DNA of 64,000 bases from a virus (IMGVR_UViG_3300044679_000013:1816-65815); one strand, 5' to 3'. Shown: positions 1 through 64,000, counted from the stretch's first letter. Program-made: numbers and translations. Notes: generated by a model from the letters alone, not told the origin.

Positions 1-1
1 T

Positions 2-349
2 TTCGCTGCCTGCGCTGCCGATATGCCTATTCCAGAAGTCACGGCTATTTTGCGATCTCTACGCTTGAATGGACATACGGTTGTCCTCTCATCAGGGCGG
101 AGCGATGCTGTACGCGTTCAGACGCAGAAATGGATGCGTGACCTGAAAATCGAATTCAGCGGATTGTACATGCGAAAGGCGGGCGACCACCGCGAGGATT
201 GCGTGGTCAAAGCCGAATTGCTGGAGCAAATCCTGCTGGACTGGAGCAATCAAGATATTGGAGGAGTGTTCGAGGATCGCCAGCAAGTCGTGGATATGTA
301 CCGCGCTAAAGGACTCAGGGTGTTCCAAGTTGCGAAAGGTGATTTCTGA
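2..349 (+). CDS. HAD-family phosphatase (polynucleotide kinase/3'-phosphatase C-terminal type), 5'-truncated by window edge
   Basis: SGR...LYMR..GD.R.D..VK.E...VFEDR.QVV.M.R..GL.VFQVA.GDF motif of T4 PseT-like phosphatase domains; frame is open back to position 2. Confidence 0.8.
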   Translation, partial: FAACAADMPIPEVTAILRSLRLNGHTVVLSSGRSDAVRVQTQKWMRDLKIEFSGLYMRKAGDHREDCVVKAELLEQILLDWSNQDIGGVFEDRQQVVDMYRAKGLRVFQVAKGDF

Positions 350-350
350 G

Positions 351-755
351 ATGATCCGCCAACGGAAGCCCATCGCGAGAAGTCTTAAGCCTATCCGTAA
401 GCGTAGAAAGGCCAAGAAATCGAGTCTGCGCTATGAAGTCATTGACGGTAAATATCGGAAGTATCCCGATGGGCGATTGGTCGCGCAGAACACGCCGAAG
501 GGCGAACTATGGTACTGGGAGCAAACGGTTTTGATGGCAGATCGCCAAAAGTGGATATGCGGCATCTGCCAAAGTCCGGTCAGAATGCACTACTGGACGC
601 GAGATGGCGCCACGTTTCAACACGGCGATGGGCGAGGCATGGGCGGAGCACGAAGGAATGACGACATTAACGCGGCAGGAAATTGCGCTGCTCACTGGGA
701 CTGCAATTCAGAACTTGGAAGTAAACGACTTCAACTCACAAAGGAGACTCAATGA
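351..755 (+). CDS. HNH endonuclease-like protein
   Basis: CGIC...H...GMGG.R.D......AAHWDCN motif; ATG at 351 right after the upstream stop is a likelier start than 258. Confidence 0.7.
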   Translation: MIRQRKPIARSLKPIRKRRKAKKSSLRYEVIDGKYRKYPDGRLVAQNTPKGELWYWEQTVLMADRQKWICGICQSPVRMHYWTRDGATFQHGDGRGMGGARRNDDINAAGNCAAHWDCNSELGSKRLQLTKETQ

Positions 756-1099
756 AACTGAATAAGCTCTATCTCGGACTCGTCGCGCTAATCCTGATCG
801 GCGGCGGGGCAGGATTTTATTACCACACTCATTCGGCGGCTCCAGCTTATCACTGCCTAGCTGGACCAAACGAACAATGCGCTACTGAGGAGTGGTACTC
901 AGAACTCCAAGACCTGCAAGCACTGAATAAGAAATACTCTCCGCCTGCCGACGTTCAAAAGCAGATGAAAGAAAAACTAGCTTTACTTCAAAGCACCGTC
1001 CCAGCGGGATATGACTGGAACGATCAGAAGAAAGTATTTGTGAAGAGAGCTGCGCCGCCATCTTTAACTCAGCCAGTTCCTTCTCAGCCAGCGAAATAG
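752..1099 (+). CDS. membrane-anchored hypothetical protein
   Basis: N-terminal hydrophobic helix LYLGLVALILIGGGAGFY; ATGA overlap with upstream gene. Confidence 0.65.
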   Translation: MKLNKLYLGLVALILIGGGAGFYYHTHSAAPAYHCLAGPNEQCATEEWYSELQDLQALNKKYSPPADVQKQMKEKLALLQSTVPAGYDWNDQKKVFVKRAAPPSLTQPVPSQPAK

Positions 1100-1107
1100 G
1101 AGCCAAA

Positions 1108-1272
1108 ATGAGTGAGCGGGAAAAAACTGCTGCGATGCTGTTAGTTGCTTGGGGTTATGGCGGATTGGCCGCGCTATTTGTGGCCCTACACGCTTTTGTT
1201 CCGTTCACATTCGTTTGCTTTAGTGGGCTAATTTTAGGCATGTGGATCGCCGCTCGAAAGACAAAGGACTGA
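1108..1272 (+). CDS. small 2-TM membrane protein (54 aa, below ORF-track cut-off)
   Basis: AGGAG RBS; MSEREKTAAMLLVAWGYGGLAALFVALHAFVPFTFVCFSGLILGMWIAARKTKD fills the gap between neighbours. Confidence 0.6.
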   Translation: MSEREKTAAMLLVAWGYGGLAALFVALHAFVPFTFVCFSGLILGMWIAARKTKD

Positions 1273-1273
1273 C

Positions 1274-1612
1274 ATGAGAACTCTTTACTTACTTTTCTTC
1301 TCTCTGTTACTGGTGGGATGTGGGAGAACGAAGCCGAAGCCTCAGAAGAATGGGGTTGCTGGTTACGCTACAGGTAATGAATGGATTTTAGTCAACCCAG
1401 TTCCGGCTGGCGAGTCTGGCTATCGGCATCTCATGGGACTCCTCGACAAACACTGCAAGCTCAATACATGTGAGCGACTGATCGACAACTCAACCTGCTA
1501 CACGATAAAGGGAGTGCCCAGCCCGCCTCCTCCTATCTGTGCGGCGACCCGTGATGGTGCGGCGGAACTAACTGCCGAATGGATCGATACACATCTACCC
1601 CAAACTAACTAA
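1274..1612 (+). CDS. putative lipoprotein
   Basis: Signal with lipobox LLVG-C; paired Cys in the mature part. Confidence 0.65.
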   Translation: MRTLYLLFFSLLLVGCGRTKPKPQKNGVAGYATGNEWILVNPVPAGESGYRHLMGLLDKHCKLNTCERLIDNSTCYTIKGVPSPPPPICAATRDGAAELTAEWIDTHLPQTN

Positions 1613-1631
1613 ATGGAAAAGGAGAAATGAG

Positions 1632-1910
1632 ATGAAGAAAGCATTAGTGATTCTGGGAGCGCTCGTATTTCTTGCGGCGGGGAAGGAGCCGACTGTGCGC
1701 GTCGAGAATTCGGGAATGCTGTTTATTGGCAGCACGAAGATAACGCTTCCACCCAACCTTGCGGTCTTTCAGGATTCCAAGACTGGCGACGTTAACCTGC
1801 AATTTGTGCCTGGCGGTCAATGCAACAAAGATACAGAAAAAATGATTGGCATTGATTGGGCGGGTAGGCCGATCTGCGTTCCCGAAGGCACGGCAGCCTT
1901 TACCAAGTAA
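1632..1910 (+). CDS. secreted hypothetical protein
   Basis: MKKALVILGALVFLAAG signal peptide; AAGGAG RBS. Confidence 0.65.
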   Translation: MKKALVILGALVFLAAGKEPTVRVENSGMLFIGSTKITLPPNLAVFQDSKTGDVNLQFVPGGQCNKDTEKMIGIDWAGRPICVPEGTAAFTK

Positions 1911-1950
1911 CTCGGAGATTTTGAAAGTAATCCATTAAAGGAGAAACAAA

Positions 1951-2604
1951 TTGAAACAAATCTGTCAGAATGTCAACTGGAAGCGTTTTATCCGCATCTT
2001 TGCCGTATTGGCAATGGCGGAAAGCTGTCTCCTTCTCGCTGGCTGCACTTCGGCCTGGATCGGCGCCGTCAGTGGGCTACTCCCTGGCGTATTAGGTGTT
2101 GTCGATGCTGTTGTAGCCTTCGTTGGCTCACTTGAAGGGAAAACAGTTTCCCCAGCAACTTATTCCACCATCCAGAAATGGCAGCAGAACATTGCCACGG
2201 AAATCGCCAACGCTCAAACCATTATTGCCTCCATCAAGCAGCAGGCGACGGCTGGATTGCTGACACAATTCCAAACGGCCATGCAGGCTGTCGTCCAGCA
2301 ATTCAACAGCATTCTCAGCGGTGTAGACGTGACCGACTCGGCAACTGTGGCTAAACTGACTCAGTTCTTGGCCCTCGGAGTTGCAGCAGTGCAGGCTGTT
2401 CTCGCTCTGGTCCCGATGGCTGCGGCCAAACTGGCTGCCCACGCTTCCGACGAAGAAATGCAGCACTACGATAAACTGGCGGCCAAGAGCACAGAGAACG
2501 CCGTAAAGGTTATGAAAGAAACCTACGCGGACATCGTTTCCGAGCATACGGCCAGTGCAGACGTGAATGCAGCGTTAGACGCTTTGCCTAAAAAGCTGGC
2601 GTAA
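1951..2604 (+). CDS. lipoprotein-like membrane protein
   Basis: AAGGAG RBS before TTG; LLLAG-C lipobox-like motif; amphipathic and hydrophobic helices. Confidence 0.65.
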   Translation: MKQICQNVNWKRFIRIFAVLAMAESCLLLAGCTSAWIGAVSGLLPGVLGVVDAVVAFVGSLEGKTVSPATYSTIQKWQQNIATEIANAQTIIASIKQQATAGLLTQFQTAMQAVVQQFNSILSGVDVTDSATVAKLTQFLALGVAAVQAVLALVPMAAAKLAAHASDEEMQHYDKLAAKSTENAVKVMKETYADIVSEHTASADVNAALDALPKKLA

Positions 2605-2963
2605 AAAGTTCGGTGCGGCGACGGTTTCACCCACAACCGGAGAGTAAAAGGGAATTGCCGGGTACTCTGATCGCCGCCGATAAGAGCGTGGAATATTCGC
2701 CGCACCGATTCAATTGGCACTATGCTCCTGTGCATGGTCCGATTTCTGGCGGTGATCGACCATATCAACGTTGGTGCCAATGGTGCGGAATGCGAGAAAG
2801 TTACCGTTACGATCCGCGCAAACCATTGAGCGGTCCGTTGAGTGTCAAGTAATTTATATTTCCTTTGCCTGCAACACGACATTGCTCGTAACCGCATGAA
2901 CATTGGCTAAAACCATGATTCGGAAAAATTCGGATGAGAAAATAGATGCAGGAGGAAATACAA

Positions 2964-3071
2964 ATGCGCGACATGACAAAACGACAATTCCGAGAGGCGC
3001 TGAAGCGGCATAGCATGGTCGAGGCCGGATTCATGGGCTACGTCAATGTCAATGTTCCCGGCCACCAATGA
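2964..3071 (+). pseudogene. short ORF with strong RBS, probable truncated gene remnant
   Basis: AGGAGG RBS then 35 aa (MRDMTKRQFREALKRHSMVEAGFMGYVNVNVPGHQ). Confidence 0.3.
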
Positions 3072-3080
3072 GGAACAACC

Positions 3081-3308
3081 ATGACTACAATCCATAATGA
3101 GGACTTCTCTCCAGCCTTGCGCCGACTCATGGAAGGGAAGGGACAGTCTAGCCCAACTACGGTTCTATGCGTCCAGCCAATTAATAGAGGAGCCGCTTTG
3201 TGTTATGAGGAACTGAGCGAGAAGGGTGTATGTCCGGTACATGGGCGGCAATGGAAGTACGTTGGAGCAGTCAGAAGGAGAAAACTTAGGGGGCTGACAC
3301 ATGGATAA
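3081..3308 (+). CDS. hypothetical protein, possible Zn-binding
   Basis: GAGGA RBS; C..C..CPVHG motif. Confidence 0.55.
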   Translation: MTTIHNEDFSPALRRLMEGKGQSSPTTVLCVQPINRGAALCYEELSEKGVCPVHGRQWKYVGAVRRRKLRGLTHG

Positions 3309-3323
3309 CGATACCGCTGGTCA
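3295..3323 (+). repeat. 11-7-11 palindromic gene-boundary site, copy 1 (degenerate left arm)
   Basis: TGACACATGGA-TAACGAT-ACCGCTGGTCA. Confidence 0.7.
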
Positions 3324-3362
3324 TTGCGAAAAAGTAGGCTAGTTTTTCTAAACGGAGGAAGC

Positions 3363-3632
3363 ATGGCAGAACGCGAATTGCAGTCTGTTCAGTATTGGCT
3401 TGCCGAGTTAGACCAGTACGGCAACCCTACGTTAATTGATGGAGCGCATTCGGACGCACAAGGCGCTAACCGCGCCGCATATCTCATTACGGCAATGCGA
3501 CTAGGGAAGCCTGACCGGGCCTTTGCCGTGGCGAAAGTGGAACTGTACACGTGCAAACCAAGCGCGGCGGGCGTAAATCTCGAAGCAGTCCGAACCATCA
3601 ATCAAGCTAAGGGCCGTTACGCAGGCAAGTGA
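3363..3632 (+). CDS. hypothetical protein
   Basis: GGAGG RBS before ATG 3363; stop TGA is the first triplet of site copy 2. Confidence 0.65.
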   Translation: MAERELQSVQYWLAELDQYGNPTLIDGAHSDAQGANRAAYLITAMRLGKPDRAFAVAKVELYTCKPSAAGVNLEAVRTINQAKGRYAGK

Positions 3633-3658
3633 CCAGCGGTTCACAAGACCGCTGGTCA
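3630..3658 (+). repeat. 11-7-11 palindromic site, copy 2 (perfect arms)
   Basis: TGACCAGCGGT-TCACAAG-ACCGCTGGTCA, followed by AAGGA and ATG. Confidence 0.9.
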
Positions 3659-3670
3659 AAAAGGAAAGTT

Positions 3671-3913
3671 ATGGAACTCCACGTCACGCCCGACGAATTC
3701 AGTAGATTAAAGGATTGGTCATTGCTTCACGAGTCCGAGTTTTTGGGCAAAGTCTATTCTCGCTGGCCGTGGCTTCGCGATAATCCGATCGGGGCAACGG
3801 TTCAAATCATTGTGGATTGGCGTCGCCCACAACCGAAGCGTGTATTCGACAACTGGCCGGATGGCTCCATTGTCACCCCTCGCAAGAACGGGGATGGGAC
3901 ATGGCGCTACTGA
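3671..3913 (+). CDS. hypothetical protein
   Basis: AAGGA RBS after the site; ATG 3671. Confidence 0.55.
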   Translation: MELHVTPDEFSRLKDWSLLHESEFLGKVYSRWPWLRDNPIGATVQIIVDWRRPQPKRVFDNWPDGSIVTPRKNGDGTWRY

Positions 3914-3931
3914 TCCAAAAGGGAGAGATTA

Positions 3932-4222
3932 ATGCGAAACACAGGACGAACTTCCGCCATGCTTCACCGAGCAGTAGCGGCGGCGTTGGAAGGTAAGCGC
4001 GTGATGGTGGTTGCAGCAACTTGGGATCAGGCCAAGCAGATGTATGAACGAGTTGCAAACATGCAAACCCCCAAAGACGCCCACAGAGTAAAGTTGACAC
4101 TCGATTACGGAGAAACAGGGCGTTTAGTATTCGTCGCAGATTCCCGCTGGCGAGACCATGAGCGCGGTTGGGCGGGAGACATTGTAGTAGATCACTACGC
4201 TTTCGAAAATAGCTGGCGCTGA
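3932..4222 (+). CDS. small P-loop-like protein
   Basis: RNTGRT motif, hydrophobic strand VMVVA, terminal IVVDH; resembles a helicase/terminase ATPase fragment. Confidence 0.5.
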   Translation: MRNTGRTSAMLHRAVAAALEGKRVMVVAATWDQAKQMYERVANMQTPKDAHRVKLTLDYGETGRLVFVADSRWRDHERGWAGDIVVDHYAFENSWR

Positions 4223-4248
4223 CGCGCGGTTAACGAGACCGCTGGTCA
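4220..4248 (+). repeat. 11-7-11 palindromic site, copy 3
   Basis: TGACGCGCGGT-TAACGAG-ACCGCTGGTCA followed by AAGGAGG and ATG 4259. Confidence 0.9.
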
Positions 4249-4258
4249 AAGGAGGATT

Positions 4259-4621
4259 ATGGGCTACACGTTGCTATCTGAGACGCGACCGAAGGCACGC
4301 AAGGACCACCGCTGCATTTGGTGCGGTCAGAAGATAGTGAAAGGGGAGCACTACGTTGCTGAGCGTTCCGTGTTCGATGGTGATATGCAGAACCACCACT
4401 GGCACAATGAGTGCTTGTCGGACGCCAGAAGTACCCAAGAAGATTATGAACGGATTTTTGTCTACGAAGCATCGCACGAAATAGTTCAACGAGGAGATGG
4501 TGGTTATGCAAATGAAGCTAAGGAAGTTTCGCCTATTCGCGGACGATGGCAGTACATCCATCAATATCAGTGTGACGGTCATGCCCAACGAAGGTTACGC
4601 TCTCGAAGAGCACGAACTTGA
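4259..4621 (+). CDS. Zn-finger hypothetical protein
   Basis: ARK.H.C..C...I..GE.Y...H..C motif common in phage accessory proteins. Confidence 0.65.
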   Translation: MGYTLLSETRPKARKDHRCIWCGQKIVKGEHYVAERSVFDGDMQNHHWHNECLSDARSTQEDYERIFVYEASHEIVQRGDGGYANEAKEVSPIRGRWQYIHQYQCDGHAQRRLRSRRART

Positions 4622-4751
4622 TCAGTTTGCAAAGGTAACTGCGCGGCGCATCGCGGAAGTGCTTCCCGGTTTGCCATTTTCAGACTTTGGCATCGAAAAT
4701 ACGCGCATTGAACCTGCCGCGACCAAGCAAGCCGTGTCACCTAGAAAATAA
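4497..4751 (+). CDS. hypothetical protein (start uncertain, overlaps upstream gene)
   Basis: Protein-like composition; GGAG upstream of alternative ATGs. Confidence 0.45.
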   Translation: MVVMQMKLRKFRLFADDGSTSINISVTVMPNEGYALEEHELDQFAKVTARRIAEVLPGLPFSDFGIENTRIEPAATKQAVSPRK

Positions 4752-4775
4752 TGGGTCCGAGGAGGGCAAGAAGAG

Positions 4776-5009
4776 ATGACCACGATTAAGTATCATCCTG
4801 ATCCCGAAATCAACGAACAGGTAGTCAAGGATGCGGTAGCGGCGGAAGTATCCGATTTAGCTGCCGGGTTCCCGCCAAGGCGATGGATTTGCCAGTGCGG
4901 AGCCAGTCACTCTCGCGGATGGTTTATGTCGGAGGGCGTGCACCGATGCTTAAAATGCGGCTACGTCGGCGAAGGCGGAGTGATGGTTGACGCCGGGGAG
5001 CGCCCGTGA
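4776..5009 (+). CDS. Zn-ribbon hypothetical protein
   Basis: CQC and CLKC motifs; GGAGG upstream. Confidence 0.6.
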   Translation: MTTIKYHPDPEINEQVVKDAVAAEVSDLAAGFPPRRWICQCGASHSRGWFMSEGVHRCLKCGYVGEGGVMVDAGERP

Positions 5010-5012
5010 ATA

Positions 5013-5424
5013 GGAAGGGAGACTGAGATGAGCTACCTAGAAGAGAACGGCCGCGCCATTCACATTCGAGCACAACGGGCTGGCGAAAAACCGGTTTATC
5101 GAAAGGTGTTTCTGATAGAGGAATTTCTTGACACTTCAACGCGCTGGACCTTTGACCCTACCTCGCACCCGTATGAATCTCGCGGCGAAGCAGAGAGGCG
5201 CAGGCAGCATCTCCAGAACGAGTATCCGTGGGCCGCATTCCGCGTCGTCTCGGGCGAGGTTAGCCACAAGAAAACGCCGGGCGGAACATACGGAAGAAGG
5301 CGTCGCAGGGTCCCAGAATGTATCGCGTGCGGACAACCTCTGGCGGAGCATTCCAAAGAACAAAACGAACACTGTGCAGGCGCGTCTAGGAAGGGATAGA
5401 GACTCGGAAGGGAGACTGAGATGA
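5013..5424 (+). repeat. 19-bp direct repeat GGAAGGGAGACTGAGATGA (5013-5031 and 5406-5424) bracketing gene 5028-5399
   Basis: Exact match read from sequence; includes RBS and ATG. Confidence 0.85.
5028..5399 (+). CDS. hypothetical protein with C-terminal CxxC-H-C motif
   Basis: RBS within the repeat; CIAC...EH...HC. Confidence 0.6.
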   Translation: MSYLEENGRAIHIRAQRAGEKPVYRKVFLIEEFLDTSTRWTFDPTSHPYESRGEAERRRQHLQNEYPWAAFRVVSGEVSHKKTPGGTYGRRRRRVPECIACGQPLAEHSKEQNEHCAGASRKG

Positions 5425-5618
5425 CAACTTGGAACCATATGATCTGTCCGAGATGTGGACACGACTTTTATGTGGATGCCGCCTACGGTCGTTGCGATGC
5501 CTGCCAGTGTACGTTTTACGCTGGGCAATCTGCGACTTCCATGAGGCGCACGCCTGCACCTGTCAATTCATTCAAGATCACGGCACCTAATGCAAAGAAC
5601 TGGTATTACACAGGATAA
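5421..5618 (+). CDS. small Zn-ribbon protein
   Basis: CPRC and CDAC motifs; RBS within the repeat. Confidence 0.6.
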   Translation: MTTWNHMICPRCGHDFYVDAAYGRCDACQCTFYAGQSATSMRRTPAPVNSFKITAPNAKNWYYTG

Positions 5619-5632
5619 TCGTGGCTGCTCCC

Positions 5633-5941
5633 TCGGATCGGCCCACGGACAAATAATTCAATGGCTAAGAATCCTCCCAAATTTCGCGTCGGCCAGGTGG
5701 TCAGTGTCAAATCCTTCTATGGAAATTTCACACCGGGGAAAACTGGGCCTGGATTTAAGGGTAAGCGCGGTTGGCGGCATGGATTCCAGTTCGGGAAGAT
5801 CGTAAAAATCTCGCCGACACCGAATAGGCCGCCATTCAGGCTAAGTGCTCCACACTGTTACTTTTTAGATGGCTGGATGTCGGCTCAGACGGAGGATGAT
5901 CTTAGAGCGTTAACGAGGAAAGAATCGGATCGGCCCACGGA
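5633..5941 (+). repeat. 17-bp direct repeat TCGGATCGGCCCACGGA (5633-5649 and 5925-5941) bracketing gene 5661-5951
   Basis: Exact match read from sequence. Confidence 0.85.
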
Positions 5942-5951
5942 GGAAAAATGA
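5661..5951 (+). CDS. SH3-like small beta protein
   Basis: PKFRVGQVV start and EDDLR.LT end typical of phage SH3/KOW-like proteins. Confidence 0.55.
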   Translation: MAKNPPKFRVGQVVSVKSFYGNFTPGKTGPGFKGKRGWRHGFQFGKIVKISPTPNRPPFRLSAPHCYFLDGWMSAQTEDDLRALTRKESDRPTEEK

Positions 5952-6217
5952 GCGTTGCACTGAGAACGATTTGCGTGCTTCTGTTGGCGGCGGTTGCGGC
6001 AAGAGAATACGTGCACCATCTCCCAAAGCAGCCGGAGGATATTCATGTGACTTCGGTTCAGGATGCCTACGGTCACGGATACTCGATTGTTTACAGCACG
6101 CCTCACAAACAGATTTTCGCCGCGACTGACGGTGACCAGCGGATTGAGGTATGCGTGGAGTGGCACAAGGGCGAAACTCTGGACAATCAGACGTGTAAAT
6201 TCGAGGACCCTCAATGA
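5948..6217 (+). CDS. secreted hypothetical protein
   Basis: Signal-like ALRTICVLLLAAVAA; GGAGG RBS; ATGA overlap. Confidence 0.6.
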   Translation: MSVALRTICVLLLAAVAAREYVHHLPKQPEDIHVTSVQDAYGHGYSIVYSTPHKQIFAATDGDQRIEVCVEWHKGETLDNQTCKFEDPQ

Positions 6218-6324
6218 CTCCATCCAGGATTCAGCGCAATAGGAGGAAGAGATGAGCGGACAGGTATTCATACTGTGGATCGTTTTGGTGGTCATCCTAA
6301 TAGCGGCGCTATCGAGAGGGGCTG

Positions 6325-6621
6325 ATGGCAGAGGATAAGCAGAGCACGCCGCGCAACGTTAGCACAATAGACTTACTGAAACACTTGTGCGCACTGCCGG
6401 ACTTTCGGCCTAAACGAGAACTCATCGGATGCCCACGCTGCGGCAGCAAATTACGCGCCTTCCGAGAGCAGCAGTGTTATGAATCGCCGCACAAATGGCA
6501 CTATGAGAGACCGGGGCGGAAGGCACGTCGCAAATGGTCACGTCCAGCAGCAATGCCGATGAACCGTCTGAACTCGGGGAACCCCAACTACACGCCGTAC
6601 CAAACAGGAGAATCGAAATGA
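6325..6621 (+). CDS. hypothetical protein (CPRC...C...H)
   Basis: Zn-ligand pattern; ATGA overlap with next gene. Confidence 0.55.
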   Translation: MAEDKQSTPRNVSTIDLLKHLCALPDFRPKRELIGCPRCGSKLRAFREQQCYESPHKWHYERPGRKARRKWSRPAAMPMNRLNSGNPNYTPYQTGESK

Positions 6622-7052
6622 CGAAAGAAGAACTGGCAGCCCGGTTGAACGGTCGGCAGTATCAAGAGGAAATCCGCGAAGACGAAGAGTTGATTGCCAA
6701 GCGGGAAGGTTTGCTCGTGATCTTTGGAGCGTCGGACGATCTGTGCGAGTTGCGGGGAGCGATTAACGATGAGGTCTCGGCGTGGCAAGGCGCGGATATC
6801 CACATCAGCAAGGGCGGCCAACTACTCGCAACTATCGAGAAAGATGAAGCCGAAGTGCTGAAGAAATATGGAGTCCTGAAAGTCGTGGAAGACGCACAAA
6901 AAGCGGCTACGAAGGTAACGGCGCAATGGTGCAAAACGAAGGATTTTTCGTGGACCTTGGAAACTTCCGCGCCGCACGCAACTTTCGACATCATGGAAGA
7001 CGAGGACGGCTACTGTCGCGGCGTCGTATTGGATTTGAAAGAATTACAGTAG
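6618..7052 (+). CDS. conserved phage hypothetical protein
   Basis: AGGAG RBS; LNGR.Y...LLVIFGASDDL.E.RGAI.DE...W....T..PHATF.I.ED...YCRG.V pattern of a widespread phage family. Confidence 0.75.
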   Translation: MTKEELAARLNGRQYQEEIREDEELIAKREGLLVIFGASDDLCELRGAINDEVSAWQGADIHISKGGQLLATIEKDEAEVLKKYGVLKVVEDAQKAATKVTAQWCKTKDFSWTLETSAPHATFDIMEDEDGYCRGVVLDLKELQ

Positions 7053-7166
7053 CCACGGAGACAGGTGACGGTAGGTAGGTCCCTGTCCCAAAGCTGCCAG
7101 ACGCGGAGACGTGCTTCGTAGAATAGAAAGGATTTTGAGAGCCAAGCGCAGGCCAGGAGGAATGAG

Positions 7167-7334
7167 ATGCTCAAGCTTATTGCGGGTTTCGTACTCGGTA
7201 TAACCCTAGGTTCGCGTATACCCGTTAACTTTCAGGCGCCATGGATTAGCGTGGTTGTCGCCGCATGTTCCGTAGGCATTCTCATTGGCGGGGCTGTCTC
7301 CAATCCAGGGAGTGCCGAGGAGCCAAGGAAATGA
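7167..7334 (+). CDS. small 2-TM membrane protein (55 aa, below cut-off)
   Basis: AGGAGG RBS; MLKLIAGFVLGITLGS...WISVVVAACSVGILIGGAV. Confidence 0.6.
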   Translation: MLKLIAGFVLGITLGSRIPVNFQAPWISVVVAACSVGILIGGAVSNPGSAEEPRK

Positions 7335-7504
7335 TGCCCAACTCAATCGAGGACGTTCCGATGGTCTGCGACATTTGCGGCTCAACCTTCCGGCTTGGCG
7401 ACTGTGAAGCGAAAGACGCTTACGAGCACGACGGACCCTATGAAGGTGAGATTGGCTGCCCTGTCGCGGATTGCGGCGGAACGATGCGCGAATTCGGACG
7501 ATAA
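7331..7504 (+). CDS. small Zn-ribbon protein
   Basis: CDIC and CPVADC motifs; ATGA overlap. Confidence 0.55.
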   Translation: MMPNSIEDVPMVCDICGSTFRLGDCEAKDAYEHDGPYEGEIGCPVADCGGTMREFGR

Positions 7505-7625
7505 ACGGAGGGCTGAATGAAACGACTATTTTACTAGAGTCTAAAGTCCTCTTGCGGTTCTGCCCATTTCAGAGTAAACCTTACGGTGTTTTTGGGCACC
7601 TAACCTCAGTTGAAAAGAGGCCCCA

Positions 7626-8234
7626 ATGCGCCGACTCTTGCTAGCCTTTCTCGTTCTCGCCAGCCCAGTTTTTGCCGACTCCATCCCGCAGCCAGTGACA
7701 AACCTGCCCATGACAGGAATGGAGGTCTTGGGATTCTTTAACTCTTCTACCAACTACGATTTGGGAGTAACGAATATTCCTCAAGGGACTACCATCTGCG
7801 GGGGGATTTGCGTATCCCTAGAGATGCAGGATGGAGTCACCACGGGTAGTTCCTCCCCTGCTGGGGAATTGAACTCTGCCTGGGTCTACGATTTCGGCCC
7901 TAATGGGTCCATAATGTTTGGCCATCTCGGAAAAGTCTCACTCATTGGCGATGAACTGACAGCCATTTTTAGCGGCAAGGAAGGTATAACATCTGGAGGT
8001 ATTCGGTCGTGGTATACCGTTCAGGGAACATATTCCGACAATATCTCCGGGTTATTAAAGGGAACAATTACCTACGGGACTGGGGGGATCGTCCTGAACC
8101 GAGAGCAGTATATTGGCACATCCCCAGTGCCAGAACCGGGAACGCTGGTTTTGCTTGGGACTGGGCTGCTGTTAGTCTACTTTGGCTTCTACAATGTTAC
8201 TCGGAGCCGTAAGCACCTTTTTCCCCGCCACTAA
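7626..8234 (+). CDS. PEP-CTERM sorting-domain protein
   Basis: Signal peptide MRRLLLAFLVLASPVFA-DSI; C-terminal VPEPGTLVLLGTGLLLV followed by basic residues. Confidence 0.85.
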   Translation: MRRLLLAFLVLASPVFADSIPQPVTNLPMTGMEVLGFFNSSTNYDLGVTNIPQGTTICGGICVSLEMQDGVTTGSSSPAGELNSAWVYDFGPNGSIMFGHLGKVSLIGDELTAIFSGKEGITSGGIRSWYTVQGTYSDNISGLLKGTITYGTGGIVLNREQYIGTSPVPEPGTLVLLGTGLLLVYFGFYNVTRSRKHLFPRH

Positions 8235-8813
8235 ATCGTTGGCTCGGATGTCGAAGTAGCAGAGCTTATTCTTTCGAGTGCATGGGGCGGTAAAAGAGGT
8301 TGCGGTCACGGTCGCGACTTTGGGCGGCGCAGGACAGGTCGATTCCGCACAATCATAGACGTTATAAGACTCTACGGTAATTCCTGTCTGTGGTAAGGGC
8401 GGCTCCCATTGAAGCGGGACGTTCTCTGCCGTAATCGTTCCTACGGTCAGATTAATCGGTGCGTTCGGGATTGGGTTGGCAGGGACTGCGGCAGAGACTT
8501 GAGAACTGTATCCGCTTTCGCCAGAAGAATCTACGGCGGTAGCCACATAGAAGTAAGTTTGGCTGAATCCCACGGTCGTATCCGTGTAGGCGCAGGTCGA
8601 GCTCATTGGACTTGTGCCGAGGATCGTATAAGGTCCGCCACTGGTTGTACTGCGGTAGAAATTGAATCCTGTGGCCGCTGCGCCTGTTGGGGAAGGCGTA
8701 CAGGATAGGGCGACACTTGGACCCGTGCTGGAGGTTGCTGGAGTGACTTTGGCCTTTACCTGCCCAAATAAAGGCAGGCTAATAGCTAGGACGAAAGAGA
8801 TCAGATAACGCAT
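8172..8813 (-). CDS. secreted fibronectin type III domain protein
   Basis: Signal ...LPLFG-Q; FNFYRSTTSGGPY...YTD..V...TYFYVATAVD..GES Fn3 motif plus a second Fn3. Confidence 0.8.
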   Translation of the reverse strand: MRYLISFVLAISLPLFGQVKAKVTPATSSTGPSVALSCTPSPTGAAATGFNFYRSTTSGGPYTILGTSPMSSTCAYTDTTVGFSQTYFYVATAVDSSGESGYSSQVSAAVPANPIPNAPINLTVGTITAENVPLQWEPPLPQTGITVESYNVYDCAESTCPAPPKVATVTATSFTAPCTRKNKLCYFDIRANDLVAGKKVLTAPSNIVEAKVD

Positions 8814-11800
8814 TGGGATTCTCCTTAAGTATGGAAGCTTTGATATTCGCGAACATTCCTAAAGGTGGGGCGGGGACTGCAATGACTGGGATGCCCATAT
8901 TCAGCATGAGTGAAAACGGTTCGGCGGCGGCGGCTAGACTTGTTGCGAGTCCCGTATTTCCCGGAAATCCGTAGTACATGTCCTCATCGCAAATTGCGAA
9001 TTGGGCGTCTGGAGACTCAGTACAGATTGTGTCTGTGCCTTCAAACTGTTCTCCGGCGTGGTTATTGCCGTTTTCGTAGTGATGGGCGTACCAAGTCGTT
9101 CCGCCTGTTTTCGCAACACTGAAAAGTGAGTTTTGGCCGAGGGCGCAAGTAAAGTTTGGCGGGTTGGTTTGTGTCGGCGTGCCTGCGGTATTGATTGAAC
9201 TCGTAATTAAGATTGGTAGCGAGTCATCATTCAGAATTGTTGAGACGGCAGAGTGCATCTGCGCCCCACCGGGAGAAGTCGAGCAGTTTCCACCTGTTCC
9301 ACCAGAGGGCAAGGTATAAAGCAATTGGCAGTCAGAAAGATTTGAGCAGCTTGGATCAGAGATTGCCGCGAGGAATTGGTTCAGATAGTAGTTTGGATTC
9401 GAAGCCGTTCCGAGCCAATTAAACCCGCCAGAAGGATGGCCGTTTTGATTGCCTGAAGTCGTGCCTGTTAATGCCGGCGAATTTCCCACAGTCCAGATCA
9501 CGTAATCACAACCAGAACACTGTCCCGGTTGGCCTGACGTTCCCCAGCCCGATAGCCATGTAAACGTCCCAGAGGAGAGCATTCCGCCAGCGTGAATCCC
9601 AAACGTGTAAATGCCCGTTGTAATCGGGACTTCACAGGTCAGGGTTGTTCCGGCTGGGCAAGAGGCTGAGGAAATTGGCGCGTAGAGAGTTGCGTAGGTT
9701 CCAATCGTCCCAATTCCCGTAACGTCGTATTCGAGTCCGGTTCCTGTGCCGCCTGTCGTGGCATGGCCTTGCCCGAGGCTGGCTCCCGTGCCTGCCGTGA
9801 CTTGAGTTAGAGCCGTGACTACTCCGCCCGAGACTGTCGCGGTATAAGTATCTCCGTAAGCTCCCGTGATGGTGTCGCCGTTTGTGTAACCAGTCCCGCC
9901 GTGGCTAGCAGTCACACCGTAGGTATAGACTGCCGTTCCCGTCATTCCATCGGTGTCCAAGGTTTCGCAGGTTCCGTTAGCTAAGGACACAATGAACTGC
10001 ATGTGGCGCCCCGGCCCACCTTGAGAACCTGAGCCGAGAATGAACTCTACTTTGTCGTCGTAGTTGTCCGTAATCATCGCGCCAGAGAAGGCGAGTCCAG
10101 TGCCAAGCGTCGTGTAGCCGAATCCGGGGCAAGTCGAGATATCATAGAGATTCGTTGTCAGCGAGCTTATGACGCAGTTTCCAGTTCCGCCTGGGCACAA
10201 AGCTCCGGTAGTGTAAGCGAGCACATCGCTTTTCAGCCAGAACGGAGAAGCATAAGGCGTAGAACTATAAAGTGAGTACCAGAGAGCTTCATTTGATCCG
10301 GGGCGCTTCGCCAAGCTTCTTGAAAACGCGCCATAATTCATCGGCGTGTGGTACCAAGCCTTACTGTCTGACGTCACATCTGGGATAAAGCAGGGCACGT
10401 TATTGCAGAAACTGGAGTCAATATGGCCCGAGAAAATATCCTGTCGCCCCGAGGTCACGAGGACATACATATAATTCCCAAGGCCATCGGGAAGAGAAAT
10501 CCCATGATCGTAAGATTCGCCAGAGGCTGAAGGGCTAAGGGAATTCGTTGCAGTCGTGTAATCCGCCATCGCTACAAATGGCGAGCACGGAGCACTATCT
10601 GATCCACTGCATGGAATCGAGAAATCGTAGGCAAATGTCCCGACCGTTGAGGTGACGGCACAACCCGGAGCGCCATTGCAAAGCGGAAAAGGTGCGGTGA
10701 CAAACGGCTGCCAGCCTTGCCCTTGGAGATAACCCGTGGTGTCTGAAGTTGTACTCAGATTCGATAGTGTCTGCGCGACCTTCTGCACGTTGTAGAGTGT
10801 GCCGACGACCTTCGTGCTATTCGTGGAGGAATTCGTCAGCAGAATCTGCCCGTTTAACTGTGTGCAGGTCGTGAAGCCAGAAAGCCCTATCCATGAATTT
10901 GCGGTGAAGGTATTGCTGGCTGTGATTGTGACGATGTTTGACGCGATGGAACAAGCTGTCGAAGTTGCGGTCAGATTGTTTGTTAGAACAGATGGCGTTC
11001 CGGTCTGCGAGAAAACGGCGTTTATGCTGAGTGCAGACGTGACATTGACCGTACAAGGCAAAGTTCCCGAACATCCCCCACCATACCAACCGCTGAAAAC
11101 ATAAGAACCTGACGGAGCAGCATTTAACGTCACGCTGCCCGTAAATCCGACAGAGCACGTTCCGGGACAGTTGATTCCGATAGGGCTACTGGTCACAATC
11201 CCTGTACCCGAGACGGAAACGGAAATACTTCCACTACTCGCGGAAAATGTCGCGGACACGGAAGACGCGCCAGTTGCGGTGATTGAGCAAGTTCCCGTGC
11301 CCGAACAACCCGCCCCGGACCATCCTGTAAACGCATACCCAGAACTCGGAGTGGCCGTAAGCACAACTACTGTGCCACTCGCATAGGTTCCGACACAGGC
11401 ACTCGGACAATTGATCTGACCTTGATTGTCAGCAACCGATCCGCCTGTCGGAGTGGTTACCGTGATGGTGGGGTTTTGCGAGAATGTTAAGCTGGCCTCA
11501 TCAAGGTTTGCTGTTAGGGTAGTTCCTGCGGAGCCTACGTCTAGCTCGAAATTTACACCGGAATTTTCGCCATAACTGCCGGGAAGGGCGCCGGAACTGT
11601 AGCAGTTGTTAATCGTGTGCTGTACGCCGTCAATCGTGATTGTGTCATAGCACTGTTTCGGATAGCCTCCGGTGCCTGAGGTGTCTCCGCAGGTCCAGTG
11701 GTCGTTCATCGTGATGTGATGCCAGGCCCCGGTAGCGAAGCCAGAAGCGCAAGAGATCGTCGGCGAGGTGTTGTGCCAAGCTTTCCCACCTTGATCCCAG

Positions 11801-13857
11801 ATTTGCAGGTTTCCCGAAGAAGTTACGCATTGCGTGCCAAAATAAAACTCGGTATTATTCGCCAGACAAGATGGGTTCGAGGTCGCCTTGACATACTCAT
11901 AAAGATCGAACTCATTAGCATTTCCTGAGCTGTTGGTCGAGCCCGAATAATATTCGAAGTCATTCGTGAGAACGGTTGCGAGGTCTTGCGGCCCAGCATT
12001 GTAAAACCATCCTACGCAACCTTCCGGCGCGCTAATGAGAGTAAACAGGCTTGAGAATCCATCTAGCGATGGGCTCGTGTTCCCGATGGTGTGCGGATAA
12101 CTTGAAGGCCCGGTGGGATCTCCGCATCCCGTATCAATGTAGGGAGGGGTGGCCCAACCGATTGCAGGACTGCCGCTGGAGGTTGGCGGGATATCATCAA
12201 TATTTGAGGTAATTGTGCCTCCGACCGTAAAGCTTGCAGAGGCTACGGAACTGTTCGTATCTCCGCTGAGTGTTGCTAAGACTTTGACGGTTTCCGTTGC
12301 GCTTACATTGACCGTCCCGCCATTCGCTAGAGTGGTTCCGTGTGAGCAGGTTCCGGGAGTCGTCGCGGTTGGAGTTGAGCTGTCAGTCGTATAGCAGAGG
12401 GTTGCCCCGCTGGTCGAACTGGTAATCGTGACAATCTGTCCATTGGCAAATTGCGTTCCGGTTGGCGGGGTAAAGACAGGCGTGGAAGCAGTAGCGCCGG
12501 TAAATTGATAGGCTCCACGATCTGTGGTGAAGGTGACACCATTCACGTCCACAGTGTAAGGCGAACTGAGCGCGAGCCGGTTGTTCCAATCAGCATTGTC
12601 GGAAGCGAGATTGAAATTGCTGGAGGGCCAGTTGACGAAGGGGTTAGGTGCACCGGAGGTTACGTGTACATCGTGCGTCCCACTGCCAAAGCCGCTGCCA
12701 GAGTTTAGAAATGAGTTGTAGTCCGAAGTGACTGTCGTGCTGTTCGTGCTAAGTCCGATGGTGCCTGAATAATTCCCGTAATAGAGATTGTTCTCGATGG
12801 TGGCACTGCTACCCGTGTTTCCGTCTGCGAATCCGATGCCGCACGCCGATACCCCCAAACTCGTAGTCGATGGCTGAGGGCAGTTGATAATCGTATTTTG
12901 AACATAGGTAATGTTCGTACAAACTGAACTGTTGATACAGTCGAAAGCTGCGTCCGATGTGCTAGGCAGCCAAGACGCTTGCGGGGAGGAATAAACAACC
13001 GTGTTGTTATAGAACAACCAGTTATTTTTCGTACCTCCTTCCCCAAAGGTCCAGATGGCGGTTCCAGCTATGTCTCGATAAACATTGTTGGAACGGACGC
13101 CGTTGTTGCTTGACGGGATGACGTACTCTGCCTGCCCGTGTGCATTATTCGTCGCACCGTTTACTTCTGTGCCCCAAAAATAAGTGTGATCAACCGTACT
13201 ATTGCTGGGGATATTCTGCATAAATACGGTGCCGGAATTGTGTAGGTAAGAGAACCCTAAATAAAAGCCTGTGCCCCCTTGAAAAATCTCATAGTTATTA
13301 TCGTTGTTGTAACCTGAGGCCAACAGTTCGATATATTTGATGGTTACATTAGTCGAGCTTTCCAACTCGATGACCGTAGTTTCGGTCCCGGTTCCCACCA
13401 GCTTGAATCCGCAATCGGATGGGGTGGGGGGCGATGCGGTGACGGTGGAACCCGGCGCGCCTCCGCAACCCGAGGCCGTAGAAGTGCCGTTTCCGTTCAG
13501 GGTGAAGTAATTAGCATCCACCACAAGTGCGTTACCGCCACTGGTGAATATGGCTTGCGAGGAACCCATTGTGCTCGTATTCCAGCCCGTCGATGTGCAA
13601 TTGTCGTAGCTCTGCGCCTTGCGAAATTCGACCGTCAAAGTACCGGAGGCGGCTTGGCTGAATTCATAAGAACCGTAAGTACCATCAGCGAAGTAATAGA
13701 TGTCGCCTCGCGTTAGTGTGCCAGGAGGCCCGGCATAGGAGTTGTTCCAGTCTGCCCCGGTTTTAGATCCTGCTCCAGATACGCTTACCGTATGGCACGC
13801 TCCGAAAGCCAACGGAGCACTAAATAAACACGCGAGTAATAGGAGTAAGCGTCTCAT
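8779..13857 (-). CDS. very large secreted multidomain protein (beta-helix, Fn3-associated/chitobiase-like, divergent InlB B-repeats)
   Basis: Signal MRRLLLLLACLFSAPLAFG at ATG 13857; Asn-rich beta-helix; TPVFTP...ITITS.T.GA.L.YT.D.STP; two INCP..C...V.LTA.P..GY.F.GW.G..CSGT..C repeats. Confidence 0.75.
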   Translation of the reverse strand: MRRLLLLLACLFSAPLAFGACHTVSVSGAGSKTGADWNNSYAGPPGTLTRGDIYYFADGTYGSYEFSQAASGTLTVEFRKAQSYDNCTSTGWNTSTMGSSQAIFTSGGNALVVDANYFTLNGNGTSTASGCGGAPGSTVTASPPTPSDCGFKLVGTGTETTVIELESSTNVTIKYIELLASGYNNDNNYEIFQGGTGFYLGFSYLHNSGTVFMQNIPSNSTVDHTYFWGTEVNGATNNAHGQAEYVIPSSNNGVRSNNVYRDIAGTAIWTFGEGGTKNNWLFYNNTVVYSSPQASWLPSTSDAAFDCINSSVCTNITYVQNTIINCPQPSTTSLGVSACGIGFADGNTGSSATIENNLYYGNYSGTIGLSTNSTTVTSDYNSFLNSGSGFGSGTHDVHVTSGAPNPFVNWPSSNFNLASDNADWNNRLALSSPYTVDVNGVTFTTDRGAYQFTGATASTPVFTPPTGTQFANGQIVTITSSTSGATLCYTTDSSTPTATTPGTCSHGTTLANGGTVNVSATETVKVLATLSGDTNSSVASASFTVGGTITSNIDDIPPTSSGSPAIGWATPPYIDTGCGDPTGPSSYPHTIGNTSPSLDGFSSLFTLISAPEGCVGWFYNAGPQDLATVLTNDFEYYSGSTNSSGNANEFDLYEYVKATSNPSCLANNTEFYFGTQCVTSSGNLQIWDQGGKAWHNTSPTISCASGFATGAWHHITMNDHWTCGDTSGTGGYPKQCYDTITIDGVQHTINNCYSSGALPGSYGENSGVNFELDVGSAGTTLTANLDEASLTFSQNPTITVTTPTGGSVADNQGQINCPSACVGTYASGTVVVLTATPSSGYAFTGWSGAGCSGTGTCSITATGASSVSATFSASSGSISVSVSGTGIVTSSPIGINCPGTCSVGFTGSVTLNAAPSGSYVFSGWYGGGCSGTLPCTVNVTSALSINAVFSQTGTPSVLTNNLTATSTACSIASNIVTITASNTFTANSWIGLSGFTTCTQLNGQILLTNSSTNSTKVVGTLYNVQKVAQTLSNLSTTSDTTGYLQGQGWQPFVTAPFPLCNGAPGCAVTSTVGTFAYDFSIPCSGSDSAPCSPFVAMADYTTATNSLSPSASGESYDHGISLPDGLGNYMYVLVTSGRQDIFSGHIDSSFCNNVPCFIPDVTSDSKAWYHTPMNYGAFSRSLAKRPGSNEALWYSLYSSTPYASPFWLKSDVLAYTTGALCPGGTGNCVISSLTTNLYDISTCPGFGYTTLGTGLAFSGAMITDNYDDKVEFILGSGSQGGPGRHMQFIVSLANGTCETLDTDGMTGTAVYTYGVTASHGGTGYTNGDTITGAYGDTYTATVSGGVVTALTQVTAGTGASLGQGHATTGGTGTGLEYDVTGIGTIGTYATLYAPISSASCPAGTTLTCEVPITTGIYTFGIHAGGMLSSGTFTWLSGWGTSGQPGQCSGCDYVIWTVGNSPALTGTTSGNQNGHPSGGFNWLGTASNPNYYLNQFLAAISDPSCSNLSDCQLLYTLPSGGTGGNCSTSPGGAQMHSAVSTILNDDSLPILITSSINTAGTPTQTNPPNFTCALGQNSLFSVAKTGGTTWYAHHYENGNNHAGEQFEGTDTICTESPDAQFAICDEDMYYGFPGNTGLATSLAAAAEPFSLMLNMGIPVIAVPAPPLGMFANIKASILKENPNALSDLFRPSY

Positions 13858-14486
13858 TCTTGCGGACCCGGTGAAAGGATCCAAGTTAAAGGAATCCCCT
13901 TCCAAAACTGTTTATGCTGGTTCCATAACTGATTCGGAACGAACTTGCCATGTCGGACTAGCGCAGGGCTTGGCGGGACGAATTGCCTGAAGGCTCTACG
14001 TTTCTCCGTCGTACCTCCCAGCGGCGTAAGGTTGCCATAGTAAGTGCATTTCATAGGCTCATGAGTGCATACTTGCGCGCCAATGCCGAACGATGGTCCT
14101 CTGCCATCATTCCAACAGTACGAAGTTATGTGGGTCTGCGCCTTGTCCATGACCAGCGCATAATGGTCGCAGCCGAAAATGATCGTGTCGTCTACTTTGA
14201 TTGCTGCAACCCATCCGGGCGCGTCATCAACTATCTGATGGCTCATATACGGCTTTGATGGGAGTGTTGCCCAATCTTTGACAGATTGAAAATCTTGAGG
14301 ATGAACGAGAGTCCACTGTACGGACACGCGCTGGGCAAACATCGGCAGCGAGAGCAATAAGAAGATAGCGAACTGGAGAAGTGCGTATGCCTGACCTTTA
14401 TTGAGATTGGAGAAACTGCGGCCCACGATGAGGGTCAGGACCTCTGGTATCATGTACAGTGCGTCCCAGAATCGCGCTAGCTTCAT
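13854..14486 (-). CDS. hypothetical protein with signal-like segment
   Basis: FAIFLLLSLPMFA-Q hydrophobic segment; ATGA coupling on both sides. Confidence 0.6.
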   Translation of the reverse strand: MKLARFWDALYMIPEVLTLIVGRSFSNLNKGQAYALLQFAIFLLLSLPMFAQRVSVQWTLVHPQDFQSVKDWATLPSKPYMSHQIVDDAPGWVAAIKVDDTIIFGCDHYALVMDKAQTHITSYCWNDGRGPSFGIGAQVCTHEPMKCTYYGNLTPLGGTTEKRRAFRQFVPPSPALVRHGKFVPNQLWNQHKQFWKGIPLTWILSPGPQE

Positions 14487-15547
14487 TTAATCCCCAATTC
14501 GCTAGGTAATACGCCAGCCGTTCCAACGGATTTCGTAGAACTAACGGTTACCCCGGTCCCAGTTACGTTAATTGTGTCGGGGTTTCCTACGTTGTCGGGA
14601 ACGGTTACCGTCGTGTTCTGCGCTCCGGCCACGGTCGGAGTGAAGGTGAGAGTAAATGTACACATAGTCCCGCCAGCGATATCCTCACTGGAGCAAGTGT
14701 CGGAAGAAATCACATAAGCCCCACTCCCGGAAGAAAGACTTCCTATATCCAGCGCCGAGCTTCCAGGATTCGAGATGGTTACCGTGAGGAAGGAGTTGTT
14801 TCCCACGCTCACACTTCCAAAAGCGACTGGCGAAGGAGAGTAAGAGAAAATCGGCCCAGCAGCATTAAGAGTGAGAATGGCCGACCCCCACCCTTTTGGC
14901 GTGCTTGGGTTGTTGCAGGCATTGCTTCCTGAATCCGTCTCCGCCGTGATGGCTGTATTGGTGGTGTATAGGTAAGTTCCAACCGGATCGCCGCCAATGT
15001 CTAAGACATTTGAGAATGTGACGCTGCTGCCATTTAAGTTGATGGCATCCCCATAACAGGTGAATCCGACGATAGCTAGTCCATGAGAAGCTGTAGGAGT
15101 AACTGAGACCGCACTTGGCGCAGAAGTCCCCACGGCCTGATTAAACGCTGATGTACAGGAACTCGAAGGCAATCCCGAGACTTCAAAGAACACCATCTGA
15201 ACCAATCCTTCATAGCTTCCTCCATCCAGCGAAATGGACGTGACGCCCCCCGCCCCACTGCAAATTACCGTGAAACAGGAATACGCATCCCCGCCCGCCC
15301 CACCGGTAACGATCCCGCTTTCGCTGGAACATTGCGGAGATGGCCAGGATTGGCCTTTGTTGTCGCTGAGCGTAAAGGGCTGATTTTCGGGATTGGTCAG
15401 CAGGATTTGCGCGTTCCCTGCCGTGGTGGAAGTTACTGCAAAAGGGAAACAGTTGTTGTCTCCCGCACCGCAATGGCTGATATGTGCGATGGTCTGCGCG
15501 TGGAGACAACCGGCGACAACGATCAGAAATAGAAGCAGTCTCTTCAT
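14483..15547 (-). CDS. secreted protein with ASH/choice-of-anchor-D type Ig domain
   Basis: Signal ...CLHA-Q; SPSPVAFG.V.VG...TVTISNPG...L.I......C.....GG.CTFTLTFTP...G. Confidence 0.75.
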   Translation of the reverse strand: MKRLLLFLIVVAGCLHAQTIAHISHCGAGDNNCFPFAVTSTTAGNAQILLTNPENQPFTLSDNKGQSWPSPQCSSESGIVTGGAGGDAYSCFTVICSGAGGVTSISLDGGSYEGLVQMVFFEVSGLPSSSCTSAFNQAVGTSAPSAVSVTPTASHGLAIVGFTCYGDAINLNGSSVTFSNVLDIGGDPVGTYLYTTNTAITAETDSGSNACNNPSTPKGWGSAILTLNAAGPIFSYSPSPVAFGSVSVGNNSFLTVTISNPGSSALDIGSLSSGSGAYVISSDTCSSEDIAGGTMCTFTLTFTPTVAGAQNTTVTVPDNVGNPDTINVTGTGVTVSSTKSVGTAGVLPSELGIK

Positions 15548-16263
15548 GGTGTCAAAATCTTTTTTAGTTTCGCGCGCTTATTGGAGGTGGGAGTTGACCC
15601 TCCGCCTCCAGCAGCTTCAAAGCTCCAGATCGCGCCGACCACTCCCCCAGTCGTGCTGTTTCCGCAGGATGTATCCGAGGTTGCGGTTTCCGTGGCCGTA
15701 GAAGACACAATGGTGTTTCCGCCGACTTCGCCATTCGGTGTTGTCACATGGGAGAAGGTCGTCGGGCTGCCGGTGATCGCGGTTCCGGAACCAGCGCACG
15801 AATAAGCTGCGACAATAAATTCATTTGCCGTGCTGGGCGTAAGGGAGGCGGCACAGCTTGTCGAGCCAGTACAGGTCCCCACCTGATCTGCGGGAGAAGA
15901 CGTGTTCATCCCCGAGGCTTCAAATTCCCAGATAGCATTTACGGAAGTCCCACCTGTGGCTGTAATTGATGTCGCCAGAGACTTACTGCTGAGGACAAGC
16001 CAGACGCAGACGGTGCTGACGGCAGAAGCACCGCCCGAGGGTGAACATGTACCCTGCTTGGTATATGTATTCGAACCTCCGGAGGCATTGTCGGCAAGAC
16101 TGGTGGGCTGAGTCGTCTGATAGTCGGTGATGACATAGATGTTATTTCCCGTGCCAGTAGAAGTGATCGCGCATGGAAAGGTGGTGCAATTCGCACTATG
16201 AACGTAGGTCTGCGCCGAGACGAGCGAGGTACAAAACAACAGAAATAGAGCAAGTCGCTTCAC
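15544..16263 (-). CDS. secreted Ser/Thr/Cys-rich protein, apparent paralogue of the 14483-15547 N-domain
   Basis: GTG start with signal KRLALFLLFCTSLVSA-Q; shared FP.A.TST..GN, FE.SG and TAETDS/TATSDTSC motifs. Confidence 0.7.
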   Translation of the reverse strand: MKRLALFLLFCTSLVSAQTYVHSANCTTFPCAITSTGTGNNIYVITDYQTTQPTSLADNASGGSNTYTKQGTCSPSGGASAVSTVCVWLVLSSKSLATSITATGGTSVNAIWEFEASGMNTSSPADQVGTCTGSTSCAASLTPSTANEFIVAAYSCAGSGTAITGSPTTFSHVTTPNGEVGGNTIVSSTATETATSDTSCGNSTTGGVVGAIWSFEAAGGGGSTPTSNKRAKLKKILTP

Positions 16264-17921
16264 TAGGGTCGTTCCTGCCAATTCCAAGTCACGGTCAGAT
16301 TGCCGCCAGTGATCGCGCCGCCGAAGTTCAGGGCCAAGATTTGCGCAGTGCCGCGCAGCACGATCGGTTTAAGACGAAGATCGAGAACGTAAATGTCATT
16401 GGGGCCTGTTGTGGTAGTTGCGTTGCAGCCAAATTGCGCGGTGTCCACGTTAGCAATTGGAGTGCCAACTGTTGGTCCAGTGCCCGTGTAACTGACTGGC
16501 GTGCTGGCGGCTGCGACATAGTTTGCATCATCCGGTACATCGGTAAAGTTGGCCGAAGTTCCTCCACTGCCCGCCGCAGAGCGCTTGACAACGCTGAGTG
16601 TCTGAATCCCCGCAGTCGTTGCGATGCAAGTGACAGTCACCTTCGTGACTAGAACCGTGGTTGTAGCATTGCCCGCAATTAAGGAATTGTCTGTGGTCGA
16701 ACTTGCGGCAAAAGATTTCGAGGCTGAATAACTAGCCGCTGAAATGTTTGGCTGGATCTCTGCTGTCTCGATATTTCTCGGAGCAAATGAGGCGGAGATC
16801 GTTCCCGCTGTTGGATAGGTTCCGCAAGCATAGGTAGCGACTAATTGATCGCCGGTCGCGATGGAGGGATTGACGAAATAATCAATCGCCCCATTCGATG
16901 GAGCCACGGCAATCGTCGTGATGGCAGAGGTCGCAGTGCTGGCTGCGCTCGATTGATAAGCCAAGGCAATCGTGCAGGTCGCAGGCGATCCGGTAATTCC
17001 TGTCCAAACTACTTGCAAAGTTCCATAACCGGATAAGCCAGGAGGGCGAATCGCTGCGCTAGTAGCCGTAGCCGTTGCCGCCACGGTGGTAAACAGCGGA
17101 GCATATAGGCTGAGTGGAGAATTGCCGACATACGTGAGAGCGGTAGTCGTGGAAGAGGCTACCGAAACCGGCTTCACGGACACCAAGACCGCTGAATAAG
17201 TTTCCGAAGCTGACAAGGACACCGTCTGCGTAAAGTTCGGGATCGTACTGACATTCGCATGTGCAGAGTAGAAGACAGAAAGAGCCGAACCGCCCGATGG
17301 AGTGGTATTTGACTGATCAACTGTTGTTAAAGAGGACGGAACTCCAGCAATCGAAGGCGTAGCGTTGACGGTCCCGGCGCCCATGCCGACGGCAACGAAA
17401 GCTAATTCGTTCGGGAGGGTGGCTGTTTGCGTGGCAAAACTTAGCGTGGCCGAAGTGGCTTGCTGGCCGTTGACGTAATCCCATGCCTGCCCGACCGAAA
17501 CTGATCCCTTAAGTTCGTGGCAGGAAAACGATGCCGCGCCAGAAGTCGTCGTTTCAGTGACGGTGTCCGTCGTTCCGCCAACAATATTTGTCGCCAGAGC
17601 GACGGCATAGCCGGGAGCGGTAGCCGAAGAGGCTGCAGTGATATAAGTGTTTGATTGGGCATCGGAAAATGTCGGAGCTGCTGCAGCGGACTCAAATCCG
17701 ATACACAGGATAGAGTTTCCGGCAGTTGTGCTTGCTCCAAAGGCGTTGGTGATCGTTGTGCCAGAACCGCCCGACACCTTGGAGTTAACAGCCTGCGCCT
17801 CAAGTACGGGCTGGACAAAGGGACATGGCCCCCACTGCCCAGCAGAAGCTTGGCATTGAACGGTTTGTGCGTGCGAGATTCCGCAGAGTAGAAGTGGTAA
17901 GAGCCAGAAAAGTTTCTTCAT
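16263..17921 (-). CDS. secreted Thr/Ala/Ser-rich multidomain fibre/adhesin-like protein
   Basis: Signal ...CGISHA-Q; beta-rich domains. Confidence 0.7.
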   Translation of the reverse strand: MKKLFWLLPLLLCGISHAQTVQCQASAGQWGPCPFVQPVLEAQAVNSKVSGGSGTTITNAFGASTTAGNSILCIGFESAAAAPTFSDAQSNTYITAASSATAPGYAVALATNIVGGTTDTVTETTTSGAASFSCHELKGSVSVGQAWDYVNGQQATSATLSFATQTATLPNELAFVAVGMGAGTVNATPSIAGVPSSLTTVDQSNTTPSGGSALSVFYSAHANVSTIPNFTQTVSLSASETYSAVLVSVKPVSVASSTTTALTYVGNSPLSLYAPLFTTVAATATATSAAIRPPGLSGYGTLQVVWTGITGSPATCTIALAYQSSAASTATSAITTIAVAPSNGAIDYFVNPSIATGDQLVATYACGTYPTAGTISASFAPRNIETAEIQPNISAASYSASKSFAASSTTDNSLIAGNATTTVLVTKVTVTCIATTAGIQTLSVVKRSAAGSGGTSANFTDVPDDANYVAAASTPVSYTGTGPTVGTPIANVDTAQFGCNATTTTGPNDIYVLDLRLKPIVLRGTAQILALNFGGAITGGNLTVTWNWQERP

Positions 17922-17928
17922 AATTTCC

Positions 17929-20900
17929 TCAGTACATCCTCACAAACGCTGTGGCGCTGGAAACACTAGAAGCTGTTGCCTTGACTACGCCAACACCTTC
18001 ACCCGTGGCGCAAGCAGTTGCACCGTTATCGTGGGCGAGTCCCGCAGAAGATGACGCACAGAGATTGTCGCCAAAGGTCACATTGATCGTGGCGTCGAGC
18101 GTTACAGTGGTTTCGCCGCTAGCAATCCAGGTCGTTGAAGAATTAAAAACACCGACAAAGTTATTGGACGGCGTGCCTGTACAATTTCCGATGACGCTGG
18201 AGGATGTGTAGCAGGCGAGATGTCCGGCAGTGATGGTCCCTGCGGTATCGGTAAACCCAGTGCCGAGTCCGGTACCCAACCCGTTTACTGCTTGATTGGC
18301 AGTGGCTCCGGTAAGTCCACTGCCGATCGGTAAGCCGGTTTCATTCGTTAAAACGCCGGAGGTCGGAGTACCTAAAGCTGAAGTAACGAGCGAGATGCTG
18401 GTCAGGGTTGTGCCGACCGACCAAGTACCCGACGACACTTGCGCTACACCAGTTGAGGAGTTGGTGTTAATCCCGGTTCCGCCATATTGGGCGCTGATGG
18501 CTGTCGCATTCCACACGCCAACATCAATCGCGCCATTGCCTAAGACTTCGAAAGCAAGCGTCCCGCCGCCATTGGTCGTATCTGTGGACGTTACTCCCGC
18601 GTAAGCTTGGATGAATTGGTATCCCGTGCCCGGAGCTGTGGCATTGTTCCAGCGGTTCATCGTACCAACGTAGGAAGTGCTTGGTGCCCACTCACGAATC
18701 GCTTGCAGGTTCGTTCCGTTGGCTTCTAGGATTACGTTTCCGGTTGCTGGTGAGCCAATTGAGGTACAAGGCACGACAGAGCCGAAGACGACAATTCCAG
18801 AGCCCTGAGCGCAGACGGAGAATTGAACATTGTTCGCTGTGCCCACAGTTAGAGCAGGTTGGACGGAAGCGGCGCCTGTGTTGAGTTTTAAGAGTGCGCC
18901 TGTGTCTGTTTCTGAAGCCGCGCCTAGCATATAGAACGTTGGCGTCGATCCGCCTACTGTGGTACTTGGGGCAATCTCCCATGCACTAGTAGAAGTATTC
19001 GTATTCGGTGTCACGCCCGAGAACGGAACTGCAGTTGCCGTGATTGTGCCGCTTCCGGTCGCCCCGAGAGATGCACCCGTACCAACCAGCATGGCCGCTG
19101 TCGTATTTGTTCCTGAAGTGATTGCACTGAAGGCCGAACTTCCGCCGCCAGAGATTGTGTTACACCCGAAAGCTCCCGTAGACGCTGTAAAGGTCACGGC
19201 ATTGGTTGAACTGTGGCAGTCGGTAAATGCCGCAATCGTTGGCACGACTGGCATGTAGGTATTCGTGTTATTGGTGTAAGCAATCCCCCACCAGTTCGGC
19301 GGGATAAGTTGGGTTGATCCGCCGCCCGGATAAATCAAGCCCGAGGCCGGGGTGTAAGTGATCGCTCCTGTCCCTATTGGAAGGAACGCAAAGGTATAGT
19401 TATTCGTGAGCATGTTGGTGCCAGCCCACGGAGTTGCGGAAGAGTAATTCCCAACGATTAAGTGGACATCATCAGTCGCTGGGATTGTGTAAGTTGAGCC
19501 CGATGCCGATTGAAGATCAACTGGGATACCCGGAATTGACCACGCTGGTGCTGTGGCCGATCCGCCAGAGGGGGTGCTTGTATACACCTCTGCGATGCCA
19601 CTAGGCCCAGTAGGTCCGTTTAAGGCGGTTGCTGATCCGCCCGAGCCTCCATAGATGGTGCAACCTAAGATCGTGCAAGGATTCGTAAAGGCGTTCTGTA
19701 AAACAAACTGATCTGTGGCGATTTTGGTCGAGCTGTCGCCGATGCTCTGAGTCGTGCCCGTCGTGCCATTTGCCAAGGCCGTGGACGCCGAGAAAGTTCC
19801 CGAGACAACCTGTACGACACCCGTAGCAGAGCTAAAGCTTGCCCCTAATCCGCCAAGGGTATTCGGGATAATCGGGAGGTCGGTAGTCGCAATAGCTCTG
19901 AAGGCAGGTGCGCCTGCCGTAGCAAATAAGGCATAAGTCGTTACAGTTGCCGCCGAAATGGTCGAAGTAGCCTGTCCACCGCCGCCGATCACAACGGCGT
20001 TGTTTGTTAGCGAGGCTGCGCTAGTGACGCAAGTCGGACAAGCCAAAGCCGAAGAAACAAATGCCAACGGAGAAGTAACGCCGAAGTAAATCGGGACCGC
20101 ATTGCTGCTGGTAGGGTTACCAAAGATCGTGTCGGCGTTCGAATTTGATAGGTTGAATGTAATTACAGCTGCACCAGTCGGGTTGGCAATGGATGTCGTG
20201 AAAATCGGGGCCATTGCATTTCCCGTAATACTGATGCTGCTAACCCCACTCCCGCCTGATCCGCACGTTCCCCAAGCTAAAGCCGCACCTGTGTAGGTAA
20301 GGCATTCTAGCGATACAGGAAGGCTTGGAATTGCCGCACCCAGTAAGTGACTCGCATTGTTTTCCCCACCAGAACTGAATGTTATGATTCCGCCGCTGGC
20401 CACTGTGACCGTCGCACTATTCGGAATCGAAGCTCCGCCAGTAAAAGTTGCGAGTCCAGTTACGGCGAACGTCCCCGGCAGAGACATATCGCCAGAGGTG
20501 TCGAGCGTGGCTGTGGCCGAAGGAGTTTGAGAAACAGTTGTTCCACCTCCGGTCATTAGGGCATTGTTGGTTAGGCTCCCGGAAGATTTGACCGTAACCG
20601 TACCCGTTCCGAGCGGACACCACGTCCAAGCAGACGGTTGGTAACACAAACTCGAAAGGCTTGCAGGGAGGGCGGCAAGGGGAGCCCCGAGCAGATTTGT
20701 GGCATTAATCGTACCGCTGCCCGTCACGCCGAGCGACCCGCCCGTACCGATGAGTAAGGTGTTGTCGTTTGTCCCTGATGTGATTGCACTGAAGCTTGGA
20801 GAGGCTAGTCCCGATCCGCAACCACTTCCATCACCCTTTAGATATTGTCCAGAGGTACAGAAGGCAAAGTTCGCACCGTTGGAATTGAATTGGGCGAAGA

Positions 20901-22635
20901 TCGTCCCATTCTGATAGAGTGCGATGTAGTTTCCGCTCGGAACGCCGATGTTTACGCCGGCGATATGGCTTACCGAACCAGAGGGCACGCCAGCGATGTA
21001 GTTTCCGAGAGTGTCGGTTACGTCCCAGACTTCTTGGCCCCCGCTAAGACTTGGCTGGCCGTGAACAATAACCTCGCCAATATCTGCGCTGTCATCGCCA
21101 ACAATTTCTGCAATATGCCCGTTAGAAAAGAAGTACCCGTTTCCGGGAGAGCTGATATCTGCATACGACAGTGACCCAAGGTAGGTCGATTGGTCATTCA
21201 ATGCCCCAAGTAATAACTGAGCATTTCCCGACCCAAGATTCGCGTTAAATTGCCCTGTACTTGGCAGCGTAATTGTGATTCCGGTTGAGCCACCATCCAC
21301 AATCGGAGAGTTCCCTAGAGTGATGCTTGACCCGCTGAATTCTGCTATCGTTCCCGGTGTACCCGAGCCTCCGATTGATCCACTTCCCCCGCAATACCCA
21401 TTGGCAGCCGTGCAGACATTTGAGCCGTTTAACTGAAGGATTCCGGCTGAAGTCGCTGTTAGTTGGGCATAGTGTGCGACATTTGAGCCGTCTAGTCCCG
21501 TGAGGGTAATTGGCGGTGATCCGCAAGGCCCAGAGGTGCAGTTAGAATTAATCCAGATCGCCGAACCGCTGCTGTTGATAGACTGGCTGGCAATGTAGAT
21601 TCCGTTCAACCACTGTAGAGTCGAAGGAGAAGAACTTTGAATACTTAAGGCCGTCCCGTTATTCGCGGTTCCCGGCATCGTTCCCGAGACTCCATGCGCA
21701 GGACTCAGTGTCAGGTCCAGACAATGAACAAATGAAGGCGTTCCCGAGACTCCGCAATCAACTTCAACACCTTCAACGTTTGAAGTAATTCCCGGCTCAT
21801 CGTTTACAACAAAGTTTGCTCCCCACTCCCCCGCTCCGTTTGCCGTGCCTACGGCTAATCCAAAGACTGCGACTCCATTGCAAGTAGTACGTGACAGGGA
21901 ATTACATCCTGTCGTCATGTACCCAGCTACGCCATTCCCTTGCAACCCCGTCATGCCGGGAGGTAAGGCAATCCCAAAGCTCCCCGCTTCTGTGGCGTAC
22001 CCAGGAAATCCCACATCGTTATAGATATGCGTGGAGATTCCGCCTACCCAGGAACCTAAATACTGATTCATTTGGGTATTCGTGAATGTTCCTGACGCGA
22101 TATTAGAAAGGCTGTCTGTGGTGTAGTTATAGAAGAGACTCGATTGTGCCCCGAAAGCTCCGGCTTTGTTGAATTGGATTTGAGTATCAGAACCACCGGG
22201 GATTCCTCCGCCAGTTCCGGTGCCGGGAAACATCAGAGGCTCTACGTCGGTTACGAGAATCCCTTGCCCGTAAGCCTGGTAATACACATACCCTGCAGGG
22301 GAGCCGGAAGTAGAACTGATATACAGTCTTACCATCCCGAAGCCGTCTGCCAATCCGGGATTTGTGCAACCTACACCATAGGTAGGTCCGAGGATTAACG
22401 GGTTTAGAGTGCAATCGGTCGCCAATGTAATGTCTGAGTAGGTTTGGAGGACGCTCGATCCGCCGCAGGGCGTAGTGGCTGTTGGCAGACTGCTGCAAAG
22501 TGCAATATTGGCCCCAGCAACCGCTACGCCATTCGCCGTCAAGACTGGGAATGAAGTATAGGAAGCTTGCCCCAAGGCAACAGAACTAAACATTGCCACG
22601 GTAGCGACTACGGCCAATTTGTGCATAAGTCTCAT
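17929..22635 (-). CDS. tail fibre/tailspike-like protein with N-terminal signal peptide
   Basis: Signal ...SVALG-Q; then GA.I.LC...YSD...NP..ADG.G..RLY domain resembling virion-anchoring tailspike N-termini; PGGSDTQIQFN and repeated FSAITSGTN fibre motifs. Confidence 0.7.
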   Translation of the reverse strand: MRLMHKLAVVATVAMFSSVALGQASYTSFPVLTANGVAVAGANIALCSSLPTATTPCGGSSVLQTYSDITLATDCTLNPLILGPTYGVGCTNPGLADGFGMVRLYISSTSGSPAGYVYYQAYGQGILVTDVEPLMFPGTGTGGGIPGGSDTQIQFNKAGAFGAQSSLFYNYTTDSLSNIASGTFTNTQMNQYLGSWVGGISTHIYNDVGFPGYATEAGSFGIALPPGMTGLQGNGVAGYMTTGCNSLSRTTCNGVAVFGLAVGTANGAGEWGANFVVNDEPGITSNVEGVEVDCGVSGTPSFVHCLDLTLSPAHGVSGTMPGTANNGTALSIQSSSPSTLQWLNGIYIASQSINSSGSAIWINSNCTSGPCGSPPITLTGLDGSNVAHYAQLTATSAGILQLNGSNVCTAANGYCGGSGSIGGSGTPGTIAEFSGSSITLGNSPIVDGGSTGITITLPSTGQFNANLGSGNAQLLLGALNDQSTYLGSLSYADISSPGNGYFFSNGHIAEIVGDDSADIGEVIVHGQPSLSGGQEVWDVTDTLGNYIAGVPSGSVSHIAGVNIGVPSGNYIALYQNGTIFAQFNSNGANFAFCTSGQYLKGDGSGCGSGLASPSFSAITSGTNDNTLLIGTGGSLGVTGSGTINATNLLGAPLAALPASLSSLCYQPSAWTWCPLGTGTVTVKSSGSLTNNALMTGGGTTVSQTPSATATLDTSGDMSLPGTFAVTGLATFTGGASIPNSATVTVASGGIITFSSGGENNASHLLGAAIPSLPVSLECLTYTGAALAWGTCGSGGSGVSSISITGNAMAPIFTTSIANPTGAAVITFNLSNSNADTIFGNPTSSNAVPIYFGVTSPLAFVSSALACPTCVTSAASLTNNAVVIGGGGQATSTISAATVTTYALFATAGAPAFRAIATTDLPIIPNTLGGLGASFSSATGVVQVVSGTFSASTALANGTTGTTQSIGDSSTKIATDQFVLQNAFTNPCTILGCTIYGGSGGSATALNGPTGPSGIAEVYTSTPSGGSATAPAWSIPGIPVDLQSASGSTYTIPATDDVHLIVGNYSSATPWAGTNMLTNNYTFAFLPIGTGAITYTPASGLIYPGGGSTQLIPPNWWGIAYTNNTNTYMPVVPTIAAFTDCHSSTNAVTFTASTGAFGCNTISGGGSSAFSAITSGTNTTAAMLVGTGASLGATGSGTITATAVPFSGVTPNTNTSTSAWEIAPSTTVGGSTPTFYMLGAASETDTGALLKLNTGAASVQPALTVGTANNVQFSVCAQGSGIVVFGSVVPCTSIGSPATGNVILEANGTNLQAIREWAPSTSYVGTMNRWNNATAPGTGYQFIQAYAGVTSTDTTNGGGTLAFEVLGNGAIDVGVWNATAISAQYGGTGINTNSSTGVAQVSSGTWSVGTTLTSISLVTSALGTPTSGVLTNETGLPIGSGLTGATANQAVNGLGTGLGTGFTDTAGTITAGHLACYTSSSVIGNCTGTPSNNFVGVFNSSTTWIASGETTVTLDATINVTFGDNLCASSSAGLAHDNGATACATGEGVGVVKATASSVSSATAFVRMY

Positions 22636-22643
22636 AAGAGCCT

Positions 22644-23195
22644 TTAGTCAATAATCTGAAACATAGGGCACGTTTGGCCCGTCGTAGAAGCCAAGGTAAT
22701 CGTGAAACTAACCCCTGCAGAAATCGCAGAAATCGTCGGCTCCGAGGTTATTGCCGGAGCAACACATGTAGGCGTGCTCGGCAAATTCGAAGCAAAACTC
22801 AGCCAGGTAAGCTGTATCCTGCTGCTTGCCGTCACCGCGCTTGTATTAATCGTATAAGTCGTTGTAGTTGTCGGAATGACAACAGCACCCGCCGCCGCTG
22901 AACCGCAAGCCGCCGGAGAAGCAGAATTCACCGCACAATTGGAACTTGTCGAGTACGTTGCCGAGGTCACGCCAGTAAACGTTGGCGAACCCGATCCAGT
23001 ACAACTGATTCCGAATACCCCGGTAGCGAATGAGGCTGTACAGCCAGCGGTGAAGTTCAGAGTAATTTGCCCAGTCTTTGTGCCAACAGCAGTCCCGCTA
23101 TTCTGCAATGTGACACGCGATAATCCAGCTACTCCTTGAGCAAAAGCCGGGAGCGATAGAAGCACAAAGACAGCAAATTGGCGAATCGTTTTCAT
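22644..23195 (-). CDS. secreted fibre-like protein
   Basis: Signal ...LPAFA-Q; INTSAVTASSRIQLT motif of fibre C-terminal domains. Confidence 0.65.
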   Translation of the reverse strand: MKTIRQFAVFVLLSLPAFAQGVAGLSRVTLQNSGTAVGTKTGQITLNFTAGCTASFATGVFGISCTGSGSPTFTGVTSATYSTSSNCAVNSASPAACGSAAAGAVVIPTTTTTYTINTSAVTASSRIQLTWLSFASNLPSTPTCVAPAITSEPTISAISAGVSFTITLASTTGQTCPMFQIID

Positions 23196-23196
23196 A

Positions 23197-23679
23197 TCAG
23201 TTCACCGATGGTTCGGGATCATTTCTTATTTCTTCAAGACGCATTTGCACATCGCAGTCTTGGAGTAAAAGTGTTGGTTCGGCTTCCCCGCTCGAATTCA
23301 GCAGAGGAAAGACTTGACCGATCGCTGCGTAGCGATCAAACAGAATCAAGTCGCCCTCTTTGAGGCCCCAGCCGGGAAGTTTCGAATCGGCGGCAAAGGC
23401 GAGAATTCGTCCGACTTCGCTTTTCTCTTTTGCGGAGTCTGGGATGATGATCGAGGAGTTGGATTTCATCTCAACGCGAGTTACGAGCACGCGCTGATTG
23501 AAGGGCTGGCCCTTGTAGAAAACGGATGGGCGTTTTGGTGCAAAGAGGGCCGAATTGTCTACGACGCTTGGGACATCCTCTTCTGCGGCGACGGATGGCT
23601 TTAATTCCCCCGGACCGTAACCCCCTTGAAATGTTGCTTTTGCATCGCCCCTAGCTAATCTGTCTCCCTTTCCCTGCAT
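23197..23679 (-). CDS. groES: GroES/Cpn10 co-chaperonin-like protein
   Basis: P...RVLV.R....SIIIPDSAKEK..VG.I.A......LKEGD.ILF.RYA mobile-loop signature. Confidence 0.8.
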   Translation of the reverse strand: MQGKGDRLARGDAKATFQGGYGPGELKPSVAAEEDVPSVVDNSALFAPKRPSVFYKGQPFNQRVLVTRVEMKSNSSIIIPDSAKEKSEVGRILAFAADSKLPGWGLKEGDLILFDRYAAIGQVFPLLNSSGEAEPTLLLQDCDVQMRLEEIRNDPEPSVN

Positions 23680-23698
23680 TCCTTTTCTCCTTAATGTG

Positions 23699-23707
23699 TG
23701 GTATAGT
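23699..23707 (+). promoter_or_regulatory. extended -10 promoter for the antisense small ORF
   Basis: TG-G-TATAGT, 11 nt upstream of ATG 23719. Confidence 0.55.
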
Positions 23708-23718
23708 TCTTAACCGTT

Positions 23719-23865
23719 ATGATGGTTTTGCTTTTAGCCATCCTTGCCGCTTCCACTGGCGCACTCTCTGTGGCTGAAGCTTGGGCCGAGCGCGATATTC
23801 CGTGGCACTGCGGAAAATATTTCTTACTGTTCTTTACCGGCCTCCTCTTTTTCCTCTTCCGGTGA
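23719..23865 (+). CDS. antisense 48-aa 2-TM membrane protein (candidate superinfection exclusion)
   Basis: MMVLLLAILAASTGALSVAEAWAERDIPWHCGKYFLLFFTGLLFFLFR; own promoter; occupies the gap between - strand genes. Confidence 0.55.
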   Translation: MMVLLLAILAASTGALSVAEAWAERDIPWHCGKYFLLFFTGLLFFLFR

Positions 23866-25221
23866 TCGGTCCAACTGCAAAGCAATTGCTTTCCCTAGTT
23901 GCGGCGTGTAACCAGATTTCATAACTCGAGCCGCAGACATTTGTGCCGTTGGTGAAGCTATTAGCTCTGGCACCGCAATTCCCATCGTTCCGCCGACAAT
24001 GGCTCCCGGAATTCCGCCTCGTTGATAGCCAAGGCCTCCGCCGATTCCGGCACCCGCCAGTGCTCCGGTATGCGCCGACATGCGGTGCATGATTCGTTGT
24101 GCGGTTGGAGCACCATTTGCCAAGATTGAGGCGCGTTGCTTGACGGGAATTAAGCTAGAAATTCTCTGATTTAACTCTTGCGACTCTGGTACAGCCTTAT
24201 CGAGTTCACTATCCAAAGCACCATAGACTCGCTGAATAATAGCTTTAGTCTTATCCTTCTGACCTTCTGTCCAGTTGTCTACTAAATCACCAATGCCCCG
24301 CTTCATCTCCAAGATGTTTTCTGCTGACATCTGCGAAGGGATAGCCTTGCCCGTATAGCGATTTTTAGTTAACTGGTCCTTGACCTCCTGAAGATTCTCG
24401 GCTATTGGACTATTTCTCTTCTGGAATGTGGCGATCTGTGCATCTAAGTCTTGAATTGCTTTGCTGCTGCTGGTCGGGATGGCAGATTTCGCCGCAGCTT
24501 GCTCCAGTTGTCCAGTAAGTGCATGCGCCTTGGCTCCAGCCTCATCGAAAACCGATGCGGGGCGGACACTCTTTAGTTCGTTCAGTGCAGCATCGCCGAT
24601 AGTTCTGCCATGCCCACGCATCCGATTCGTAACGCCCAAAGCAGATTCAGCGATAATCGGCGCTACCTTTTGTAAACCTTGATTGACGAGTTCTCCACCT
24701 GCTCCCGCTTCGGCGCCAGTCTTGAAATTGCCGCCCTGAGTCATATTTCTGACGCCACTTTCGACGGCTTGCGTGCCGAGTTTCGCCAGCGGGATTGCTT
24801 TCCCAGCCTTCGGCAACAAGGCTGCTAAATGCTCTTCTGCGCCAGTGGGGGCAAGCCACTCACCAACTTGCTCACCGCCGTACCCAAGCTGCTGCGCGAA
24901 TCCATGCGGCACCATCGGAGCGGCAGGCGCATTGTTAGCTCCGACGCCAGTTCCAGATAGATATGGCGGGGTAGCGTGCTCTCCGAGAACACCCGCGGTG
25001 TGCATCAAGCCCTTAGCCGCACCTTTGGCAAAATCTTTTGCCGTATCCCAGCCCTGCTCTAGAAGAGAAGGTTCTGGAGCGGCAGTAGAAACAGTGGGAG
25101 TTGAGTTCTTGCTTTTAGCCGCCTCTTCCCACGGATCATTCTCAGCAGGCGCAGTTGTGTTAGTAGCAGTTTGTGCCGCTGCTGGCCGTGAAGCTGCCGC
25201 GTCCTCCCAGGGATCGCCCAT
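23824..25221 (-). CDS. internal virion/ejection protein
   Basis: DPWE repeats at the N-terminus, Ala/Gly-rich helices, C-terminal Gly-rich hydrophobic hairpin; position after nozzle; TAATG coupling. Confidence 0.65.
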   Translation of the reverse strand: MGDPWEDAAASRPAAAQTATNTTAPAENDPWEEAAKSKNSTPTVSTAAPEPSLLEQGWDTAKDFAKGAAKGLMHTAGVLGEHATPPYLSGTGVGANNAPAAPMVPHGFAQQLGYGGEQVGEWLAPTGAEEHLAALLPKAGKAIPLAKLGTQAVESGVRNMTQGGNFKTGAEAGAGGELVNQGLQKVAPIIAESALGVTNRMRGHGRTIGDAALNELKSVRPASVFDEAGAKAHALTGQLEQAAAKSAIPTSSSKAIQDLDAQIATFQKRNSPIAENLQEVKDQLTKNRYTGKAIPSQMSAENILEMKRGIGDLVDNWTEGQKDKTKAIIQRVYGALDSELDKAVPESQELNQRISSLIPVKQRASILANGAPTAQRIMHRMSAHTGALAGAGIGGGLGYQRGGIPGAIVGGTMGIAVPELIASPTAQMSAARVMKSGYTPQLGKAIALQLDRSPEEEKEEAGKEQ

Positions 25222-26699
25222 TACTTTTTCTCCGCAACGGTCCAACCGTCTTCCGCCGCTAGTTTCTTAGCTTTAGGTACATCATTCCCTGCTAGGTCCA
25301 AGTAGTAGTGCATAGTAGAAGTGCTAGGCACTCGGTCTGGACCGTCATCTTCCGCGCCTGCGTATTTAGCCAAGCTTCGGGCTTTTACTACGTCTTGAGC
25401 GAAGCGATCTCGTGCGAGATTGACCATCGACTTCATTTGCTCTGGCCCAAGAGTTACGCCTGACAGATAGCCGTCTTTGTCGAACTTCGCCTTTATATTG
25501 GCTAGCCAAGGCTGGGATTTTTGCGCCTCATCTAGGATGGCCTGAGTGATCCTTGCTCCTTTTTGCAAGCCCATAGTCATGCCGATATGATTAGTTAGAA
25601 GGTTAAGCATGGCCTGCTGATCGTGGTTCTTGAGAGCAGTGTCGAGGCTGCTAGTCATTACGTTGTAGCGTTCGGCAGACGCTAGCGGGTCTGCGTAAAT
25701 CTTGGCTACTTCTTGGCGAGCCTTGATATTTTCCGCTTTGCTCCCTCTGTCTTGGCCTAAGTCGATCTTGACTCCAGCCTGAGTTTTCCCCGTCGCATTA
25801 TTCAATTGCCCAGCAAGTTCCTTGGCGTCGGCATCACTCATGCCTTCCTTGAATACGTCCGTTGGCAAGTGATTTTTAGTCAGAATCGGATTCCAGATAG
25901 CGTTGCGTTGTGAAGCTTGGTCCGCGCTCAGTGGTGGAACCTTGGTTCCCGCAGGTTCTTTCTGGAGACTTGTGATTGTGTCCGATACTTGCCCCACTCG
26001 TGGATCGTCGCTAGGATTTACGTGCTTATCGAGGTCTTCGCTGACGATCCCGGCGAGCACCTGTTGAGGAGTTTCTGGTTTATCAGGCTTGGGATTCTGC
26101 AAAGCAGCCGTCTGCGCTTCTTTCAATCCTGTTTCAGCAGGAATCGCTCCAGTCTGCGCCTGTTCGTGCGCAGTCGTGGCTTCTTTCCCGGCTAGTTCTG
26201 CCTGTTGCGCTTCTTGTTTCTCAGCCTGTCTTTCCTTGGCTTCCGCATTCATCGTTGTTCCGGGAATGGCCGACTCTACTGCTCCTACTGCTGGGATAAC
26301 TTTGCCAACTGCCTGCCCAGCGGTATCTAGCGCTCTCGCGCCACCAGCGCCAATTTCTCCCAATACCCTAAGAATCGGATTGTGGATGTTTTCCGCTTTC
26401 GACCACAGCGAAGCGACTCCGGTTTGAATCGGGGCCGATTTCGGATGTTCGGCGTGCTGCAAGCTTCTATCTTCTAAGTCCTCTGTACTTCCCGGAGTGA
26501 TAGGAATCGCTCTGCCTGAGGGCAAGGGACGTGGGGCAACGCGAGACTCCAAATCTTCCGTGGAACCTACTGGTATCGGGCGTGCGGTCGGTGCTGGAGC
26601 TACAGGCTCTGAGTAGGCAGGGATAGCCCTCCGCTTTAAATCCTCTGGGGGATTCTCATCTTCTACATCTGCTACCGGGATTGGGGTATCGTCTGCCAT
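25221..26699 (-). CDS. internal virion/ejection protein
   Basis: Pro-rich repeats then helical region; TAATG coupling; podovirus gene order. Confidence 0.6.
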   Translation of the reverse strand: MADDTPIPVADVEDENPPEDLKRRAIPAYSEPVAPAPTARPIPVGSTEDLESRVAPRPLPSGRAIPITPGSTEDLEDRSLQHAEHPKSAPIQTGVASLWSKAENIHNPILRVLGEIGAGGARALDTAGQAVGKVIPAVGAVESAIPGTTMNAEAKERQAEKQEAQQAELAGKEATTAHEQAQTGAIPAETGLKEAQTAALQNPKPDKPETPQQVLAGIVSEDLDKHVNPSDDPRVGQVSDTITSLQKEPAGTKVPPLSADQASQRNAIWNPILTKNHLPTDVFKEGMSDADAKELAGQLNNATGKTQAGVKIDLGQDRGSKAENIKARQEVAKIYADPLASAERYNVMTSSLDTALKNHDQQAMLNLLTNHIGMTMGLQKGARITQAILDEAQKSQPWLANIKAKFDKDGYLSGVTLGPEQMKSMVNLARDRFAQDVVKARSLAKYAGAEDDGPDRVPSTSTMHYYLDLAGNDVPKAKKLAAEDGWTVAEKK

Positions 26700-27256
26700 T
26701 ACATTGCCGCGATCTTTGCTCCAGTCAGAGCGCCCTGATTGGCCGCGTTGTACCAGCCGAGGTCTGCGTTCTGTACTGCGCTCTGTGCTCCGGTCCAATC
26801 CTGAATTGCGTTGTTTGAAAGTCCAAGCGCCTGCAGTGCCGCGCTTACATCTGTCCCGTACATCTTTTCCAAGCCTTGCGAACCTTCCTGCTGCTGCTGT
26901 TGTTTCAATTGCTCATTCGCCATGTCTGTATTCAGGACGTTGTTTGATTGCTGCTGCATGGCGTTTCTAGTCGTCGCGTCGATTACCCCCGGAACTGCCG
27001 CAGTGTTGCCTGTACGCGAAGCGTTCAGAGTCGCCGCTTCTTTTCCTGCACCCAATGCGCCTGCAGTAGCCTGACCGCCCTGCGTCTGCATCTGCGACAA
27101 GTCTTGCTGTCCGAATCCTTGCGGATTGGTTAACTCGTTCTGGAGAAATGGCAATTCGGTTGAGGCAATCTGTCCACCTTGACCCTGATAGCCTTCCGAA
27201 TAGTTACGAGCTATGCCTTGATTTGTTTGGGCCGCAGTGCTAGAGCCTTTCGACAT
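26699..27256 (-). CDS. ejection protein (Gln/Ala/Gly-rich)
   Basis: Composition and position typical of first podovirus ejection proteins. Confidence 0.6.
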   Translation of the reverse strand: MSKGSSTAAQTNQGIARNYSEGYQGQGGQIASTELPFLQNELTNPQGFGQQDLSQMQTQGGQATAGALGAGKEAATLNASRTGNTAAVPGVIDATTRNAMQQQSNNVLNTDMANEQLKQQQQQEGSQGLEKMYGTDVSAALQALGLSNNAIQDWTGAQSAVQNADLGWYNAANQGALTGAKIAAM

Positions 27257-27715
27257 TTACCTAGCCGCCTTTCCACGAAAACGCGAGAGGCATTCACCGA
27301 CATTGAGCCAGTAATGAACCCAGAGCGCTTTTCTCCATCCCAAACTCATCAAGCGCCGCCCAAATGCAGGAAATTTGGGGTCGAGAGCTACATAGGCCTC
27401 TTGCACTCCGCTTTTCTTTAGTTTTTCGGCTATGGGGCGGTGTAGATCGGCAAACATTCGCATTCGTTCGCCAGGAGTTCCCCACGTAGGGTCGAAGACT
27501 CCGAAAAGCTGCGCTTCCAGTTGGGCTGCCACCATTCCCACTACTTTCCCCTCTTCCTCAATGACCAGCGCGGCTCTTTTCTTCTGTAATTGGCCCTTTT
27601 TCCGGCCGTGTTTGTGAAACATGTATGACAAATCAGGAAAATCGAACCCGTATCCGGTTCTGCTATAGATTTCTCGCAAAATCGGCACGTCTGAGGCTCG
27701 TAAGTCCCTGATCAC
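27257..27715 (-). CDS. GNAT-like virion assembly protein
   Basis: IRDL...D.P.L, V.EEEG.VVG, RL..LGW motifs; position analogous to T7 gp13. Confidence 0.6.
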   Translation of the reverse strand: MIRDLRASDVPILREIYSRTGYGFDFPDLSYMFHKHGRKKGQLQKKRAALVIEEEGKVVGMVAAQLEAQLFGVFDPTWGTPGERMRMFADLHRPIAEKLKKSGVQEAYVALDPKFPAFGRRLMSLGWRKALWVHYWLNVGECLSRFRGKAAR

Positions 27716-27725
27716 ACGTATCCTG

Positions 27726-27743
27726 TCTGGATTATCTAAACTG
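27726..27743 (-). promoter_or_regulatory. late promoter box (GTTTARATAATCYVGA family)
   Basis: CAGTTTAGATAATCCAGA upstream of gene 27715. Confidence 0.7.
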
Positions 27744-27760
27744 TTTTTGAAGTTTGGAGA

Positions 27761-28285
27761 TTAGCGGGTGATGGTTTTCCCGGCGCCGGCCCCGCCGCCC
27801 GTGTTTGGCTTGCCCGTTCCTGATCCCTGAGATACGGAAAGCGGTTGAGTGGCGCTTCCTGTCACAACTACGGGGATCTGGGCGTTAACCGGAGAACTTG
27901 GAGGGCCGCCAGTCCTGATTTGGCTATAGCCTCGCACGTAATATGTGCCGTTCGGGAGGGTAAATTGACCATTTCGCCACGGTCCTAACGTTTGGCCGCG
28001 CGGATTCGTGAATGCTGGCGAAGTATCGTACTCAACGTGGTAATCAATCGCTCTTGGCACATTGGAATTGTCTGTGATCGCAACGTCTACTAGCCCGTTT
28101 CCGAGGTGTTGGGCTTGAACCTGGGCGACGTTTGCAGGAATTACATCGGCTCCGTTCGGATCGGCCCCGAGTTGGTTGGCGAGACTATTTATTCCACTCG
28201 AAACATCGTCAAAAGCTTCGCCCTGCCTCACAGTCTGAGGATTTTGCTTGATAACGCTCAGGGATTTGACGAGGAGCTTAGGCAT
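27761..28285 (-). CDS. tail-associated Fn3/Ig-like protein
   Basis: YHVEYDTSPAF...GTYYVR motif; coupled to the nozzle gene. Confidence 0.55.
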   Translation of the reverse strand: MPKLLVKSLSVIKQNPQTVRQGEAFDDVSSGINSLANQLGADPNGADVIPANVAQVQAQHLGNGLVDVAITDNSNVPRAIDYHVEYDTSPAFTNPRGQTLGPWRNGQFTLPNGTYYVRGYSQIRTGGPPSSPVNAQIPVVVTGSATQPLSVSQGSGTGKPNTGGGAGAGKTITR

Positions 28286-31200
28286 TAAAGTGCTCCCCTG
28301 ATTGGTATTATGGCTTCGTGCGAACTCAAAACCATATGTGTCAACTGAAATGCCGCATCAGTCTGACCGGCCAACGGAACTGGGTACCATTTGATTGCCA
28401 TCCTTGCCCCAGAATTCACGTTCAACCCCCACTCCAGATCGTTCAAAAGCACTCCGTTTGTAAGGTTGTAGGCTGGGATAGGGTTTTGTGGGCTTCCGCT
28501 CGTTCCCCACGCTTGCGTTAAGGGGTTCCAGACAGTCTGCGTCGTCATCCACGGATTGTTGAGGTTGTTAACCAATGCAAGCGGCTGAATTTGCCCTACG
28601 CCAGTGACGTAGGCTGTCAGATAAGTATTGATCTTCTGGTGCAGACCGAGGCCGGGTGCCATCGATTCCGTATCATGATTGAAGAAGAAATACGTTACGT
28701 AATAACTGGAAATCTGCCCGAAATCATCGTCTGTGTACTTGGCGGAATTCAGGTAGTAGAGATTCCCGGAGAACGTTTTTTGGGGGCCGCCGAAGAACAT
28801 CTGGCGCTGCAGTCCAGGTCTTGTCAGAATTGCTCCGCAGCACATTGGCAGATTCCATCGTGTCCACTTCCGGCATAGATCAGTAGCAATCAACTTCCCT
28901 GAATAGGATGTATGTAAGGGGTCAGGAACGTTGTAAACCGCATCCACCGATCGATAACTCATCGGCAATACGAGGTTTGGAAGTGAACCAGAGCCAATCG
29001 GGACGCCAATATAAACAATTCGCTCAATGGGATCGTCACAGACCCAAACCTGTGTCGGAGCGTTTTGATTGATCGTTTCCCAAGTCGGTTGGATTTCCTG
29101 AGAGATTTTCTTGGGCTGCGATCCGAGGAATAACCGGAATCCGCTTCGCCCAGCCCACCAGGCCACATCTTCTGTCGTATCTACGGCATTCGGCCCAAAA
29201 CAATCACATGCGTCCGCAAAGTCTGTAAACGACCAATCATCCGGCTCAGTTTGACCATTGTTCTGCGTTTGGAATAACGGTCCATCAGTGAGAGCATAGA
29301 GATAGCTTCGTTGCTTGAAAGCCGCTGTGATTTTCGCCGATCCATCTAGCCCCAAGAGTCCGGTTTCGTCGTCGTATCCAAATTCATTGTCAAAATAACT
29401 GAGGCGCATCTGTTGGAATAAAACTGGCTGGCTGGCGTCAATGAATTCGAGTTCGTCTATGATTAAGGTGTTTGCTGTGGCTCCGCCTGCGCCGATAAAA
29501 CCGATCTTGATATAAGCATCTTGGGGAACCGTCGCAAGTGCTGGAAATGTTCCAGTAACCCAGCCTTGAGAACTTGGGATCGTGTTGATAAACGCTCCAG
29601 CAAGGAATCCGGTCGAGGCAGAAAAGATACTGGCACTCAGTAAAACGCTTCCACTCGGTCCAGACACCGATGCGAGACACCTGAAAACGTAAGGAGTGTT
29701 GGGTGCGATAATCGGCCCGCCATAATAATCCTGATAACAGGGTTGGGTCATGTAGACTTCGGTGTCTTGGCTCACCATCTGCACCGCGAAGCCTAGCGAC
29801 TGATCTGTTTGCGCTGTAAGGGTAACCGCTCCCGAAGTCGTCCAATTCGGAGGGTCGCCATAGACAGACAGGACATAGAAAGGAACGCCCGTTTGTGTTC
29901 CCGCTCCAACTCCTGAAAGAACTAGCGCTGTTCCGCTGGTCACAGATGCAATCGGGTACGGCAACCCATTGATATAGATCGTCGCGCCGGCAAAGCCCGA
30001 AAGAAATTCATTTCCGCCAACGAGCGTTACATTGTCCCCGGAAACATTCACAATCCCGCTGGCTGGCGTGTAGCCACCATCCAATCCTGAGTTAAGAATA
30101 TTTTTGACGTTGTTGATTTCGCCCCACCATCCCATTCTCCCTTCGTACTCAATACATCCTAAACATGGTGCGAGTACGACTTGATTGAATAGATTATTGC
30201 CTTGAATATCAATCTCGGTCCCTGCGGTCAATTGGGCATCAGAGAAGTCAAGGATTCCAGCGATGGTCGTATTGTCGTTGATAATTGTTCCGAGAGAGAG
30301 AACGGGAGAAAGACCGGCAGTCGAAGGGATATATGCGGGCGTGACGTAGAAATAAGACGATCCGTAGGCTGGAGTAAATGCAATAATTCGTTTGGCTGTT
30401 CCGGGAGGGCCGATCAGGAGGTTGCTGTAAGAAAGAAGGTTTGTTCCTCCATCCACGGAGATTTGAATCGGAACGGACGGCGCCGTTTGCGCTCCATCCT
30501 CTGATTCGAATATCAGCACAGCATTTCTTGGCCCTGGCGGAATCTGTGCCTGAAGTTGAGCCTGTGGAGTTCCACCTGTAGAGGTTAGACTGATGTCTGG
30601 GCCGAGTTGGAAGTAGGTAAAATAGTTGTTTCCGTTCGCGTCTACTCCAACCGAAAGGATCTGAAAGATTCCACTCCATTGCTGATAGACCGAACCCCCC
30701 GAAGAAGATGTTATCGCCCCGCTGCCCCATGTCGGATTACTGATGGTGAAAACAGTTGTGCCCCCAGAGGCAGACAGAACCTGATATACCGTCTGTGATC
30801 CTACGGGAAAGTCAGTTGTGTCTGAGGCGTTGATATACAGCACACTTCCCGAGGAAAGGTTTGTGAGTTGCGTGGAAATCGTGACCGTAACGAGGCCAGT
30901 AGAATCCCGAACAATGGAAGCTATTGTCCAGTTTGGCCCGTTAATCTGCGAGCCGTTGGAATTGATGATTTGGGCATAGAAGCCAGCTTGAAATTGGCTT
31001 GGTGGAGTTCCACCCGTATAGGCTGTGACAATGCTTGCTTGACGAGAGAAATAGTTTCCCGAAAGAGTGGCTACTCCACTTTGTCCAGTAAGATCGACAA
31101 AGGTACTTCCAGTACCGACATTGAGGATAAAACCGCCTGCAATAATTTCTACGAGAATCCCAGTCACGTTGACCAAGGAAGCATTGGCTCCAGTTAATCC

Positions 31201-31917
31201 AGTGATTGTAACTTGGGTATTGAGCCATGATGCGGGTGGCCCCGATGCGGTCATGTAGGTGATTGTCGCGTAAACCGTAGTAACAATTGGGGATTCGCCT
31301 CCTGGGTTGGGATTGAGAATCCGATGCATCCCGCTACTAATTGCCGAGGTAACAAGTTCCGTGCCAGATGGACTCGTCGTAACTAATGGGATCGGCGATG
31401 TCGGAACATTTGCGAAGGTCGGAGCGAATCCTGGCGCATCTTGTGTAACTCTCCATACATTTTTCCCATCGTAGTATCTCGGGACATCGCAACCAACAAA
31501 TGGGCTATCGGTAAAGATGCTGGTTTCACTCGGATTAAAGAATGCGAAAAATTGTTTATCAAAGGCGGTGACTGAACGGAATTGCGATCCCGGCGTAATG
31601 GCTACTGTACCGATCTGAGCTATCGCTAGACTTGCGGCATCCTGCTGCCAGAGACTTCCGTTGGACGATAGCCAGATGTCGAGATTGTCTCCTGTTGGTT
31701 GGGCGTACTCTGTGAGAGATAGCTTGCTACCTGTATCGGTTGGACTTGTCAGAGCTCGATTGACGGCAGGGCGCGTACCTACTTGGCCGGGAAGGAATAC
31801 TACATCGGCGCAGTCAGGCGACAATCCCGCAGGCAAATCAGTCGGGAACATGTCTTCATAAAGTGAACTGAATAATTCAAGTGCCTGGTTGAAGGCATTG
31901 GCAGCGTTGATTGTCAA
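28285..31917 (-). CDS. tail nozzle / packaged-DNA stabilisation protein with inserted beta domains
   Basis: LSPDC.DV.F..G....RP N-terminus; C.GPNA...W....G...F.G..P.KISQEI...W..IN propeller motifs; follows the adaptor. Confidence 0.65.
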   Translation of the reverse strand: MTINAANAFNQALELFSSLYEDMFPTDLPAGLSPDCADVVFLPGQVGTRPAVNRALTSPTDTGSKLSLTEYAQPTGDNLDIWLSSNGSLWQQDAASLAIAQIGTVAITPGSQFRSVTAFDKQFFAFFNPSETSIFTDSPFVGCDVPRYYDGKNVWRVTQDAPGFAPTFANVPTSPIPLVTTSPSGTELVTSAISSGMHRILNPNPGGESPIVTTVYATITYMTASGPPASWLNTQVTITGLTGANASLVNVTGILVEIIAGGFILNVGTGSTFVDLTGQSGVATLSGNYFSRQASIVTAYTGGTPPSQFQAGFYAQIINSNGSQINGPNWTIASIVRDSTGLVTVTISTQLTNLSSGSVLYINASDTTDFPVGSQTVYQVLSASGGTTVFTISNPTWGSGAITSSSGGSVYQQWSGIFQILSVGVDANGNNYFTYFQLGPDISLTSTGGTPQAQLQAQIPPGPRNAVLIFESEDGAQTAPSVPIQISVDGGTNLLSYSNLLIGPPGTAKRIIAFTPAYGSSYFYVTPAYIPSTAGLSPVLSLGTIINDNTTIAGILDFSDAQLTAGTEIDIQGNNLFNQVVLAPCLGCIEYEGRMGWWGEINNVKNILNSGLDGGYTPASGIVNVSGDNVTLVGGNEFLSGFAGATIYINGLPYPIASVTSGTALVLSGVGAGTQTGVPFYVLSVYGDPPNWTTSGAVTLTAQTDQSLGFAVQMVSQDTEVYMTQPCYQDYYGGPIIAPNTPYVFRCLASVSGPSGSVLLSASIFSASTGFLAGAFINTIPSSQGWVTGTFPALATVPQDAYIKIGFIGAGGATANTLIIDELEFIDASQPVLFQQMRLSYFDNEFGYDDETGLLGLDGSAKITAAFKQRSYLYALTDGPLFQTQNNGQTEPDDWSFTDFADACDCFGPNAVDTTEDVAWWAGRSGFRLFLGSQPKKISQEIQPTWETINQNAPTQVWVCDDPIERIVYIGVPIGSGSLPNLVLPMSYRSVDAVYNVPDPLHTSYSGKLIATDLCRKWTRWNLPMCCGAILTRPGLQRQMFFGGPQKTFSGNLYYLNSAKYTDDDFGQISSYYVTYFFFNHDTESMAPGLGLHQKINTYLTAYVTGVGQIQPLALVNNLNNPWMTTQTVWNPLTQAWGTSGSPQNPIPAYNLTNGVLLNDLEWGLNVNSGARMAIKWYPVPLAGQTDAAFQLTHMVLSSHEAIIPIRGAL

Positions 31918-32688
31918 CTATCGCCGCCTTCCTGCCCGCGTTCCCCTGAAAGGCTTCCTGTTATACGCCCCGTATTGCTCCTTGCGATCTGTGGGCGAGA
32001 CCATGAGCATCACTTCCGCCTCGGCTCTAGCATGGAATTGTGCCGTAGCTTCTGCCCCGCCGCGCCCCATAGAAAGCAACTCGGCAATCAAAGATCCCAT
32101 CGCCACTTCACAATCTAGAATTGGGACTTGCTGAGTGACCGAGGTAAGTCTTGGCGTGGCCACCAGATACTTCATCTTCACATCGTTGGATTGTGATGCG
32201 GGAGGGAGATAAAGAATATCGCTCTCGTAATCCCAGATGCCAAAGCGAGACGTAATCGTTCTTGTGGAAATAGAGTCGGATGCTTGCTTCATCGGAACCC
32301 AGGAACCCGTGTTTGTTCCTGACGTGACGGTCGCACGCTCCCAGAGTTCTAGTGGCTCAATCAGATCAGATGGCAGGGTAGGAGTTGAGGAATTCGAGAC
32401 GCCGTTAAAGTACCCTGAGTACATCAACTGCATCTGTACGGTCGGATCGGTAGTTGCCGAAGCTCCCAAACCAACCGCTGTACCATATTTGCTGTAAGTA
32501 TTGACTCCTGCCTTTGTTAGCATCTTTCGCAGAGTCTTGTGCGCCAAATCAGCCATGGGGAGAGAAAACGGCTGAGTATCCGCAAGCAGGTTTCCGAGAA
32601 TAGATTGGGCTGCATCGTTACAGATGACGCGCGCGGCCTGCAAACAATTCTCGACTTGTGGATACGGCGCTGAACTTACTACTGGCAT
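31918..32688 (-). CDS. head-tail adaptor (tail tubular protein A-like)
   Basis: LPSD.I.P.ELWER, LYLPP and helical C-terminus; position before nozzle. Confidence 0.6.
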   Translation of the reverse strand: MPVVSSAPYPQVENCLQAARVICNDAAQSILGNLLADTQPFSLPMADLAHKTLRKMLTKAGVNTYSKYGTAVGLGASATTDPTVQMQLMYSGYFNGVSNSSTPTLPSDLIEPLELWERATVTSGTNTGSWVPMKQASDSISTRTITSRFGIWDYESDILYLPPASQSNDVKMKYLVATPRLTSVTQQVPILDCEVAMGSLIAELLSMGRGGAEATAQFHARAEAEVMLMVSPTDRKEQYGAYNRKPFRGTRAGRRR

Positions 32689-32691
32689 TGG

Positions 32692-33576
32692 TTAAGCCTT
32701 TTTCGGACGTGTCGCGATTTCTTCTTTCATCTGTTCATAAGCTGCCGGGTTCAAGACGTTCTTGCAATTCGGACAGACAATCAAATTTGGCTTAATCATC
32801 GTGCCGCAGAATCCGCAGGCTTCCAGAGTCTCCTCAATCATGATCGAGGCCCATGGGCGCGTTTCCTTTTTCCCCGTAATGTGATTGAAGGCTCTCAAGC
32901 ATTCGCGGTGCCATGGGCCGATATATCGGCGCTGCTGTGGATCGCCCATGTACCAGTCGTCTGCCTCGCGAATTCTGGACTGAAGATCACCTAATAGCTT
33001 GGCCGTGGCCTCGGCAATCATCTTCTTTTGCTCATGCTTTGGAACAAGATATTCGAGCAGGAGTCGCTCTGCTTCGGTTTTGCTGGCGTGGGCTAATTGT
33101 TTGCGCCTTAGCTCAGGGAGATATTCGGGATCGAACGGCCGCTTGCTGATGAAAACGCCGAAGTTGGTTAACTGCGCGCTAGGGTGACTCTCCACTCCAT
33201 CCGAGATTCCGCACACATCCATCGCGATATCCATCCCGCCCTCGATGAATGGTTGCTGTCTGCCGAGACCATTATTGTGCCAGCGAACGATAGCTCCCTT
33301 GATCGGGAAGGGTATGGATACAGGCTTGTCCCAGTCGCGAGGCGGGATAACGATGGTCCCCAGTTGCCCTTGCGGTTTCTCCCACTTATGAATCGGGCTG
33401 ACGTTGTAGATATAGACCATATTCAACTCGCCATCGGCAAGCTGCTGAGCTTCATATGGCATTAGTGGCCTACGCCCCTTCTTGTTGTGGGCCGCCATAA
33501 CCTTCTGAACAACATCGTTTCGTGACTGACTGCCTGCACCAAACAAACTTGGGTCTGTGCTGAGTAACTCTGGCAT
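32692..33576 (-). CDS. hypothetical protein with C-terminal Zn ribbon
   Basis: CGFC...CPNC; tightly packed in the structural operon. Confidence 0.65.
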   Translation of the reverse strand: MPELLSTDPSLFGAGSQSRNDVVQKVMAAHNKKGRRPLMPYEAQQLADGELNMVYIYNVSPIHKWEKPQGQLGTIVIPPRDWDKPVSIPFPIKGAIVRWHNNGLGRQQPFIEGGMDIAMDVCGISDGVESHPSAQLTNFGVFISKRPFDPEYLPELRRKQLAHASKTEAERLLLEYLVPKHEQKKMIAEATAKLLGDLQSRIREADDWYMGDPQQRRYIGPWHRECLRAFNHITGKKETRPWASIMIEETLEACGFCGTMIKPNLIVCPNCKNVLNPAAYEQMKEEIATRPKKA

Positions 33577-34260
33577 TTATCCTGTCCTCTTTTGTCGGAA
33601 TCCGGCGCGGAACTTGTTGGCATTGATGTAAGCTCCAACTCGCTCAATCTTCCGCGCCATATCTTCAATCTCTTGTGCTTTATTGACCGATCTACCACCG
33701 TAGCCGATAGTCAGGCCTTCGCGCGTAGCTTGCTGTTCAGCCCATCGCTCATCGAATAACTGGTCTTTGCGGCGCTCTTTTTCTAGTTCTTCATCTCTCA
33801 GGGCAATTCGAATGTCTGAGTAGGAGTTGACTCTTCCCATCCAAACGGCACGCGCGGCCAATTCAACCAATCCAGGTTCCAGTGGAACAAATCCATCCCA
33901 GCCTTTAATTGGCTTGCCATCTTGATCTTTCAACTGAAACACTTCGCAGGATTCGTACTCACCGTGAACTGGAAATGGCCCACAAGAATAGAATCCGTCT
34001 GCGGTCACCGTGTTTCGTTCCCACGCTTCAGGATTTCCGTATCTTGACGCCGCCATCCATCGTTCGAGAATCCACTTCGGACTAACTCCGTACTTTGGAA
34101 CTACTCGATATTCGTGTACTGCTCGGTCTTCCCAAAACCCTCCCATGATCCGCGTGCGCGACGGTGCCCAGACAACTCGGAAGTTTCTCTCTCCATAGGG
34201 ATTTCGGCCAAACTTCTCTAGGCCCTCCGTCATGCGTTCTGGGGCGAGGATTAGGCGCAT
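33577..34260 (-). CDS. hypothetical head-region protein
   Basis: Long ORF in operon context; FG.NPYG..NFRVVW and WILERW motifs. Confidence 0.65.
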   Translation of the reverse strand: MRLILAPERMTEGLEKFGRNPYGERNFRVVWAPSRTRIMGGFWEDRAVHEYRVVPKYGVSPKWILERWMAASRYGNPEAWERNTVTADGFYSCGPFPVHGEYESCEVFQLKDQDGKPIKGWDGFVPLEPGLVELAARAVWMGRVNSYSDIRIALRDEELEKERRKDQLFDERWAEQQATREGLTIGYGGRSVNKAQEIEDMARKIERVGAYINANKFRAGFRQKRTG

Positions 34261-34529
34261 GGCACGCTCGAAACGACCAATAAATCAGTGGGCTGCATAT
34301 CGGAAGGCAGTTGGTCAAGATAGATGCGTTTGAGCTTTATACTAACGGCCATCACCGTGACGGCTCCACGATGCACGTTTCCGTCATTTGAATAGACTTC
34401 TATTCTGCTTCCCTCTGCGAATGATTTAGGTGCGCAGACTTCAATCCAATCCTTGCGGCGGCAGAAATCGAGCGCCGTATCAAGTACACCTGCACCATCC
34501 AGCGGGTAGGCATCGTTTTCTAATGGCAT
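34251..34529 (-). CDS. hypothetical protein (probably leaderless)
   Basis: ATG 6 nt after GATAAT of the late box, no RBS. Confidence 0.6.
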   Translation of the reverse strand: MPLENDAYPLDGAGVLDTALDFCRRKDWIEVCAPKSFAEGSRIEVYSNDGNVHRGAVTVMAVSIKLKRIYLDQLPSDMQPTDLLVVSSVPCA

Positions 34530-34530
34530 C

Positions 34531-34548
34531 TCTGGATTATCTAAACTG
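34531..34548 (-). promoter_or_regulatory. late promoter box
   Basis: CAGTTTAGATAATCCAGA, identical to the 27726-27743 copy. Confidence 0.75.
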
Positions 34549-34582
34549 AAAAAAGGGCTGCGATTCGTGAAAATCGCAGCCC
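34549..34582 (-). terminator. intrinsic terminator
   Basis: 11-bp stem GGGCTGCGATT/AATCGCAGCCC, 6-nt loop, followed by T6 on the - strand. Confidence 0.85.
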
Positions 34583-34632
34583 GTGAAGAGGGTTCTTCTC
34601 TAGGCCTTGCGTCATGTGCTCGGGAGCTAGAA

Positions 34633-34983
34633 TCAGGCGCATGAAAGATTCACAATCTTGGCAATAATCTCGCCTTCGCGCGCAAAGCATACCTGCGAGT
34701 CGGCCACCTCACTCACGAGTTCAATAGGAATACCCGCGAGAGTACGCGGGAAATGTTTATAGCGAACGCGCGCCTCCATTTCGCTCGTCAATATGGATAC
34801 CGCCACAAAGCCCGAATTAATCTCGAACGAATCACATTGTCGGCGGGTCATCCAAACGCAATCTGGTTGTCCGTGGTTCTCGTGACACCTGTCCAAATGC
34901 AGAAGTACTTGCTGCACCATAACTGGAGACAGATTGGCTCCTTCTGCGTTCAGGACGTAAGCGTTCGCAGCCAGCAATGTCAT
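34633..34983 (-). CDS. hypothetical protein (moron-like, probably leaderless)
   Basis: ATG 7 nt after AATAAT of the late box; bracketed by the 40-bp repeats. Confidence 0.65.
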   Translation of the reverse strand: MTLLAANAYVLNAEGANLSPVMVQQVLLHLDRCHENHGQPDCVWMTRRQCDSFEINSGFVAVSILTSEMEARVRYKHFPRTLAGIPIELVSEVADSQVCFAREGEIIAKIVNLSCA

Positions 34984-34985
34984 TG

Positions 34986-35001
34986 TCGGGATTATTTAAA
35001 C
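34986..35001 (-). promoter_or_regulatory. late promoter box
   Basis: GTTTAAATAATCCCGA. Confidence 0.75.
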
Positions 35002-35009
35002 GAAAGAAT

Positions 35010-35037
35010 GGGCTGCGATTCGTGAAAATCGCAGCCC
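35010..35037 (-). terminator. terminator hairpin downstream of the major capsid gene
   Basis: Same 11-bp stem, weaker tail (ATTCTTT). Confidence 0.7.
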
Positions 35038-35059
35038 GTGAAGAGGGTTAACCAGCTAA

Positions 35060-36364
35060 CTAAAAGTTGCTGGGTTTAGACAACGTATCCGAGTACGCGC
35101 CAGACCTTGCACGACTTGTGGCCACTTGAAATCCACAGACGAAGTAGAAAGCCTGCGCCGTTGCGACTCCACCATCCCCGCCATAGAGCGGAAATACGGT
35201 GATGCCGTCCACATCAAACAGAGCACAAGGCTTCGATTCGACGCGGAACCAATACTTCATGCAAACCAAGTCAAGGCGCGCTGGTAGGGCGTGGATGTTG
35301 GTAATCAATTCACGTCCAGCGATGGTCTTGATGCGCTTTTTCTTCAGATAATCCATGCGCTCATCGCCGCCCTTCTGACCTTCCTGCATGGTGAATGCAG
35401 TCTGACCAGAGCCAGAAGAGAAGCCGCCGGCGGAAGTGCTCACAAGTCCAAGCAACTCCCAAGAAGTGACCTGATCCACATTGCAGTGGGCAATGATTTC
35501 GTCCAAATCCTCAGTGTCAACGCCAGTAGCACGCTGCATGTAGGATTCGAGCGTCTGAATAATCAGCGGCGTCAAGGGACCCGAAGAGCCGCTAACGTAA
35601 GGCGTCGAGAGAATGCCAGGATAGCTCGCCCGAGGTACGCCAAACCAGTTACCTGTCGTGGATGACAGGTTAATGGCCGGAATACCGTTCAGGGAGGTAT
35701 TGGCAGTTCCCGAAGAGCCGTTGACCAAGAGCAAGTCGCCAGAGGTTGTTCCACCCGGTGCGGCTGCCTGCAGATAGAGAATGTTATTGACCGAATCGAC
35801 TGTCAGCACGGTAATGGTGCCACGATTCGTTCCGCCCAGAGCCGACCAGACTTGGTAGGTATTCTGAGACTGGAAGTTATTCGCGTTGGTGACCGTCAAC
35901 TGGCCGGCAGTCGAAGCACTGGAAACCGTTGCCAAAGTACCGGAGCCATCCGAGGAGGCCACAAGGCCTTCCAGATTAGTGCGGAACTGGCGAAGGTTCA
36001 GTTTGAAGGAATCTTTGAATACATCGACAACAGACTTCTCTTTCGAGTCAGTCTCCCACTCGGCTTCTTTCGTGATCTGAACAGCCTGGTTGAAATAAAC
36101 CGGAGTGGTAGTGCCGTTGTCGTACTTCTCGCCAGCTCCCGGACCCATTGAAGTGCCGTCAGGGGTGAACTGGTTAAAGAGTGATCCTGGGTAGGGAAGG
36201 AATGGAATACGGGCCAAACGTCCGCCGACTTCGAGTAGGTCAGTGCGAACGGAAAGGCGCGTCAGGAACGTGTCATCTTGCTGAAATTGCGGGTAAACTG
36301 AGTCGCGAACTTTTTCCAGTTCGACGCCAATAGATGCCGCTGCATTTAGTGCTGGCTGAGCCAT
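35060..36364 (-). CDS. major capsid protein
   Basis: 434 aa after scaffold, GAGG RBS, own promoter and terminator; G.GTLATV insertion-domain pattern of HK97-fold coats. Confidence 0.8.
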   Translation of the reverse strand: MAQPALNAAASIGVELEKVRDSVYPQFQQDDTFLTRLSVRTDLLEVGGRLARIPFLPYPGSLFNQFTPDGTSMGPGAGEKYDNGTTTPVYFNQAVQITKEAEWETDSKEKSVVDVFKDSFKLNLRQFRTNLEGLVASSDGSGTLATVSSASTAGQLTVTNANNFQSQNTYQVWSALGGTNRGTITVLTVDSVNNILYLQAAAPGGTTSGDLLLVNGSSGTANTSLNGIPAINLSSTTGNWFGVPRASYPGILSTPYVSGSSGPLTPLIIQTLESYMQRATGVDTEDLDEIIAHCNVDQVTSWELLGLVSTSAGGFSSGSGQTAFTMQEGQKGGDERMDYLKKKRIKTIAGRELITNIHALPARLDLVCMKYWFRVESKPCALFDVDGITVFPLYGGDGGVATAQAFYFVCGFQVATSRARSGAYSDTLSKPSNF

Positions 36365-36478
36365 AAATTACACCTCAAAGAAAATGAAATGAAGTTCACT
36401 TCCCTTGTCTTCGAGGCATCGGCTCGTTTTATGCGGGTTACGGTCCCGGTTGACGCTGCCAGTTAGAACAATGGGGTC

Positions 36479-36496
36479 TCGGGATTATCTAAACTG
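36479..36496 (-). promoter_or_regulatory. late promoter box upstream of the capsid gene
   Basis: CAGTTTAGATAATCCCGA, ~115 nt before the ATG. Confidence 0.75.
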
Positions 36497-36658
36497 AATC
36501 TGGAGTTTTGAGGGGTGGGGCCGATTTTCCTTGTCCCGCGCCTTCTGGGGCTTTCGCCTTAGGTAAGCATTCACCCGCTCGTGAATGGAAGAATGATTTC
36601 TCCGTCCGCCGCTCGATCAGCCCCTTTATTTCCGAGCGGTTCTTTCGGGATCAGGATG

Positions 36659-38098
36659 TCAGTACCAGTAAGTCTTTCCAGTTCCTTTTTCGATCCAGAT
36701 TTTCTTATTTCCTGTTTCCTTCGTTCCAAATAAGAAGGCGTCGTCTGCAGCATTGCGACTGCCGAACTTGCGAATCATGGCATCTCGATCTACCTGGCGC
36801 CCGTCGCCCGGATGTTTTTGTTCTGGTGCTCCGGTAGTAGTCGCTCCTGCTCCAGATTCCTGCCTGGATTGGCCTTCTGCCTTGCGCTCTTGCTTCTGAG
36901 TGGCGGAGAGGCCAGAGATACCAGCGTACTTTCTCCAGACTAAGCGAGCGGCTTCGGGCATTAACCGTTCTGCGACAGCCTTAGACATCTTGAGCCATTG
37001 GTCATGCTGCCCAGCCGCGAGAAGCTTTTGACGTTTCGCTTTGCCATCTGGGTCGCGCTTCTCAACTACTTTCGCGAATGCGGCCTGAATATCATTCAGA
37101 AGATCAGTCTTGATCTGGGGCGAGAGCTTACGGGAACCCGCGACTAGCTTTAGGGCATTCTCGGCGGCGGTTGTCAGGATTGGAGTTGCTTTCCCGGCTA
37201 AAGCTTGCCGTTGTAAGTTCCATTCCTGTTGCTTGAGTTGCTGTTCGCGCTGAGAGAGCTTCGCTTCATCCGGTCCCTTGGCTGCAGGTTTGGCCGGCGC
37301 ATTCTTGGCCGTTGCCTGCACGCCTTTAATCAGCTTCATTACCGCTTTGTACTCAGCCGAATCTGCGATCTCTGGTTTTTCGCCAAGCTTCGTCAATGCG
37401 AGCATGGCTGACATGCCCGACTCGTCTTGCTGCATCATCGTCGCCATGAACGTGCCAGCGGCGTCGTGCGCCCAGCCTTGCGGATCGGCCTTTTGCCAGC
37501 GGTCGAGAATTGTGGGCATGTTCTTTGTCAGCCCATCGCCATTCTCATCCAGCCATTTATTGATGACTTCGCCATCTCCTGCATTCCAGCCATTCAGGAA
37601 TGTGGCAGTTTCGCCTATTTCCTGTTTGACGGAATCCCATCCACCGAACGTATTGAGATCAGTCAAGAGCTCGCCAGCCACCTCAGGAGATTCAAAGTGC
37701 TCCTGATAGCGCTTGACCATCGAGACAGCTTTTTTGACTTGCTTAAAGACTTCCGGTTGAGCCTTTAGCGCTTCTTTGACGGTTTTATAGACATCAGGGC
37801 CGAACTCTTCAGCACTTGATTTATCTGTCGATTCGGTTTCGCCGGCATCAAAGTCTCCGAAGTCTCCAAAGTCCTCATCGCCCTCCGCTGAAATTCCCGC
37901 TTCCGCACGAACGGGTCCAGCATCTCCTTTTCCGTCAGTCGCATCGCTACCTCCAGGAATAGCTTTCCCGCCAGAACCTAAATCTCCACCCGTAGGAGGC
38001 GGAGTCGCGACGGAAGCTCCGCCTCCACCCACGGCAGGCGCACCAGCGGCAAACATCGTTCCACAAAAAAGTAAGTGGTTAAGAAGCCAATTCAGCAT
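36659..38098 (-). CDS. capsid scaffolding protein
   Basis: Acidic low-complexity N-terminus, coiled-coil helices, position between portal and capsid. Confidence 0.65.
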   Translation of the reverse strand: MLNWLLNHLLFCGTMFAAGAPAVGGGGASVATPPPTGGDLGSGGKAIPGGSDATDGKGDAGPVRAEAGISAEGDEDFGDFGDFDAGETESTDKSSAEEFGPDVYKTVKEALKAQPEVFKQVKKAVSMVKRYQEHFESPEVAGELLTDLNTFGGWDSVKQEIGETATFLNGWNAGDGEVINKWLDENGDGLTKNMPTILDRWQKADPQGWAHDAAGTFMATMMQQDESGMSAMLALTKLGEKPEIADSAEYKAVMKLIKGVQATAKNAPAKPAAKGPDEAKLSQREQQLKQQEWNLQRQALAGKATPILTTAAENALKLVAGSRKLSPQIKTDLLNDIQAAFAKVVEKRDPDGKAKRQKLLAAGQHDQWLKMSKAVAERLMPEAARLVWRKYAGISGLSATQKQERKAEGQSRQESGAGATTTGAPEQKHPGDGRQVDRDAMIRKFGSRNAADDAFLFGTKETGNKKIWIEKGTGKTYWY

Positions 38099-38110
38099 GT
38101 TTCCCCTTCA

Positions 38111-38320
38111 TCACTTCCCGCATGTTGGGCAATGTCGCTTAAATCTAGACCAAAATGGGCTGCATTCGGCGAGGGATGCCACGTACTCAGGGTCCAATCT
38201 GGCCATTGCGTTTTTGCCGGTGTCGTTCATATCGAAGCTATCGCGCTTGATGGCGTACAGTTGCTCAAGAACGATAACGATGTCTCGTAACTTTTGCTCT
38301 ACCGTCTGATCTGTAAGCAT
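38111..38320 (-). CDS. small hypothetical protein
   Basis: GAGGA RBS before ATG 38320; C-terminal CPTCGK. Confidence 0.55.
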   Translation of the reverse strand: MLTDQTVEQKLRDIVIVLEQLYAIKRDSFDMNDTGKNAMARLDPEYVASLAECSPFWSRFKRHCPTCGK

Positions 38321-38401
38321 TGATCCTCGTATGGCATAAGAGCAGTTCAGTTCTTCCCGAGAGGGAGCGGGTATCTGGTCCCGCACTGCATCGGTTGTTA
38401 C

Positions 38402-38477
38402 ATAACTGGAGTAAGCAACCTGATTAATGCTTCCTGAGGGTCGAGATAGTCTCTATTCCGCTATCCGCTCCAGTTAT
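38402..38477 (-). ncRNA. candidate structured leader RNA (three-way junction)
   Basis: 10-bp closing stem ATAACTGGAG/CTCCAGTTAT enclosing GATAG/CTATC and AAGCA/TGCTT stems, starting right after a late box. Confidence 0.4.
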
Positions 38478-38512
38478 TCGGGATTATTTAAACGGAATTG
38501 TCGGGATTATTT
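38478..38512 (-). promoter_or_regulatory. late promoter box (38478-38493) plus partial upstream copy (38499-38512)
   Basis: GTTTAAATAATCCCGA and AAATAATCCCGACA. Confidence 0.7.
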
Positions 38513-38557
38513 GTGGAGTTTTTGAGGCTGCCAATGCTCTCCCTCGAAAGCAGTTGA

Positions 38558-38794
38558 CTAAGCTGAGCGTTGCGTGACCTCACTGGTTCGTGCGGGCGGT
38601 TCTACTGTCTGGAATAGCCACGTAGTGGGGTATCCCAGGCACTTCGCTATCTTCACTTTTTCCTCTTGGGTAAACTCGAATCGCCCGCTCAAGCAACGTG
38701 AAAATCGGCTTTCGCTGATCTCCGCCTCCGCCGCTACTTCGTAATTGGCGCGCCGAGCCTGACTGCAGGCCCAACACAAATTTGGAAATATCAT
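38558..38794 (-). CDS. XRE/Cro-type helix-turn-helix protein
   Basis: YEVAAEAEISESRFSRCLSGR...EKVKIAKCLG...WLF HTH pattern; AGGA RBS. Confidence 0.75.
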   Translation of the reverse strand: MIFPNLCWACSQARRANYEVAAEAEISESRFSRCLSGRFEFTQEEKVKIAKCLGYPTTWLFQTVEPPARTSEVTQRSA

Positions 38795-38832
38795 TTGATC
38801 CTTCCTCCACTGTGCAGCAGCAAGATATCCTG

Positions 38833-38848
38833 TCGAGATTATTTAAAC
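38833..38848 (-). promoter_or_regulatory. late promoter box
   Basis: GTTTAAATAATCTCGA immediately after the portal stop codon. Confidence 0.7.
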
Positions 38849-38852
38849 GAGA

Positions 38853-41333
38853 TTACTGGACGGTTTTCGGGGAAATCTGCGGTGGATGCTGTTTTCCTGA
38901 GGCCATATGAGTCTGAGCGAGTTCGGCTCCCACGTCTGCAGTGAGGTCTAATCCAGCCTGCTTGCCGACTTGCAATTTCCCTGACGGACCCAAATCGGCG
39001 AAATTTATAGTCTCCGAGGGTGATTTAGGGGGCTTCGGTACTTTTGCCAGTTCCTTTGCTTGCTCAGATGCCGCGAAGCTTTGTAACTGCTGTTGCTGTT
39101 GTGCGGCCTGATCTTTCTGCATTTGCGCTTTGTGGGCCAGCATGTGAAGCTTAACATTCAAGTAGCCCTCTGGCGTATCTCGTTTCGCCTGTTGGCCGGT
39201 TGGGGAATTCAGCCAGTTCTTGCAGACTGTGAATTCCGCCGTTGAATCGTCTACCTCAGGATCAATTGGCACTGAAGGTTCATACATCTGTTCTGGTGCC
39301 GGAGGCGGAGGAGGAGCTTGGCCTGTCAACTGTGCCGCTGCTGCCTGAAGTTTCGCTTGTTGCATGACTTGCACGTTCGGAATTGGCGGCTCTTCCAAGA
39401 GCTGCTTAATTTCGCCCATCTGCTTTTCGTCGGAATCCGCGCCAGGTATTTCCAAATCCTGTAAGCCTAAAAGGTCTTTCGCCACAGCCATATTCTTCGG
39501 CAGACTCATTAGCGGGGCAGCGAAGGGCATCTGGAGAACTTCGTTGAGCGCTTCTTTGCGTTCTGCATGGGTATTTGGATAAGACTCGTCGCCATCCGGC
39601 ACACACGCCCAGTTTCCGTCGTGTAAATCTTCGAGGTCTACCAGTTTGTCGTCAACTCTGATCTTCCCATCTTCATCCGCTTCTGAAGCACGGTAATAAG
39701 CCCCGATCCGAATTAACTGCATCATGGACTTCGCGTAGCCTTCGCGAAACGCAGACCACGCAATTCCCGATTGGCCCTTGGACGCAGCTTGTAACAATTT
39801 AATTCCGCCTAGCGTAGAATTCGAAGGATCAGACTCACCAATCGCAGCGGGATATAGGCCTGTAAGAGATTGCGGAATTGACCCCAGAAGGGCTTGCCAC
39901 ATCGCATCTTCATCGACAGGAACCTGAGGCTGAGGTTCGACAAAGAACATATTCGCCGCATTGCCGCCTTGAGCAATGGTCATCGGGTAATGAGCGCCCG
40001 GACCTGCCTTTTCTTTCGCAATGGCTTGAAGATTTACCGTATCCTTGTCGCAGTAAATCGCTGGAATGGACTTCATCGCCCGTTCCATCTTTAAGTCTGT
40101 CAGATCGAGTAGGGCATCCTGTACGGGCATAATCAAATACCCGCACGAAGGCGTAGCCTGCCCGTCTCCCGGAAGAGGGTGAATGTCATTCCAGTGATCG
40201 TCCATCGACTCATTGCGCGATCGGCAATACGTTTCTCCAACCCACTCGACTAAACATCCGTCTGGGTAGTTATCCTCCATCCACAAGCGGTCTTGCTCAT
40301 TGTCAATTTCTGCGAAGAATGATGGCCTAATCCAGTCACGCTCCCACGTCCCGAGCTGTCCTACAGTATCCCCGGTCTGCTGTAACATCCTGAGACCTTG
40401 GGTTACGGCGATCCTCGTCGTGCGATCAAACGCGTATTCTCCCGGCCCCGGCTGCCCACCTTTTAACTGCTTGGCGCGCCATGGGAACATCGACTTCAAT
40501 TTCCCCATCCCACACTCAAAAGCTAGTTGCCGGAAGTCTTTTGGCGAGGTTCTTTGTGCGGTGATCGGGACTTTACATTCCAGGACTCCATAGGCGTCGA
40601 TAACTTCCCCGCCTTTCGGCTGTCGCGGTTTCTTTTCTGGCGGATTACCGCCTTCCCCAATTCCTTCGTCTGACTCTTCGTCGTGAGCCTCATCTTCATA
40701 GCCAAAGCGAGCGCCATCCGTTACCCAACGGGAATAAAACGATGTTCTGCCATCCGTAAAAGACAGTCTGGCGGCGTCCATGCGAAAGTCTTTGATAGAA
40801 TTTTGTGCTTCGATCTTCTCTCGCATTGTATCGGCGGCGGATGAAACCCTCAGAGCGTTTGGGGCATCAACTTTCTTTGCCTCCATCCTGATCTTCCACG
40901 GCTCCGAGACGACCGTAATGTGTCCTCTGCCGAATGATTGGAAGATGTTCAGCGGATAATGAAGGGAAACGTCACCCGCATCAGCTTCCGTGGAGCTTGT
41001 GTTTCCACCTAGTAAACTGGGTTGCTCCCAAGTGTTCTGCTGTTCGTTCCAGCAAACATCGAACATCCCACGCCAGTAAAATCTCTGCTCCGCAGCCCGC
41101 TTGACTTCCTCGATCCGCGCGAACTGATCCTGTTGTGCGATCTTTCTGCAAAGCTCTTTAATGACTGCCTGATACCTTTCAGGGATAAGCTGGGTCGTCT
41201 CTGGAGTCTTGCCGTATTTCTCCTTGAATGGCTTGTGGCCTTCGACAGACGTAGCTTCGCCAGGCGCGAATTTCTGCGTCAGGTCTTCCATCCCTTCTTG
41301 TTTATCGGGTTGGTCAGGCGTCATGTCTGGCAT
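38853..41333 (-). CDS. portal protein (P22-like, long)
   Basis: 826 aa in the head module; LMPVQD, TG....AIG, Q-rich C-terminal barrel region. Confidence 0.8.
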   Translation of the reverse strand: MPDMTPDQPDKQEGMEDLTQKFAPGEATSVEGHKPFKEKYGKTPETTQLIPERYQAVIKELCRKIAQQDQFARIEEVKRAAEQRFYWRGMFDVCWNEQQNTWEQPSLLGGNTSSTEADAGDVSLHYPLNIFQSFGRGHITVVSEPWKIRMEAKKVDAPNALRVSSAADTMREKIEAQNSIKDFRMDAARLSFTDGRTSFYSRWVTDGARFGYEDEAHDEESDEGIGEGGNPPEKKPRQPKGGEVIDAYGVLECKVPITAQRTSPKDFRQLAFECGMGKLKSMFPWRAKQLKGGQPGPGEYAFDRTTRIAVTQGLRMLQQTGDTVGQLGTWERDWIRPSFFAEIDNEQDRLWMEDNYPDGCLVEWVGETYCRSRNESMDDHWNDIHPLPGDGQATPSCGYLIMPVQDALLDLTDLKMERAMKSIPAIYCDKDTVNLQAIAKEKAGPGAHYPMTIAQGGNAANMFFVEPQPQVPVDEDAMWQALLGSIPQSLTGLYPAAIGESDPSNSTLGGIKLLQAASKGQSGIAWSAFREGYAKSMMQLIRIGAYYRASEADEDGKIRVDDKLVDLEDLHDGNWACVPDGDESYPNTHAERKEALNEVLQMPFAAPLMSLPKNMAVAKDLLGLQDLEIPGADSDEKQMGEIKQLLEEPPIPNVQVMQQAKLQAAAAQLTGQAPPPPPAPEQMYEPSVPIDPEVDDSTAEFTVCKNWLNSPTGQQAKRDTPEGYLNVKLHMLAHKAQMQKDQAAQQQQQLQSFAASEQAKELAKVPKPPKSPSETINFADLGPSGKLQVGKQAGLDLTADVGAELAQTHMASGKQHPPQISPKTVQ

Positions 41334-41342
41334 GAGCGCCTC

Positions 41343-41753
41343 TTATCTCTTGAATGTCGCTGTGGTGGTAACCGCGTTGGCAGGCTTGGAGGAAACGTAG
41401 AGCGCAACAAATCGCGCATTCGTGTAGGGCATGTCAAGATGAACAGATGTTCCCGTGACTGGATCGAGTTGGGCTTGTGTAACCTGATAAGTCGTATCTG
41501 GCATCGAGTAGCCAGCCGACCCCAGAGAATCTTTGGCCGAAAAGACAACATTGAAGGTAAAGTTTCCCGGAGCCGCACTGAACTCAAGGTCAAGGCTGAT
41601 CGGGTTCCCACTGCCCAGAGGATAGTTACTCAGAGCCAGCGCTTGAGAGTATTCGCCGTTCGTAACAGCTTCGGCGCTGAACACGTCTACAGATGCACCC
41701 GGAAACAGGGTGGCGAGAGAAAGTGTCGCCGAACTTTGGACGTAGGCTGGCAT
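41343..41753 (-). CDS. beta-rich hypothetical virion protein
   Basis: TAATG coupling; jelly-roll-like strand pattern. Confidence 0.6.
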   Translation of the reverse strand: MPAYVQSSATLSLATLFPGASVDVFSAEAVTNGEYSQALALSNYPLGSGNPISLDLEFSAAPGNFTFNVVFSAKDSLGSAGYSMPDTTYQVTQAQLDPVTGTSVHLDMPYTNARFVALYVSSKPANAVTTTATFKR

Positions 41754-42067
41754 TAGTGTTTCGCTGACATAAACGCTAGTGCAAGTCGTGCGCGTTTCCC
41801 GGTCTTGCCGGGAGCAGATTTCTTTTCTTCGGCATACTCGCGGGTTGATTTCCCCGCTCTTGCGGCGGCGCCGGAAAACACGCCCTTAGTCCCAGCGTGC
41901 TTCTCGCGTTCCGATTCGTCCTGCATCCACTTATCAGCCATCTTGTGCTCCGGCAAACCGCTAAAGTCGGTTGCGTGATTCCACTCGTCTACGTTCACGC
42001 CTTGCTTCTCAAGCTTGGCGCGGTTGGCATTGAAGTAAGCCGCTTGCGCTTTGCTCTTGTACGGCAC
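41753..42067 (-). CDS. small basic head-associated protein
   Basis: MPYKSKAQ and KRARLA motifs typical of phage head-module small proteins. Confidence 0.65.
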   Translation of the reverse strand: MPYKSKAQAAYFNANRAKLEKQGVNVDEWNHATDFSGLPEHKMADKWMQDESEREKHAGTKGVFSGAAARAGKSTREYAEEKKSAPGKTGKRARLALAFMSAKH

Positions 42068-42381
42068 TACGCCCCCGAGTCAGTCACGTCCAGAATGAAG
42101 GTTCCTGAGCCAGCCGCCTGCGGAGTTCCTGAGACCGTTACATTACCGCTGGCGTCGATAGCAAATGTAAGGCCGGGAGGCAAAGGGCTGGGACTCGCCG
42201 GATCAACTACGGGATTCTGATAAGGCGGCGTTCCCCCGGTGATTACTGCTACGGGAGTTGCCGCAACAGCCACGCCCACAGTCTCTTCAGGAAGAGTCAC
42301 CGAGGCAGGAGTAGCAACTAACGGTGCGGGCGGGGCCGCTGCGATGGTGAGAGTTACGCTAATCTGTACTGTCTGCGGCAT
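42067..42381 (-). CDS. putative Ig (He_PIG-type) domain protein
   Basis: GGTPPY...LPPGLT......SGTP..AG..TF...VTDS; AGGAG RBS before ATG 42381. Confidence 0.75.
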   Translation of the reverse strand: MPQTVQISVTLTIAAAPPAPLVATPASVTLPEETVGVAVAATPVAVITGGTPPYQNPVVDPASPSPLPPGLTFAIDASGNVTVSGTPQAAGSGTFILDVTDSGA

Positions 42382-42419
42382 GAATTCTCCTAATAACTCG
42401 ATCAGTTCAAACAGAAGCC

Positions 42420-42761
42420 TTACTGCTTCTTGGTGCTTGCACTCTTTCCCCATGCAGCACTCTTTTTCTCCGTAGCCTCTTTGGCTTTCAGTTCATCGGC
42501 CAAGGCGTCCAAATCTTCTGCGCTCGGCTTATTGTGCTCGGCCATGATCTTCTCTGCGCCGTGCTTGTCCACGTAAGCCTTGGCCTCATCAAACATCTTG
42601 GGGCCATCTTTCATCGGATCTTTCCCGGTATAGGCTGCGTGAATCCTGGCTAACGTGATCCGCATCGCGGACTTCAGTGTTTCTTCCGCCTCAGCCGCTG
42701 CTATGTGCAACGGGTTCGGCTTCGGTCGTGTACTCGGTACTCCAGCAGCATTCTCTGGCAT
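42420..42761 (-). CDS. hypothetical protein
   Basis: AAGGA RBS; helical composition. Confidence 0.6.
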   Translation of the reverse strand: MPENAAGVPSTRPKPNPLHIAAAEAEETLKSAMRITLARIHAAYTGKDPMKDGPKMFDEAKAYVDKHGAEKIMAEHNKPSAEDLDALADELKAKEATEKKSAAWGKSASTKKQ

Positions 42762-42769
42762 AGGTATCC

Positions 42770-43618
42770 TTAGAAGCTAGACTGTGCCTGCGAAACGCCC
42801 CACACCTTGATATGTGCGGCTCCAGCTCCTGCCGTACCACCCGCCGCAGTAATGAGCAAGTCGCCCGTCCCAGCTCCACCATTTACATTGGTTGGCGTCA
42901 CCTGGAAACCAGCGCAACCCAACCCAGCGGTTAAGCTCGTACAAGCTGAGATATAGGAAGCGGTTGCACCCGAGATACCGACGCTGTAACTCGTGGAGGT
43001 GGTAATGGTGGTTGTGACGTGGACCGAAGCTCCCATATTCGTGAAGTCTTTCGGGATCAGGCAGCTTGAGGTCGTGGTCGCGCCCGCGGTGCTCAGGGTA
43101 ATCACGCCGCAATCAATCTGGTATGCGACTGGCCCACCGCCGTTGTTCGAGGCGTCATTCATTGCCTCCTGCCAACCACTGTCAGCAGAAGTAATGAGGT
43201 CACCACGGCCATGTGCATAAGTAAACGTAGCGCTGATCTGGCAAGTCCCTTGCTGTGCCGCACCCTGATTCGGGTTGCTGCAGCCAGAGACAGTATAAGA
43301 CGTCACTGTCTCCTGATTGCCAGAGCCGAGACTGCCAATGACAAACGGAGGCAAGGCAACGTTCTCGGTCGCCACTGCCGTATTGCCAAAGATGCTTACC
43401 TGGCGATGGTTTGGGAGCGTGATCGAGCCATTGTAAAGAGTGATCGTGTACGCTCCAGTGCCAGTCGATCCACTGTAGACCATGATCGGCGCGTAATTGT
43501 AGTCTTGGGCATTCCAGAGCGCCGGAGTAGTTCCGGGTTGGCTGAGATAGCCTTGGCCGAATACCGAGATACTCAGGATTGTCAGGGCAAAGCCCAGAAT
43601 CAGATTGCGAAGTTTCAT
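42770..43618 (-). CDS. signal-peptide-bearing protein in the head module (possible decoration protein)
   Basis: MKLRNLILGFALTILSISVFG-Q; paired Cys; C-terminal beta-sandwich pattern. Confidence 0.65.
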   Translation of the reverse strand: MKLRNLILGFALTILSISVFGQGYLSQPGTTPALWNAQDYNYAPIMVYSGSTGTGAYTITLYNGSITLPNHRQVSIFGNTAVATENVALPPFVIGSLGSGNQETVTSYTVSGCSNPNQGAAQQGTCQISATFTYAHGRGDLITSADSGWQEAMNDASNNGGGPVAYQIDCGVITLSTAGATTTSSCLIPKDFTNMGASVHVTTTITTSTSYSVGISGATASYISACTSLTAGLGCAGFQVTPTNVNGGAGTGDLLITAAGGTAGAGAAHIKVWGVSQAQSSF

Positions 43619-43642
43619 AGTCTCCTGTCCTTTACCGAGAAA

Positions 43643-43990
43643 TTACCCTAACAAACTGTCTAATGCCTGCTTGGAACCTTCAGAACCGTAATCCGAATCC
43701 ATGTCCTCGTTTTCCATGTCGCCGCCGCCCAGATGCTCGTGCATGTGGCTCATCAACTCTTCTTTCGAGTCCATCGGGCCATGCTTTGAGCCGTCTGCGT
43801 GTTTGACGTGAAACGGAGGTGCGGGAGCTTCTTTCGTCCCACCGTGCTTAATCATCATCACGTTTTTGCCAGAATCCACTTCGTTGCCACCTTCGGAGTT
43901 GTCGGTCTTTTCTTCTGCCATGGGTTTCTTGCCGAATCGTTCGGCCTGTCCATAAGTCCGGTAGTGCTTGCCGTCTGCTCCAGGAGGCAT
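43643..43990 (-). CDS. His/acidic small hypothetical protein
   Basis: First gene after a late box; HMHEHLGG motif. Confidence 0.6.
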   Translation of the reverse strand: MPPGADGKHYRTYGQAERFGKKPMAEEKTDNSEGGNEVDSGKNVMMIKHGGTKEAPAPPFHVKHADGSKHGPMDSKEELMSHMHEHLGGGDMENEDMDSDYGSEGSKQALDSLLG

Positions 43991-44013
43991 AGGTGTATTA
44001 CCTTTCTGCGTTG

Positions 44014-44029
44014 TCGGGATTATTTAAAC
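44014..44029 (-). promoter_or_regulatory. late promoter box
   Basis: GTTTAAATAATCCCGA upstream of the head operon. Confidence 0.75.
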
Positions 44030-44065
44030 GAGATTCTTGCTTTGGAGGGTAACGGTTAGGTGGGG

Positions 44066-44434
44066 TTATTCGGCCTTGCGGGTTCCTGAGGAGATCAGCC
44101 TGTGATTCTCCTCGATCTGCTTGCCTGTTTCGGTGGTCAAGGGCACTCGTTTGGAGGCTTCGTACTTCCGTTTACGGTCACTAAAGCGTATATGCCCAGA
44201 GAGGATAGTAGAGCGATCTGGCTCGGCTGGCTTGGGCTTGGCCAAAGGGCTGTCGATAGATTGTAGGCTGTCGATCTGGTCTTGGAGATTCTGGATTGCC
44301 GTGCTGTAATCCGGCGTGGAGTGCGATTCCAACTGCCTGAGCATTTTCAGCAGTTCATCGTGTCTCCGCGTAGCTATCTGGTAGTCGTCGGTCAGGCCCA
44401 ATAGGTTGCGGAGCCAGTTACGAAGCTTATCCAT
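44066..44434 (-). CDS. coiled-coil hypothetical protein, tandem paralogue B
   Basis: GGAGG RBS; KLRNWLRN and QNLQDQI.SLQSIDSPLAK shared with the neighbour. Confidence 0.65.
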   Translation of the reverse strand: MDKLRNWLRNLLGLTDDYQIATRRHDELLKMLRQLESHSTPDYSTAIQNLQDQIDSLQSIDSPLAKPKPAEPDRSTILSGHIRFSDRKRKYEASKRVPLTTETGKQIEENHRLISSGTRKAE

Positions 44435-44490
44435 TGCATACCTCCCGAAGAATCTCGTCCGCCGCTTTTCGCAATCGCTCTCTGGTTCGC

Positions 44491-44844
44491 TCATCTCCGT
44501 CTCGGCCCCTTTCTTCTGGCTGGCTTGGATTTGGCGAGCGGGCTGTCTATGGATTGCAGGGATGTGATTTGATCTTGAAGATTTTGGACCGCAGTTGATA
44601 ACTCTTCGTGTTTTCGCCTAAACTCCTGAATTGCCCCACCCATTGCAGCGTCTACCTTGGAACATAACGCCTCGGCTTCTAGCCTACCCGTTTGGGCCAA
44701 GACATTTACTTTATTGACACGATCCTCGATGCGCTTGAAGTCGTTTCTCGACTTCTCTTCAAGGGCCAAGTGTCGGTCTGTTACTTCTGCGCCAAGGGCA
44801 ACTATCCCTAGCCAGTTGCGGAGCCAGTTACGAAGCTTGGTCAT
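44491..44844 (-). CDS. coiled-coil hypothetical protein, tandem paralogue A
   Basis: Same shared motifs; GAGGA RBS. Confidence 0.65.
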   Translation of the reverse strand: MTKLRNWLRNWLGIVALGAEVTDRHLALEEKSRNDFKRIEDRVNKVNVLAQTGRLEAEALCSKVDAAMGGAIQEFRRKHEELSTAVQNLQDQITSLQSIDSPLAKSKPARRKGPRRR

Positions 44845-44996
44845 AGTCCTCTCGCCTTAATAGTGTCCGCCAGACTTCGGAAGCACTGCATACAAATATC
44901 GTGATGCGGCCTATTGGCTACCTTACCACGACGGCTAGACTTAGCAGGGCGTTTGCCACACTGCTTGCACATGTTGTCGTGTTTTGGAAGTTTCAT
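44841..44996 (-). CDS. 51-aa Zn-finger protein (below cut-off)
   Basis: MKLPKHDNMCKQCGKR...CMQCFRSLADTIKARGL; ATGA overlaps at both ends. Confidence 0.6.
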   Translation of the reverse strand: MKLPKHDNMCKQCGKRPAKSSRRGKVANRPHHDICMQCFRSLADTIKARGL

Positions 44997-46612
44997 CGTC
45001 GTCTTGGGCCGCGCCGTCCTAGGTAAAACACTCCACTATTCGTCTCGCGCTCTTTTTTGTTCAGTTGCAGATGCTTAATATACCTGTCCGCGCCTTCTAT
45101 CGGCGTATCCTTCAGCGCCTCAGCTAATCTCACCTGAAATGGCTTATCATTCGGTCTGCCAATTCGCCCATAAATCGCGTGCCCAGCTCCGTCAATCATA
45201 TCTAAGCCCGGAAACTGTGCGATCTTCTCTCGATTCAGGATTGAGTCGGTATCTCTTGGCGCTAGTGGGATGTTCTGAATCAGACGTTTACATGATCTGG
45301 CAATCTGTAACGCGGGTATCTCAATTGGATAGCCTTCGTGTGTTTCGCCAATGTGAATCCGGTTCTTTAAGAGCTGGTAGAAAAGCTGTTCGCGACCGAC
45401 TTTGTCTGTGCCGGCGTTCGTCGGATAAGGCAATCCTGCCGCTCGAAGCTTGTTGCCCATCCTGAGTGCAATCGTGTTTGCGTCCGACTTCTGATGAAAG
45501 GCATCGTGAGAGTAGTAGAAGTGCTCAAACTTTGGCAGTTTGCCGTCTTCGTCATAACTGTTCTGAATAATGGATTCGGCTAAGGTCTCTGGAGGCTCCT
45601 GTCGCGTCACGTATTCTTTGTAGACTCTGACAACTCCGAAGTCGTCCATAAAGCACCAATAGCAGGTAGACCAGTGATCGAATCCCCAATCGCCGCCCAT
45701 CCAGCGTTTATGCCAGGGTTTGATGATTGAGGCTGAATCGAAGTCTTTGGAATAAAGGTCATCTTCGTAGGTGTTAACCGCCGCATCCCATGCACCTGAG
45801 AAGTACCCGCCAGCCACGCCCCATTCGCCCAACATTAGGGCGCGACGTTCTGACTCAGGGTAGTTCTGGAGGCTGGCTATGTATTCAGGATCATTGGCGT
45901 AAATCGGATTATCGGTATAAGTGAATGGGAAGTATTCGTAGTCCTCGGGCTTGTATTCCCGACGCTGCGAATCGTCCATTTCTTCATAGGGAACTTTATC
46001 GACAAATACAGCCTTACACCATCCGGCCCCCGGCCCAATGGGGTTACCTGCCCCGCCCTTCGTCGCATAGGGACTGACCGGACAACGATTCCATGCTGAG
46101 ATCGCGGTCCACTGCTTAAATGTGAATTCGCAAATCTCGTCAAAGTCAACCTTCAGCCATTGGCCCTGCCAGCCATAAGCGTCGTGCTCATATTGCATTG
46201 AACCAAAGTGAGTTTGTGCTCCATTGTGCCAGGTAACGACTTTCTTCTGCTCGTTGTATTCTTTATAAACTTCGCGGGGAAACTTCTCGCGAAATCGCGT
46301 GACGACCGTAGCCTCAAGTTTCGGATGAGTTCGGCGCAGTAAGAGTGTATGGACTTGCTTGGCCTCTGCCGGATCAGAAAAGGAGTTGGCCTCCATCATG
46401 TGATCCATGAGAAGGCCTAGAGTCTTGCCACCGCCTGCCGCTCCGCCAGCTAATCTATGTTTAGCGCGGCAACGGTGATAGCTAAGGAGTTTTGGGTAGG
46501 GAGCGTAGAGAAGGACTGGCTTGCCGGTTTTGGGGTCGGCGTAATAAAGATTATCTTCTTGGCAATCTTCGGCAAAGCGTTCATAGCCTGCCTGACCTAC
46601 AGAAGTGGTCAT
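44993..46612 (-). CDS. terL: terminase large subunit
   Basis: Walker A GGAAGGGKT, LLRRT, Walker B VDFDE, GNP.GPG..W, DNP, nuclease DWG; start likely ATG 46612. Confidence 0.95.
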   Translation of the reverse strand: MTTSVGQAGYERFAEDCQEDNLYYADPKTGKPVLLYAPYPKLLSYHRCRAKHRLAGGAAGGGKTLGLLMDHMMEANSFSDPAEAKQVHTLLLRRTHPKLEATVVTRFREKFPREVYKEYNEQKKVVTWHNGAQTHFGSMQYEHDAYGWQGQWLKVDFDEICEFTFKQWTAISAWNRCPVSPYATKGGAGNPIGPGAGWCKAVFVDKVPYEEMDDSQRREYKPEDYEYFPFTYTDNPIYANDPEYIASLQNYPESERRALMLGEWGVAGGYFSGAWDAAVNTYEDDLYSKDFDSASIIKPWHKRWMGGDWGFDHWSTCYWCFMDDFGVVRVYKEYVTRQEPPETLAESIIQNSYDEDGKLPKFEHFYYSHDAFHQKSDANTIALRMGNKLRAAGLPYPTNAGTDKVGREQLFYQLLKNRIHIGETHEGYPIEIPALQIARSCKRLIQNIPLAPRDTDSILNREKIAQFPGLDMIDGAGHAIYGRIGRPNDKPFQVRLAEALKDTPIEGADRYIKHLQLNKKERETNSGVFYLGRRGPRRR

Positions 46613-46619
46613 CGGTGAA

Positions 46620-46898
46620 TCACGGCCACTCTGTCCACTGGTTACAAGGTCGCTGGCAACAACAGGTTTCACCGTTTGGACAGTTCCGAATGTCGTCGCC
46701 ATCAATGCCTATAAAGTGCTCAGAGCGCGGGCAACCGCAAGACTTGCAGCGAACAGCCATCAGTGCGTTCTGCTCGCGGTCGTACTCTGCGATTTCCTCT
46801 TCTGCCCGAGTCCTTATCGTAGGAGTACACAGTCTTCCGGGATACCGAGACGATAAACTCAGATCCGCCCATGTTCCTGATTTACTGGAGGGCAACAT
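46620..46898 (-). CDS. Cys-rich hypothetical protein
   Basis: CKSC...EH...C....CCC; TAATG coupling. Confidence 0.55.
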   Translation of the reverse strand: MLPSSKSGTWADLSLSSRYPGRLCTPTIRTRAEEEIAEYDREQNALMAVRCKSCGCPRSEHFIGIDGDDIRNCPNGETCCCQRPCNQWTEWP

Positions 46899-47176
46899 TA
46901 CTGGATTCCGGGTCGGTCCTCAAGCTTCGGCTGCTTCACTACAATCGCTTTGTACATCTGCCGATTGTCTGGCGCAAATGGAATGGAGAACTTCAGAACG
47001 AGTTCAATCTGCCCGTTAACCGGAAAGTTGCCCTCGGGCCCACCATTAATGACAGATGCGCCTTCTACTTTCAGGATGTAGAACAGGGCGTAGGGATCAT
47101 CCAGTTTGAGCTGAACCATATCGCCTTCGCGGATCTCGTTTCCGAGTTTGTCGAGAGGCCAGAGTTTAGCGGACAT
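46898..47176 (-). CDS. hypothetical protein (SH3/KOW-like)
   Basis: DKLGNEI.EGD.V motif; AAGGAG RBS. Confidence 0.6.
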   Translation of the reverse strand: MSAKLWPLDKLGNEIREGDMVQLKLDDPYALFYILKVEGASVINGGPEGNFPVNGQIELVLKFSIPFAPDNRQMYKAIVVKQPKLEDRPGIQ

Positions 47177-47532
47177 TAGGCTCCTTTGATTGCGGCACAC
47201 ATTCCACATCGGTAGACGCGGCAGGTTTTGGGGTTGTGGGCATAACTAGATCCGCAAGGTACTCTAGCCCCTTCCCCATCCCGCCTTCGTCTACTAGGCG
47301 CTGTAGTTCGACCCGTTGCATGACCGGGAGATTCCTTACTATTTCGTTGTAGCAGTCTGCCACTTTCTTGTGTTCCAGATTGCTCGGGTCTATTGGAACG
47401 ATCTCCATCGCTATTCGTACCGTTCCAGTTCCGACATTTACGCTTGGCGCATCGCTTCGGGAGTTCTCTTGTGATCCACTCATGCCCACATACCTCGCAT
47501 TGGCACCATAGTGCCGGAATCTCTTTGTACAT
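47176..47532 (-). CDS. Zn-ribbon protein (probably leaderless)
   Basis: CEVCGHEW...PKRC...C; C-terminal H...C....C..C; TGGTACTAT extended -10 6 nt before the ATG. Confidence 0.6.
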   Translation of the reverse strand: MYKEIPALWCQCEVCGHEWITRELPKRCAKRKCRNWNGTNSDGDRSNRPEQSGTQESGRLLQRNSKESPGHATGRTTAPSRRRRDGEGARVPCGSSYAHNPKTCRVYRCGMCAAIKGA

Positions 47533-47548
47533 GGCACCATAGTACCAC

Positions 47549-48156
47549 GCTAATCTCTCTTAGGTTTCGTGATTCCATTTATCAGCGTGAATCCGGGCAA
47601 GTTTGGCAGATTCGACACTGTATTCGATTACGTGGTTGATCGTGTCTATCTTAGAAATTGTGGTGGCTGCTTCGGCGACTACCACCATAGTGTCCCAATT
47701 CCGACTCTTGCACTTGGCGCACGCTTTGGGCTTCCGTGCTGCCAACCACACATGGCCGCATTTTGACCGGTCGCACTTAAACGCTTCTACTTTGATTTGG
47801 CTCATCTAGTGTTCAGCCATCTTGCCTTTAGCCTTGCGATGGCTCGGCGAATCCTCAGCCATAGCGTCAGTTTTTTCGGCCACCACGCTTGACCCTGGAA
47901 GTAAGGCTCTAGAAACTTTGTTTGTCTCTGGAATTCTTCCTTTCTCGCATTTAGGTCCACTTGATGATATTCCAGTGCCAAGCTTTTAAGAGCGGCCTTT
48001 ACATCGGGAGCAAGCTCGGGGAGTTGTGTAGGAACGCCAGATGTGTCAACATTTTTCACGGTCGCACTTCCATGCCAAAATTTGAATCCTGCCCAGATAC
48101 TACCATCAGTAGCAGAACACTCCGCCGATTGCAACCAAAAGTAGCTAATCTCTCTT
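47549..48156. repeat. 13-bp direct repeat GCTAATCTCTCTT (47549-47561 and 48144-48156) duplicating the terS 3' end
   Basis: Exact 13-bp match, 15/16 with flanks. Confidence 0.65.
47560..47805 (-). CDS. Zn-ribbon protein
   Basis: CDRSKCGHVW...PKACAKCKS.NW. Confidence 0.65.
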   Translation of the reverse strand: MSQIKVEAFKCDRSKCGHVWLAARKPKACAKCKSRNWDTMVVVAEAATTISKIDTINHVIEYSVESAKLARIHADKWNHET

Positions 48157-48173
48157 CGGCCTTGTAATCCCAT
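47802..48173 (-). CDS. hypothetical protein (start uncertain)
   Basis: ORF fills the gap; basic amphipathic C-terminus; ATGA overlap downstream. Confidence 0.45.
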   Translation of the reverse strand: MGLQGRREISYFWLQSAECSATDGSIWAGFKFWHGSATVKNVDTSGVPTQLPELAPDVKAALKSLALEYHQVDLNARKEEFQRQTKFLEPYFQGQAWWPKKLTLWLRIRRAIARLKARWLNTR

Positions 48174-48570
48174 TAATCAGCGTGAAGCCCACAGCCACGT
48201 TCACGTCTCCGCCTTTTGCCTCAGGCTCAACATATTGCCCGTACTCAGCGGCTAATTTAGCGAACGTTGCTCTCGGTCCCCACGCGATAACATCTCTCGA
48301 ATCAGTGACTTTTCCTTCGTGCTGAAAGAACTTGGTTTCGCAGGCTTGAACCCCTTCTGCGATGGACTTAGCTAGAACGTGAGCTGGAGTGTACTGACGA
48401 ACGAGGCGAGCGAATGCAGCCTTTACGGACTGATTCTCGATTGCGACGGTAGAAGTGTTAGCCGAATATCCTGCAATTGCCTTAGCTTCTTTCTTGATCT
48501 TGCCTTCGCTAACTGCTTGAATATAGCGGCGTTGCTTCGGTGTGAGTGCGGTAAATCCGGGTGCTCCCAT
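48145..48570 (-). CDS. terS: terminase small subunit
   Basis: LTPKQRRY....EG.....A..IAGYS HTH motif of TerS. Confidence 0.75.
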   Translation of the reverse strand: MGAPGFTALTPKQRRYIQAVSEGKIKKEAKAIAGYSANTSTVAIENQSVKAAFARLVRQYTPAHVLAKSIAEGVQACETKFFQHEGKVTDSRDVIAWGPRATFAKLAAEYGQYVEPEAKGGDVNVAVGFTLINGITRPKRD

Positions 48571-48585
48571 ATCTTATTAATGCGC

Positions 48586-49239
48586 TCATACACTTACAGG
48601 CTGTCCAAGTTGGCGCCGGATGTTATTCAATCCTGACTTGAGCCGACGTTCTACCCAGCCTTGATCTCGTCCTAACTTGGCAGCAATCTTGTATTCGCGG
48701 ATCGGATTATCCGTATACAGGCCGAAATAGAGTTCCACTACCAAGCGCTCGGCTTGAGAAAGAGAAGTCATGGCCCGAGTGATCTTTTCGCCATCAAACT
48801 TTACGCGGGTTGCTTCGGCGAGACCGTCGCGACCTGGTTGTGTATCGAACCAATCGTGGTACTCCCTGACTGGGTGACTATAATTACTGAATTCTGGGCT
48901 TTGCCATTCATTCTGGAATATCTTCTGCTGCACCTTCTGTTCATCAATAATGGCGTTTACTATCAAGCGCTTAACATAGTAGGGCTGGTTCCAGTAGCGC
49001 TCTGGGCATTTCATTAACTTAATCAGCGCAGCTCCGGCTAAATCCTCAGCTTTGCATTGAAGTGTTCGCGTTGCCGGAAAGCCGCTGCGAAGGAAATAGG
49101 TTTCCTCGACACTCCCACCGCCTGCATTAATCAGTTTCCGGCGCCACTTGGCAACGAAGCTTCGCGCAATATGTCCGCAGAGTCGGCGGTACTGCTCAAT
49201 GAACTGCTCTTTGGTCTCAACGTGTGGAACGGGCTGCAT
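48586..49239 (-). CDS. sigma-70-like RNA polymerase sigma factor
   Basis: Region-2-like AEDL...ALIKL...YVKRLIVNAIID; region-4 LSQAERLVVELYFGL...IAAKLG...VERRL..GL..IR; start 49239 by TAATG coupling (alternative 49311). Confidence 0.8.
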   Translation of the reverse strand: MQPVPHVETKEQFIEQYRRLCGHIARSFVAKWRRKLINAGGGSVEETYFLRSGFPATRTLQCKAEDLAGAALIKLMKCPERYWNQPYYVKRLIVNAIIDEQKVQQKIFQNEWQSPEFSNYSHPVREYHDWFDTQPGRDGLAEATRVKFDGEKITRAMTSLSQAERLVVELYFGLYTDNPIREYKIAAKLGRDQGWVERRLKSGLNNIRRQLGQPVSV

Positions 49240-49652
49240 TAGTCTTTCCCATTCCGCTTCTCTAAATTCTCCCGAGTATCGCAGTCCACTTCTTTCTGGT
49301 GGGCGCGCCAAATATCTAAGCTGTCTGAATCCAGATACTTAACTTGGCAGGTGAGTTCTGTTTGGCCGTGCATCAATTTGACTGGCCAGTACATGAAATT
49401 GCTGTCGATCCAATCAATTGCCTGTTGGCGCGTGCGGAACGATCTCTGGGCGGTTTCGTAAATTGCTTTTCCGTCGATACACACTGCCGAATAGCCGTCG
49501 AAGATAACCTGAGCGCAATCTTGGCGATTCTCAGTTTCTTGGCAAACATCTTCCTTTAGGTCGCCCCATCCTGAGTCACAAGAGTATTCCAGAATGTAAG
49601 GGACTTTTGGCGCGTGAATTGTCAGCAGAAGTAGAGCTATTGCTGGAACCAC
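49239..49652 (-). CDS. secreted Cys-containing hypothetical protein
   Basis: N-terminal hydrophobic AIALLLLTIHA. Confidence 0.55.
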   Translation of the reverse strand: MVPAIALLLLTIHAPKVPYILEYSCDSGWGDLKEDVCQETENRQDCAQVIFDGYSAVCIDGKAIYETAQRSFRTRQQAIDWIDSNFMYWPVKLMHGQTELTCQVKYLDSDSLDIWRAHQKEVDCDTRENLEKRNGKD

Positions 49653-49894
49653 ATCTTCTCCAACTCATCCACCGGCAATTGGCGTTTGCCGCGCTCGTAA
49701 CCTACTTGATAGATCACGCCGCCGATTAAAACCGTTAGCCCTATGCCCCAGCAGACTCCTATGAGCACTGACACAATGGACTCCAACGAACTCCTAGAGC
49801 ATGTAAACGGATCTCGTCTTGCTTCAGCAATGCACTGGGATTGGCCACGATTTCGTAAGCTTCGTAGACTTTGGTCGAGCGGCGAATACACCAT
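49637..49894 (-). CDS. small membrane protein (start uncertain)
   Basis: TM segment IVSVLIGVCWGIGLTVLIGGVIY followed by GYERG. Confidence 0.5.
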   Translation of the reverse strand: MVYSPLDQSLRSLRNRGQSQCIAEARRDPFTCSRSSLESIVSVLIGVCWGIGLTVLIGGVIYQVGYERGKRQLPVDELEKMWFQQ

Positions 49895-49976
49895 TCTTCA
49901 CAGCGAATGATTCCGCTACAGAAAACGCAGGCCGCTGAGGCGATGTATTTATTTTCGTAATGCACGCCGATTTCTC

Positions 49977-50005
49977 TTGACAGGATACCTAACGTTTGCT
50001 ATATT
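49977..50005 (+). promoter_or_regulatory. consensus sigma-70 promoter of an inverted cassette
   Basis: TTGACA-17-TATATT with TG extension; AGGAGG RBS then ATG 50025. Confidence 0.8.
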
Positions 50006-50024
50006 CATTACATCAGGAGGCGTT

Positions 50025-50369
50025 ATGACAAAGACAATCAGCAAGAATCGCAAGGCCGCCATCGAAGAGATTTTCAATCAGGCCACGAAATGCGTTGTTT
50101 ACTCCGACTCGAACTCCTACCAAGGGCGCGAGTGCGACAAGGCCTATGCCAAGAAAGAACTCTTTCAGTTCAGCTCTGCCAAGCTTTACAAAGGCAGCGA
50201 TACCGCTTATTGTGTGCATGTTACGAGCACTTGCTGGTACGATCTGACACTGCCAGAGAATCCAACCCTTCCGACTCGGCGCAACAGCGGGGCCGTGAAT
50301 TGCTATTGCTCCAGCTTGCCGGGACGCGAGGCTTGCGACTTTTGCAATGGCTATCGCGTTGCGGTCTAA
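50025..50369 (+). CDS. hypothetical protein
   Basis: Strong promoter and RBS; C-terminal CYC...CDFC. Confidence 0.65.
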   Translation: MTKTISKNRKAAIEEIFNQATKCVVYSDSNSYQGRECDKAYAKKELFQFSSAKLYKGSDTAYCVHVTSTCWYDLTLPENPTLPTRRNSGAVNCYCSSLPGREACDFCNGYRVAV

Positions 50370-50498
50370 GCTGGTATTCCGCCCCTTCCCAACAGATTTT
50401 GCAGACTGGATCATTGTCAATTAGGCCGAATGTCTTGTAGTTACAGTGTTTGCACGGTTGCTCTGTACGATTTGCATCCCACGTCCACTTGGAGGCTT

Positions 50499-50832
50499 TA
50501 TGGCTATGAATCACACAATGGCTTGCGGTTGCGCCGTTGTCCAACAGAAGATCGGTAAAACAACTTGGAACGTCATGAAGATGTGCGAGATGCACGATAC
50601 GGCACCCAAGTTACTTATGGTCGCTAACCAAATCGCCAATTCCGGTTGTGATCTCGGAAGTTCTGAACTTCGCATTCGGTTATACTCGGCTGTTACCAAA
50701 GCTGGTGGCATACTGTCGCGGTCCGCAGGCCCGAAAGAAATCGCCGAGCATCCAGAGAATCCGATCCTTTTGGCTGCAGGCCCGAAAGAGATTGCCAAGC
50801 ATATGGAAATGCGAAATCGGGGAGAGGTTTAA
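50499..50832 (+). CDS. hypothetical protein with duplicated AGPKEIA.H motif (start approximate)
   Basis: GGAGG RBS before MAMNH; CGC...C.MH.TAP.LL motif. Confidence 0.6.
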
Positions 50833-50835
50833 TTT

Positions 50836-51018
50836 ATGAAATGTCCTAAATGCGGTCACGAAATCTCCCCTGAACTAGCAGCTAAGGCCTTAGGCTCCAT
50901 AAAGTCTGAGGCCAAAACTGCGTCTAGTCGCGAAAATGCCAAGCTGGGCGGCTGGCCCAAAGGTCGCAAGCGCACTAAGGCAGCTCCAAAAAGTTCACAT
51001 CTCGCACATACTCAGTAA
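50836..51018 (+). CDS. small Zn-ribbon/basic putative DNA-binding protein
   Basis: MKCPKCGHEI...LGS..SEAK..SSREN.KLGG.PKG motif typical of small phage regulators. Confidence 0.7.
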   Translation: MKCPKCGHEISPELAAKALGSIKSEAKTASSRENAKLGGWPKGRKRTKAAPKSSHLAHTQ

Positions 51019-51125
51019 TCACCTGTGGCCTCTTCTTTGGTCTGCCCGTATGCCATGACTCCGGGCATATCCATTACATCCGCGATCCAGCGGCCATCGA
51101 CTTCGCGCTCAGTCTCAATTATCAC
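51012..51125 (-). pseudogene. hicB: truncated HicB-family antitoxin (37 aa)
   Basis: IETEREVDGRWIADV.DMPGVMAYGQTKEEA matches the HicB N-terminal motif, then stops at the cassette edge. Confidence 0.65.
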
Positions 51126-51285
51126 GCTTGGCAACTTTCATAAATCTCGGGAACTCATAGCCCATCTTCAAATTCCGTCGTAATACGTCTGCGGCGTCGG
51201 CCTGAGTCTTAAACTTGTAGGGCATGGCTTGGGAGTTATCGAGTTTCCAAACAACCAGCCAAGTATCAGTACGGCCACGAGCCAT
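51115..51285 (-). CDS. hypothetical protein
   Basis: F.TQADA motif; chained overlaps. Confidence 0.45.
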   Translation of the reverse strand: MARGRTDTWLVVWKLDNSQAMPYKFKTQADAADVLRRNLKMGYEFPRFMKVAKRDN

Positions 51286-51466
51286 CGGGATTCCGCGTCG
51301 GTCCAGCATTGCAGCTCAGGGTATATTGTCGAAGTTCGTTGCAGCGATAACACATGCCCGTAACGGTCTCTCCCTCTTCTCCAGTGGGCACGACATCCAC
51401 CCACTTGTGGCCCATTAGGTAACAAACAAACTGAAGTCCCCAATTCACAATGCCGCCCTGTGACAT
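51266..51466 (-). CDS. small Zn-binding hypothetical protein
   Basis: C...GHKW...C.RC motif. Confidence 0.55.
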   Translation of the reverse strand: MSQGGIVNWGLQFVCYLMGHKWVDVVPTGEEGETVTGMCYRCNELRQYTLSCNAGPTRNPDGSWPY

Positions 51467-51672
51467 CTCTGCCGATCTCTCTGGCGAATCGCTTGCCCAA
51501 ACAAATCCTCTGCTCCCCATGCTCCGCAAGGCTCGTAAATCGTATAAGTTGCGCCGCTTGGCAAAATCGTTCTCATCTTCGCCGGCACGCTAACCTTCTG
51601 ATCGAGGAATCTTCGTGGCTGCGGAAGATAACCGCCTGCTTCGGTTGCTTGGCTGTAGGCTAGACGTTCCAT
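51445..51672 (-). CDS. hypothetical protein
   Basis: ORF in operon chain. Confidence 0.4.
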   Translation of the reverse strand: MERLAYSQATEAGGYLPQPRRFLDQKVSVPAKMRTILPSGATYTIYEPCGAWGAEDLFGQAIRQRDRQRCHRAAL

Positions 51673-51803
51673 ATTCCAGAATCCGGAATAACGCTAGAAC
51701 TCGATTCTTTCCTGAAAGTAGCAAGTCCATCCACGCTGATCCGCGAATCGGGCAATAAACCGCCAACCTGTGAAATCATGGAATAGGCGTATGGAAATCG
51801 GAA

Positions 51804-52001
51804 TCACGACTGGCACAAGGCTTTCACTTCCTCGGTATCATGGACGTGTTTCGCCCAAGCATTCAGTTCTGAGACTCTGTGTTGGGCATCTTCATTGGAA
51901 ACGCATTTAATCACAGTCCAATTGCCCGAGCGACCTGTAAGAACCACGTCGCAATCTTTCGCCAACAATGCCGTCCAGCGCGGCCCTTCATCCTTAGACA
52001 T
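51804..52001 (-). CDS. hypothetical protein
   Basis: ORF in operon chain with GGA RBS. Confidence 0.45.
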   Translation of the reverse strand: MSKDEGPRWTALLAKDCDVVLTGRSGNWTVIKCVSNEDAQHRVSELNAWAKHVHDTEEVKALCQS

Positions 52002-52085
52002 GATTCATTCCAGAACTCTCTAGCAGTAATTTCATCACTTGCGAGATCGCCTAAAACGGCTTTCCAGATTTCCCGCATGGGTTAC

Positions 52086-52373
52086 TCATTCCGGCGTGAC
52101 GCGCATATAGTAAGAGGTCTTCCCGTGGCCGAACCGCTTCATCTTGCCAGCACTTTGCAACACCTGGAGTTTGCGGTTGGCTTGATTAATTGTTAAGCCA
52201 AACCGCTCCATGAGTTCTTTAACTCTAAAAGCTCCCTCTGGAAGCGGCGCCGGAGCAGCCAGTGCAGCCATGTCAGATTCAATCTGTTCCCACAAGTCAG
52301 GCGGCGGCACAGGCTTTACAGCGACGTTACCTTTACGGCTGGAAGAGGGTAAAGCTCCTTTAGGATTCGGCAT
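52086..52373 (-). CDS. winged-helix protein (start uncertain)
   Basis: F.VKELMERFGLT...A.RKL..L...GK helix-turn-helix pattern. Confidence 0.6.
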   Translation of the reverse strand: MPNPKGALPSSSRKGNVAVKPVPPPDLWEQIESDMAALAAPAPLPEGAFRVKELMERFGLTINQANRKLQVLQSAGKMKRFGHGKTSYYMRVTPE

Positions 52374-53152
52374 GGCGGCTTTCCTTGCTCCTTGGCTTTG
52401 CCATCAATCTCAATGAATACTCCACCGACATCAGGCAGCATTCTGTAGGTGCTGTTCTTTCTCATGAACGAGGTTTGCAACTGCCAGCACGGGGTAACAA
52501 GCCCCTGTTTTGAGGCATGTTCCGCGTGCTGGAAGTTGTGGACGTGCGAGCGAATCAGCAGATCGGCCTTGGGAATTCCCTTTGTCCTATCTTTCGCCGC
52601 CATCGCAGACCATTGCATTTCTTTATCGAGTTGAGTTAAACGATAGAAGCCCTGAGATACACCAATGTGGTGCGCGGCCTCAATGGTAACGCCTTCGACA
52701 TCCAACCAGAGCACTTCCCGAACATATACGCCAGTTCCAACGCTTGAGTATTTCTCTGCACCAAGTTGCTTTGCGATCTCTTCTTCATACTGTCCAGCTT
52801 GGCCGACGTGGTAAGCCGTGCCGCGCGTGAAATACCATTTCGCATTCGGTGCTCGCTTCTTGGGGATCATCAGGCATTCGACTGCCGCCCTGATCTGATC
52901 GGCGAGTAAATTGAGACTTAGCTCTGAGCCTTCCTGTTTTCTCTGGTTCCCGTCATTCGCATCGCCATTCATAATGATGGCGTCGGGCTTGAACTCTCTC
53001 AGTCGATCATTGAAGTCAATCCAGCACTCCCAGAGATATTTTTGTCCAGCATTTTGAAGTTTGGGAATCCCCTCCGAAGTAACGAAGTTCGGCGGAAGCA
53101 TCCCGAAGATAGAACCGCATTGAAGGTCCGATATAACTGCGAGTCGCTTCAT
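52316..53152 (-). CDS. calcineurin-like metallophosphoesterase
   Basis: ISDLQ.G, NGD..DG, RGT.YH, HH and RSHVH motifs. Confidence 0.8.
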   Translation of the reverse strand: MKRLAVISDLQCGSIFGMLPPNFVTSEGIPKLQNAGQKYLWECWIDFNDRLREFKPDAIIMNGDANDGNQRKQEGSELSLNLLADQIRAAVECLMIPKKRAPNAKWYFTRGTAYHVGQAGQYEEEIAKQLGAEKYSSVGTGVYVREVLWLDVEGVTIEAAHHIGVSQGFYRLTQLDKEMQWSAMAAKDRTKGIPKADLLIRSHVHNFQHAEHASKQGLVTPCWQLQTSFMRKNSTYRMLPDVGGVFIEIDGKAKEQGKPPCRILKELYPLPAVKVTSL

Positions 53153-53162
53153 CTAGGCTTTC

Positions 53163-53582
53163 TTACCCGACGTACGCGATCATAATTCCTTCAGGATCGG
53201 AGGGGACCGTAGGCTCCCCCAAAGCTACATCTGAGATTTGCCGCATCAAGTTGTCAAAGGTTGCGCGACTCACTCCAATAAAGTCTGTTCCTTTTTGCGC
53301 GCCCACCATCAAGCAGCCTTCCGTGTCATTTGGATAGTTTCCCCAATGAATTTCAATCGCTTCGAACCCAGGTACATCTTGAAGGTGGGGTGTGACCGTC
53401 CGAAAATTCTTTGACATCTGGAGTAGGACTGTATAAATGCCATTCGGAATGCAGTAGGGCTTGCCTTCGGACTGATCTTTGCGCGGCTCCATGCAGTAGG
53501 AGAAGAATCCGCCATTCAGAAACAACTCGCCAATCGTGCTATTTGGCGAATAAACCTCCCTTCTGACAAGAAGGTTTATCAC
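53163..53582 (-). CDS. DUF5675-type protein (probable endolysin/muralytic)
   Basis: STIGEL...CIP.G.Y...L.DVPG...IEIH.GN...DTEGCL.VG signature. Confidence 0.8.
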   Translation of the reverse strand: MINLLVRREVYSPNSTIGELFLNGGFFSYCMEPRKDQSEGKPYCIPNGIYTVLLQMSKNFRTVTPHLQDVPGFEAIEIHWGNYPNDTEGCLMVGAQKGTDFIGVSRATFDNLMRQISDVALGEPTVPSDPEGIMIAYVG

Positions 53583-53810
53583 TCAATCCCCGTGATACCA
53601 GTGTGGTTTCGGCGGAACTATCGGATCAGTTCCATTCTCAACAGGTTGGTAAGGATCTTCCCTCAGGCCGCAACGGTCGTACCACAACGAATTCAGCCGC
53701 TCTTTTGCCTTGATGATCAATCTATGATTCTTCAGGAAAACCGTGCAGACCGCACAAATAAAGGCGAAACTGACATGATGCTCGACTTGAGCGATCCATG
53801 ACGTATCCAC
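53583..53810 (-). CDS. small membrane protein (holin-like)
   Basis: Single TM segment; adjacent to the endolysin candidate. Confidence 0.45.
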   Translation of the reverse strand: MDTSWIAQVEHHVSFAFICAVCTVFLKNHRLIIKAKERLNSLWYDRCGLREDPYQPVENGTDPIVPPKPHWYHGD

Positions 53811-53972
53811 TTACTCACTAACCGCCTTGCCTACTGGTTTCAGTACATGGTGGTACAAAGGTAAAGTCGTATGATGATGTACTGCTTTCAGGACGTGGAC
53901 GACAGCATGTACGTTTTGCCCTGTATCTACTCCGGTATTGAACAATGTGAGCACGAGCAAAAACGTCGTCAC
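53811..53972 (-). CDS. 53-aa His-rich peptide (below cut-off)
   Basis: MTTFLLVLTLFNTGVDTGQNVHAVVHVLKAVHHHTTLPLYHHVLKPVGKAVSE; GTGA overlap, abuts next gene. Confidence 0.5.
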   Translation of the reverse strand: MTTFLLVLTLFNTGVDTGQNVHAVVHVLKAVHHHTTLPLYHHVLKPVGKAVSE

Positions 53973-54760
53973 ACTGTAACCCAAGGATGGCCGGAATGAA
54001 TGATCTTAAGATCGGTCTGCGGATCATCCAGAACACTGAGCGCCATCCAGAAGAAGCCTTTTAGTCCCCAGGTCGCGGCCCAACTATTTTGCACCAATAC
54101 AGCAGGTGGGCAGGTCGCAGGACGTAAGGTAGGAGTCGGTCCAACGTCGCAACCTAGAATCAGAACTTCGTGCCCTTCGTTGGCAGATTTCCCGCTGGGA
54201 ACATAGACGCCAGTTAGCGCTACTTCTTCGCTCTCGAAGTTATCGTCTACGGTAAAACCAATCTCTACTGGCCAGGGCGTCGGGTCGGCAATTACCGAGA
54301 GTGCAGTCTGTGACCCTACTAGGCCGTGATACGCTCCCATGCGATACTCGGCCGCGTTCGCATCCATTGCCGCCGTAGGTTGCTGAATCTTCTGAGATGA
54401 ATCCGGATAAAGCGAATCTTCGCAGCAACCGTTTGCAATCGAGACATTCGATCCTGTCACACCTTCTGAGCCGTCATCGTTTGGGAAGTTTCCATCTGCA
54501 ATAAGTTCTTTGGCGTAAAGATACAGCGGACTGAGGACAGGTTGCTTGGCGAAATATTTGCGGAATATCCACTCCATCGCAGACGAAAAGGCATGGCCCG
54601 TACACGATCCAAGTTCGCCTTGGTCTTTGATCGGCCCGCACCATGGGCGAAGATCGACAACTGGAGGCAGACTAGGACTTGTCCGCGAAAGCATCCGATG
54701 GGCGGGAAGTGGTGCGGGGATTTTGCGACCGTATCTTCGAATCACTGCTTGTCTACCCAT
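53969..54760 (-). CDS. papain-like cysteine peptidase (C1 family)
   Basis: LP..VDLR, KDQG.LGSCT (catalytic Cys), GHEV (His), QNSW...WG..G (Asn). Confidence 0.9.
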   Translation of the reverse strand: MGRQAVIRRYGRKIPAPLPAHRMLSRTSPSLPPVVDLRPWCGPIKDQGELGSCTGHAFSSAMEWIFRKYFAKQPVLSPLYLYAKELIADGNFPNDDGSEGVTGSNVSIANGCCEDSLYPDSSQKIQQPTAAMDANAAEYRMGAYHGLVGSQTALSVIADPTPWPVEIGFTVDDNFESEEVALTGVYVPSGKSANEGHEVLILGCDVGPTPTLRPATCPPAVLVQNSWAATWGLKGFFWMALSVLDDPQTDLKIIHSGHPWVTV

Positions 54761-55065
54761 GTCGAGCTTTGCTCAATCTGAAGAATATTTTCTGCTCGCT
54801 CAACATCCCCGGCTTGTGCTTTCGGCCCATGATCTGCTTGGAACCAATCGAGAAATCGGCTCATAGCCCTCCCCCAAGTTTTGCCCTGTTCTGCCGCTCT
54901 GGCCGCATGACTGGAAATCGTCTCGTCTGGCTGGCCTCTGAGAACTATAACGTTCGCCATAATGTCTACTGCAACTAAGCTTCTGTGCAGCCAGCCTTCT
55001 TTCGCAGCTTGAGCTTCCTGAATTTGGGCTTCTTGCGGAGTTAGGGGAGTAATGGGGTCTGACAT
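54742..55065 (-). CDS. conserved phage lysis-region hypothetical protein
   Basis: D...N....G.PDETISS.A.R.....WG.....FLD.F..DH motif. Confidence 0.7.
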   Translation of the reverse strand: MSDPITPLTPQEAQIQEAQAAKEGWLHRSLVAVDIMANVIVLRGQPDETISSHAARAAEQGKTWGRAMSRFLDWFQADHGPKAQAGDVERAENILQIEQSSTWVDKQ

Positions 55066-55141
55066 GCTATAATCTTTGTTGACAGATCCGCCACGCCTCT
55101 CCTTCGATGTTGAAGTGATGCGCATAGCTGGCGGATTTTTT
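55065..55141 (+). ncRNA. candidate antisense small RNA in the lysis module
   Basis: TGCTATAAT extended -10 (55065-55073), then ATCCGCCA/TGGCGGAT stem and T tract. Confidence 0.35.
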
Positions 55142-55236
55142 ATGGAATTATGAGGGGATTTAATTTGGCCAGATTGTGATCCGCCCGCGAATTACCGCTA
55201 TCCCCTCGTGGCCTCAGTAATGCCGAGGCGCAAACT

Positions 55237-55458
55237 TTATCTCGAATACAAACTTGACTTCATATACAGCCCTGCCACTGCCGCAATTCCTGTCGAGAGT
55301 CCTGCTTTGAAGTAATGGCCGATACAGCTTAGACTCGTGCAGGCTCCCGGCTGATTAATTGCATTCGCCACAGAGCCCGCAGCGGTCGCCGCAAAAAGCA
55401 CGATGACCGCTTGAGCGGCGTGCGGCAAACTGTTCCAGAAGGCTTTAAGTTTGTTCAT
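55237..55458 (-). CDS. holin-like 2-TM protein
   Basis: GAGGAG RBS; two hydrophobic helices; upstream of lysis enzymes. Confidence 0.6.
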   Translation of the reverse strand: MNKLKAFWNSLPHAAQAVIVLFAATAAGSVANAINQPGACTSLSCIGHYFKAGLSTGIAAVAGLYMKSSLYSR

Positions 55459-55567
55459 TAGACTCCTCAATAAGAGAACCAAGCTAAATAAATCAGTAGC
55501 GCCAAATTCACTACGCTCATAATGAATCCGCAGGCAGCCAATGTCTCAAATAGCGGGAATTTCTCGC

Positions 55568-55897
55568 TCATGCGAATTGACTCCGTTGGTCCTTGGCCGG
55601 CCACGGCGCAAATCCATACTCTGCGCCATCAGGGAAGGCTATCCTAGCCCTATGCTGATTCATGCGGTCCTGAGCCTCAAGAACTTGCTGTTCGGCTCTC
55701 TGGCGCTGTGCCTGCGTCTGCTGGAGCCATCCCTTGACGACGTTCCAACCGTGCGCGACGATAAGTTTTATCTTGGTCGGCGAAACACGAACAGCCACAC
55801 GCAATTCTTCCACGAGGCGACGAGCTTTTGCCCCAGTGATGAAGTGCTTAGGCTGCTCTGAAGGGTCTTGAGGAAATTCCAGAAGGCCGATTTTCAT
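55568..55897 (-). CDS. hypothetical protein, first gene of the lysis/late operon
   Basis: ORF downstream of promoter 56020-56049. Confidence 0.55.
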   Translation of the reverse strand: MKIGLLEFPQDPSEQPKHFITGAKARRLVEELRVAVRVSPTKIKLIVAHGWNVVKGWLQQTQAQRQRAEQQVLEAQDRMNQHRARIAFPDGAEYGFAPWPAKDQRSQFA

Positions 55898-56019
55898 TTT
55901 GGGAGCGTACTAGGCCGTCTACGATCATTCGGGCTTCGGGACTACTCGCCGCCCTGTGGCCAGACTACTTTTAGTGCTCTGTCGGGAAACAGAGACTTGA
56001 TGAGGTGATCTACAAAGCG

Positions 56020-56049
56020 ATAGTAGACCTACTGTCGGTGAAATTGCAA
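56020..56049 (-). promoter_or_regulatory. sigma-70-type promoter with GTAGGTCTAC palindrome over the -10
   Basis: TTGCAA-18-TACTAT; shares GTAGGTCTACTAT with promoter 62334-62363. Confidence 0.65.
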
Positions 56050-56186
56050 GAGAAATCTACAGGAATCTTGGTAGGAGGCTCAGAATTTCACCCTAGTTGG
56101 GGGCTAGGGTATTTCCTGATTCGCCAGATTTGCGTCTTATTAGGGCCATGTCGGAATCCAACTAACTACGCTCATATTCCTCCTTT

Positions 56187-56215
56187 TGACAAGTGGTGTC
56201 GTGAACCGCTGGTCA
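56187..56215 (-). repeat. 11-7-11 palindromic site, copy 4
   Basis: - strand TGACCAGCGGT-TCACGAC-ACCACTTGTCA; begins with the stop codon of gene 56213-56962 and is followed by AAGGAGG and ATG. Confidence 0.85.
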
Positions 56216-56962
56216 GATTGCTTCGGTTTGTGACTCGGTTACACAAATCACGCCGCATTCAATGTTCCGTTCCTTGCGCCGATCAGTTATAACCAGAGGC
56301 AGTTCGTCCAAGAATATCCGCTTGCCGTGATACTCAACTAGGCGACAGCCGATCTTTCTGCTCTGCTTGCAGCGTTTCTCAAAAATCGCTGGGAAGTAAG
56401 TTCGCACTCTGTCCCAATATGTCGGGGACGTAGACTTCACGCATCCGATGCAGTTATTGTTCTTGAATCCGAGCGTGTACATCACCGGGAGTTCAATGCC
56501 TGCATCCCTAATCATCTGATAGCAATGGTCCTTGGTTAGCTGCCAGTCGCGCAAAATCCACTCAAATTCCAGGTCCGGGTTCTGCTCTTCAAATCGTGCT
56601 ATGCGTCCCACTTCGTCGAATGTCAGCCCGAAAATATGAAGATCGTTCGGCTGTTGGTAGTCGCAACGCGGCACCTTCTTCATCTCGCGGGTGCATGGCG
56701 CTCCATGGACGCCGGACATATATCTAGTCTTCTCGAATACTTCGTCAATGTCGGCGTATTTCTTGGACGCAATAAACCCGACGCTCTTACCTATCCACTT
56801 TTCCACGTCAGTCACAAACCGCAGGTTGTCTGGATGTTCGGATGCGGACGTGTCGCAGTACACCACGTGTGCGTCCGGGTACTTTTCAACCGCCAGTTTC
56901 GCCGCGCAAGCTGACGCCGCACCGCACGAGAACCAGACAATTACGCGCCCGTTAGCGTCCAT
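56213..56962 (-). CDS. PAPS-reductase-like (PP-loop) protein
   Basis: WFSCGA.SA, EHPDN.RF, CT...K..P, Y.LGF.NNNC.GCVK motifs. Confidence 0.8.
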   Translation of the reverse strand: MDANGRVIVWFSCGAASACAAKLAVEKYPDAHVVYCDTSASEHPDNLRFVTDVEKWIGKSVGFIASKKYADIDEVFEKTRYMSGVHGAPCTREMKKVPRCDYQQPNDLHIFGLTFDEVGRIARFEEQNPDLEFEWILRDWQLTKDHCYQMIRDAGIELPVMYTLGFKNNNCIGCVKSTSPTYWDRVRTYFPAIFEKRCKQSRKIGCRLVEYHGKRIFLDELPLVITDRRKERNIECGVICVTESQTEAI

Positions 56963-57302
56963 CGGTTTCCTTTTCCAGCATTACGGTTTCGTTGGGGAAA
57001 ACCACAGACACTTTCATCTGGCGGTATTCGGTCATCAAACGTTCTGCCAGTGCCAAAGCTTTATGACGTATGCTTGCAATCTCTTCTGGGAAGCGCGGGT
57101 AGTTGATGAGACCAACAGCGATGCCCGGTTCACTTCCGTTCTTGTAAATGAACCGCGTGGCGGTCACGGTGACGCACAAACCACCATCGTTGGCGTAGGT
57201 CTGTAACAGGTTGTACGCCATGTCAATAGATCGAATTTCGCTGGTGTACGACTCCCGACAACCGACGTAGATGGTAGCCGTGTATGTGTCAACTGTTTTC
57301 AT
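56952..57302 (-). CDS. conserved phage hypothetical protein
   Basis: AAGGA RBS; GLCVTV..T.FIY..G.EPG..VGLINYPRFP motif. Confidence 0.75.
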   Translation of the reverse strand: MKTVDTYTATIYVGCRESYTSEIRSIDMAYNLLQTYANDGGLCVTVTATRFIYKNGSEPGIAVGLINYPRFPEEIASIRHKALALAERLMTEYRQMKVSVVFPNETVMLEKETDGR

Positions 57303-57318
57303 AAGTCCTTTAGAACGG

Positions 57319-57347
57319 TGACCAGTGGTCTCGTTAACCACTCGTCT
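57319..57347 (-). repeat. 11-7-11 palindromic site, copy 5
   Basis: - strand AGACGAGTGGT-TAACGAG-ACCACTGGTCA upstream of the RBS of gene 57302. Confidence 0.85.
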
Positions 57348-57395
57348 TTCTTCCGTTCCCCTGCAACTTCCTCAACAAAAGATTCCAAGCCGCTC

Positions 57396-57677
57396 TCACT
57401 TGCTCTTGAACGCATTCTTTATAAATTTAGCGATGGCGCGTTTGTTGGCCAGATATTGCTTCGGCCCCAAATATTCGCGCCGCGATGATTCGAACTGCCT
57501 TTCGAGTTTCTTGAGAACACGCACGCTGTAATCGTGGAGATCGGCGATATTCCCGTGATTGCGCCCGTACTTTTCTATGGTTTCCCGATCCTGAAGAATT
57601 GAATTCCAGAGAGATTGATAGAGATAGTTGTAATCCTTCCACGTCACTTCGAGGCGCACCTTGAACGGTTTTTTCAT
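57396..57677 (-). CDS. hypothetical protein
   Basis: MKKPFK start overlapping the YqaJ stop. Confidence 0.5.
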   Translation of the reverse strand: MKKPFKVRLEVTWKDYNYLYQSLWNSILQDRETIEKYGRNHGNIADLHDYSVRVLKKLERQFESSRREYLGPKQYLANKRAIAKFIKNAFKSK

Positions 57678-58333
57678 GCTAATTGGCGAATCCCCCATGG
57701 GTTGCTCCTTTCAAACTCTCGAACTTGTTTTTCCATGGCCTCGACTTCGGTCAGGAATTGGCGGATTTCGGTTTCCATGATGGCAATGAGTTCATCGTTG
57801 CGCTCGAATCGCTTCACGAATAACTGGAGGCCGGGAGGGAATCGCGGATCGAAGGAAACGAAGTCCACATACTCCCGTTCGCTGCAGGCCATTTCTGCTA
57901 GCATCTGTGGCTGGTATTCAATTGGTACGACGTTCTCTATCAGGTAGCGAAGGTGGGTTCTGGAAGTGGGGCATTTCACTTCCAAGAGGCCGTTTTCTCC
58001 GATTCGCCGATCTGGGGACGCACCGAACCATTTAATCTCGGGGTGCATGGCGAATCCGCCAGGTTCCAGCATTACGTCGCGCTCAATCTCATAGGCAGCT
58101 ACGGCGAATTGTTCGTTGTCGATGCCCCACTGCATTGCCGGGGAAACGTAGTTGTCGGCGTTCAGCCCAGTCAGGCGCTCGACTACTAATTCCATGAGAT
58201 AGTCTTGGCGTGCCGCACAATAGCCGCCCTTTTTGAGCTTGGTAACTACGTCGATGATGCGTGAGCCCGTACACATGCCCACACGCATTTTTAGCCAGTC
58301 TGCCGAGCCTTGTTCCACTTCTATGACAGGCAT
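57674..58333 (-). CDS. YqaJ/lambda-exonuclease family protein
   Basis: EQGS.DWL..R.G..TGS, M.WG...E..A, GASPD, LLEVKCP, Q...C......FVSFDPR motifs. Confidence 0.9.
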   Translation of the reverse strand: MPVIEVEQGSADWLKMRVGMCTGSRIIDVVTKLKKGGYCAARQDYLMELVVERLTGLNADNYVSPAMQWGIDNEQFAVAAYEIERDVMLEPGGFAMHPEIKWFGASPDRRIGENGLLEVKCPTSRTHLRYLIENVVPIEYQPQMLAEMACSEREYVDFVSFDPRFPPGLQLFVKRFERNDELIAIMETEIRQFLTEVEAMEKQVREFERSNPWGIRQLA

Positions 58334-58398
58334 TAGAGTTCCGCCTTCCTGACTGGATGGCTAATAGCTCTTTCCAATCGCCAATTCGCACCTATCAT

Positions 58399-59112
58399 TT
58401 ACAGCTCCGATTTGCGCTTATCCTTCGCCGCGATGATTTGCGCTTTGGCATTTTTGTTGCTGTCGAATTTCTTGATGGCTTGGGTGTACATGGCCTTCAA
58501 TTCCTCGACATTGCGCGAGTTCTCAATCCATTCAATTGCCTCAGTTAGATCGGCATTTGTAGCTCCCGCCCCGTTGCCATCGTCATCCACATTGCCATCT
58601 GTCGAAGCCAGTCCGCAGATTGACTCGAACGTGCAAGCCTTCGCGTAGGTGATGGCAGACTTGATCTGCTGGATAGGATTCTTCGCCCCGGAGGTATCTG
58701 GCGGCACTGTCATGGAAACGGTTTCAAAGTGTCCGGCAATGTGAGTCACAATGCACGAAACCTTGATGCCGTTGGACTGATCCTGATCCCATCGAATGCT
58801 CAATCCATGCTGGCTGAGATAGGGCGTGACCGTGGCAACCAATTTCCCGAGAGAAACGTACTTCGAGTCATACTGCTTATTCGTCTTGTCTCGGACAATC
58901 TTGATGGCGTGCGCCTTGAATGCACTCATCGCCTGCACGAAGGCTTTTCGAGCTTCGTTACGGTCGTGCCGCTCTTTCAGTTCCAACAGTGATTGAAGTT
59001 TGGCAACATCAAACTCAGGCGACATAACCGCCCGTTCAATGATGTCCAATAGCGAATCAGGCTCCCTATTCGCCAATATCGGTGGTGGTGTCAAAACCAG
59101 TTCTTGCTCCAT
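58399..59112 (-). CDS. erf: ERF-family single-strand annealing protein
   Basis: KY..L......P.L..HGLS, H.AGH.E, NPIQ...SA.TYA......I.GL....DDDG signature. Confidence 0.9.
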   Translation of the reverse strand: MEQELVLTPPPILANREPDSLLDIIERAVMSPEFDVAKLQSLLELKERHDRNEARKAFVQAMSAFKAHAIKIVRDKTNKQYDSKYVSLGKLVATVTPYLSQHGLSIRWDQDQSNGIKVSCIVTHIAGHFETVSMTVPPDTSGAKNPIQQIKSAITYAKACTFESICGLASTDGNVDDDGNGAGATNADLTEAIEWIENSRNVEELKAMYTQAIKKFDSNKNAKAQIIAAKDKRKSEL

Positions 59113-59141
59113 GTTGTCGGCCCCTCCCTAGGCCGAAAAAG

Positions 59142-59423
59142 TCACTTGCAAAGAATCTTTAAAGCCTCTTCGGTTGTCTCCACTACGTCTACTTGGCCCT
59201 GCCAGTTATCGTGAAAGTCCTTTTCGTCGTTGGTTAGGCGGCGTTTACTTGGCGATTGATTTCCGTCCTTAATCTCGAAAAAGTAGTTATGGTTGCGCCA
59301 ACCTACAGCGATGTCGGGTTTTCCAGAACCAAGGTCCGCCATGCTAAAAACTGTCGCGCCCATCTTCCGCAGATCGCGGACTATTTGGCTGTGATTGGCG
59401 TCTACTCTGCCGCGTATTCTCAT
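59142..59423 (-). CDS. VRR-NUC-like PD-(D/E)xK nuclease
   Basis: D.NH..IV..LR..GA...G.PD..VG......EIK...LT.DE..FH..W. Confidence 0.8.
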   Translation of the reverse strand: MRIRGRVDANHSQIVRDLRKMGATVFSMADLGSGKPDIAVGWRNHNYFFEIKDGNQSPSKRRLTNDEKDFHDNWQGQVDVVETTEEALKILCK

Positions 59424-59677
59424 ACCAACTTCTTTCCTGACAGCAGTTGACTCTGCAATTTGTTAAGACAACTCTCGCCGCACACTGGAAACTCGTTCGC
59501 TCGTCGCGGCGGCACATCTGGATTCAACGAAGTAATCGCGTACAGGATCGGCACTCCGTAACGGGTCCAAGCCATCTCATCTTCGGGTTGAACCACCAAG
59601 CAGAACCAGTGGTTGGCTTCGCCTTTGACGATTCCGCATCCGGCGCACGCTACTCGAACTGTGACGAAAGAGTTCAC
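59420..59677 (-). CDS. Zn-binding hypothetical protein
   Basis: C..CG..K.E.NHW...CGE.C motif. Confidence 0.65.
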   Translation of the reverse strand: MNSFVTVRVACAGCGIVKGEANHWFCLVVQPEDEMAWTRYGVPILYAITSLNPDVPPRRANEFPVCGESCLNKLQSQLLSGKKLV

Positions 59678-59918
59678 ACATCACCGCCGCTCATAATCGA
59701 GAATCCTTTCATCAATCGACATCCGATGCTGTACCGAGACTGCTCCACCGCGTCACGCTGCGGATTCTGCGGAAGAGAAACACGCCTAGTAGTTCGGAGT
59801 TGTAGTCCATTGGCTGTTCCCGTATTGCTAGAACCGCAAAATGGGCAATCCTCGAACACAAGTAGGCCACCGCCAAATTCCGTTTCGCCGTAAATATGGT
59901 GGCAAGCGCGGCAGTAGT

Positions 59919-60137
59919 TCACAGTCCCAGCACCCCGTAAATCGCATTCACTACCCGGTTCACGTAAAAATGGCCGTTCAAAGCCATCCACCAAAAGCAG
60001 TAGCCGCCGCCGATCCATGCTGCGACGTATCCGAGAATGGCGAGAAATGCCGAGTAGTTCATCTCCCGGCGCGGTTGCAAAGTTCGTTCCTGAATCGCTG
60101 GCTTCATAAAGAGTTCCTCCAGTTCTTCGTTTGACAT
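59919..60137 (-). CDS. small membrane protein (start uncertain)
   Basis: TM segment FLAILGYVAAWIGGGYCFWW. Confidence 0.45.
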   Translation of the reverse strand: MSNEELEELFMKPAIQERTLQPRREMNYSAFLAILGYVAAWIGGGYCFWWMALNGHFYVNRVVNAIYGVLGL

Positions 60138-60163
60138 GATTGGCGATCGATCCCACACGTAGC

Positions 60164-61048
60164 TCACGCTGCCTCCTTCGCCTTGACGGGCTTGCCGAAA
60201 ATATCTACTTCCCAAGTGGGGGCACAGACTCTCGGCGCTTTGATTTTGGTTGGATACTGTGGGTTCTTATGGACGACGATTTCTGAAACCTTGACGGGGC
60301 AGGCTACGAACTTGGTTCCCATCGAATCGAACTGCACGCACAGGGCTGGGTCAGGGCAGAAGTGCAAGCCGCCGCCGCATTCCGCTACGCCGTTATCCCA
60401 ATCGTCAGCTTTAGCTGTTGTACCAGGTGCGTAAGACGTTCCGTGTTGGCTCTTGAAATCATCGCGGACGATCTTGTAAAGAGTGACGACACCTTTAACG
60501 GACTTGACACCGTAATTATCGAGCCATTGTTTGGCGGTTGTCGGCCCCTTGTACTTGATCTGGACGCCGCCAGTAACCTTCGGATTGCCCATGATTGTCA
60601 CAGCTACTTGCTTTGAGGCCGTGACTTGCGAGGAATCGCAGGCCCTGACTTGCGAGGAACCGTAGGCCGTGACTTGCGAGGAACCGTAGGCCCTGACTTG
60701 CGAGTAATCGCAGGCCCTGACTTGCGAGGAATCGCAGGCCGTGACTTGCGAGTAATCGTAGGCCCTGACTTGCGAGGAATCGCAGGCCGTGACTTGCGAG
60801 GAATCGTAGGCCCTGACTTGCGAGGAATCGTAGGCCCTGACTTGCGAGGAATCGCAGGCCGTGACTTGCGAGGAACCGTAGGCCGTGACTTGCGAGGAAC
60901 CGTAGGCCGTGACTTGCGAGTAATCGCAGGCCCTGACTTGCGAGGAATCGTAGACTTCGTAGGCGCCTTCGCGGACAACCGCGATATCTCCCTTGGTGCA
61001 CACATCGTTCAGTTCCTGCTGTGATTTAACCTCGACCTCTTTCTTCAC
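60164..61048 (-). CDS. octapeptide-repeat protein with C-terminal DUF7666-like domain
   Basis: GGAGG RBS before GTG 61048; 14 x (Y/C)(D/G)(S/Y)SQV(T/R)A; LYK.V..DF.S...ECGGGLHFC domain. Confidence 0.75.
   Translation of the reverse strand: MKKEVEVKSQQELNDVCTKGDIAVVREGAYEVYDSSQVRACDYSQVTAYGSSQVTAYGSSQVTACDSSQVRAYDSSQVRAYDSSQVTACDSSQVRAYDYSQVTACDSSQVRACDYSQVRAYGSSQVTAYGSSQVRACDSSQVTASKQVAVTIMGNPKVTGGVQIKYKGPTTAKQWLDNYGVKSVKGVVTLYKIVRDDFKSQHGTSYAPGTTAKADDWDNGVAECGGGLHFCPDPALCVQFDSMGTKFVACPVKVSEIVVHKNPQYPTKIKAPRVCAPTWEVDIFGKPVKAKEAA
60617..60952 (-). repeat. 14 tandem 24-bp coding repeats
   Basis: Invariant TCGCAAGTCA core with four binary variable positions; no spacers. Confidence 0.95.
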
Positions 61049-61206
61049 GCAGCCTCCTTCTTCACCTGCCGCAAATAGTCCTGAATTGCTTCCTGCTCTG
61101 TCGTGCCCCAGCCGATGATTAAGACGTTCTCTCCGTAAGCAATCCAAACTCGGCCATCGGAATCTACTGGCGGGTAAACGTAAGCTGTGTTGACTTCGGT
61201 CATTGC

Positions 61207-61659
61207 TCATTGCTCCTCTTGTTCGCACTGTTCGCATAGCGACCGAACGTGGCCGTGAATGCACTCACGCTCCTGCCAATCATCAGGAAGTTGGCACGGG
61301 CAAAGGCAACCCTGTCCAATGCAGTGATGGTGGATTCCGTGGATGCATTCTGCACAAACCGTTACTGCGACCCTGTTTACTCTGTGCATGTCAGTCAGGA
61401 TGGCCTTCATTGTTTGCTTGGAAACGTCGCCTATTCTGATCGCTTCCAATTCAGTCACGGGCAAAGTCACCAGCTTCTTGATGCCCATTTCACGAACGTA
61501 GCAGCGCGGGTGAACGTAGCGGCGGTCTCGCTTCGGTACGGCATCCCCATGCACACAGATGAGCAGTGGGATCGCGGTAGTAGGATCGGAAGGTTTGTAG
61601 ATTCCAACCTTAGAACACAGGAGACACACGCGAAGCTTCCTAACCTCGTGGACGTTCAC
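61207..61659 (-). CDS. Cys/His-rich hypothetical protein
   Basis: Multiple CxxC and HxxC motifs. Confidence 0.55.
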   Translation of the reverse strand: MNVHEVRKLRVCLLCSKVGIYKPSDPTTAIPLLICVHGDAVPKRDRRYVHPRCYVREMGIKKLVTLPVTELEAIRIGDVSKQTMKAILTDMHRVNRVAVTVCAECIHGIHHHCIGQGCLCPCQLPDDWQERECIHGHVRSLCEQCEQEEQ

Positions 61660-61765
61660 GCTTTGCCTTCTTTCTCTTCCGTGGCTTTGGCTGTTTCGAC
61701 TTCGGGCGATAATTCAGAACTACATCGGCGATCTGCTCAAGAGCTTTCGGAGGTTTGCTCATCAT
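61640..61765 (-). CDS. small basic peptide
   Basis: GAGG RBS; MMSKPPKALEQIADVVLNYRPKSKQPKPRKRKK. Confidence 0.45.
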   Translation of the reverse strand: MMSKPPKALEQIADVVLNYRPKSKQPKPRKRKKAKRERPRG

Positions 61766-61778
61766 TGGGACACCGCCT

Positions 61779-61997
61779 CTAATTGTCGTAATACGAATCC
61801 CATCGCATTTGCGCGAAACTCTCTTGTTCTCGGTCGGCTCGACGCTCTTCTCGGTCACATTCGGACTGCAGCATTCGCCGATAGCGCGTTACGCACTTCA
61901 TAGCCTCATCGCGAGTCCGGTAGAAGCGTGCCCGGAAACGGTTAACCTGCAACTCCCACAGACCAAACTTGCCGATAAAGTTAAGGGTGTAAGTCAT
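61779..61997 (-). CDS. hypothetical protein
   Basis: GAGG RBS; ATGA overlap; F.TRDEA motif. Confidence 0.55.
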   Translation of the reverse strand: MTYTLNFIGKFGLWELQVNRFRARFYRTRDEAMKCVTRYRRMLQSECDREERRADREQESFAQMRWDSYYDN

Positions 61998-62305
61998 TGC
62001 CGCACCTCGCTATGCCGCAGACATCGAACAGATTCGCCCACAATGACTACTCCCGCCGAATGGCAATGATCCCCTGATCCTTCCCGGCTTCGCGGATCGA
62101 CAAAATCGCAAAACAATGGCGAGAACTTTCGTTGGCCCATCGGCTCCGGCCAAGACTCAGGACACCAGCTGCCAAACTCAGAATGTTGAGCATGTGGCTG
62201 ATAGCAGTTCTCGCAAAGCGTCTCATTGGAGTGTTTGGTGAGGGATTTCTCTACCATGGAACCCAAATCCCGGATCATGGTTCCTGAATAAGAATTGGAT
62301 TGCAT
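61994..62305 (-). CDS. Cys/His hypothetical protein, first gene of the leftward early operon
   Basis: GGGAGG RBS; CENC..P...H....C motif. Confidence 0.6.
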   Translation of the reverse strand: MQSNSYSGTMIRDLGSMVEKSLTKHSNETLCENCYQPHAQHSEFGSWCPESWPEPMGQRKFSPLFCDFVDPRSREGSGDHCHSAGVVIVGESVRCLRHSEVRQ

Positions 62306-62333
62306 CGCAGCCTCCCAGCGTGTGACGAAATGA

Positions 62334-62363
62334 ATAGTAGACCTACAGCAGCGCTATTGTCAA
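62334..62363 (-). promoter_or_regulatory. leftward early promoter
   Basis: TTGACA-18-TACTAT with GTAGGTCTAC. Confidence 0.75.
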
Positions 62364-62462
62364 CCGATATTTTTATACCCTGTAAACCGATGAAAATAAG
62401 CCTATTGGCGAGTTATCCACAGAAATCAATACGTATTTTGCTGTACGGGGCGAAATTCTCGG

Positions 62463-62491
62463 TTGACAGATTACGATAGTAGGGTTACTGT
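62463..62491 (+). promoter_or_regulatory. rightward early promoter
   Basis: TTGACA-17-TACTGT with GTAGG in the same register. Confidence 0.65.
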
Positions 62492-62500
62492 TGCACTCGG

Positions 62501-62698
62501 ATGACTCAGAACAACACTGTAGAGCGCGAGAAATCGCGGCAAACGCTGTGCCAGGAGCGCTGGATAGCAGAAGGTCGTTGCCGATCCTGCGGAAAGAAGC
62601 GCGGCAAAGGATTCGAGAATAAGGTTCGCTGCAAGAAATGCTTACGCGCCGACGCAGCAAAGAAAAGGGAGCGGGCTGAGGCTGAGGGGGTCCGGTAA
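62501..62698 (+). CDS. small basic Zn-finger protein
   Basis: G.CRSCG...RCKKC motif. Confidence 0.65.
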   Translation: MTQNNTVEREKSRQTLCQERWIAEGRCRSCGKKRGKGFENKVRCKKCLRADAAKKRERAEAEGVR

Positions 62699-63466
62699 GT
62701 GGACCGACCGTGGTTTAAGGTCTATGCCGCTGACGCTCTATTGGATTCAAAGTTAGACGCTCTTCCCCCAGAAGCTGAAGGGTTGGTTTTCAGAATGTGG
62801 TGCATTTGCCATATCGAAGGTAGATGTCCAGCCGATCCGAAAGAGTTGGCCAGGAAGACGCGCCGATCGCTTGAATACGTTTTGCAATACGAATCGCAAT
62901 GCAAATCGCTGTTCGCTTTGCAGGATGGTTTTTATGTCAGCCCTCGGATGGAGAAGGAAAAAAGACGCTCTAAGGTTAATTCCGACAATGCTAACGAGCG
63001 TTACAAAGAAAAGACTTCTACTGTTCGCAGTGCAAATCGCATTGCGAATAATACAGAAATAGCAATGCGACGCTCTGACTATGACAATGACTCTGACTTA
63101 GGTCTTGTTTCTAAAGAAACAAAGGTTACTGAAGAATCTTTTTCTCTTGATGCAACGGTCTCATACGTAATGTGTGAAACAGGTCTAGCTGGAAACAAAA
63201 TTCGCTCCGTTCTCTACGAGGTAATCAAAAGGGAGATAGACGTAGTGGGAATCGAGCCAAAGCTTATTGCTAATACGCTGGTCGTCGCGTGGGGAACTTA
63301 CGACCCAATGAAGCTCAAGTTTAAGCGTAGCCCAGAGAACTTCTTTGGCTCTGGGATGTGGCGCAAGCCTGCCTCGGAGTGGGCAGAGAGTGGTAAAGAA
63401 GAGACTTTAGCGGAGAAAAATACCAATGCACTTAGAGAAATGGAAAGACGAACTAAACAAAACTAG
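62699..63466 (+). CDS. replication initiator-like protein (DUF1376/YdaU-type N-terminus)
   Basis: PWFK.Y..D.L.D....L...EG....W......G..P.D...LAR...SPRME.E motif; C-terminal P..FF..G.W. Confidence 0.75.
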   Translation: MDRPWFKVYAADALLDSKLDALPPEAEGLVFRMWCICHIEGRCPADPKELARKTRRSLEYVLQYESQCKSLFALQDGFYVSPRMEKEKRRSKVNSDNANERYKEKTSTVRSANRIANNTEIAMRRSDYDNDSDLGLVSKETKVTEESFSLDATVSYVMCETGLAGNKIRSVLYEVIKREIDVVGIEPKLIANTLVVAWGTYDPMKLKFKRSPENFFGSGMWRKPASEWAESGKEETLAEKNTNALREMERRTKQN

Positions 63467-63833
63467 CTTGCTATTCGCTCGGACGCTGGAACCGGGAGAG
63501 TGGCAAATTTGGGGAAAGTTTCTAGAAGACGTGCCGGACCGGGCCGTTGAGTACGCCTTCTCTAATTGGCAAAAGAATGGCCGATTCTTTCCCAAGCCAA
63601 AAGATATTCTCGACTTAGTTGCCGCCTTCGAAATCGGCAGGGACGGGACGACCAGAATCAGTTTCGAGCACTACGGCAAGGGCTACGGCGGAGGCGACTT
63701 TAAGGCTCTCTGGAAGATGGTTTCAGCCAAGAGTATTGGACTTGGACGAAAGCTAACTGAACCCGAGATTTGGGAAGTGCTGGGCGAGATAGACAAAAAG
63801 CGACCTGGCGGAGCACCCGCGTTCAGGCGGTAG
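63426..63833 (+). CDS. putative helicase loader/inhibitor
   Basis: W...L.DVP......A...W.....FFP.P.DI motif directly downstream of the initiator. Confidence 0.6.
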   Translation: MHLEKWKDELNKTSLLFARTLEPGEWQIWGKFLEDVPDRAVEYAFSNWQKNGRFFPKPKDILDLVAAFEIGRDGTTRISFEHYGKGYGGGDFKALWKMVSAKSIGLGRKLTEPEIWEVLGEIDKKRPGGAPAFRR

Positions 63834-64000
63834 GGAACCCATGAACACTCTCCACTGTGCGAAATGCGAGAAGGACAAGTTTCGCGGCCTATTTAGCCCA
63901 TTTCGTCGGACTCAGGCAGGATCGCAATGTATTTGCCTAACTTGTGCGGCGAATGTGTCAAAGGATTCGCGTAAGAAACGTAAGTCAAAGAATGTGCCGA

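Follow-up and report, generated by a model that had tools for sequence, protein, structure and literature searches.

Oriented 29-bp sites at the borders of accessory-gene cassettes in soil and peat phages

Relation to described systems

Integrons hold co-oriented, promoterless single-ORF cassettes separated by imperfect inverted-repeat sites, and many of their arrays (CALIN) have no integrase nearby; their attC sites, 57–141 bp long, retain not a sequence but a single-strand fold in which the R and L boxes pair, and are recombined by IntI beside attI and Pc. In pdif modules, accessory genes lie between alternately inverted 11-6-11 sites of 28 bp, the host XerCD being encoded elsewhere, and the inner arm bases of dif are ATAA/TTAT. 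Lambdoid phages possess short, conserved boundary or linker sequences that lie at gene boundaries and serve as crossover points, and the stoperators of cluster A mycobacteriophages are sequences of 13–14 bp, not dyad-symmetric, distributed genome-wide and bound by the phage's own repressor. Annealing proteins drive mosaicism in lambdoid phages, as in Red-promoted homeologous recombination (PMC2327257). The PeSLs described for T4-type phages (Arbiol et al. 2010, PMC2839356; Comeau et al. 2014, PMC4122927) are a repeated motif limited to hyperplastic regions of small ORFan genes. This motif fills the stretch between the stop codon of one gene and the RBS of the next, combines sigma-70 promoters with stable terminator stem-loops, is common to one phage group, and stands at joints where related phages differ by insertion, deletion or replacement.

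We analysed a 64,000-nt window of phage DNA (genome G000, IMGVR_UViG_3300044679_000013:1816-65815) and compared its 29-bp sites with these systems. Like PeSLs, the sites lie in hypervariable regions, reach from stop codon to RBS and stand at indel and replacement joints; unlike PeSLs, they showed no sigma-70 promoter (E. coli-type consensus), no terminator and no selected stem, form a 29-bp dyad of arm, spacer and arm with discrete spacer classes in fixed order, and are common to phages with almost no genes in common. Identity with PeSLs was rejected, the promoter and stable stem-loop being missing (three of the five copies in the window fold like shuffled sequences, and there is no covariation). 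The arrays resemble integrons in that their cassettes all point one way, lack promoters, mostly carry a single ORF and differ entirely in content, with imperfect inverted repeats as separators, and resemble CALIN in that many of these phage arrays have no integrase nearby; they differ in being part of phage genomes, in sites conserved in sequence rather than in pairing, and in that no IntI was found. The integron assignment was likewise discarded: no integrase with attI and Pc was seen (six genomes are without PF00589, and the enzyme of G006 is downstream of its array and low-scoring), and the sites are 29 bp long without selection for pairing, not folded strands of 57–141 bp.

The 11-bp inverted arms about a short centre, and the accessory-gene modules that they bound, recall pdif/Xer sites, as would a recombinase encoded elsewhere. 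That candidate was rejected as well, as the centre is 7 bp instead of 6 in 82 of 82 sites (not a 28-bp 11-6-11 unit), the inner arms read GGT/ACC rather than the ATAA/TTAT of dif, and the sites are direct repeats, all co-oriented within an array rather than inverted (C/D then D/C), in phages rather than plasmids. Lambdoid linkers are similar as short conserved gene-boundary sequences used for crossover, but form no single dyad-symmetric motif family and no ordered variants across unrelated phages; stoperators are similar as short asymmetric sites in small intergenic gaps, with one orientation relative to transcription, but have no link to cassette exchange. REP/RAYT elements, which are hairpins that keep their pairing, have many copies per genome and are associated with a Y1 transposase, were dismissed, since pairing is unmaintained, G000 has five copies, and no transposase family was seen in 71 ORFs.

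A family of oriented 29-bp sites

The initial annotation had reported five 11-7-11 sites, and all five were recovered with the coordinates, strands and spacers that it gave: 3295–3323, 3630–3658 and 4220–4248 on the plus strand, and 56187–56215 and 57319–57347 on the minus strand. Its consensus, with at most three mismatches, produced nine strand-matches, all at the five sites; 100 shuffles put the chance expectation at 0.01. A profile HMM trained on 82 members of the site family revealed no site beyond the five in the whole 65,815-bp record, and scored them at 18.6–28.2 bits in the direction of transcription and at most 8.4 bits in reverse.

Site 1 (TGACACATGGA-TAACGAT-ACCGCTGGTCA), in which GGA replaces GGT, is the weakest copy (18.6 bits); the 75-aa ORF upstream of it (3081–3308, plus strand) stops at a TAA within the spacer, and the site with 35 nt downstream is 83% like positions 5230–5293 of contig L225. 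Site 2 (spacer TCACAAG) has perfect 11-bp arms, and its own TGA is the stop of the cassette ORF at 3363–3632 (89 aa from ATG, 102 aa from a TTG at 3324). Two further plus-strand cassette ORFs follow, at 3671–3913 (80 aa) and 3932–4222 (96 aa), the latter stopping at the TGA of site 3 (spacer TAACGAG, class A); none of these three has a family match, and the 96-aa product has no relative in viral_contigs. The first gene after site 3 (4259–4621, plus strand) encodes a 120-aa Cys-rich protein with a homologue within the G006 array. On the minus strand, site 5 (spacer TAACGAG, class A) begins with AGA, and the ORF upstream of it stops 48 nt before the site. Between sites 5 and 4 lie a 116-aa cassette ORF (56952–57302; phrog_4848, unknown function) and a 249-aa ORF with a PAPS-reductase domain (56213–56962; PF01507, E = 2.4e-05), whose stop is the TGA of site 4 (spacer TCACGAC, class B). 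A site at 47515 in G001 differs from site 4 by a single base.

The genes enclosed between site pairs, and the arm identities (left arms of copies 2 and 4; right arms of copies 1–3), are also as annotated. The accompanying claim, a gene boundary at every copy with a TGA stop in three and an RBS plus ATG downstream, proved correct for the stop (in frame in copies 2, 3 and 4) and for the RBS-like purine run with ATG after copies 1, 2, 3 and 5; after copy 4 there is only an 11-codon ORF.

The motif is a family of direction-keeping 29-bp sites, present in this phage from soil or peat and in about 35 phage contigs that are otherwise unrelated. We gathered 82 oriented sites from six further IMG/VR records and 31 metagenome contigs, metagenome contigs being the whole evidence base; the six viral records compared have almost no common DNA and no protein family common to all. 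Each of the 82 sites has a 7-bp spacer. G9, G10, A19, C20 and C21 never vary, conservation of the outer TGAC/GTCA is 90% or more, and the inner GGT/ACC triplets are spaced by one helical turn. Sites of the same class from different contigs can match at 29 of 29 positions; sites of one array differ mutually at five positions or more.

Pairing between the arms was evaluated on 73 distinct sites. The bases at arm columns 5/25, 6/24 and 8/22 fail to pair in 59, 54 and 47 of them, respectively, overall pairing is 73.7% versus 75.4% after shuffling (498 of 500 shuffles equalled or exceeded the observed value), and no arm covariation preserving base pairs was found in the same 73 sites and 500 shuffles. 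Since the arms are often unpaired and pairing does not rise above shuffles, the symmetry is not maintained by base pairing: it is a dyad without selection for pairing, and the preferred variants differ between left and right arms. The generic layout of a tyrosine-recombinase core site is present, with inverted arms, an asymmetric overlap in the 6–8 bp range (here 11-7-11) and strongly directional profile scores.

Cassette contents, class order and breakpoints

Across the family, the site's own TGA ends the upstream ORF in 51 of 82 cases and the spacer's TAA in 8 of 82, and the downstream start codon mostly lies 10–13 nt past the site, after an RBS. Exactly one ORF of at least 40 aa occupies 33 of the 47 slots (median slot, about 290 nt). 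Slot proteins are mutually dissimilar, except in one overlapping contig pair, and one of them matches phrog_424, named PAPS reductase. All sites within an array are co-oriented along transcription, and an array consists, as in integrons, of co-oriented promoterless cassettes with unrelated ORFs. Profile HMM scanning places the G000 sites in the cassette arrays exclusively, other early genes being without them.

Spacer classes follow a fixed order along transcription, GTGCCGA < TACCGAA < TAACGAG < TCACGAC < CTGCTCA, which 49 pairs obey and 2 break. Shuffling within arrays, repeated 10,000 times, never reached this concordance; the order was defined and tested on one data set, in which some arrays may share descent. 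A homologous gene occupies slots of different spacer classes in L229 and L234, and another homologous gene in L217 has no flanking sites; exchange is therefore not strictly in register.

Near-identical cassettes (99–99.5%) were found in different contexts, with breakpoints at sites. G001 and L222 are 99% identical starting at base 2 of a class-A site and unlike upstream, and G001 and L221 are 99% identical up to 22 nt into the next site; one 73-aa cassette is thus present in two arrays. A contig of run X3 (2,214 nt, depth 14.1) contains window positions 3628–4217 at 99.5% identity in another context, with three differences, two of which recur in run X4. This 590-nt stretch has its left limit at site 2 and its right end 3 nt short of site 3, and no other piece of the contig falls on window positions 1–9000 among the matches listed. 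G005 and L213 have flanks that are 86–90% alike around a variable middle that matches at sites only, and the breakpoint between L216 and L221 is a left-arm-like half site. As arm sequences are conserved in any case, these comparisons do not locate breakpoints within a site.

Two exchange events coincide with a site on one side only. Site 5 with its RBS and 13 codons (84 bp) is 92% identical to G004 40325–40408; the likeness is absent upstream of the site and stops within the ORF. At the right end of the G001 cassette stands a broken class-B site, with a complete class-A site 30 nt further on. Both cases count against a recombinase exchanging at two sites, which does not predict such ends. Further replacements in these phages, such as those between G001 and L240 or L228, lie away from any site.

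The initial annotation had proposed a recombinase-driven cassette system, against which invariant gene content across the sites or covariation preserving RNA pairing would have spoken. Genes at like sites are unrelated between contigs, the 99–99.5% cassettes stand in different contexts, and no covariation was found, so the idea of exchange stands. That the sites bracket exchangeable cassettes is supported; that a recombinase drives the exchange is tentative, given that no PF00589 was found in G000, G004 and G007 and no PF00239 in G000 and G004, that two events are one-ended, and that no matching host site occurred in 185,579 species genomes.

Candidate catalysts of exchange and alternative functions

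Our main reading, to which we give a probability of roughly 0.65, is that the sites are conserved because crossover takes place there, by whatever mechanism. The sites would be conserved junctions of an integron-like array of mostly single-gene, promoterless cassettes in the early regions of soil and peat phages, a cassette running from the right arm of one site through RBS and ORF to a stop, usually the TGA that opens the next site. Co-infecting phages would swap cassettes by crossover inside sites of one spacer class, and such same-class crossover would preserve both reading direction and site-class order.

Two candidates for the catalysis compete: a recombinase specific for the site and supplied in trans, and PeSL-like exchange at short homology. 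For the former, which we put forward tentatively, the site would be a double-stranded, protein-recognised core with two unlike 11-bp arms and a 7-bp asymmetric overlap, cut and rejoined by a tyrosine-type enzyme that the host, or relatives with an integrase like G006, would supply; that a protein binds, that it is a recombinase and where strands are cut is what we infer here. Most arrays would then be orphans, comparable to CALIN arrays among integrons. Searches for the tyrosine recombinase family PF00589 found none in G000, G001, G002, G004, G005 and G007 (G000 and G004 are complete, G007 93% complete), and 185,579 species genomes held no matching phage-type host site; both results count against a site-specific enzyme. 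PF00239 serine recombinases were absent from G000, G001, G004 and G006, and the 71 scanned ORFs of G000 contained no recombinase, HNH protein, or Y1 or DDE transposase. For the 1.8 kb by which the record extends beyond the window, coverage consisted of two ORFs; one of them was scanned and encodes a DNA methylase. Just downstream of its array, and on the same strand, G006 encodes a 298-aa tyrosine recombinase that has homologues in L216 and L221; it scores far below the IntI and Xer cut-offs and may simply be the integrase of that phage. It is possible, though short of probable, that the arrays are a phage-borne counterpart of integrons with heterospecific simple sites, each spacer class recombining only with its own. 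If they are, a site-specific recombinase in trans could exchange what occupies one slot when unrelated phages co-infect, and leave the array complete and in order—a natural recombinase-mediated cassette exchange, trading anti-defence and other accessory genes.

Under short-homology exchange, the 29-mer would be a shared linker at which the phages' own pairs of annealing protein and exonuclease (ERF with YqaJ; Sak4 with a PD-(D/E)XK nuclease) recombine, often with one end anchored and the other illegitimate, and no site-specific enzyme would be needed; differing spacer classes would lower homology within an array and so prevent deletions. We hold this possible, though short of probable. A YqaJ-type exonuclease (57674–58333, minus strand; PF09588, E = 3.2e-24) and an ERF-family single-strand annealing protein (58399–59112, minus strand; PF04404, E = 5.9e-12) are encoded directly upstream of the leftward G000 array, as they are in G002, and in G004 a PD-(D/E)XK nuclease gene ends in a site with a Sak4-like annealing protein downstream. 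PeSLs offer a precedent, likewise spanning stop codon to RBS (PMC2839356; PMC4122927). The one-ended events (G000/G004; the G001 cassette) fit at least as well as they fit a recombinase. The three complete or near-complete genomes in which no recombinase was found (for G007, by PF00589 search only) and the identity of same-class sites across contigs alongside five or more differences within an array also speak for it. Homology alone, however, leaves unexplained the dyad symmetry and the position-specific conservation (invariant GG and ACC beside the spacer), and a mismatched stretch of 29 bp would be very short for recombination by annealing proteins. Nor was an independent conserving function found: the window sites showed no sigma-70 promoter (E. 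coli-type consensus only), no terminator on the transcribed strand (one terminator-like match lies on the non-transcribed strand at site 5), and no stable hairpin in three of five copies.

It is unlikely that the sites are regulatory operators or stoperator-like roadblocks, bound by a dimeric protein at early accessory genes, with the mosaic joints a by-product of their being all that is conserved in a hypervariable region. A dyad with no selection for pairing, inner triplets one helical turn apart, and a fixed orientation between stop codon and RBS would suit such a role, and the stoperators of mycobacteriophages likewise have one orientation and lie in short gaps between genes. The motif-bearing contigs, however, have no protein in common, a host regulator should have its own sites (none of the phage type occurred in the 185,579 species genomes), other early genes lack sites, and a fixed class order around unrelated genes has no obvious regulatory reason.

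Still less probable is a target for a sequence-specific endonuclease, such as an HNH homing enzyme of some of these phages, whereby the annealing and exonuclease genes would repair a cut co-infecting genome from the cutter's array and neighbouring cassettes would be copied with variable tract ends. HNH genes lie near arrays in G001, G004, G006 and L214, recombination genes adjoin arrays, and the one-ended events have arbitrary far ends; against this, the 71 scanned G000 ORFs include no HNH gene, the HNH proteins do not form one family across contigs, and genomes bearing them keep intact sites and would need protection from their own enzyme.

An RNA hairpin acting in processing, stability or translational coupling of a polycistronic transcript is very improbable: although transcription always runs in one direction between two ORFs and copies 2 and 5 fold strongly (z-scores of −5.3 and −3.7), the other three copies in the window are no more stably folded than shuffled sequences, the arms pair less often than after shuffling, without covariation and with three stem positions mostly mismatched, Rfam gave no match, and conservation falls on the loop instead of the stem, opposite to what a structural hairpin would show. 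A selfish REP- or MITE-like palindrome inserting at gene ends has equally little in its favour. Small palindromic repeats of 11-7-11 geometry do abound in certain bacterial genomes, but their arms are perfect and covary and their loops differ, opposite to the pattern here; the 71 scanned ORFs of G000 show no Y1 or DDE transposase, no close phage relatives differing solely by the 29-mer were seen, and at the sole junction compared with and without a site (G005/L213) the neighbouring genes differ too, unlike a simple insertion.

Sequence, distribution and carriers of the 29-bp site

All five 29-bp sites (11-bp arm, 7-bp spacer, 11-bp arm) described in the initial annotation were recovered in place, at 3295–3323, 3630–3658 and 4220–4248 on the plus strand (sites 1–3) and at 56187–56215 and 57319–57347 on the minus strand (sites 4 and 5); their consensus, with up to 3 mismatches, matched nowhere else (chance expectation from shuffles, 0.01). 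The site profile that it had proposed, made from 82 family members and run on the complete phage record containing the window (G000; 65,815 bp, complete by CheckV, with the window at 1816–65815), returned the same five sites and no sixth, with scores of 18.6–28.2 bits along transcription and at most 8.4 bits when reversed. Rightward genes of G000 run from ~62,700 through the ends of the record to ~8,200, and leftward genes from ~62,660 down to ~8,200, which places both site groups ~5–7 kb into two divergent early operons. The three rightward sites enclose three small ORFs of no family. The leftward pair comes after genes for a single-strand annealing protein (ERF) and an exonuclease (YqaJ), and between its two sites are an ORF of 116 aa and a PAPS-reductase-like gene. 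Elsewhere in G000, one gene product (48586–49311, minus strand) has a sigma-70 region-4-like domain (E = 1.1e-4, short of the cut-off) and another (53969–54760, minus strand) is a papain-family cysteine protease (E = 5.7e-9). A third (7626–8234, plus strand) bears a PEP-CTERM sorting motif, which may point to a host that has an exosortase system. A structural region of the record gave no blastn match to named phages.

Pattern scans of other IMG/VR virus records revealed five sites, one degenerate, in G001 (82.7 kb), two in G002 (13.7 kb), one in G004 (57.8 kb, terminal repeats, complete), three in G005 and six in G006; in G007 (103.6 kb, 93% complete), one class-C and one partial site lay within the 3-kb stretch read. 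The motif was also present in 31 metagenome contigs, four of them duplicates of G001 or G004. With duplicates (L211, L215, L228, L240) and doubtful, low-scoring matches (G004 24205, L237 122, L239 811) left out, the collection comprised 82 oriented sites in 33 arrays, a lower bound because the scans were gapless and missed a class-C site with a 2-nt insertion in its left arm (contig L234, ~514–552, minus strand). The collection scans demanded a TMACRAN spacer, the other classes coming from relaxed scans inside the same contigs, so every contig has by construction at least one class-A-like or class-B-like site. A looser motif scan of viral_contigs was discarded, its 117 single-match loci being at chance level, and L179/G003, with one strict match and no more copies, was likewise taken as chance.

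The six viral records compared have almost no DNA in common beyond the sites. No protein family is common to all motif contigs, the most shared being a DNA methylase, and core proteins, where shared at all, are 25–44% identical; same-class sites in different contigs are identical at up to 29 of 29 positions. None of 54 loci related through YqaJ and PAPS-reductase proteins (≤61% identity) carried the motif at ≤3 mismatches. Two distant PAPS-reductase loci, L168 (9464–9492) and L171 (10755–10783), contain TAAC(C/A)AGTGG-ACTGTGTAAAG-ACTGGTCA, 4 mismatches from the pattern. This inverted repeat is distinct from the site but similar to it in the outer arms, and may be chance or a remote cousin.

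The consensus of the 82 sites is TGACACGCGGT-TnACGAn-ACCACnnGTCA. Every site has G9, G10, A19, C20 and C21, and conservation of the outer TGAC/GTCA is at least 90%. The left arm is dominated by TGACACGCGGT, whereas right arms, read as the complement, are mostly TGACTGGTGGT, TGACCAGTGGT or TGACCAGCGGT, so that the preferred variants differ between the arms. Spacers fall into class A (TAACGAG, 30/82 sites), class B (TCACGAC, 26/82), class C (CTGCTCA, 7/82), class E (GTGCCGA, 4/82) and class D (TACCGAA, 3/82), with various minor variants making up the other 12. The pattern, as read from sequence, is the signature of a candidate double-stranded, protein-read site, asymmetric in arms and spacer, and is unlike what a hairpin in RNA or DNA would show.

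Array order and cassette contents

The site's own TGA closes an upstream ORF (≥30 codons) in 51 of the 82 sites, and a TAA within the class-A spacer does so in 8 further sites; an ORF start codon lies within 40 nt downstream in 68 of 82, mostly at 10–13 nt. Site 1 differs from this usual spacing, its start codon being 40 nt away; the 35 nt that follow it (3324–3358) contain a small inverted repeat, GAAAAA...TTTTTC, and site and 35 nt together are 83% like a stretch after a class-B site in contig L225 (5230–5293). Of 47 slots (stretches between consecutive sites; median ~290 nt), 33 contain a single ORF of ≥40 aa. Apart from one overlapping contig pair, no similarity was detected among slot proteins, so the 15 A-to-B slots have unrelated genes. 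Pfam matched 3 and PHROGs 11 of 58 slot proteins, the assignable ones including a Lar-like restriction alleviator, a DNA methyltransferase and the PAPS reductase; a search of viral_contigs found no relatives of the window's 96-aa cassette protein.

Along transcription, the classes follow the order E < D < A < B < C, with 49 pairs concordant and 2 discordant (counted without L218, which overlaps L223, and with two extra sites seen by eye). This concordance was reached in 0 of 10,000 within-array shuffles, a figure to be read as a strong regularity and not a clean probability, because the ranking comes from the same data and some arrays may be related by descent.

Breakpoints at and away from the sites

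We consider it probable (roughly 65%) that crossovers happen at the sites and explain their persistence. The phage record G001 matches contig L222 at 99% identity over 193 nt; the match opens at base 2 of a class-A site, upstream of which the two sequences are unlike. G001 also matches contig L221 at 99% identity, over 89 nt ending 22 nt into the next site. On G001 coordinates the two matches abut, indicating that one 73-aa cassette (A-gene-B) is present in two different arrays; a few differences private to each copy speak against an assembly chimera. A second case concerns the window itself. Run X3 and the probable source run belong to different studies; one Logan contig of X3 (2,214 nt, depth 14.1) carries window 3628–4217 with 3 differences, starting 2 nt before site 2 and ending 3 nt before site 3. 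On window 1–9000 no further piece of the contig is listed, neighbouring window bins in X3 have a depth of 1–2, and two of the three differences were found again in run X4. Loose ends at 4215 and 4249 in X3 are probably another copy of the site in other context. Short joints of 3297 to 4461 (run X1) and 3665 to 4744 (X3) have sides of only 22–36 nt and were given no weight.

Comparison of G005 with contig L213 revealed flanking genes 86–90% identical, between which the sites alone match; in L213 a class-A site directly follows the stop of the shared gene, where G005 has 1.3 kb extra. Site 5 of G000 and the single site of G004 lie in a common 84-bp segment at 92% identity (window 57264–57347; L205 325–408) made up of site, RBS and 13 codons, with unlike sequence upstream of the site and the likeness breaking off inside the ORF. 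The first 13 codons (MKTVDTYTATIYV) are the same and are followed by unrelated sequence, so one of the two ORFs is chimeric. The breakpoint between contigs L216 and L221 falls at a left-arm-like half site. Overall, 5 of 8 internal match ends (≥95% identity, non-duplicate contigs) coincide with a site or half site, and sites make up less than 2% of the sequence.

The initial annotation had proposed checking whether gene content changes exactly at spacer positions: several of the breakpoints above lie at the sites, but some replacements lie elsewhere, those between G001 and L240 or L228 being away from any site. At the right end of the G001 cassette (L188 6972–7059; G001 46972–47059), 30 nt separate a broken class-B site from a complete class-A site. 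The class-B-like site has a degenerate right arm, and the 30 nt have a small inverted repeat of their own; the slot, 33 nt long and empty, resembles a scar that a one-ended insertion would leave. Moreover, an 81%-identical gene occupies a B-to-C slot in L234 and an x-to-A slot in L229, and another slot gene is common to L210 and L217, with its flanking sites absent in L217; given these two cases, strictly slot-specific exchange was rejected as an absolute rule. In contig L223 the terminal stretch 2037–2135 repeats, inverted, positions 69–165, which lie directly behind the first site of the contig. This duplicate was left uncounted; it probably arose in assembly at a palindromic site, and it calls for caution in reading single short contigs too closely.

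Candidate mechanisms and related repeats

The site could be the core site of a site-specific recombinase, with most arrays being orphans and the enzyme supplied in trans, a reading we hold tentatively, at below even odds. It is suggested by the 11-7-11 layout, the invariant spacer-adjacent bases, the unlike arms, the discrete ordered spacers and the occurrence of one motif across unrelated phages. Co-occurrence of a tyrosine recombinase, which the initial annotation had proposed to test, was not general: six-frame searches found PF00589 in G006 and in none of G000, G001, G002, G004, G005 and G007. The serine recombinase family PF00239 was found in G005, 15 kb from the array, and was not found in G000, G001, G004 or G006. 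The gene for the G006 tyrosine recombinase (298 aa) lies close to the downstream end of the array, with an HNH gene in between; homologues of this enzyme occur in L216 and L221, and its Xer/IntI-like scores are weak. A 341-aa protein of G004, considered as a hidden recombinase, is unlike the G006 enzyme and belongs by PHROGs with Sak4-like annealing proteins. Integrons and CALINs have an array logic in common with the 29-bp arrays but differ in site type and integrase, and pdif/Xer modules share the arm-spacer-arm idea but differ in spacer length, orientation and sequence.

Homology-anchored exchange at the sites, resembling that at the promoter/stem-loop cassette linkers (PeSLs) of T4-type phages, is a rival that we rate only slightly less likely. 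In its favour are the lack of a recombinase in most records searched, events with one end only at a site, and annealing and exonuclease genes as neighbours. Pfam on 71 non-structural ORFs of G000 identified no recombinase, HNH or transposase, the sole recombination proteins among them being ERF and YqaJ, and the ERF–YqaJ pair precedes the array in G002, as in G000. In G004 the gene for a PD-(D/E)XK nuclease has its end within the site, and genes for an HNH protein and a Sak4-like annealing protein come after it. However, it leaves the dyad symmetry and position-specific conservation of the site without explanation. PeSLs are the nearest described counterpart in phages (PMC2839356; PMC4122927) and are like the 29-bp site in place, stop-to-RBS span and role, but their defining promoter and terminator were not found at the window sites, where we detected neither a sigma-70-type promoter (E. 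coli-type consensus) nor an intrinsic terminator on the transcribed strand. A full-text literature search for such a phage motif or system found nothing matching, which does not prove that it is unpublished, and a search on PeSL returned the PeSL literature alone.

The clean trade of single accessory genes between unrelated phages is a long-standing question in phage evolution, for which the site family provides a concrete, searchable signature: a 29-bp junction common to phages otherwise nearly without common DNA, single-gene slots, ordered variants, and recent (99%+) transfers ending at junctions. It makes site-specific versus homology-anchored exchange testable at the bench and opens a route to the accessory genes that uncultured phages of soil and peat carry. 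Should a recombinase take part, the arrays would represent a new cassette-exchange system from nature, one that might also supply orthogonal simple sites; should class-specific exchange hold as well, the system would be of a new kind.

That the site is a purely regulatory operator is unlikely. It is quite improbable that the site is an endonuclease target, even with the nucleases seen near some arrays. An RNA hairpin has very little probability. Base pairing does not maintain the dyad symmetry: of 73 distinct sites, 59 lack a pair at arm columns 5/25, 54 at 6/24 and 47 at 8/22, and pairing reaches 73.7% of cells versus 75.4% in shuffled sets, with 498 of 500 shuffles equalling or exceeding the observed value. 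The base-pair-preserving covariation that had been named as evidence against recombination is thus not seen, its score being under the shuffled mean. RNA folding beat shuffles in only two of the five window copies, and Rfam and tRNA scans gave no match. A REP- or MITE-like insert is just as improbable as the hairpin.

A strict-pattern scan of genome_contigs, with one genome each of 185,579 species, found no phage-type site, and an arms-only scan returned 76 loci, none with a phage spacer and most of them perfect palindromes of unrelated repeat families. Among the bacterial genome loci L251–L319, several Actinomycetota/Acidimicrobiia MAGs (for example L265 1190–6352 and L252 329–7281) carry a dense repeat, (T/C)GACTCGCGGT-N7-ACCGCGAGTC(A/G), at about one copy per 1–2 kb. 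This repeat shares the 11-7-11 geometry of the phage site, but its conservation is the reverse: the arms are perfect, with compensatory GGT/ACC to GAT/ATC changes, and the 7-nt loops vary. Similar multi-copy palindromes were observed at Isosphaeraceae, Pseudanabaena and Xanthomonas loci.
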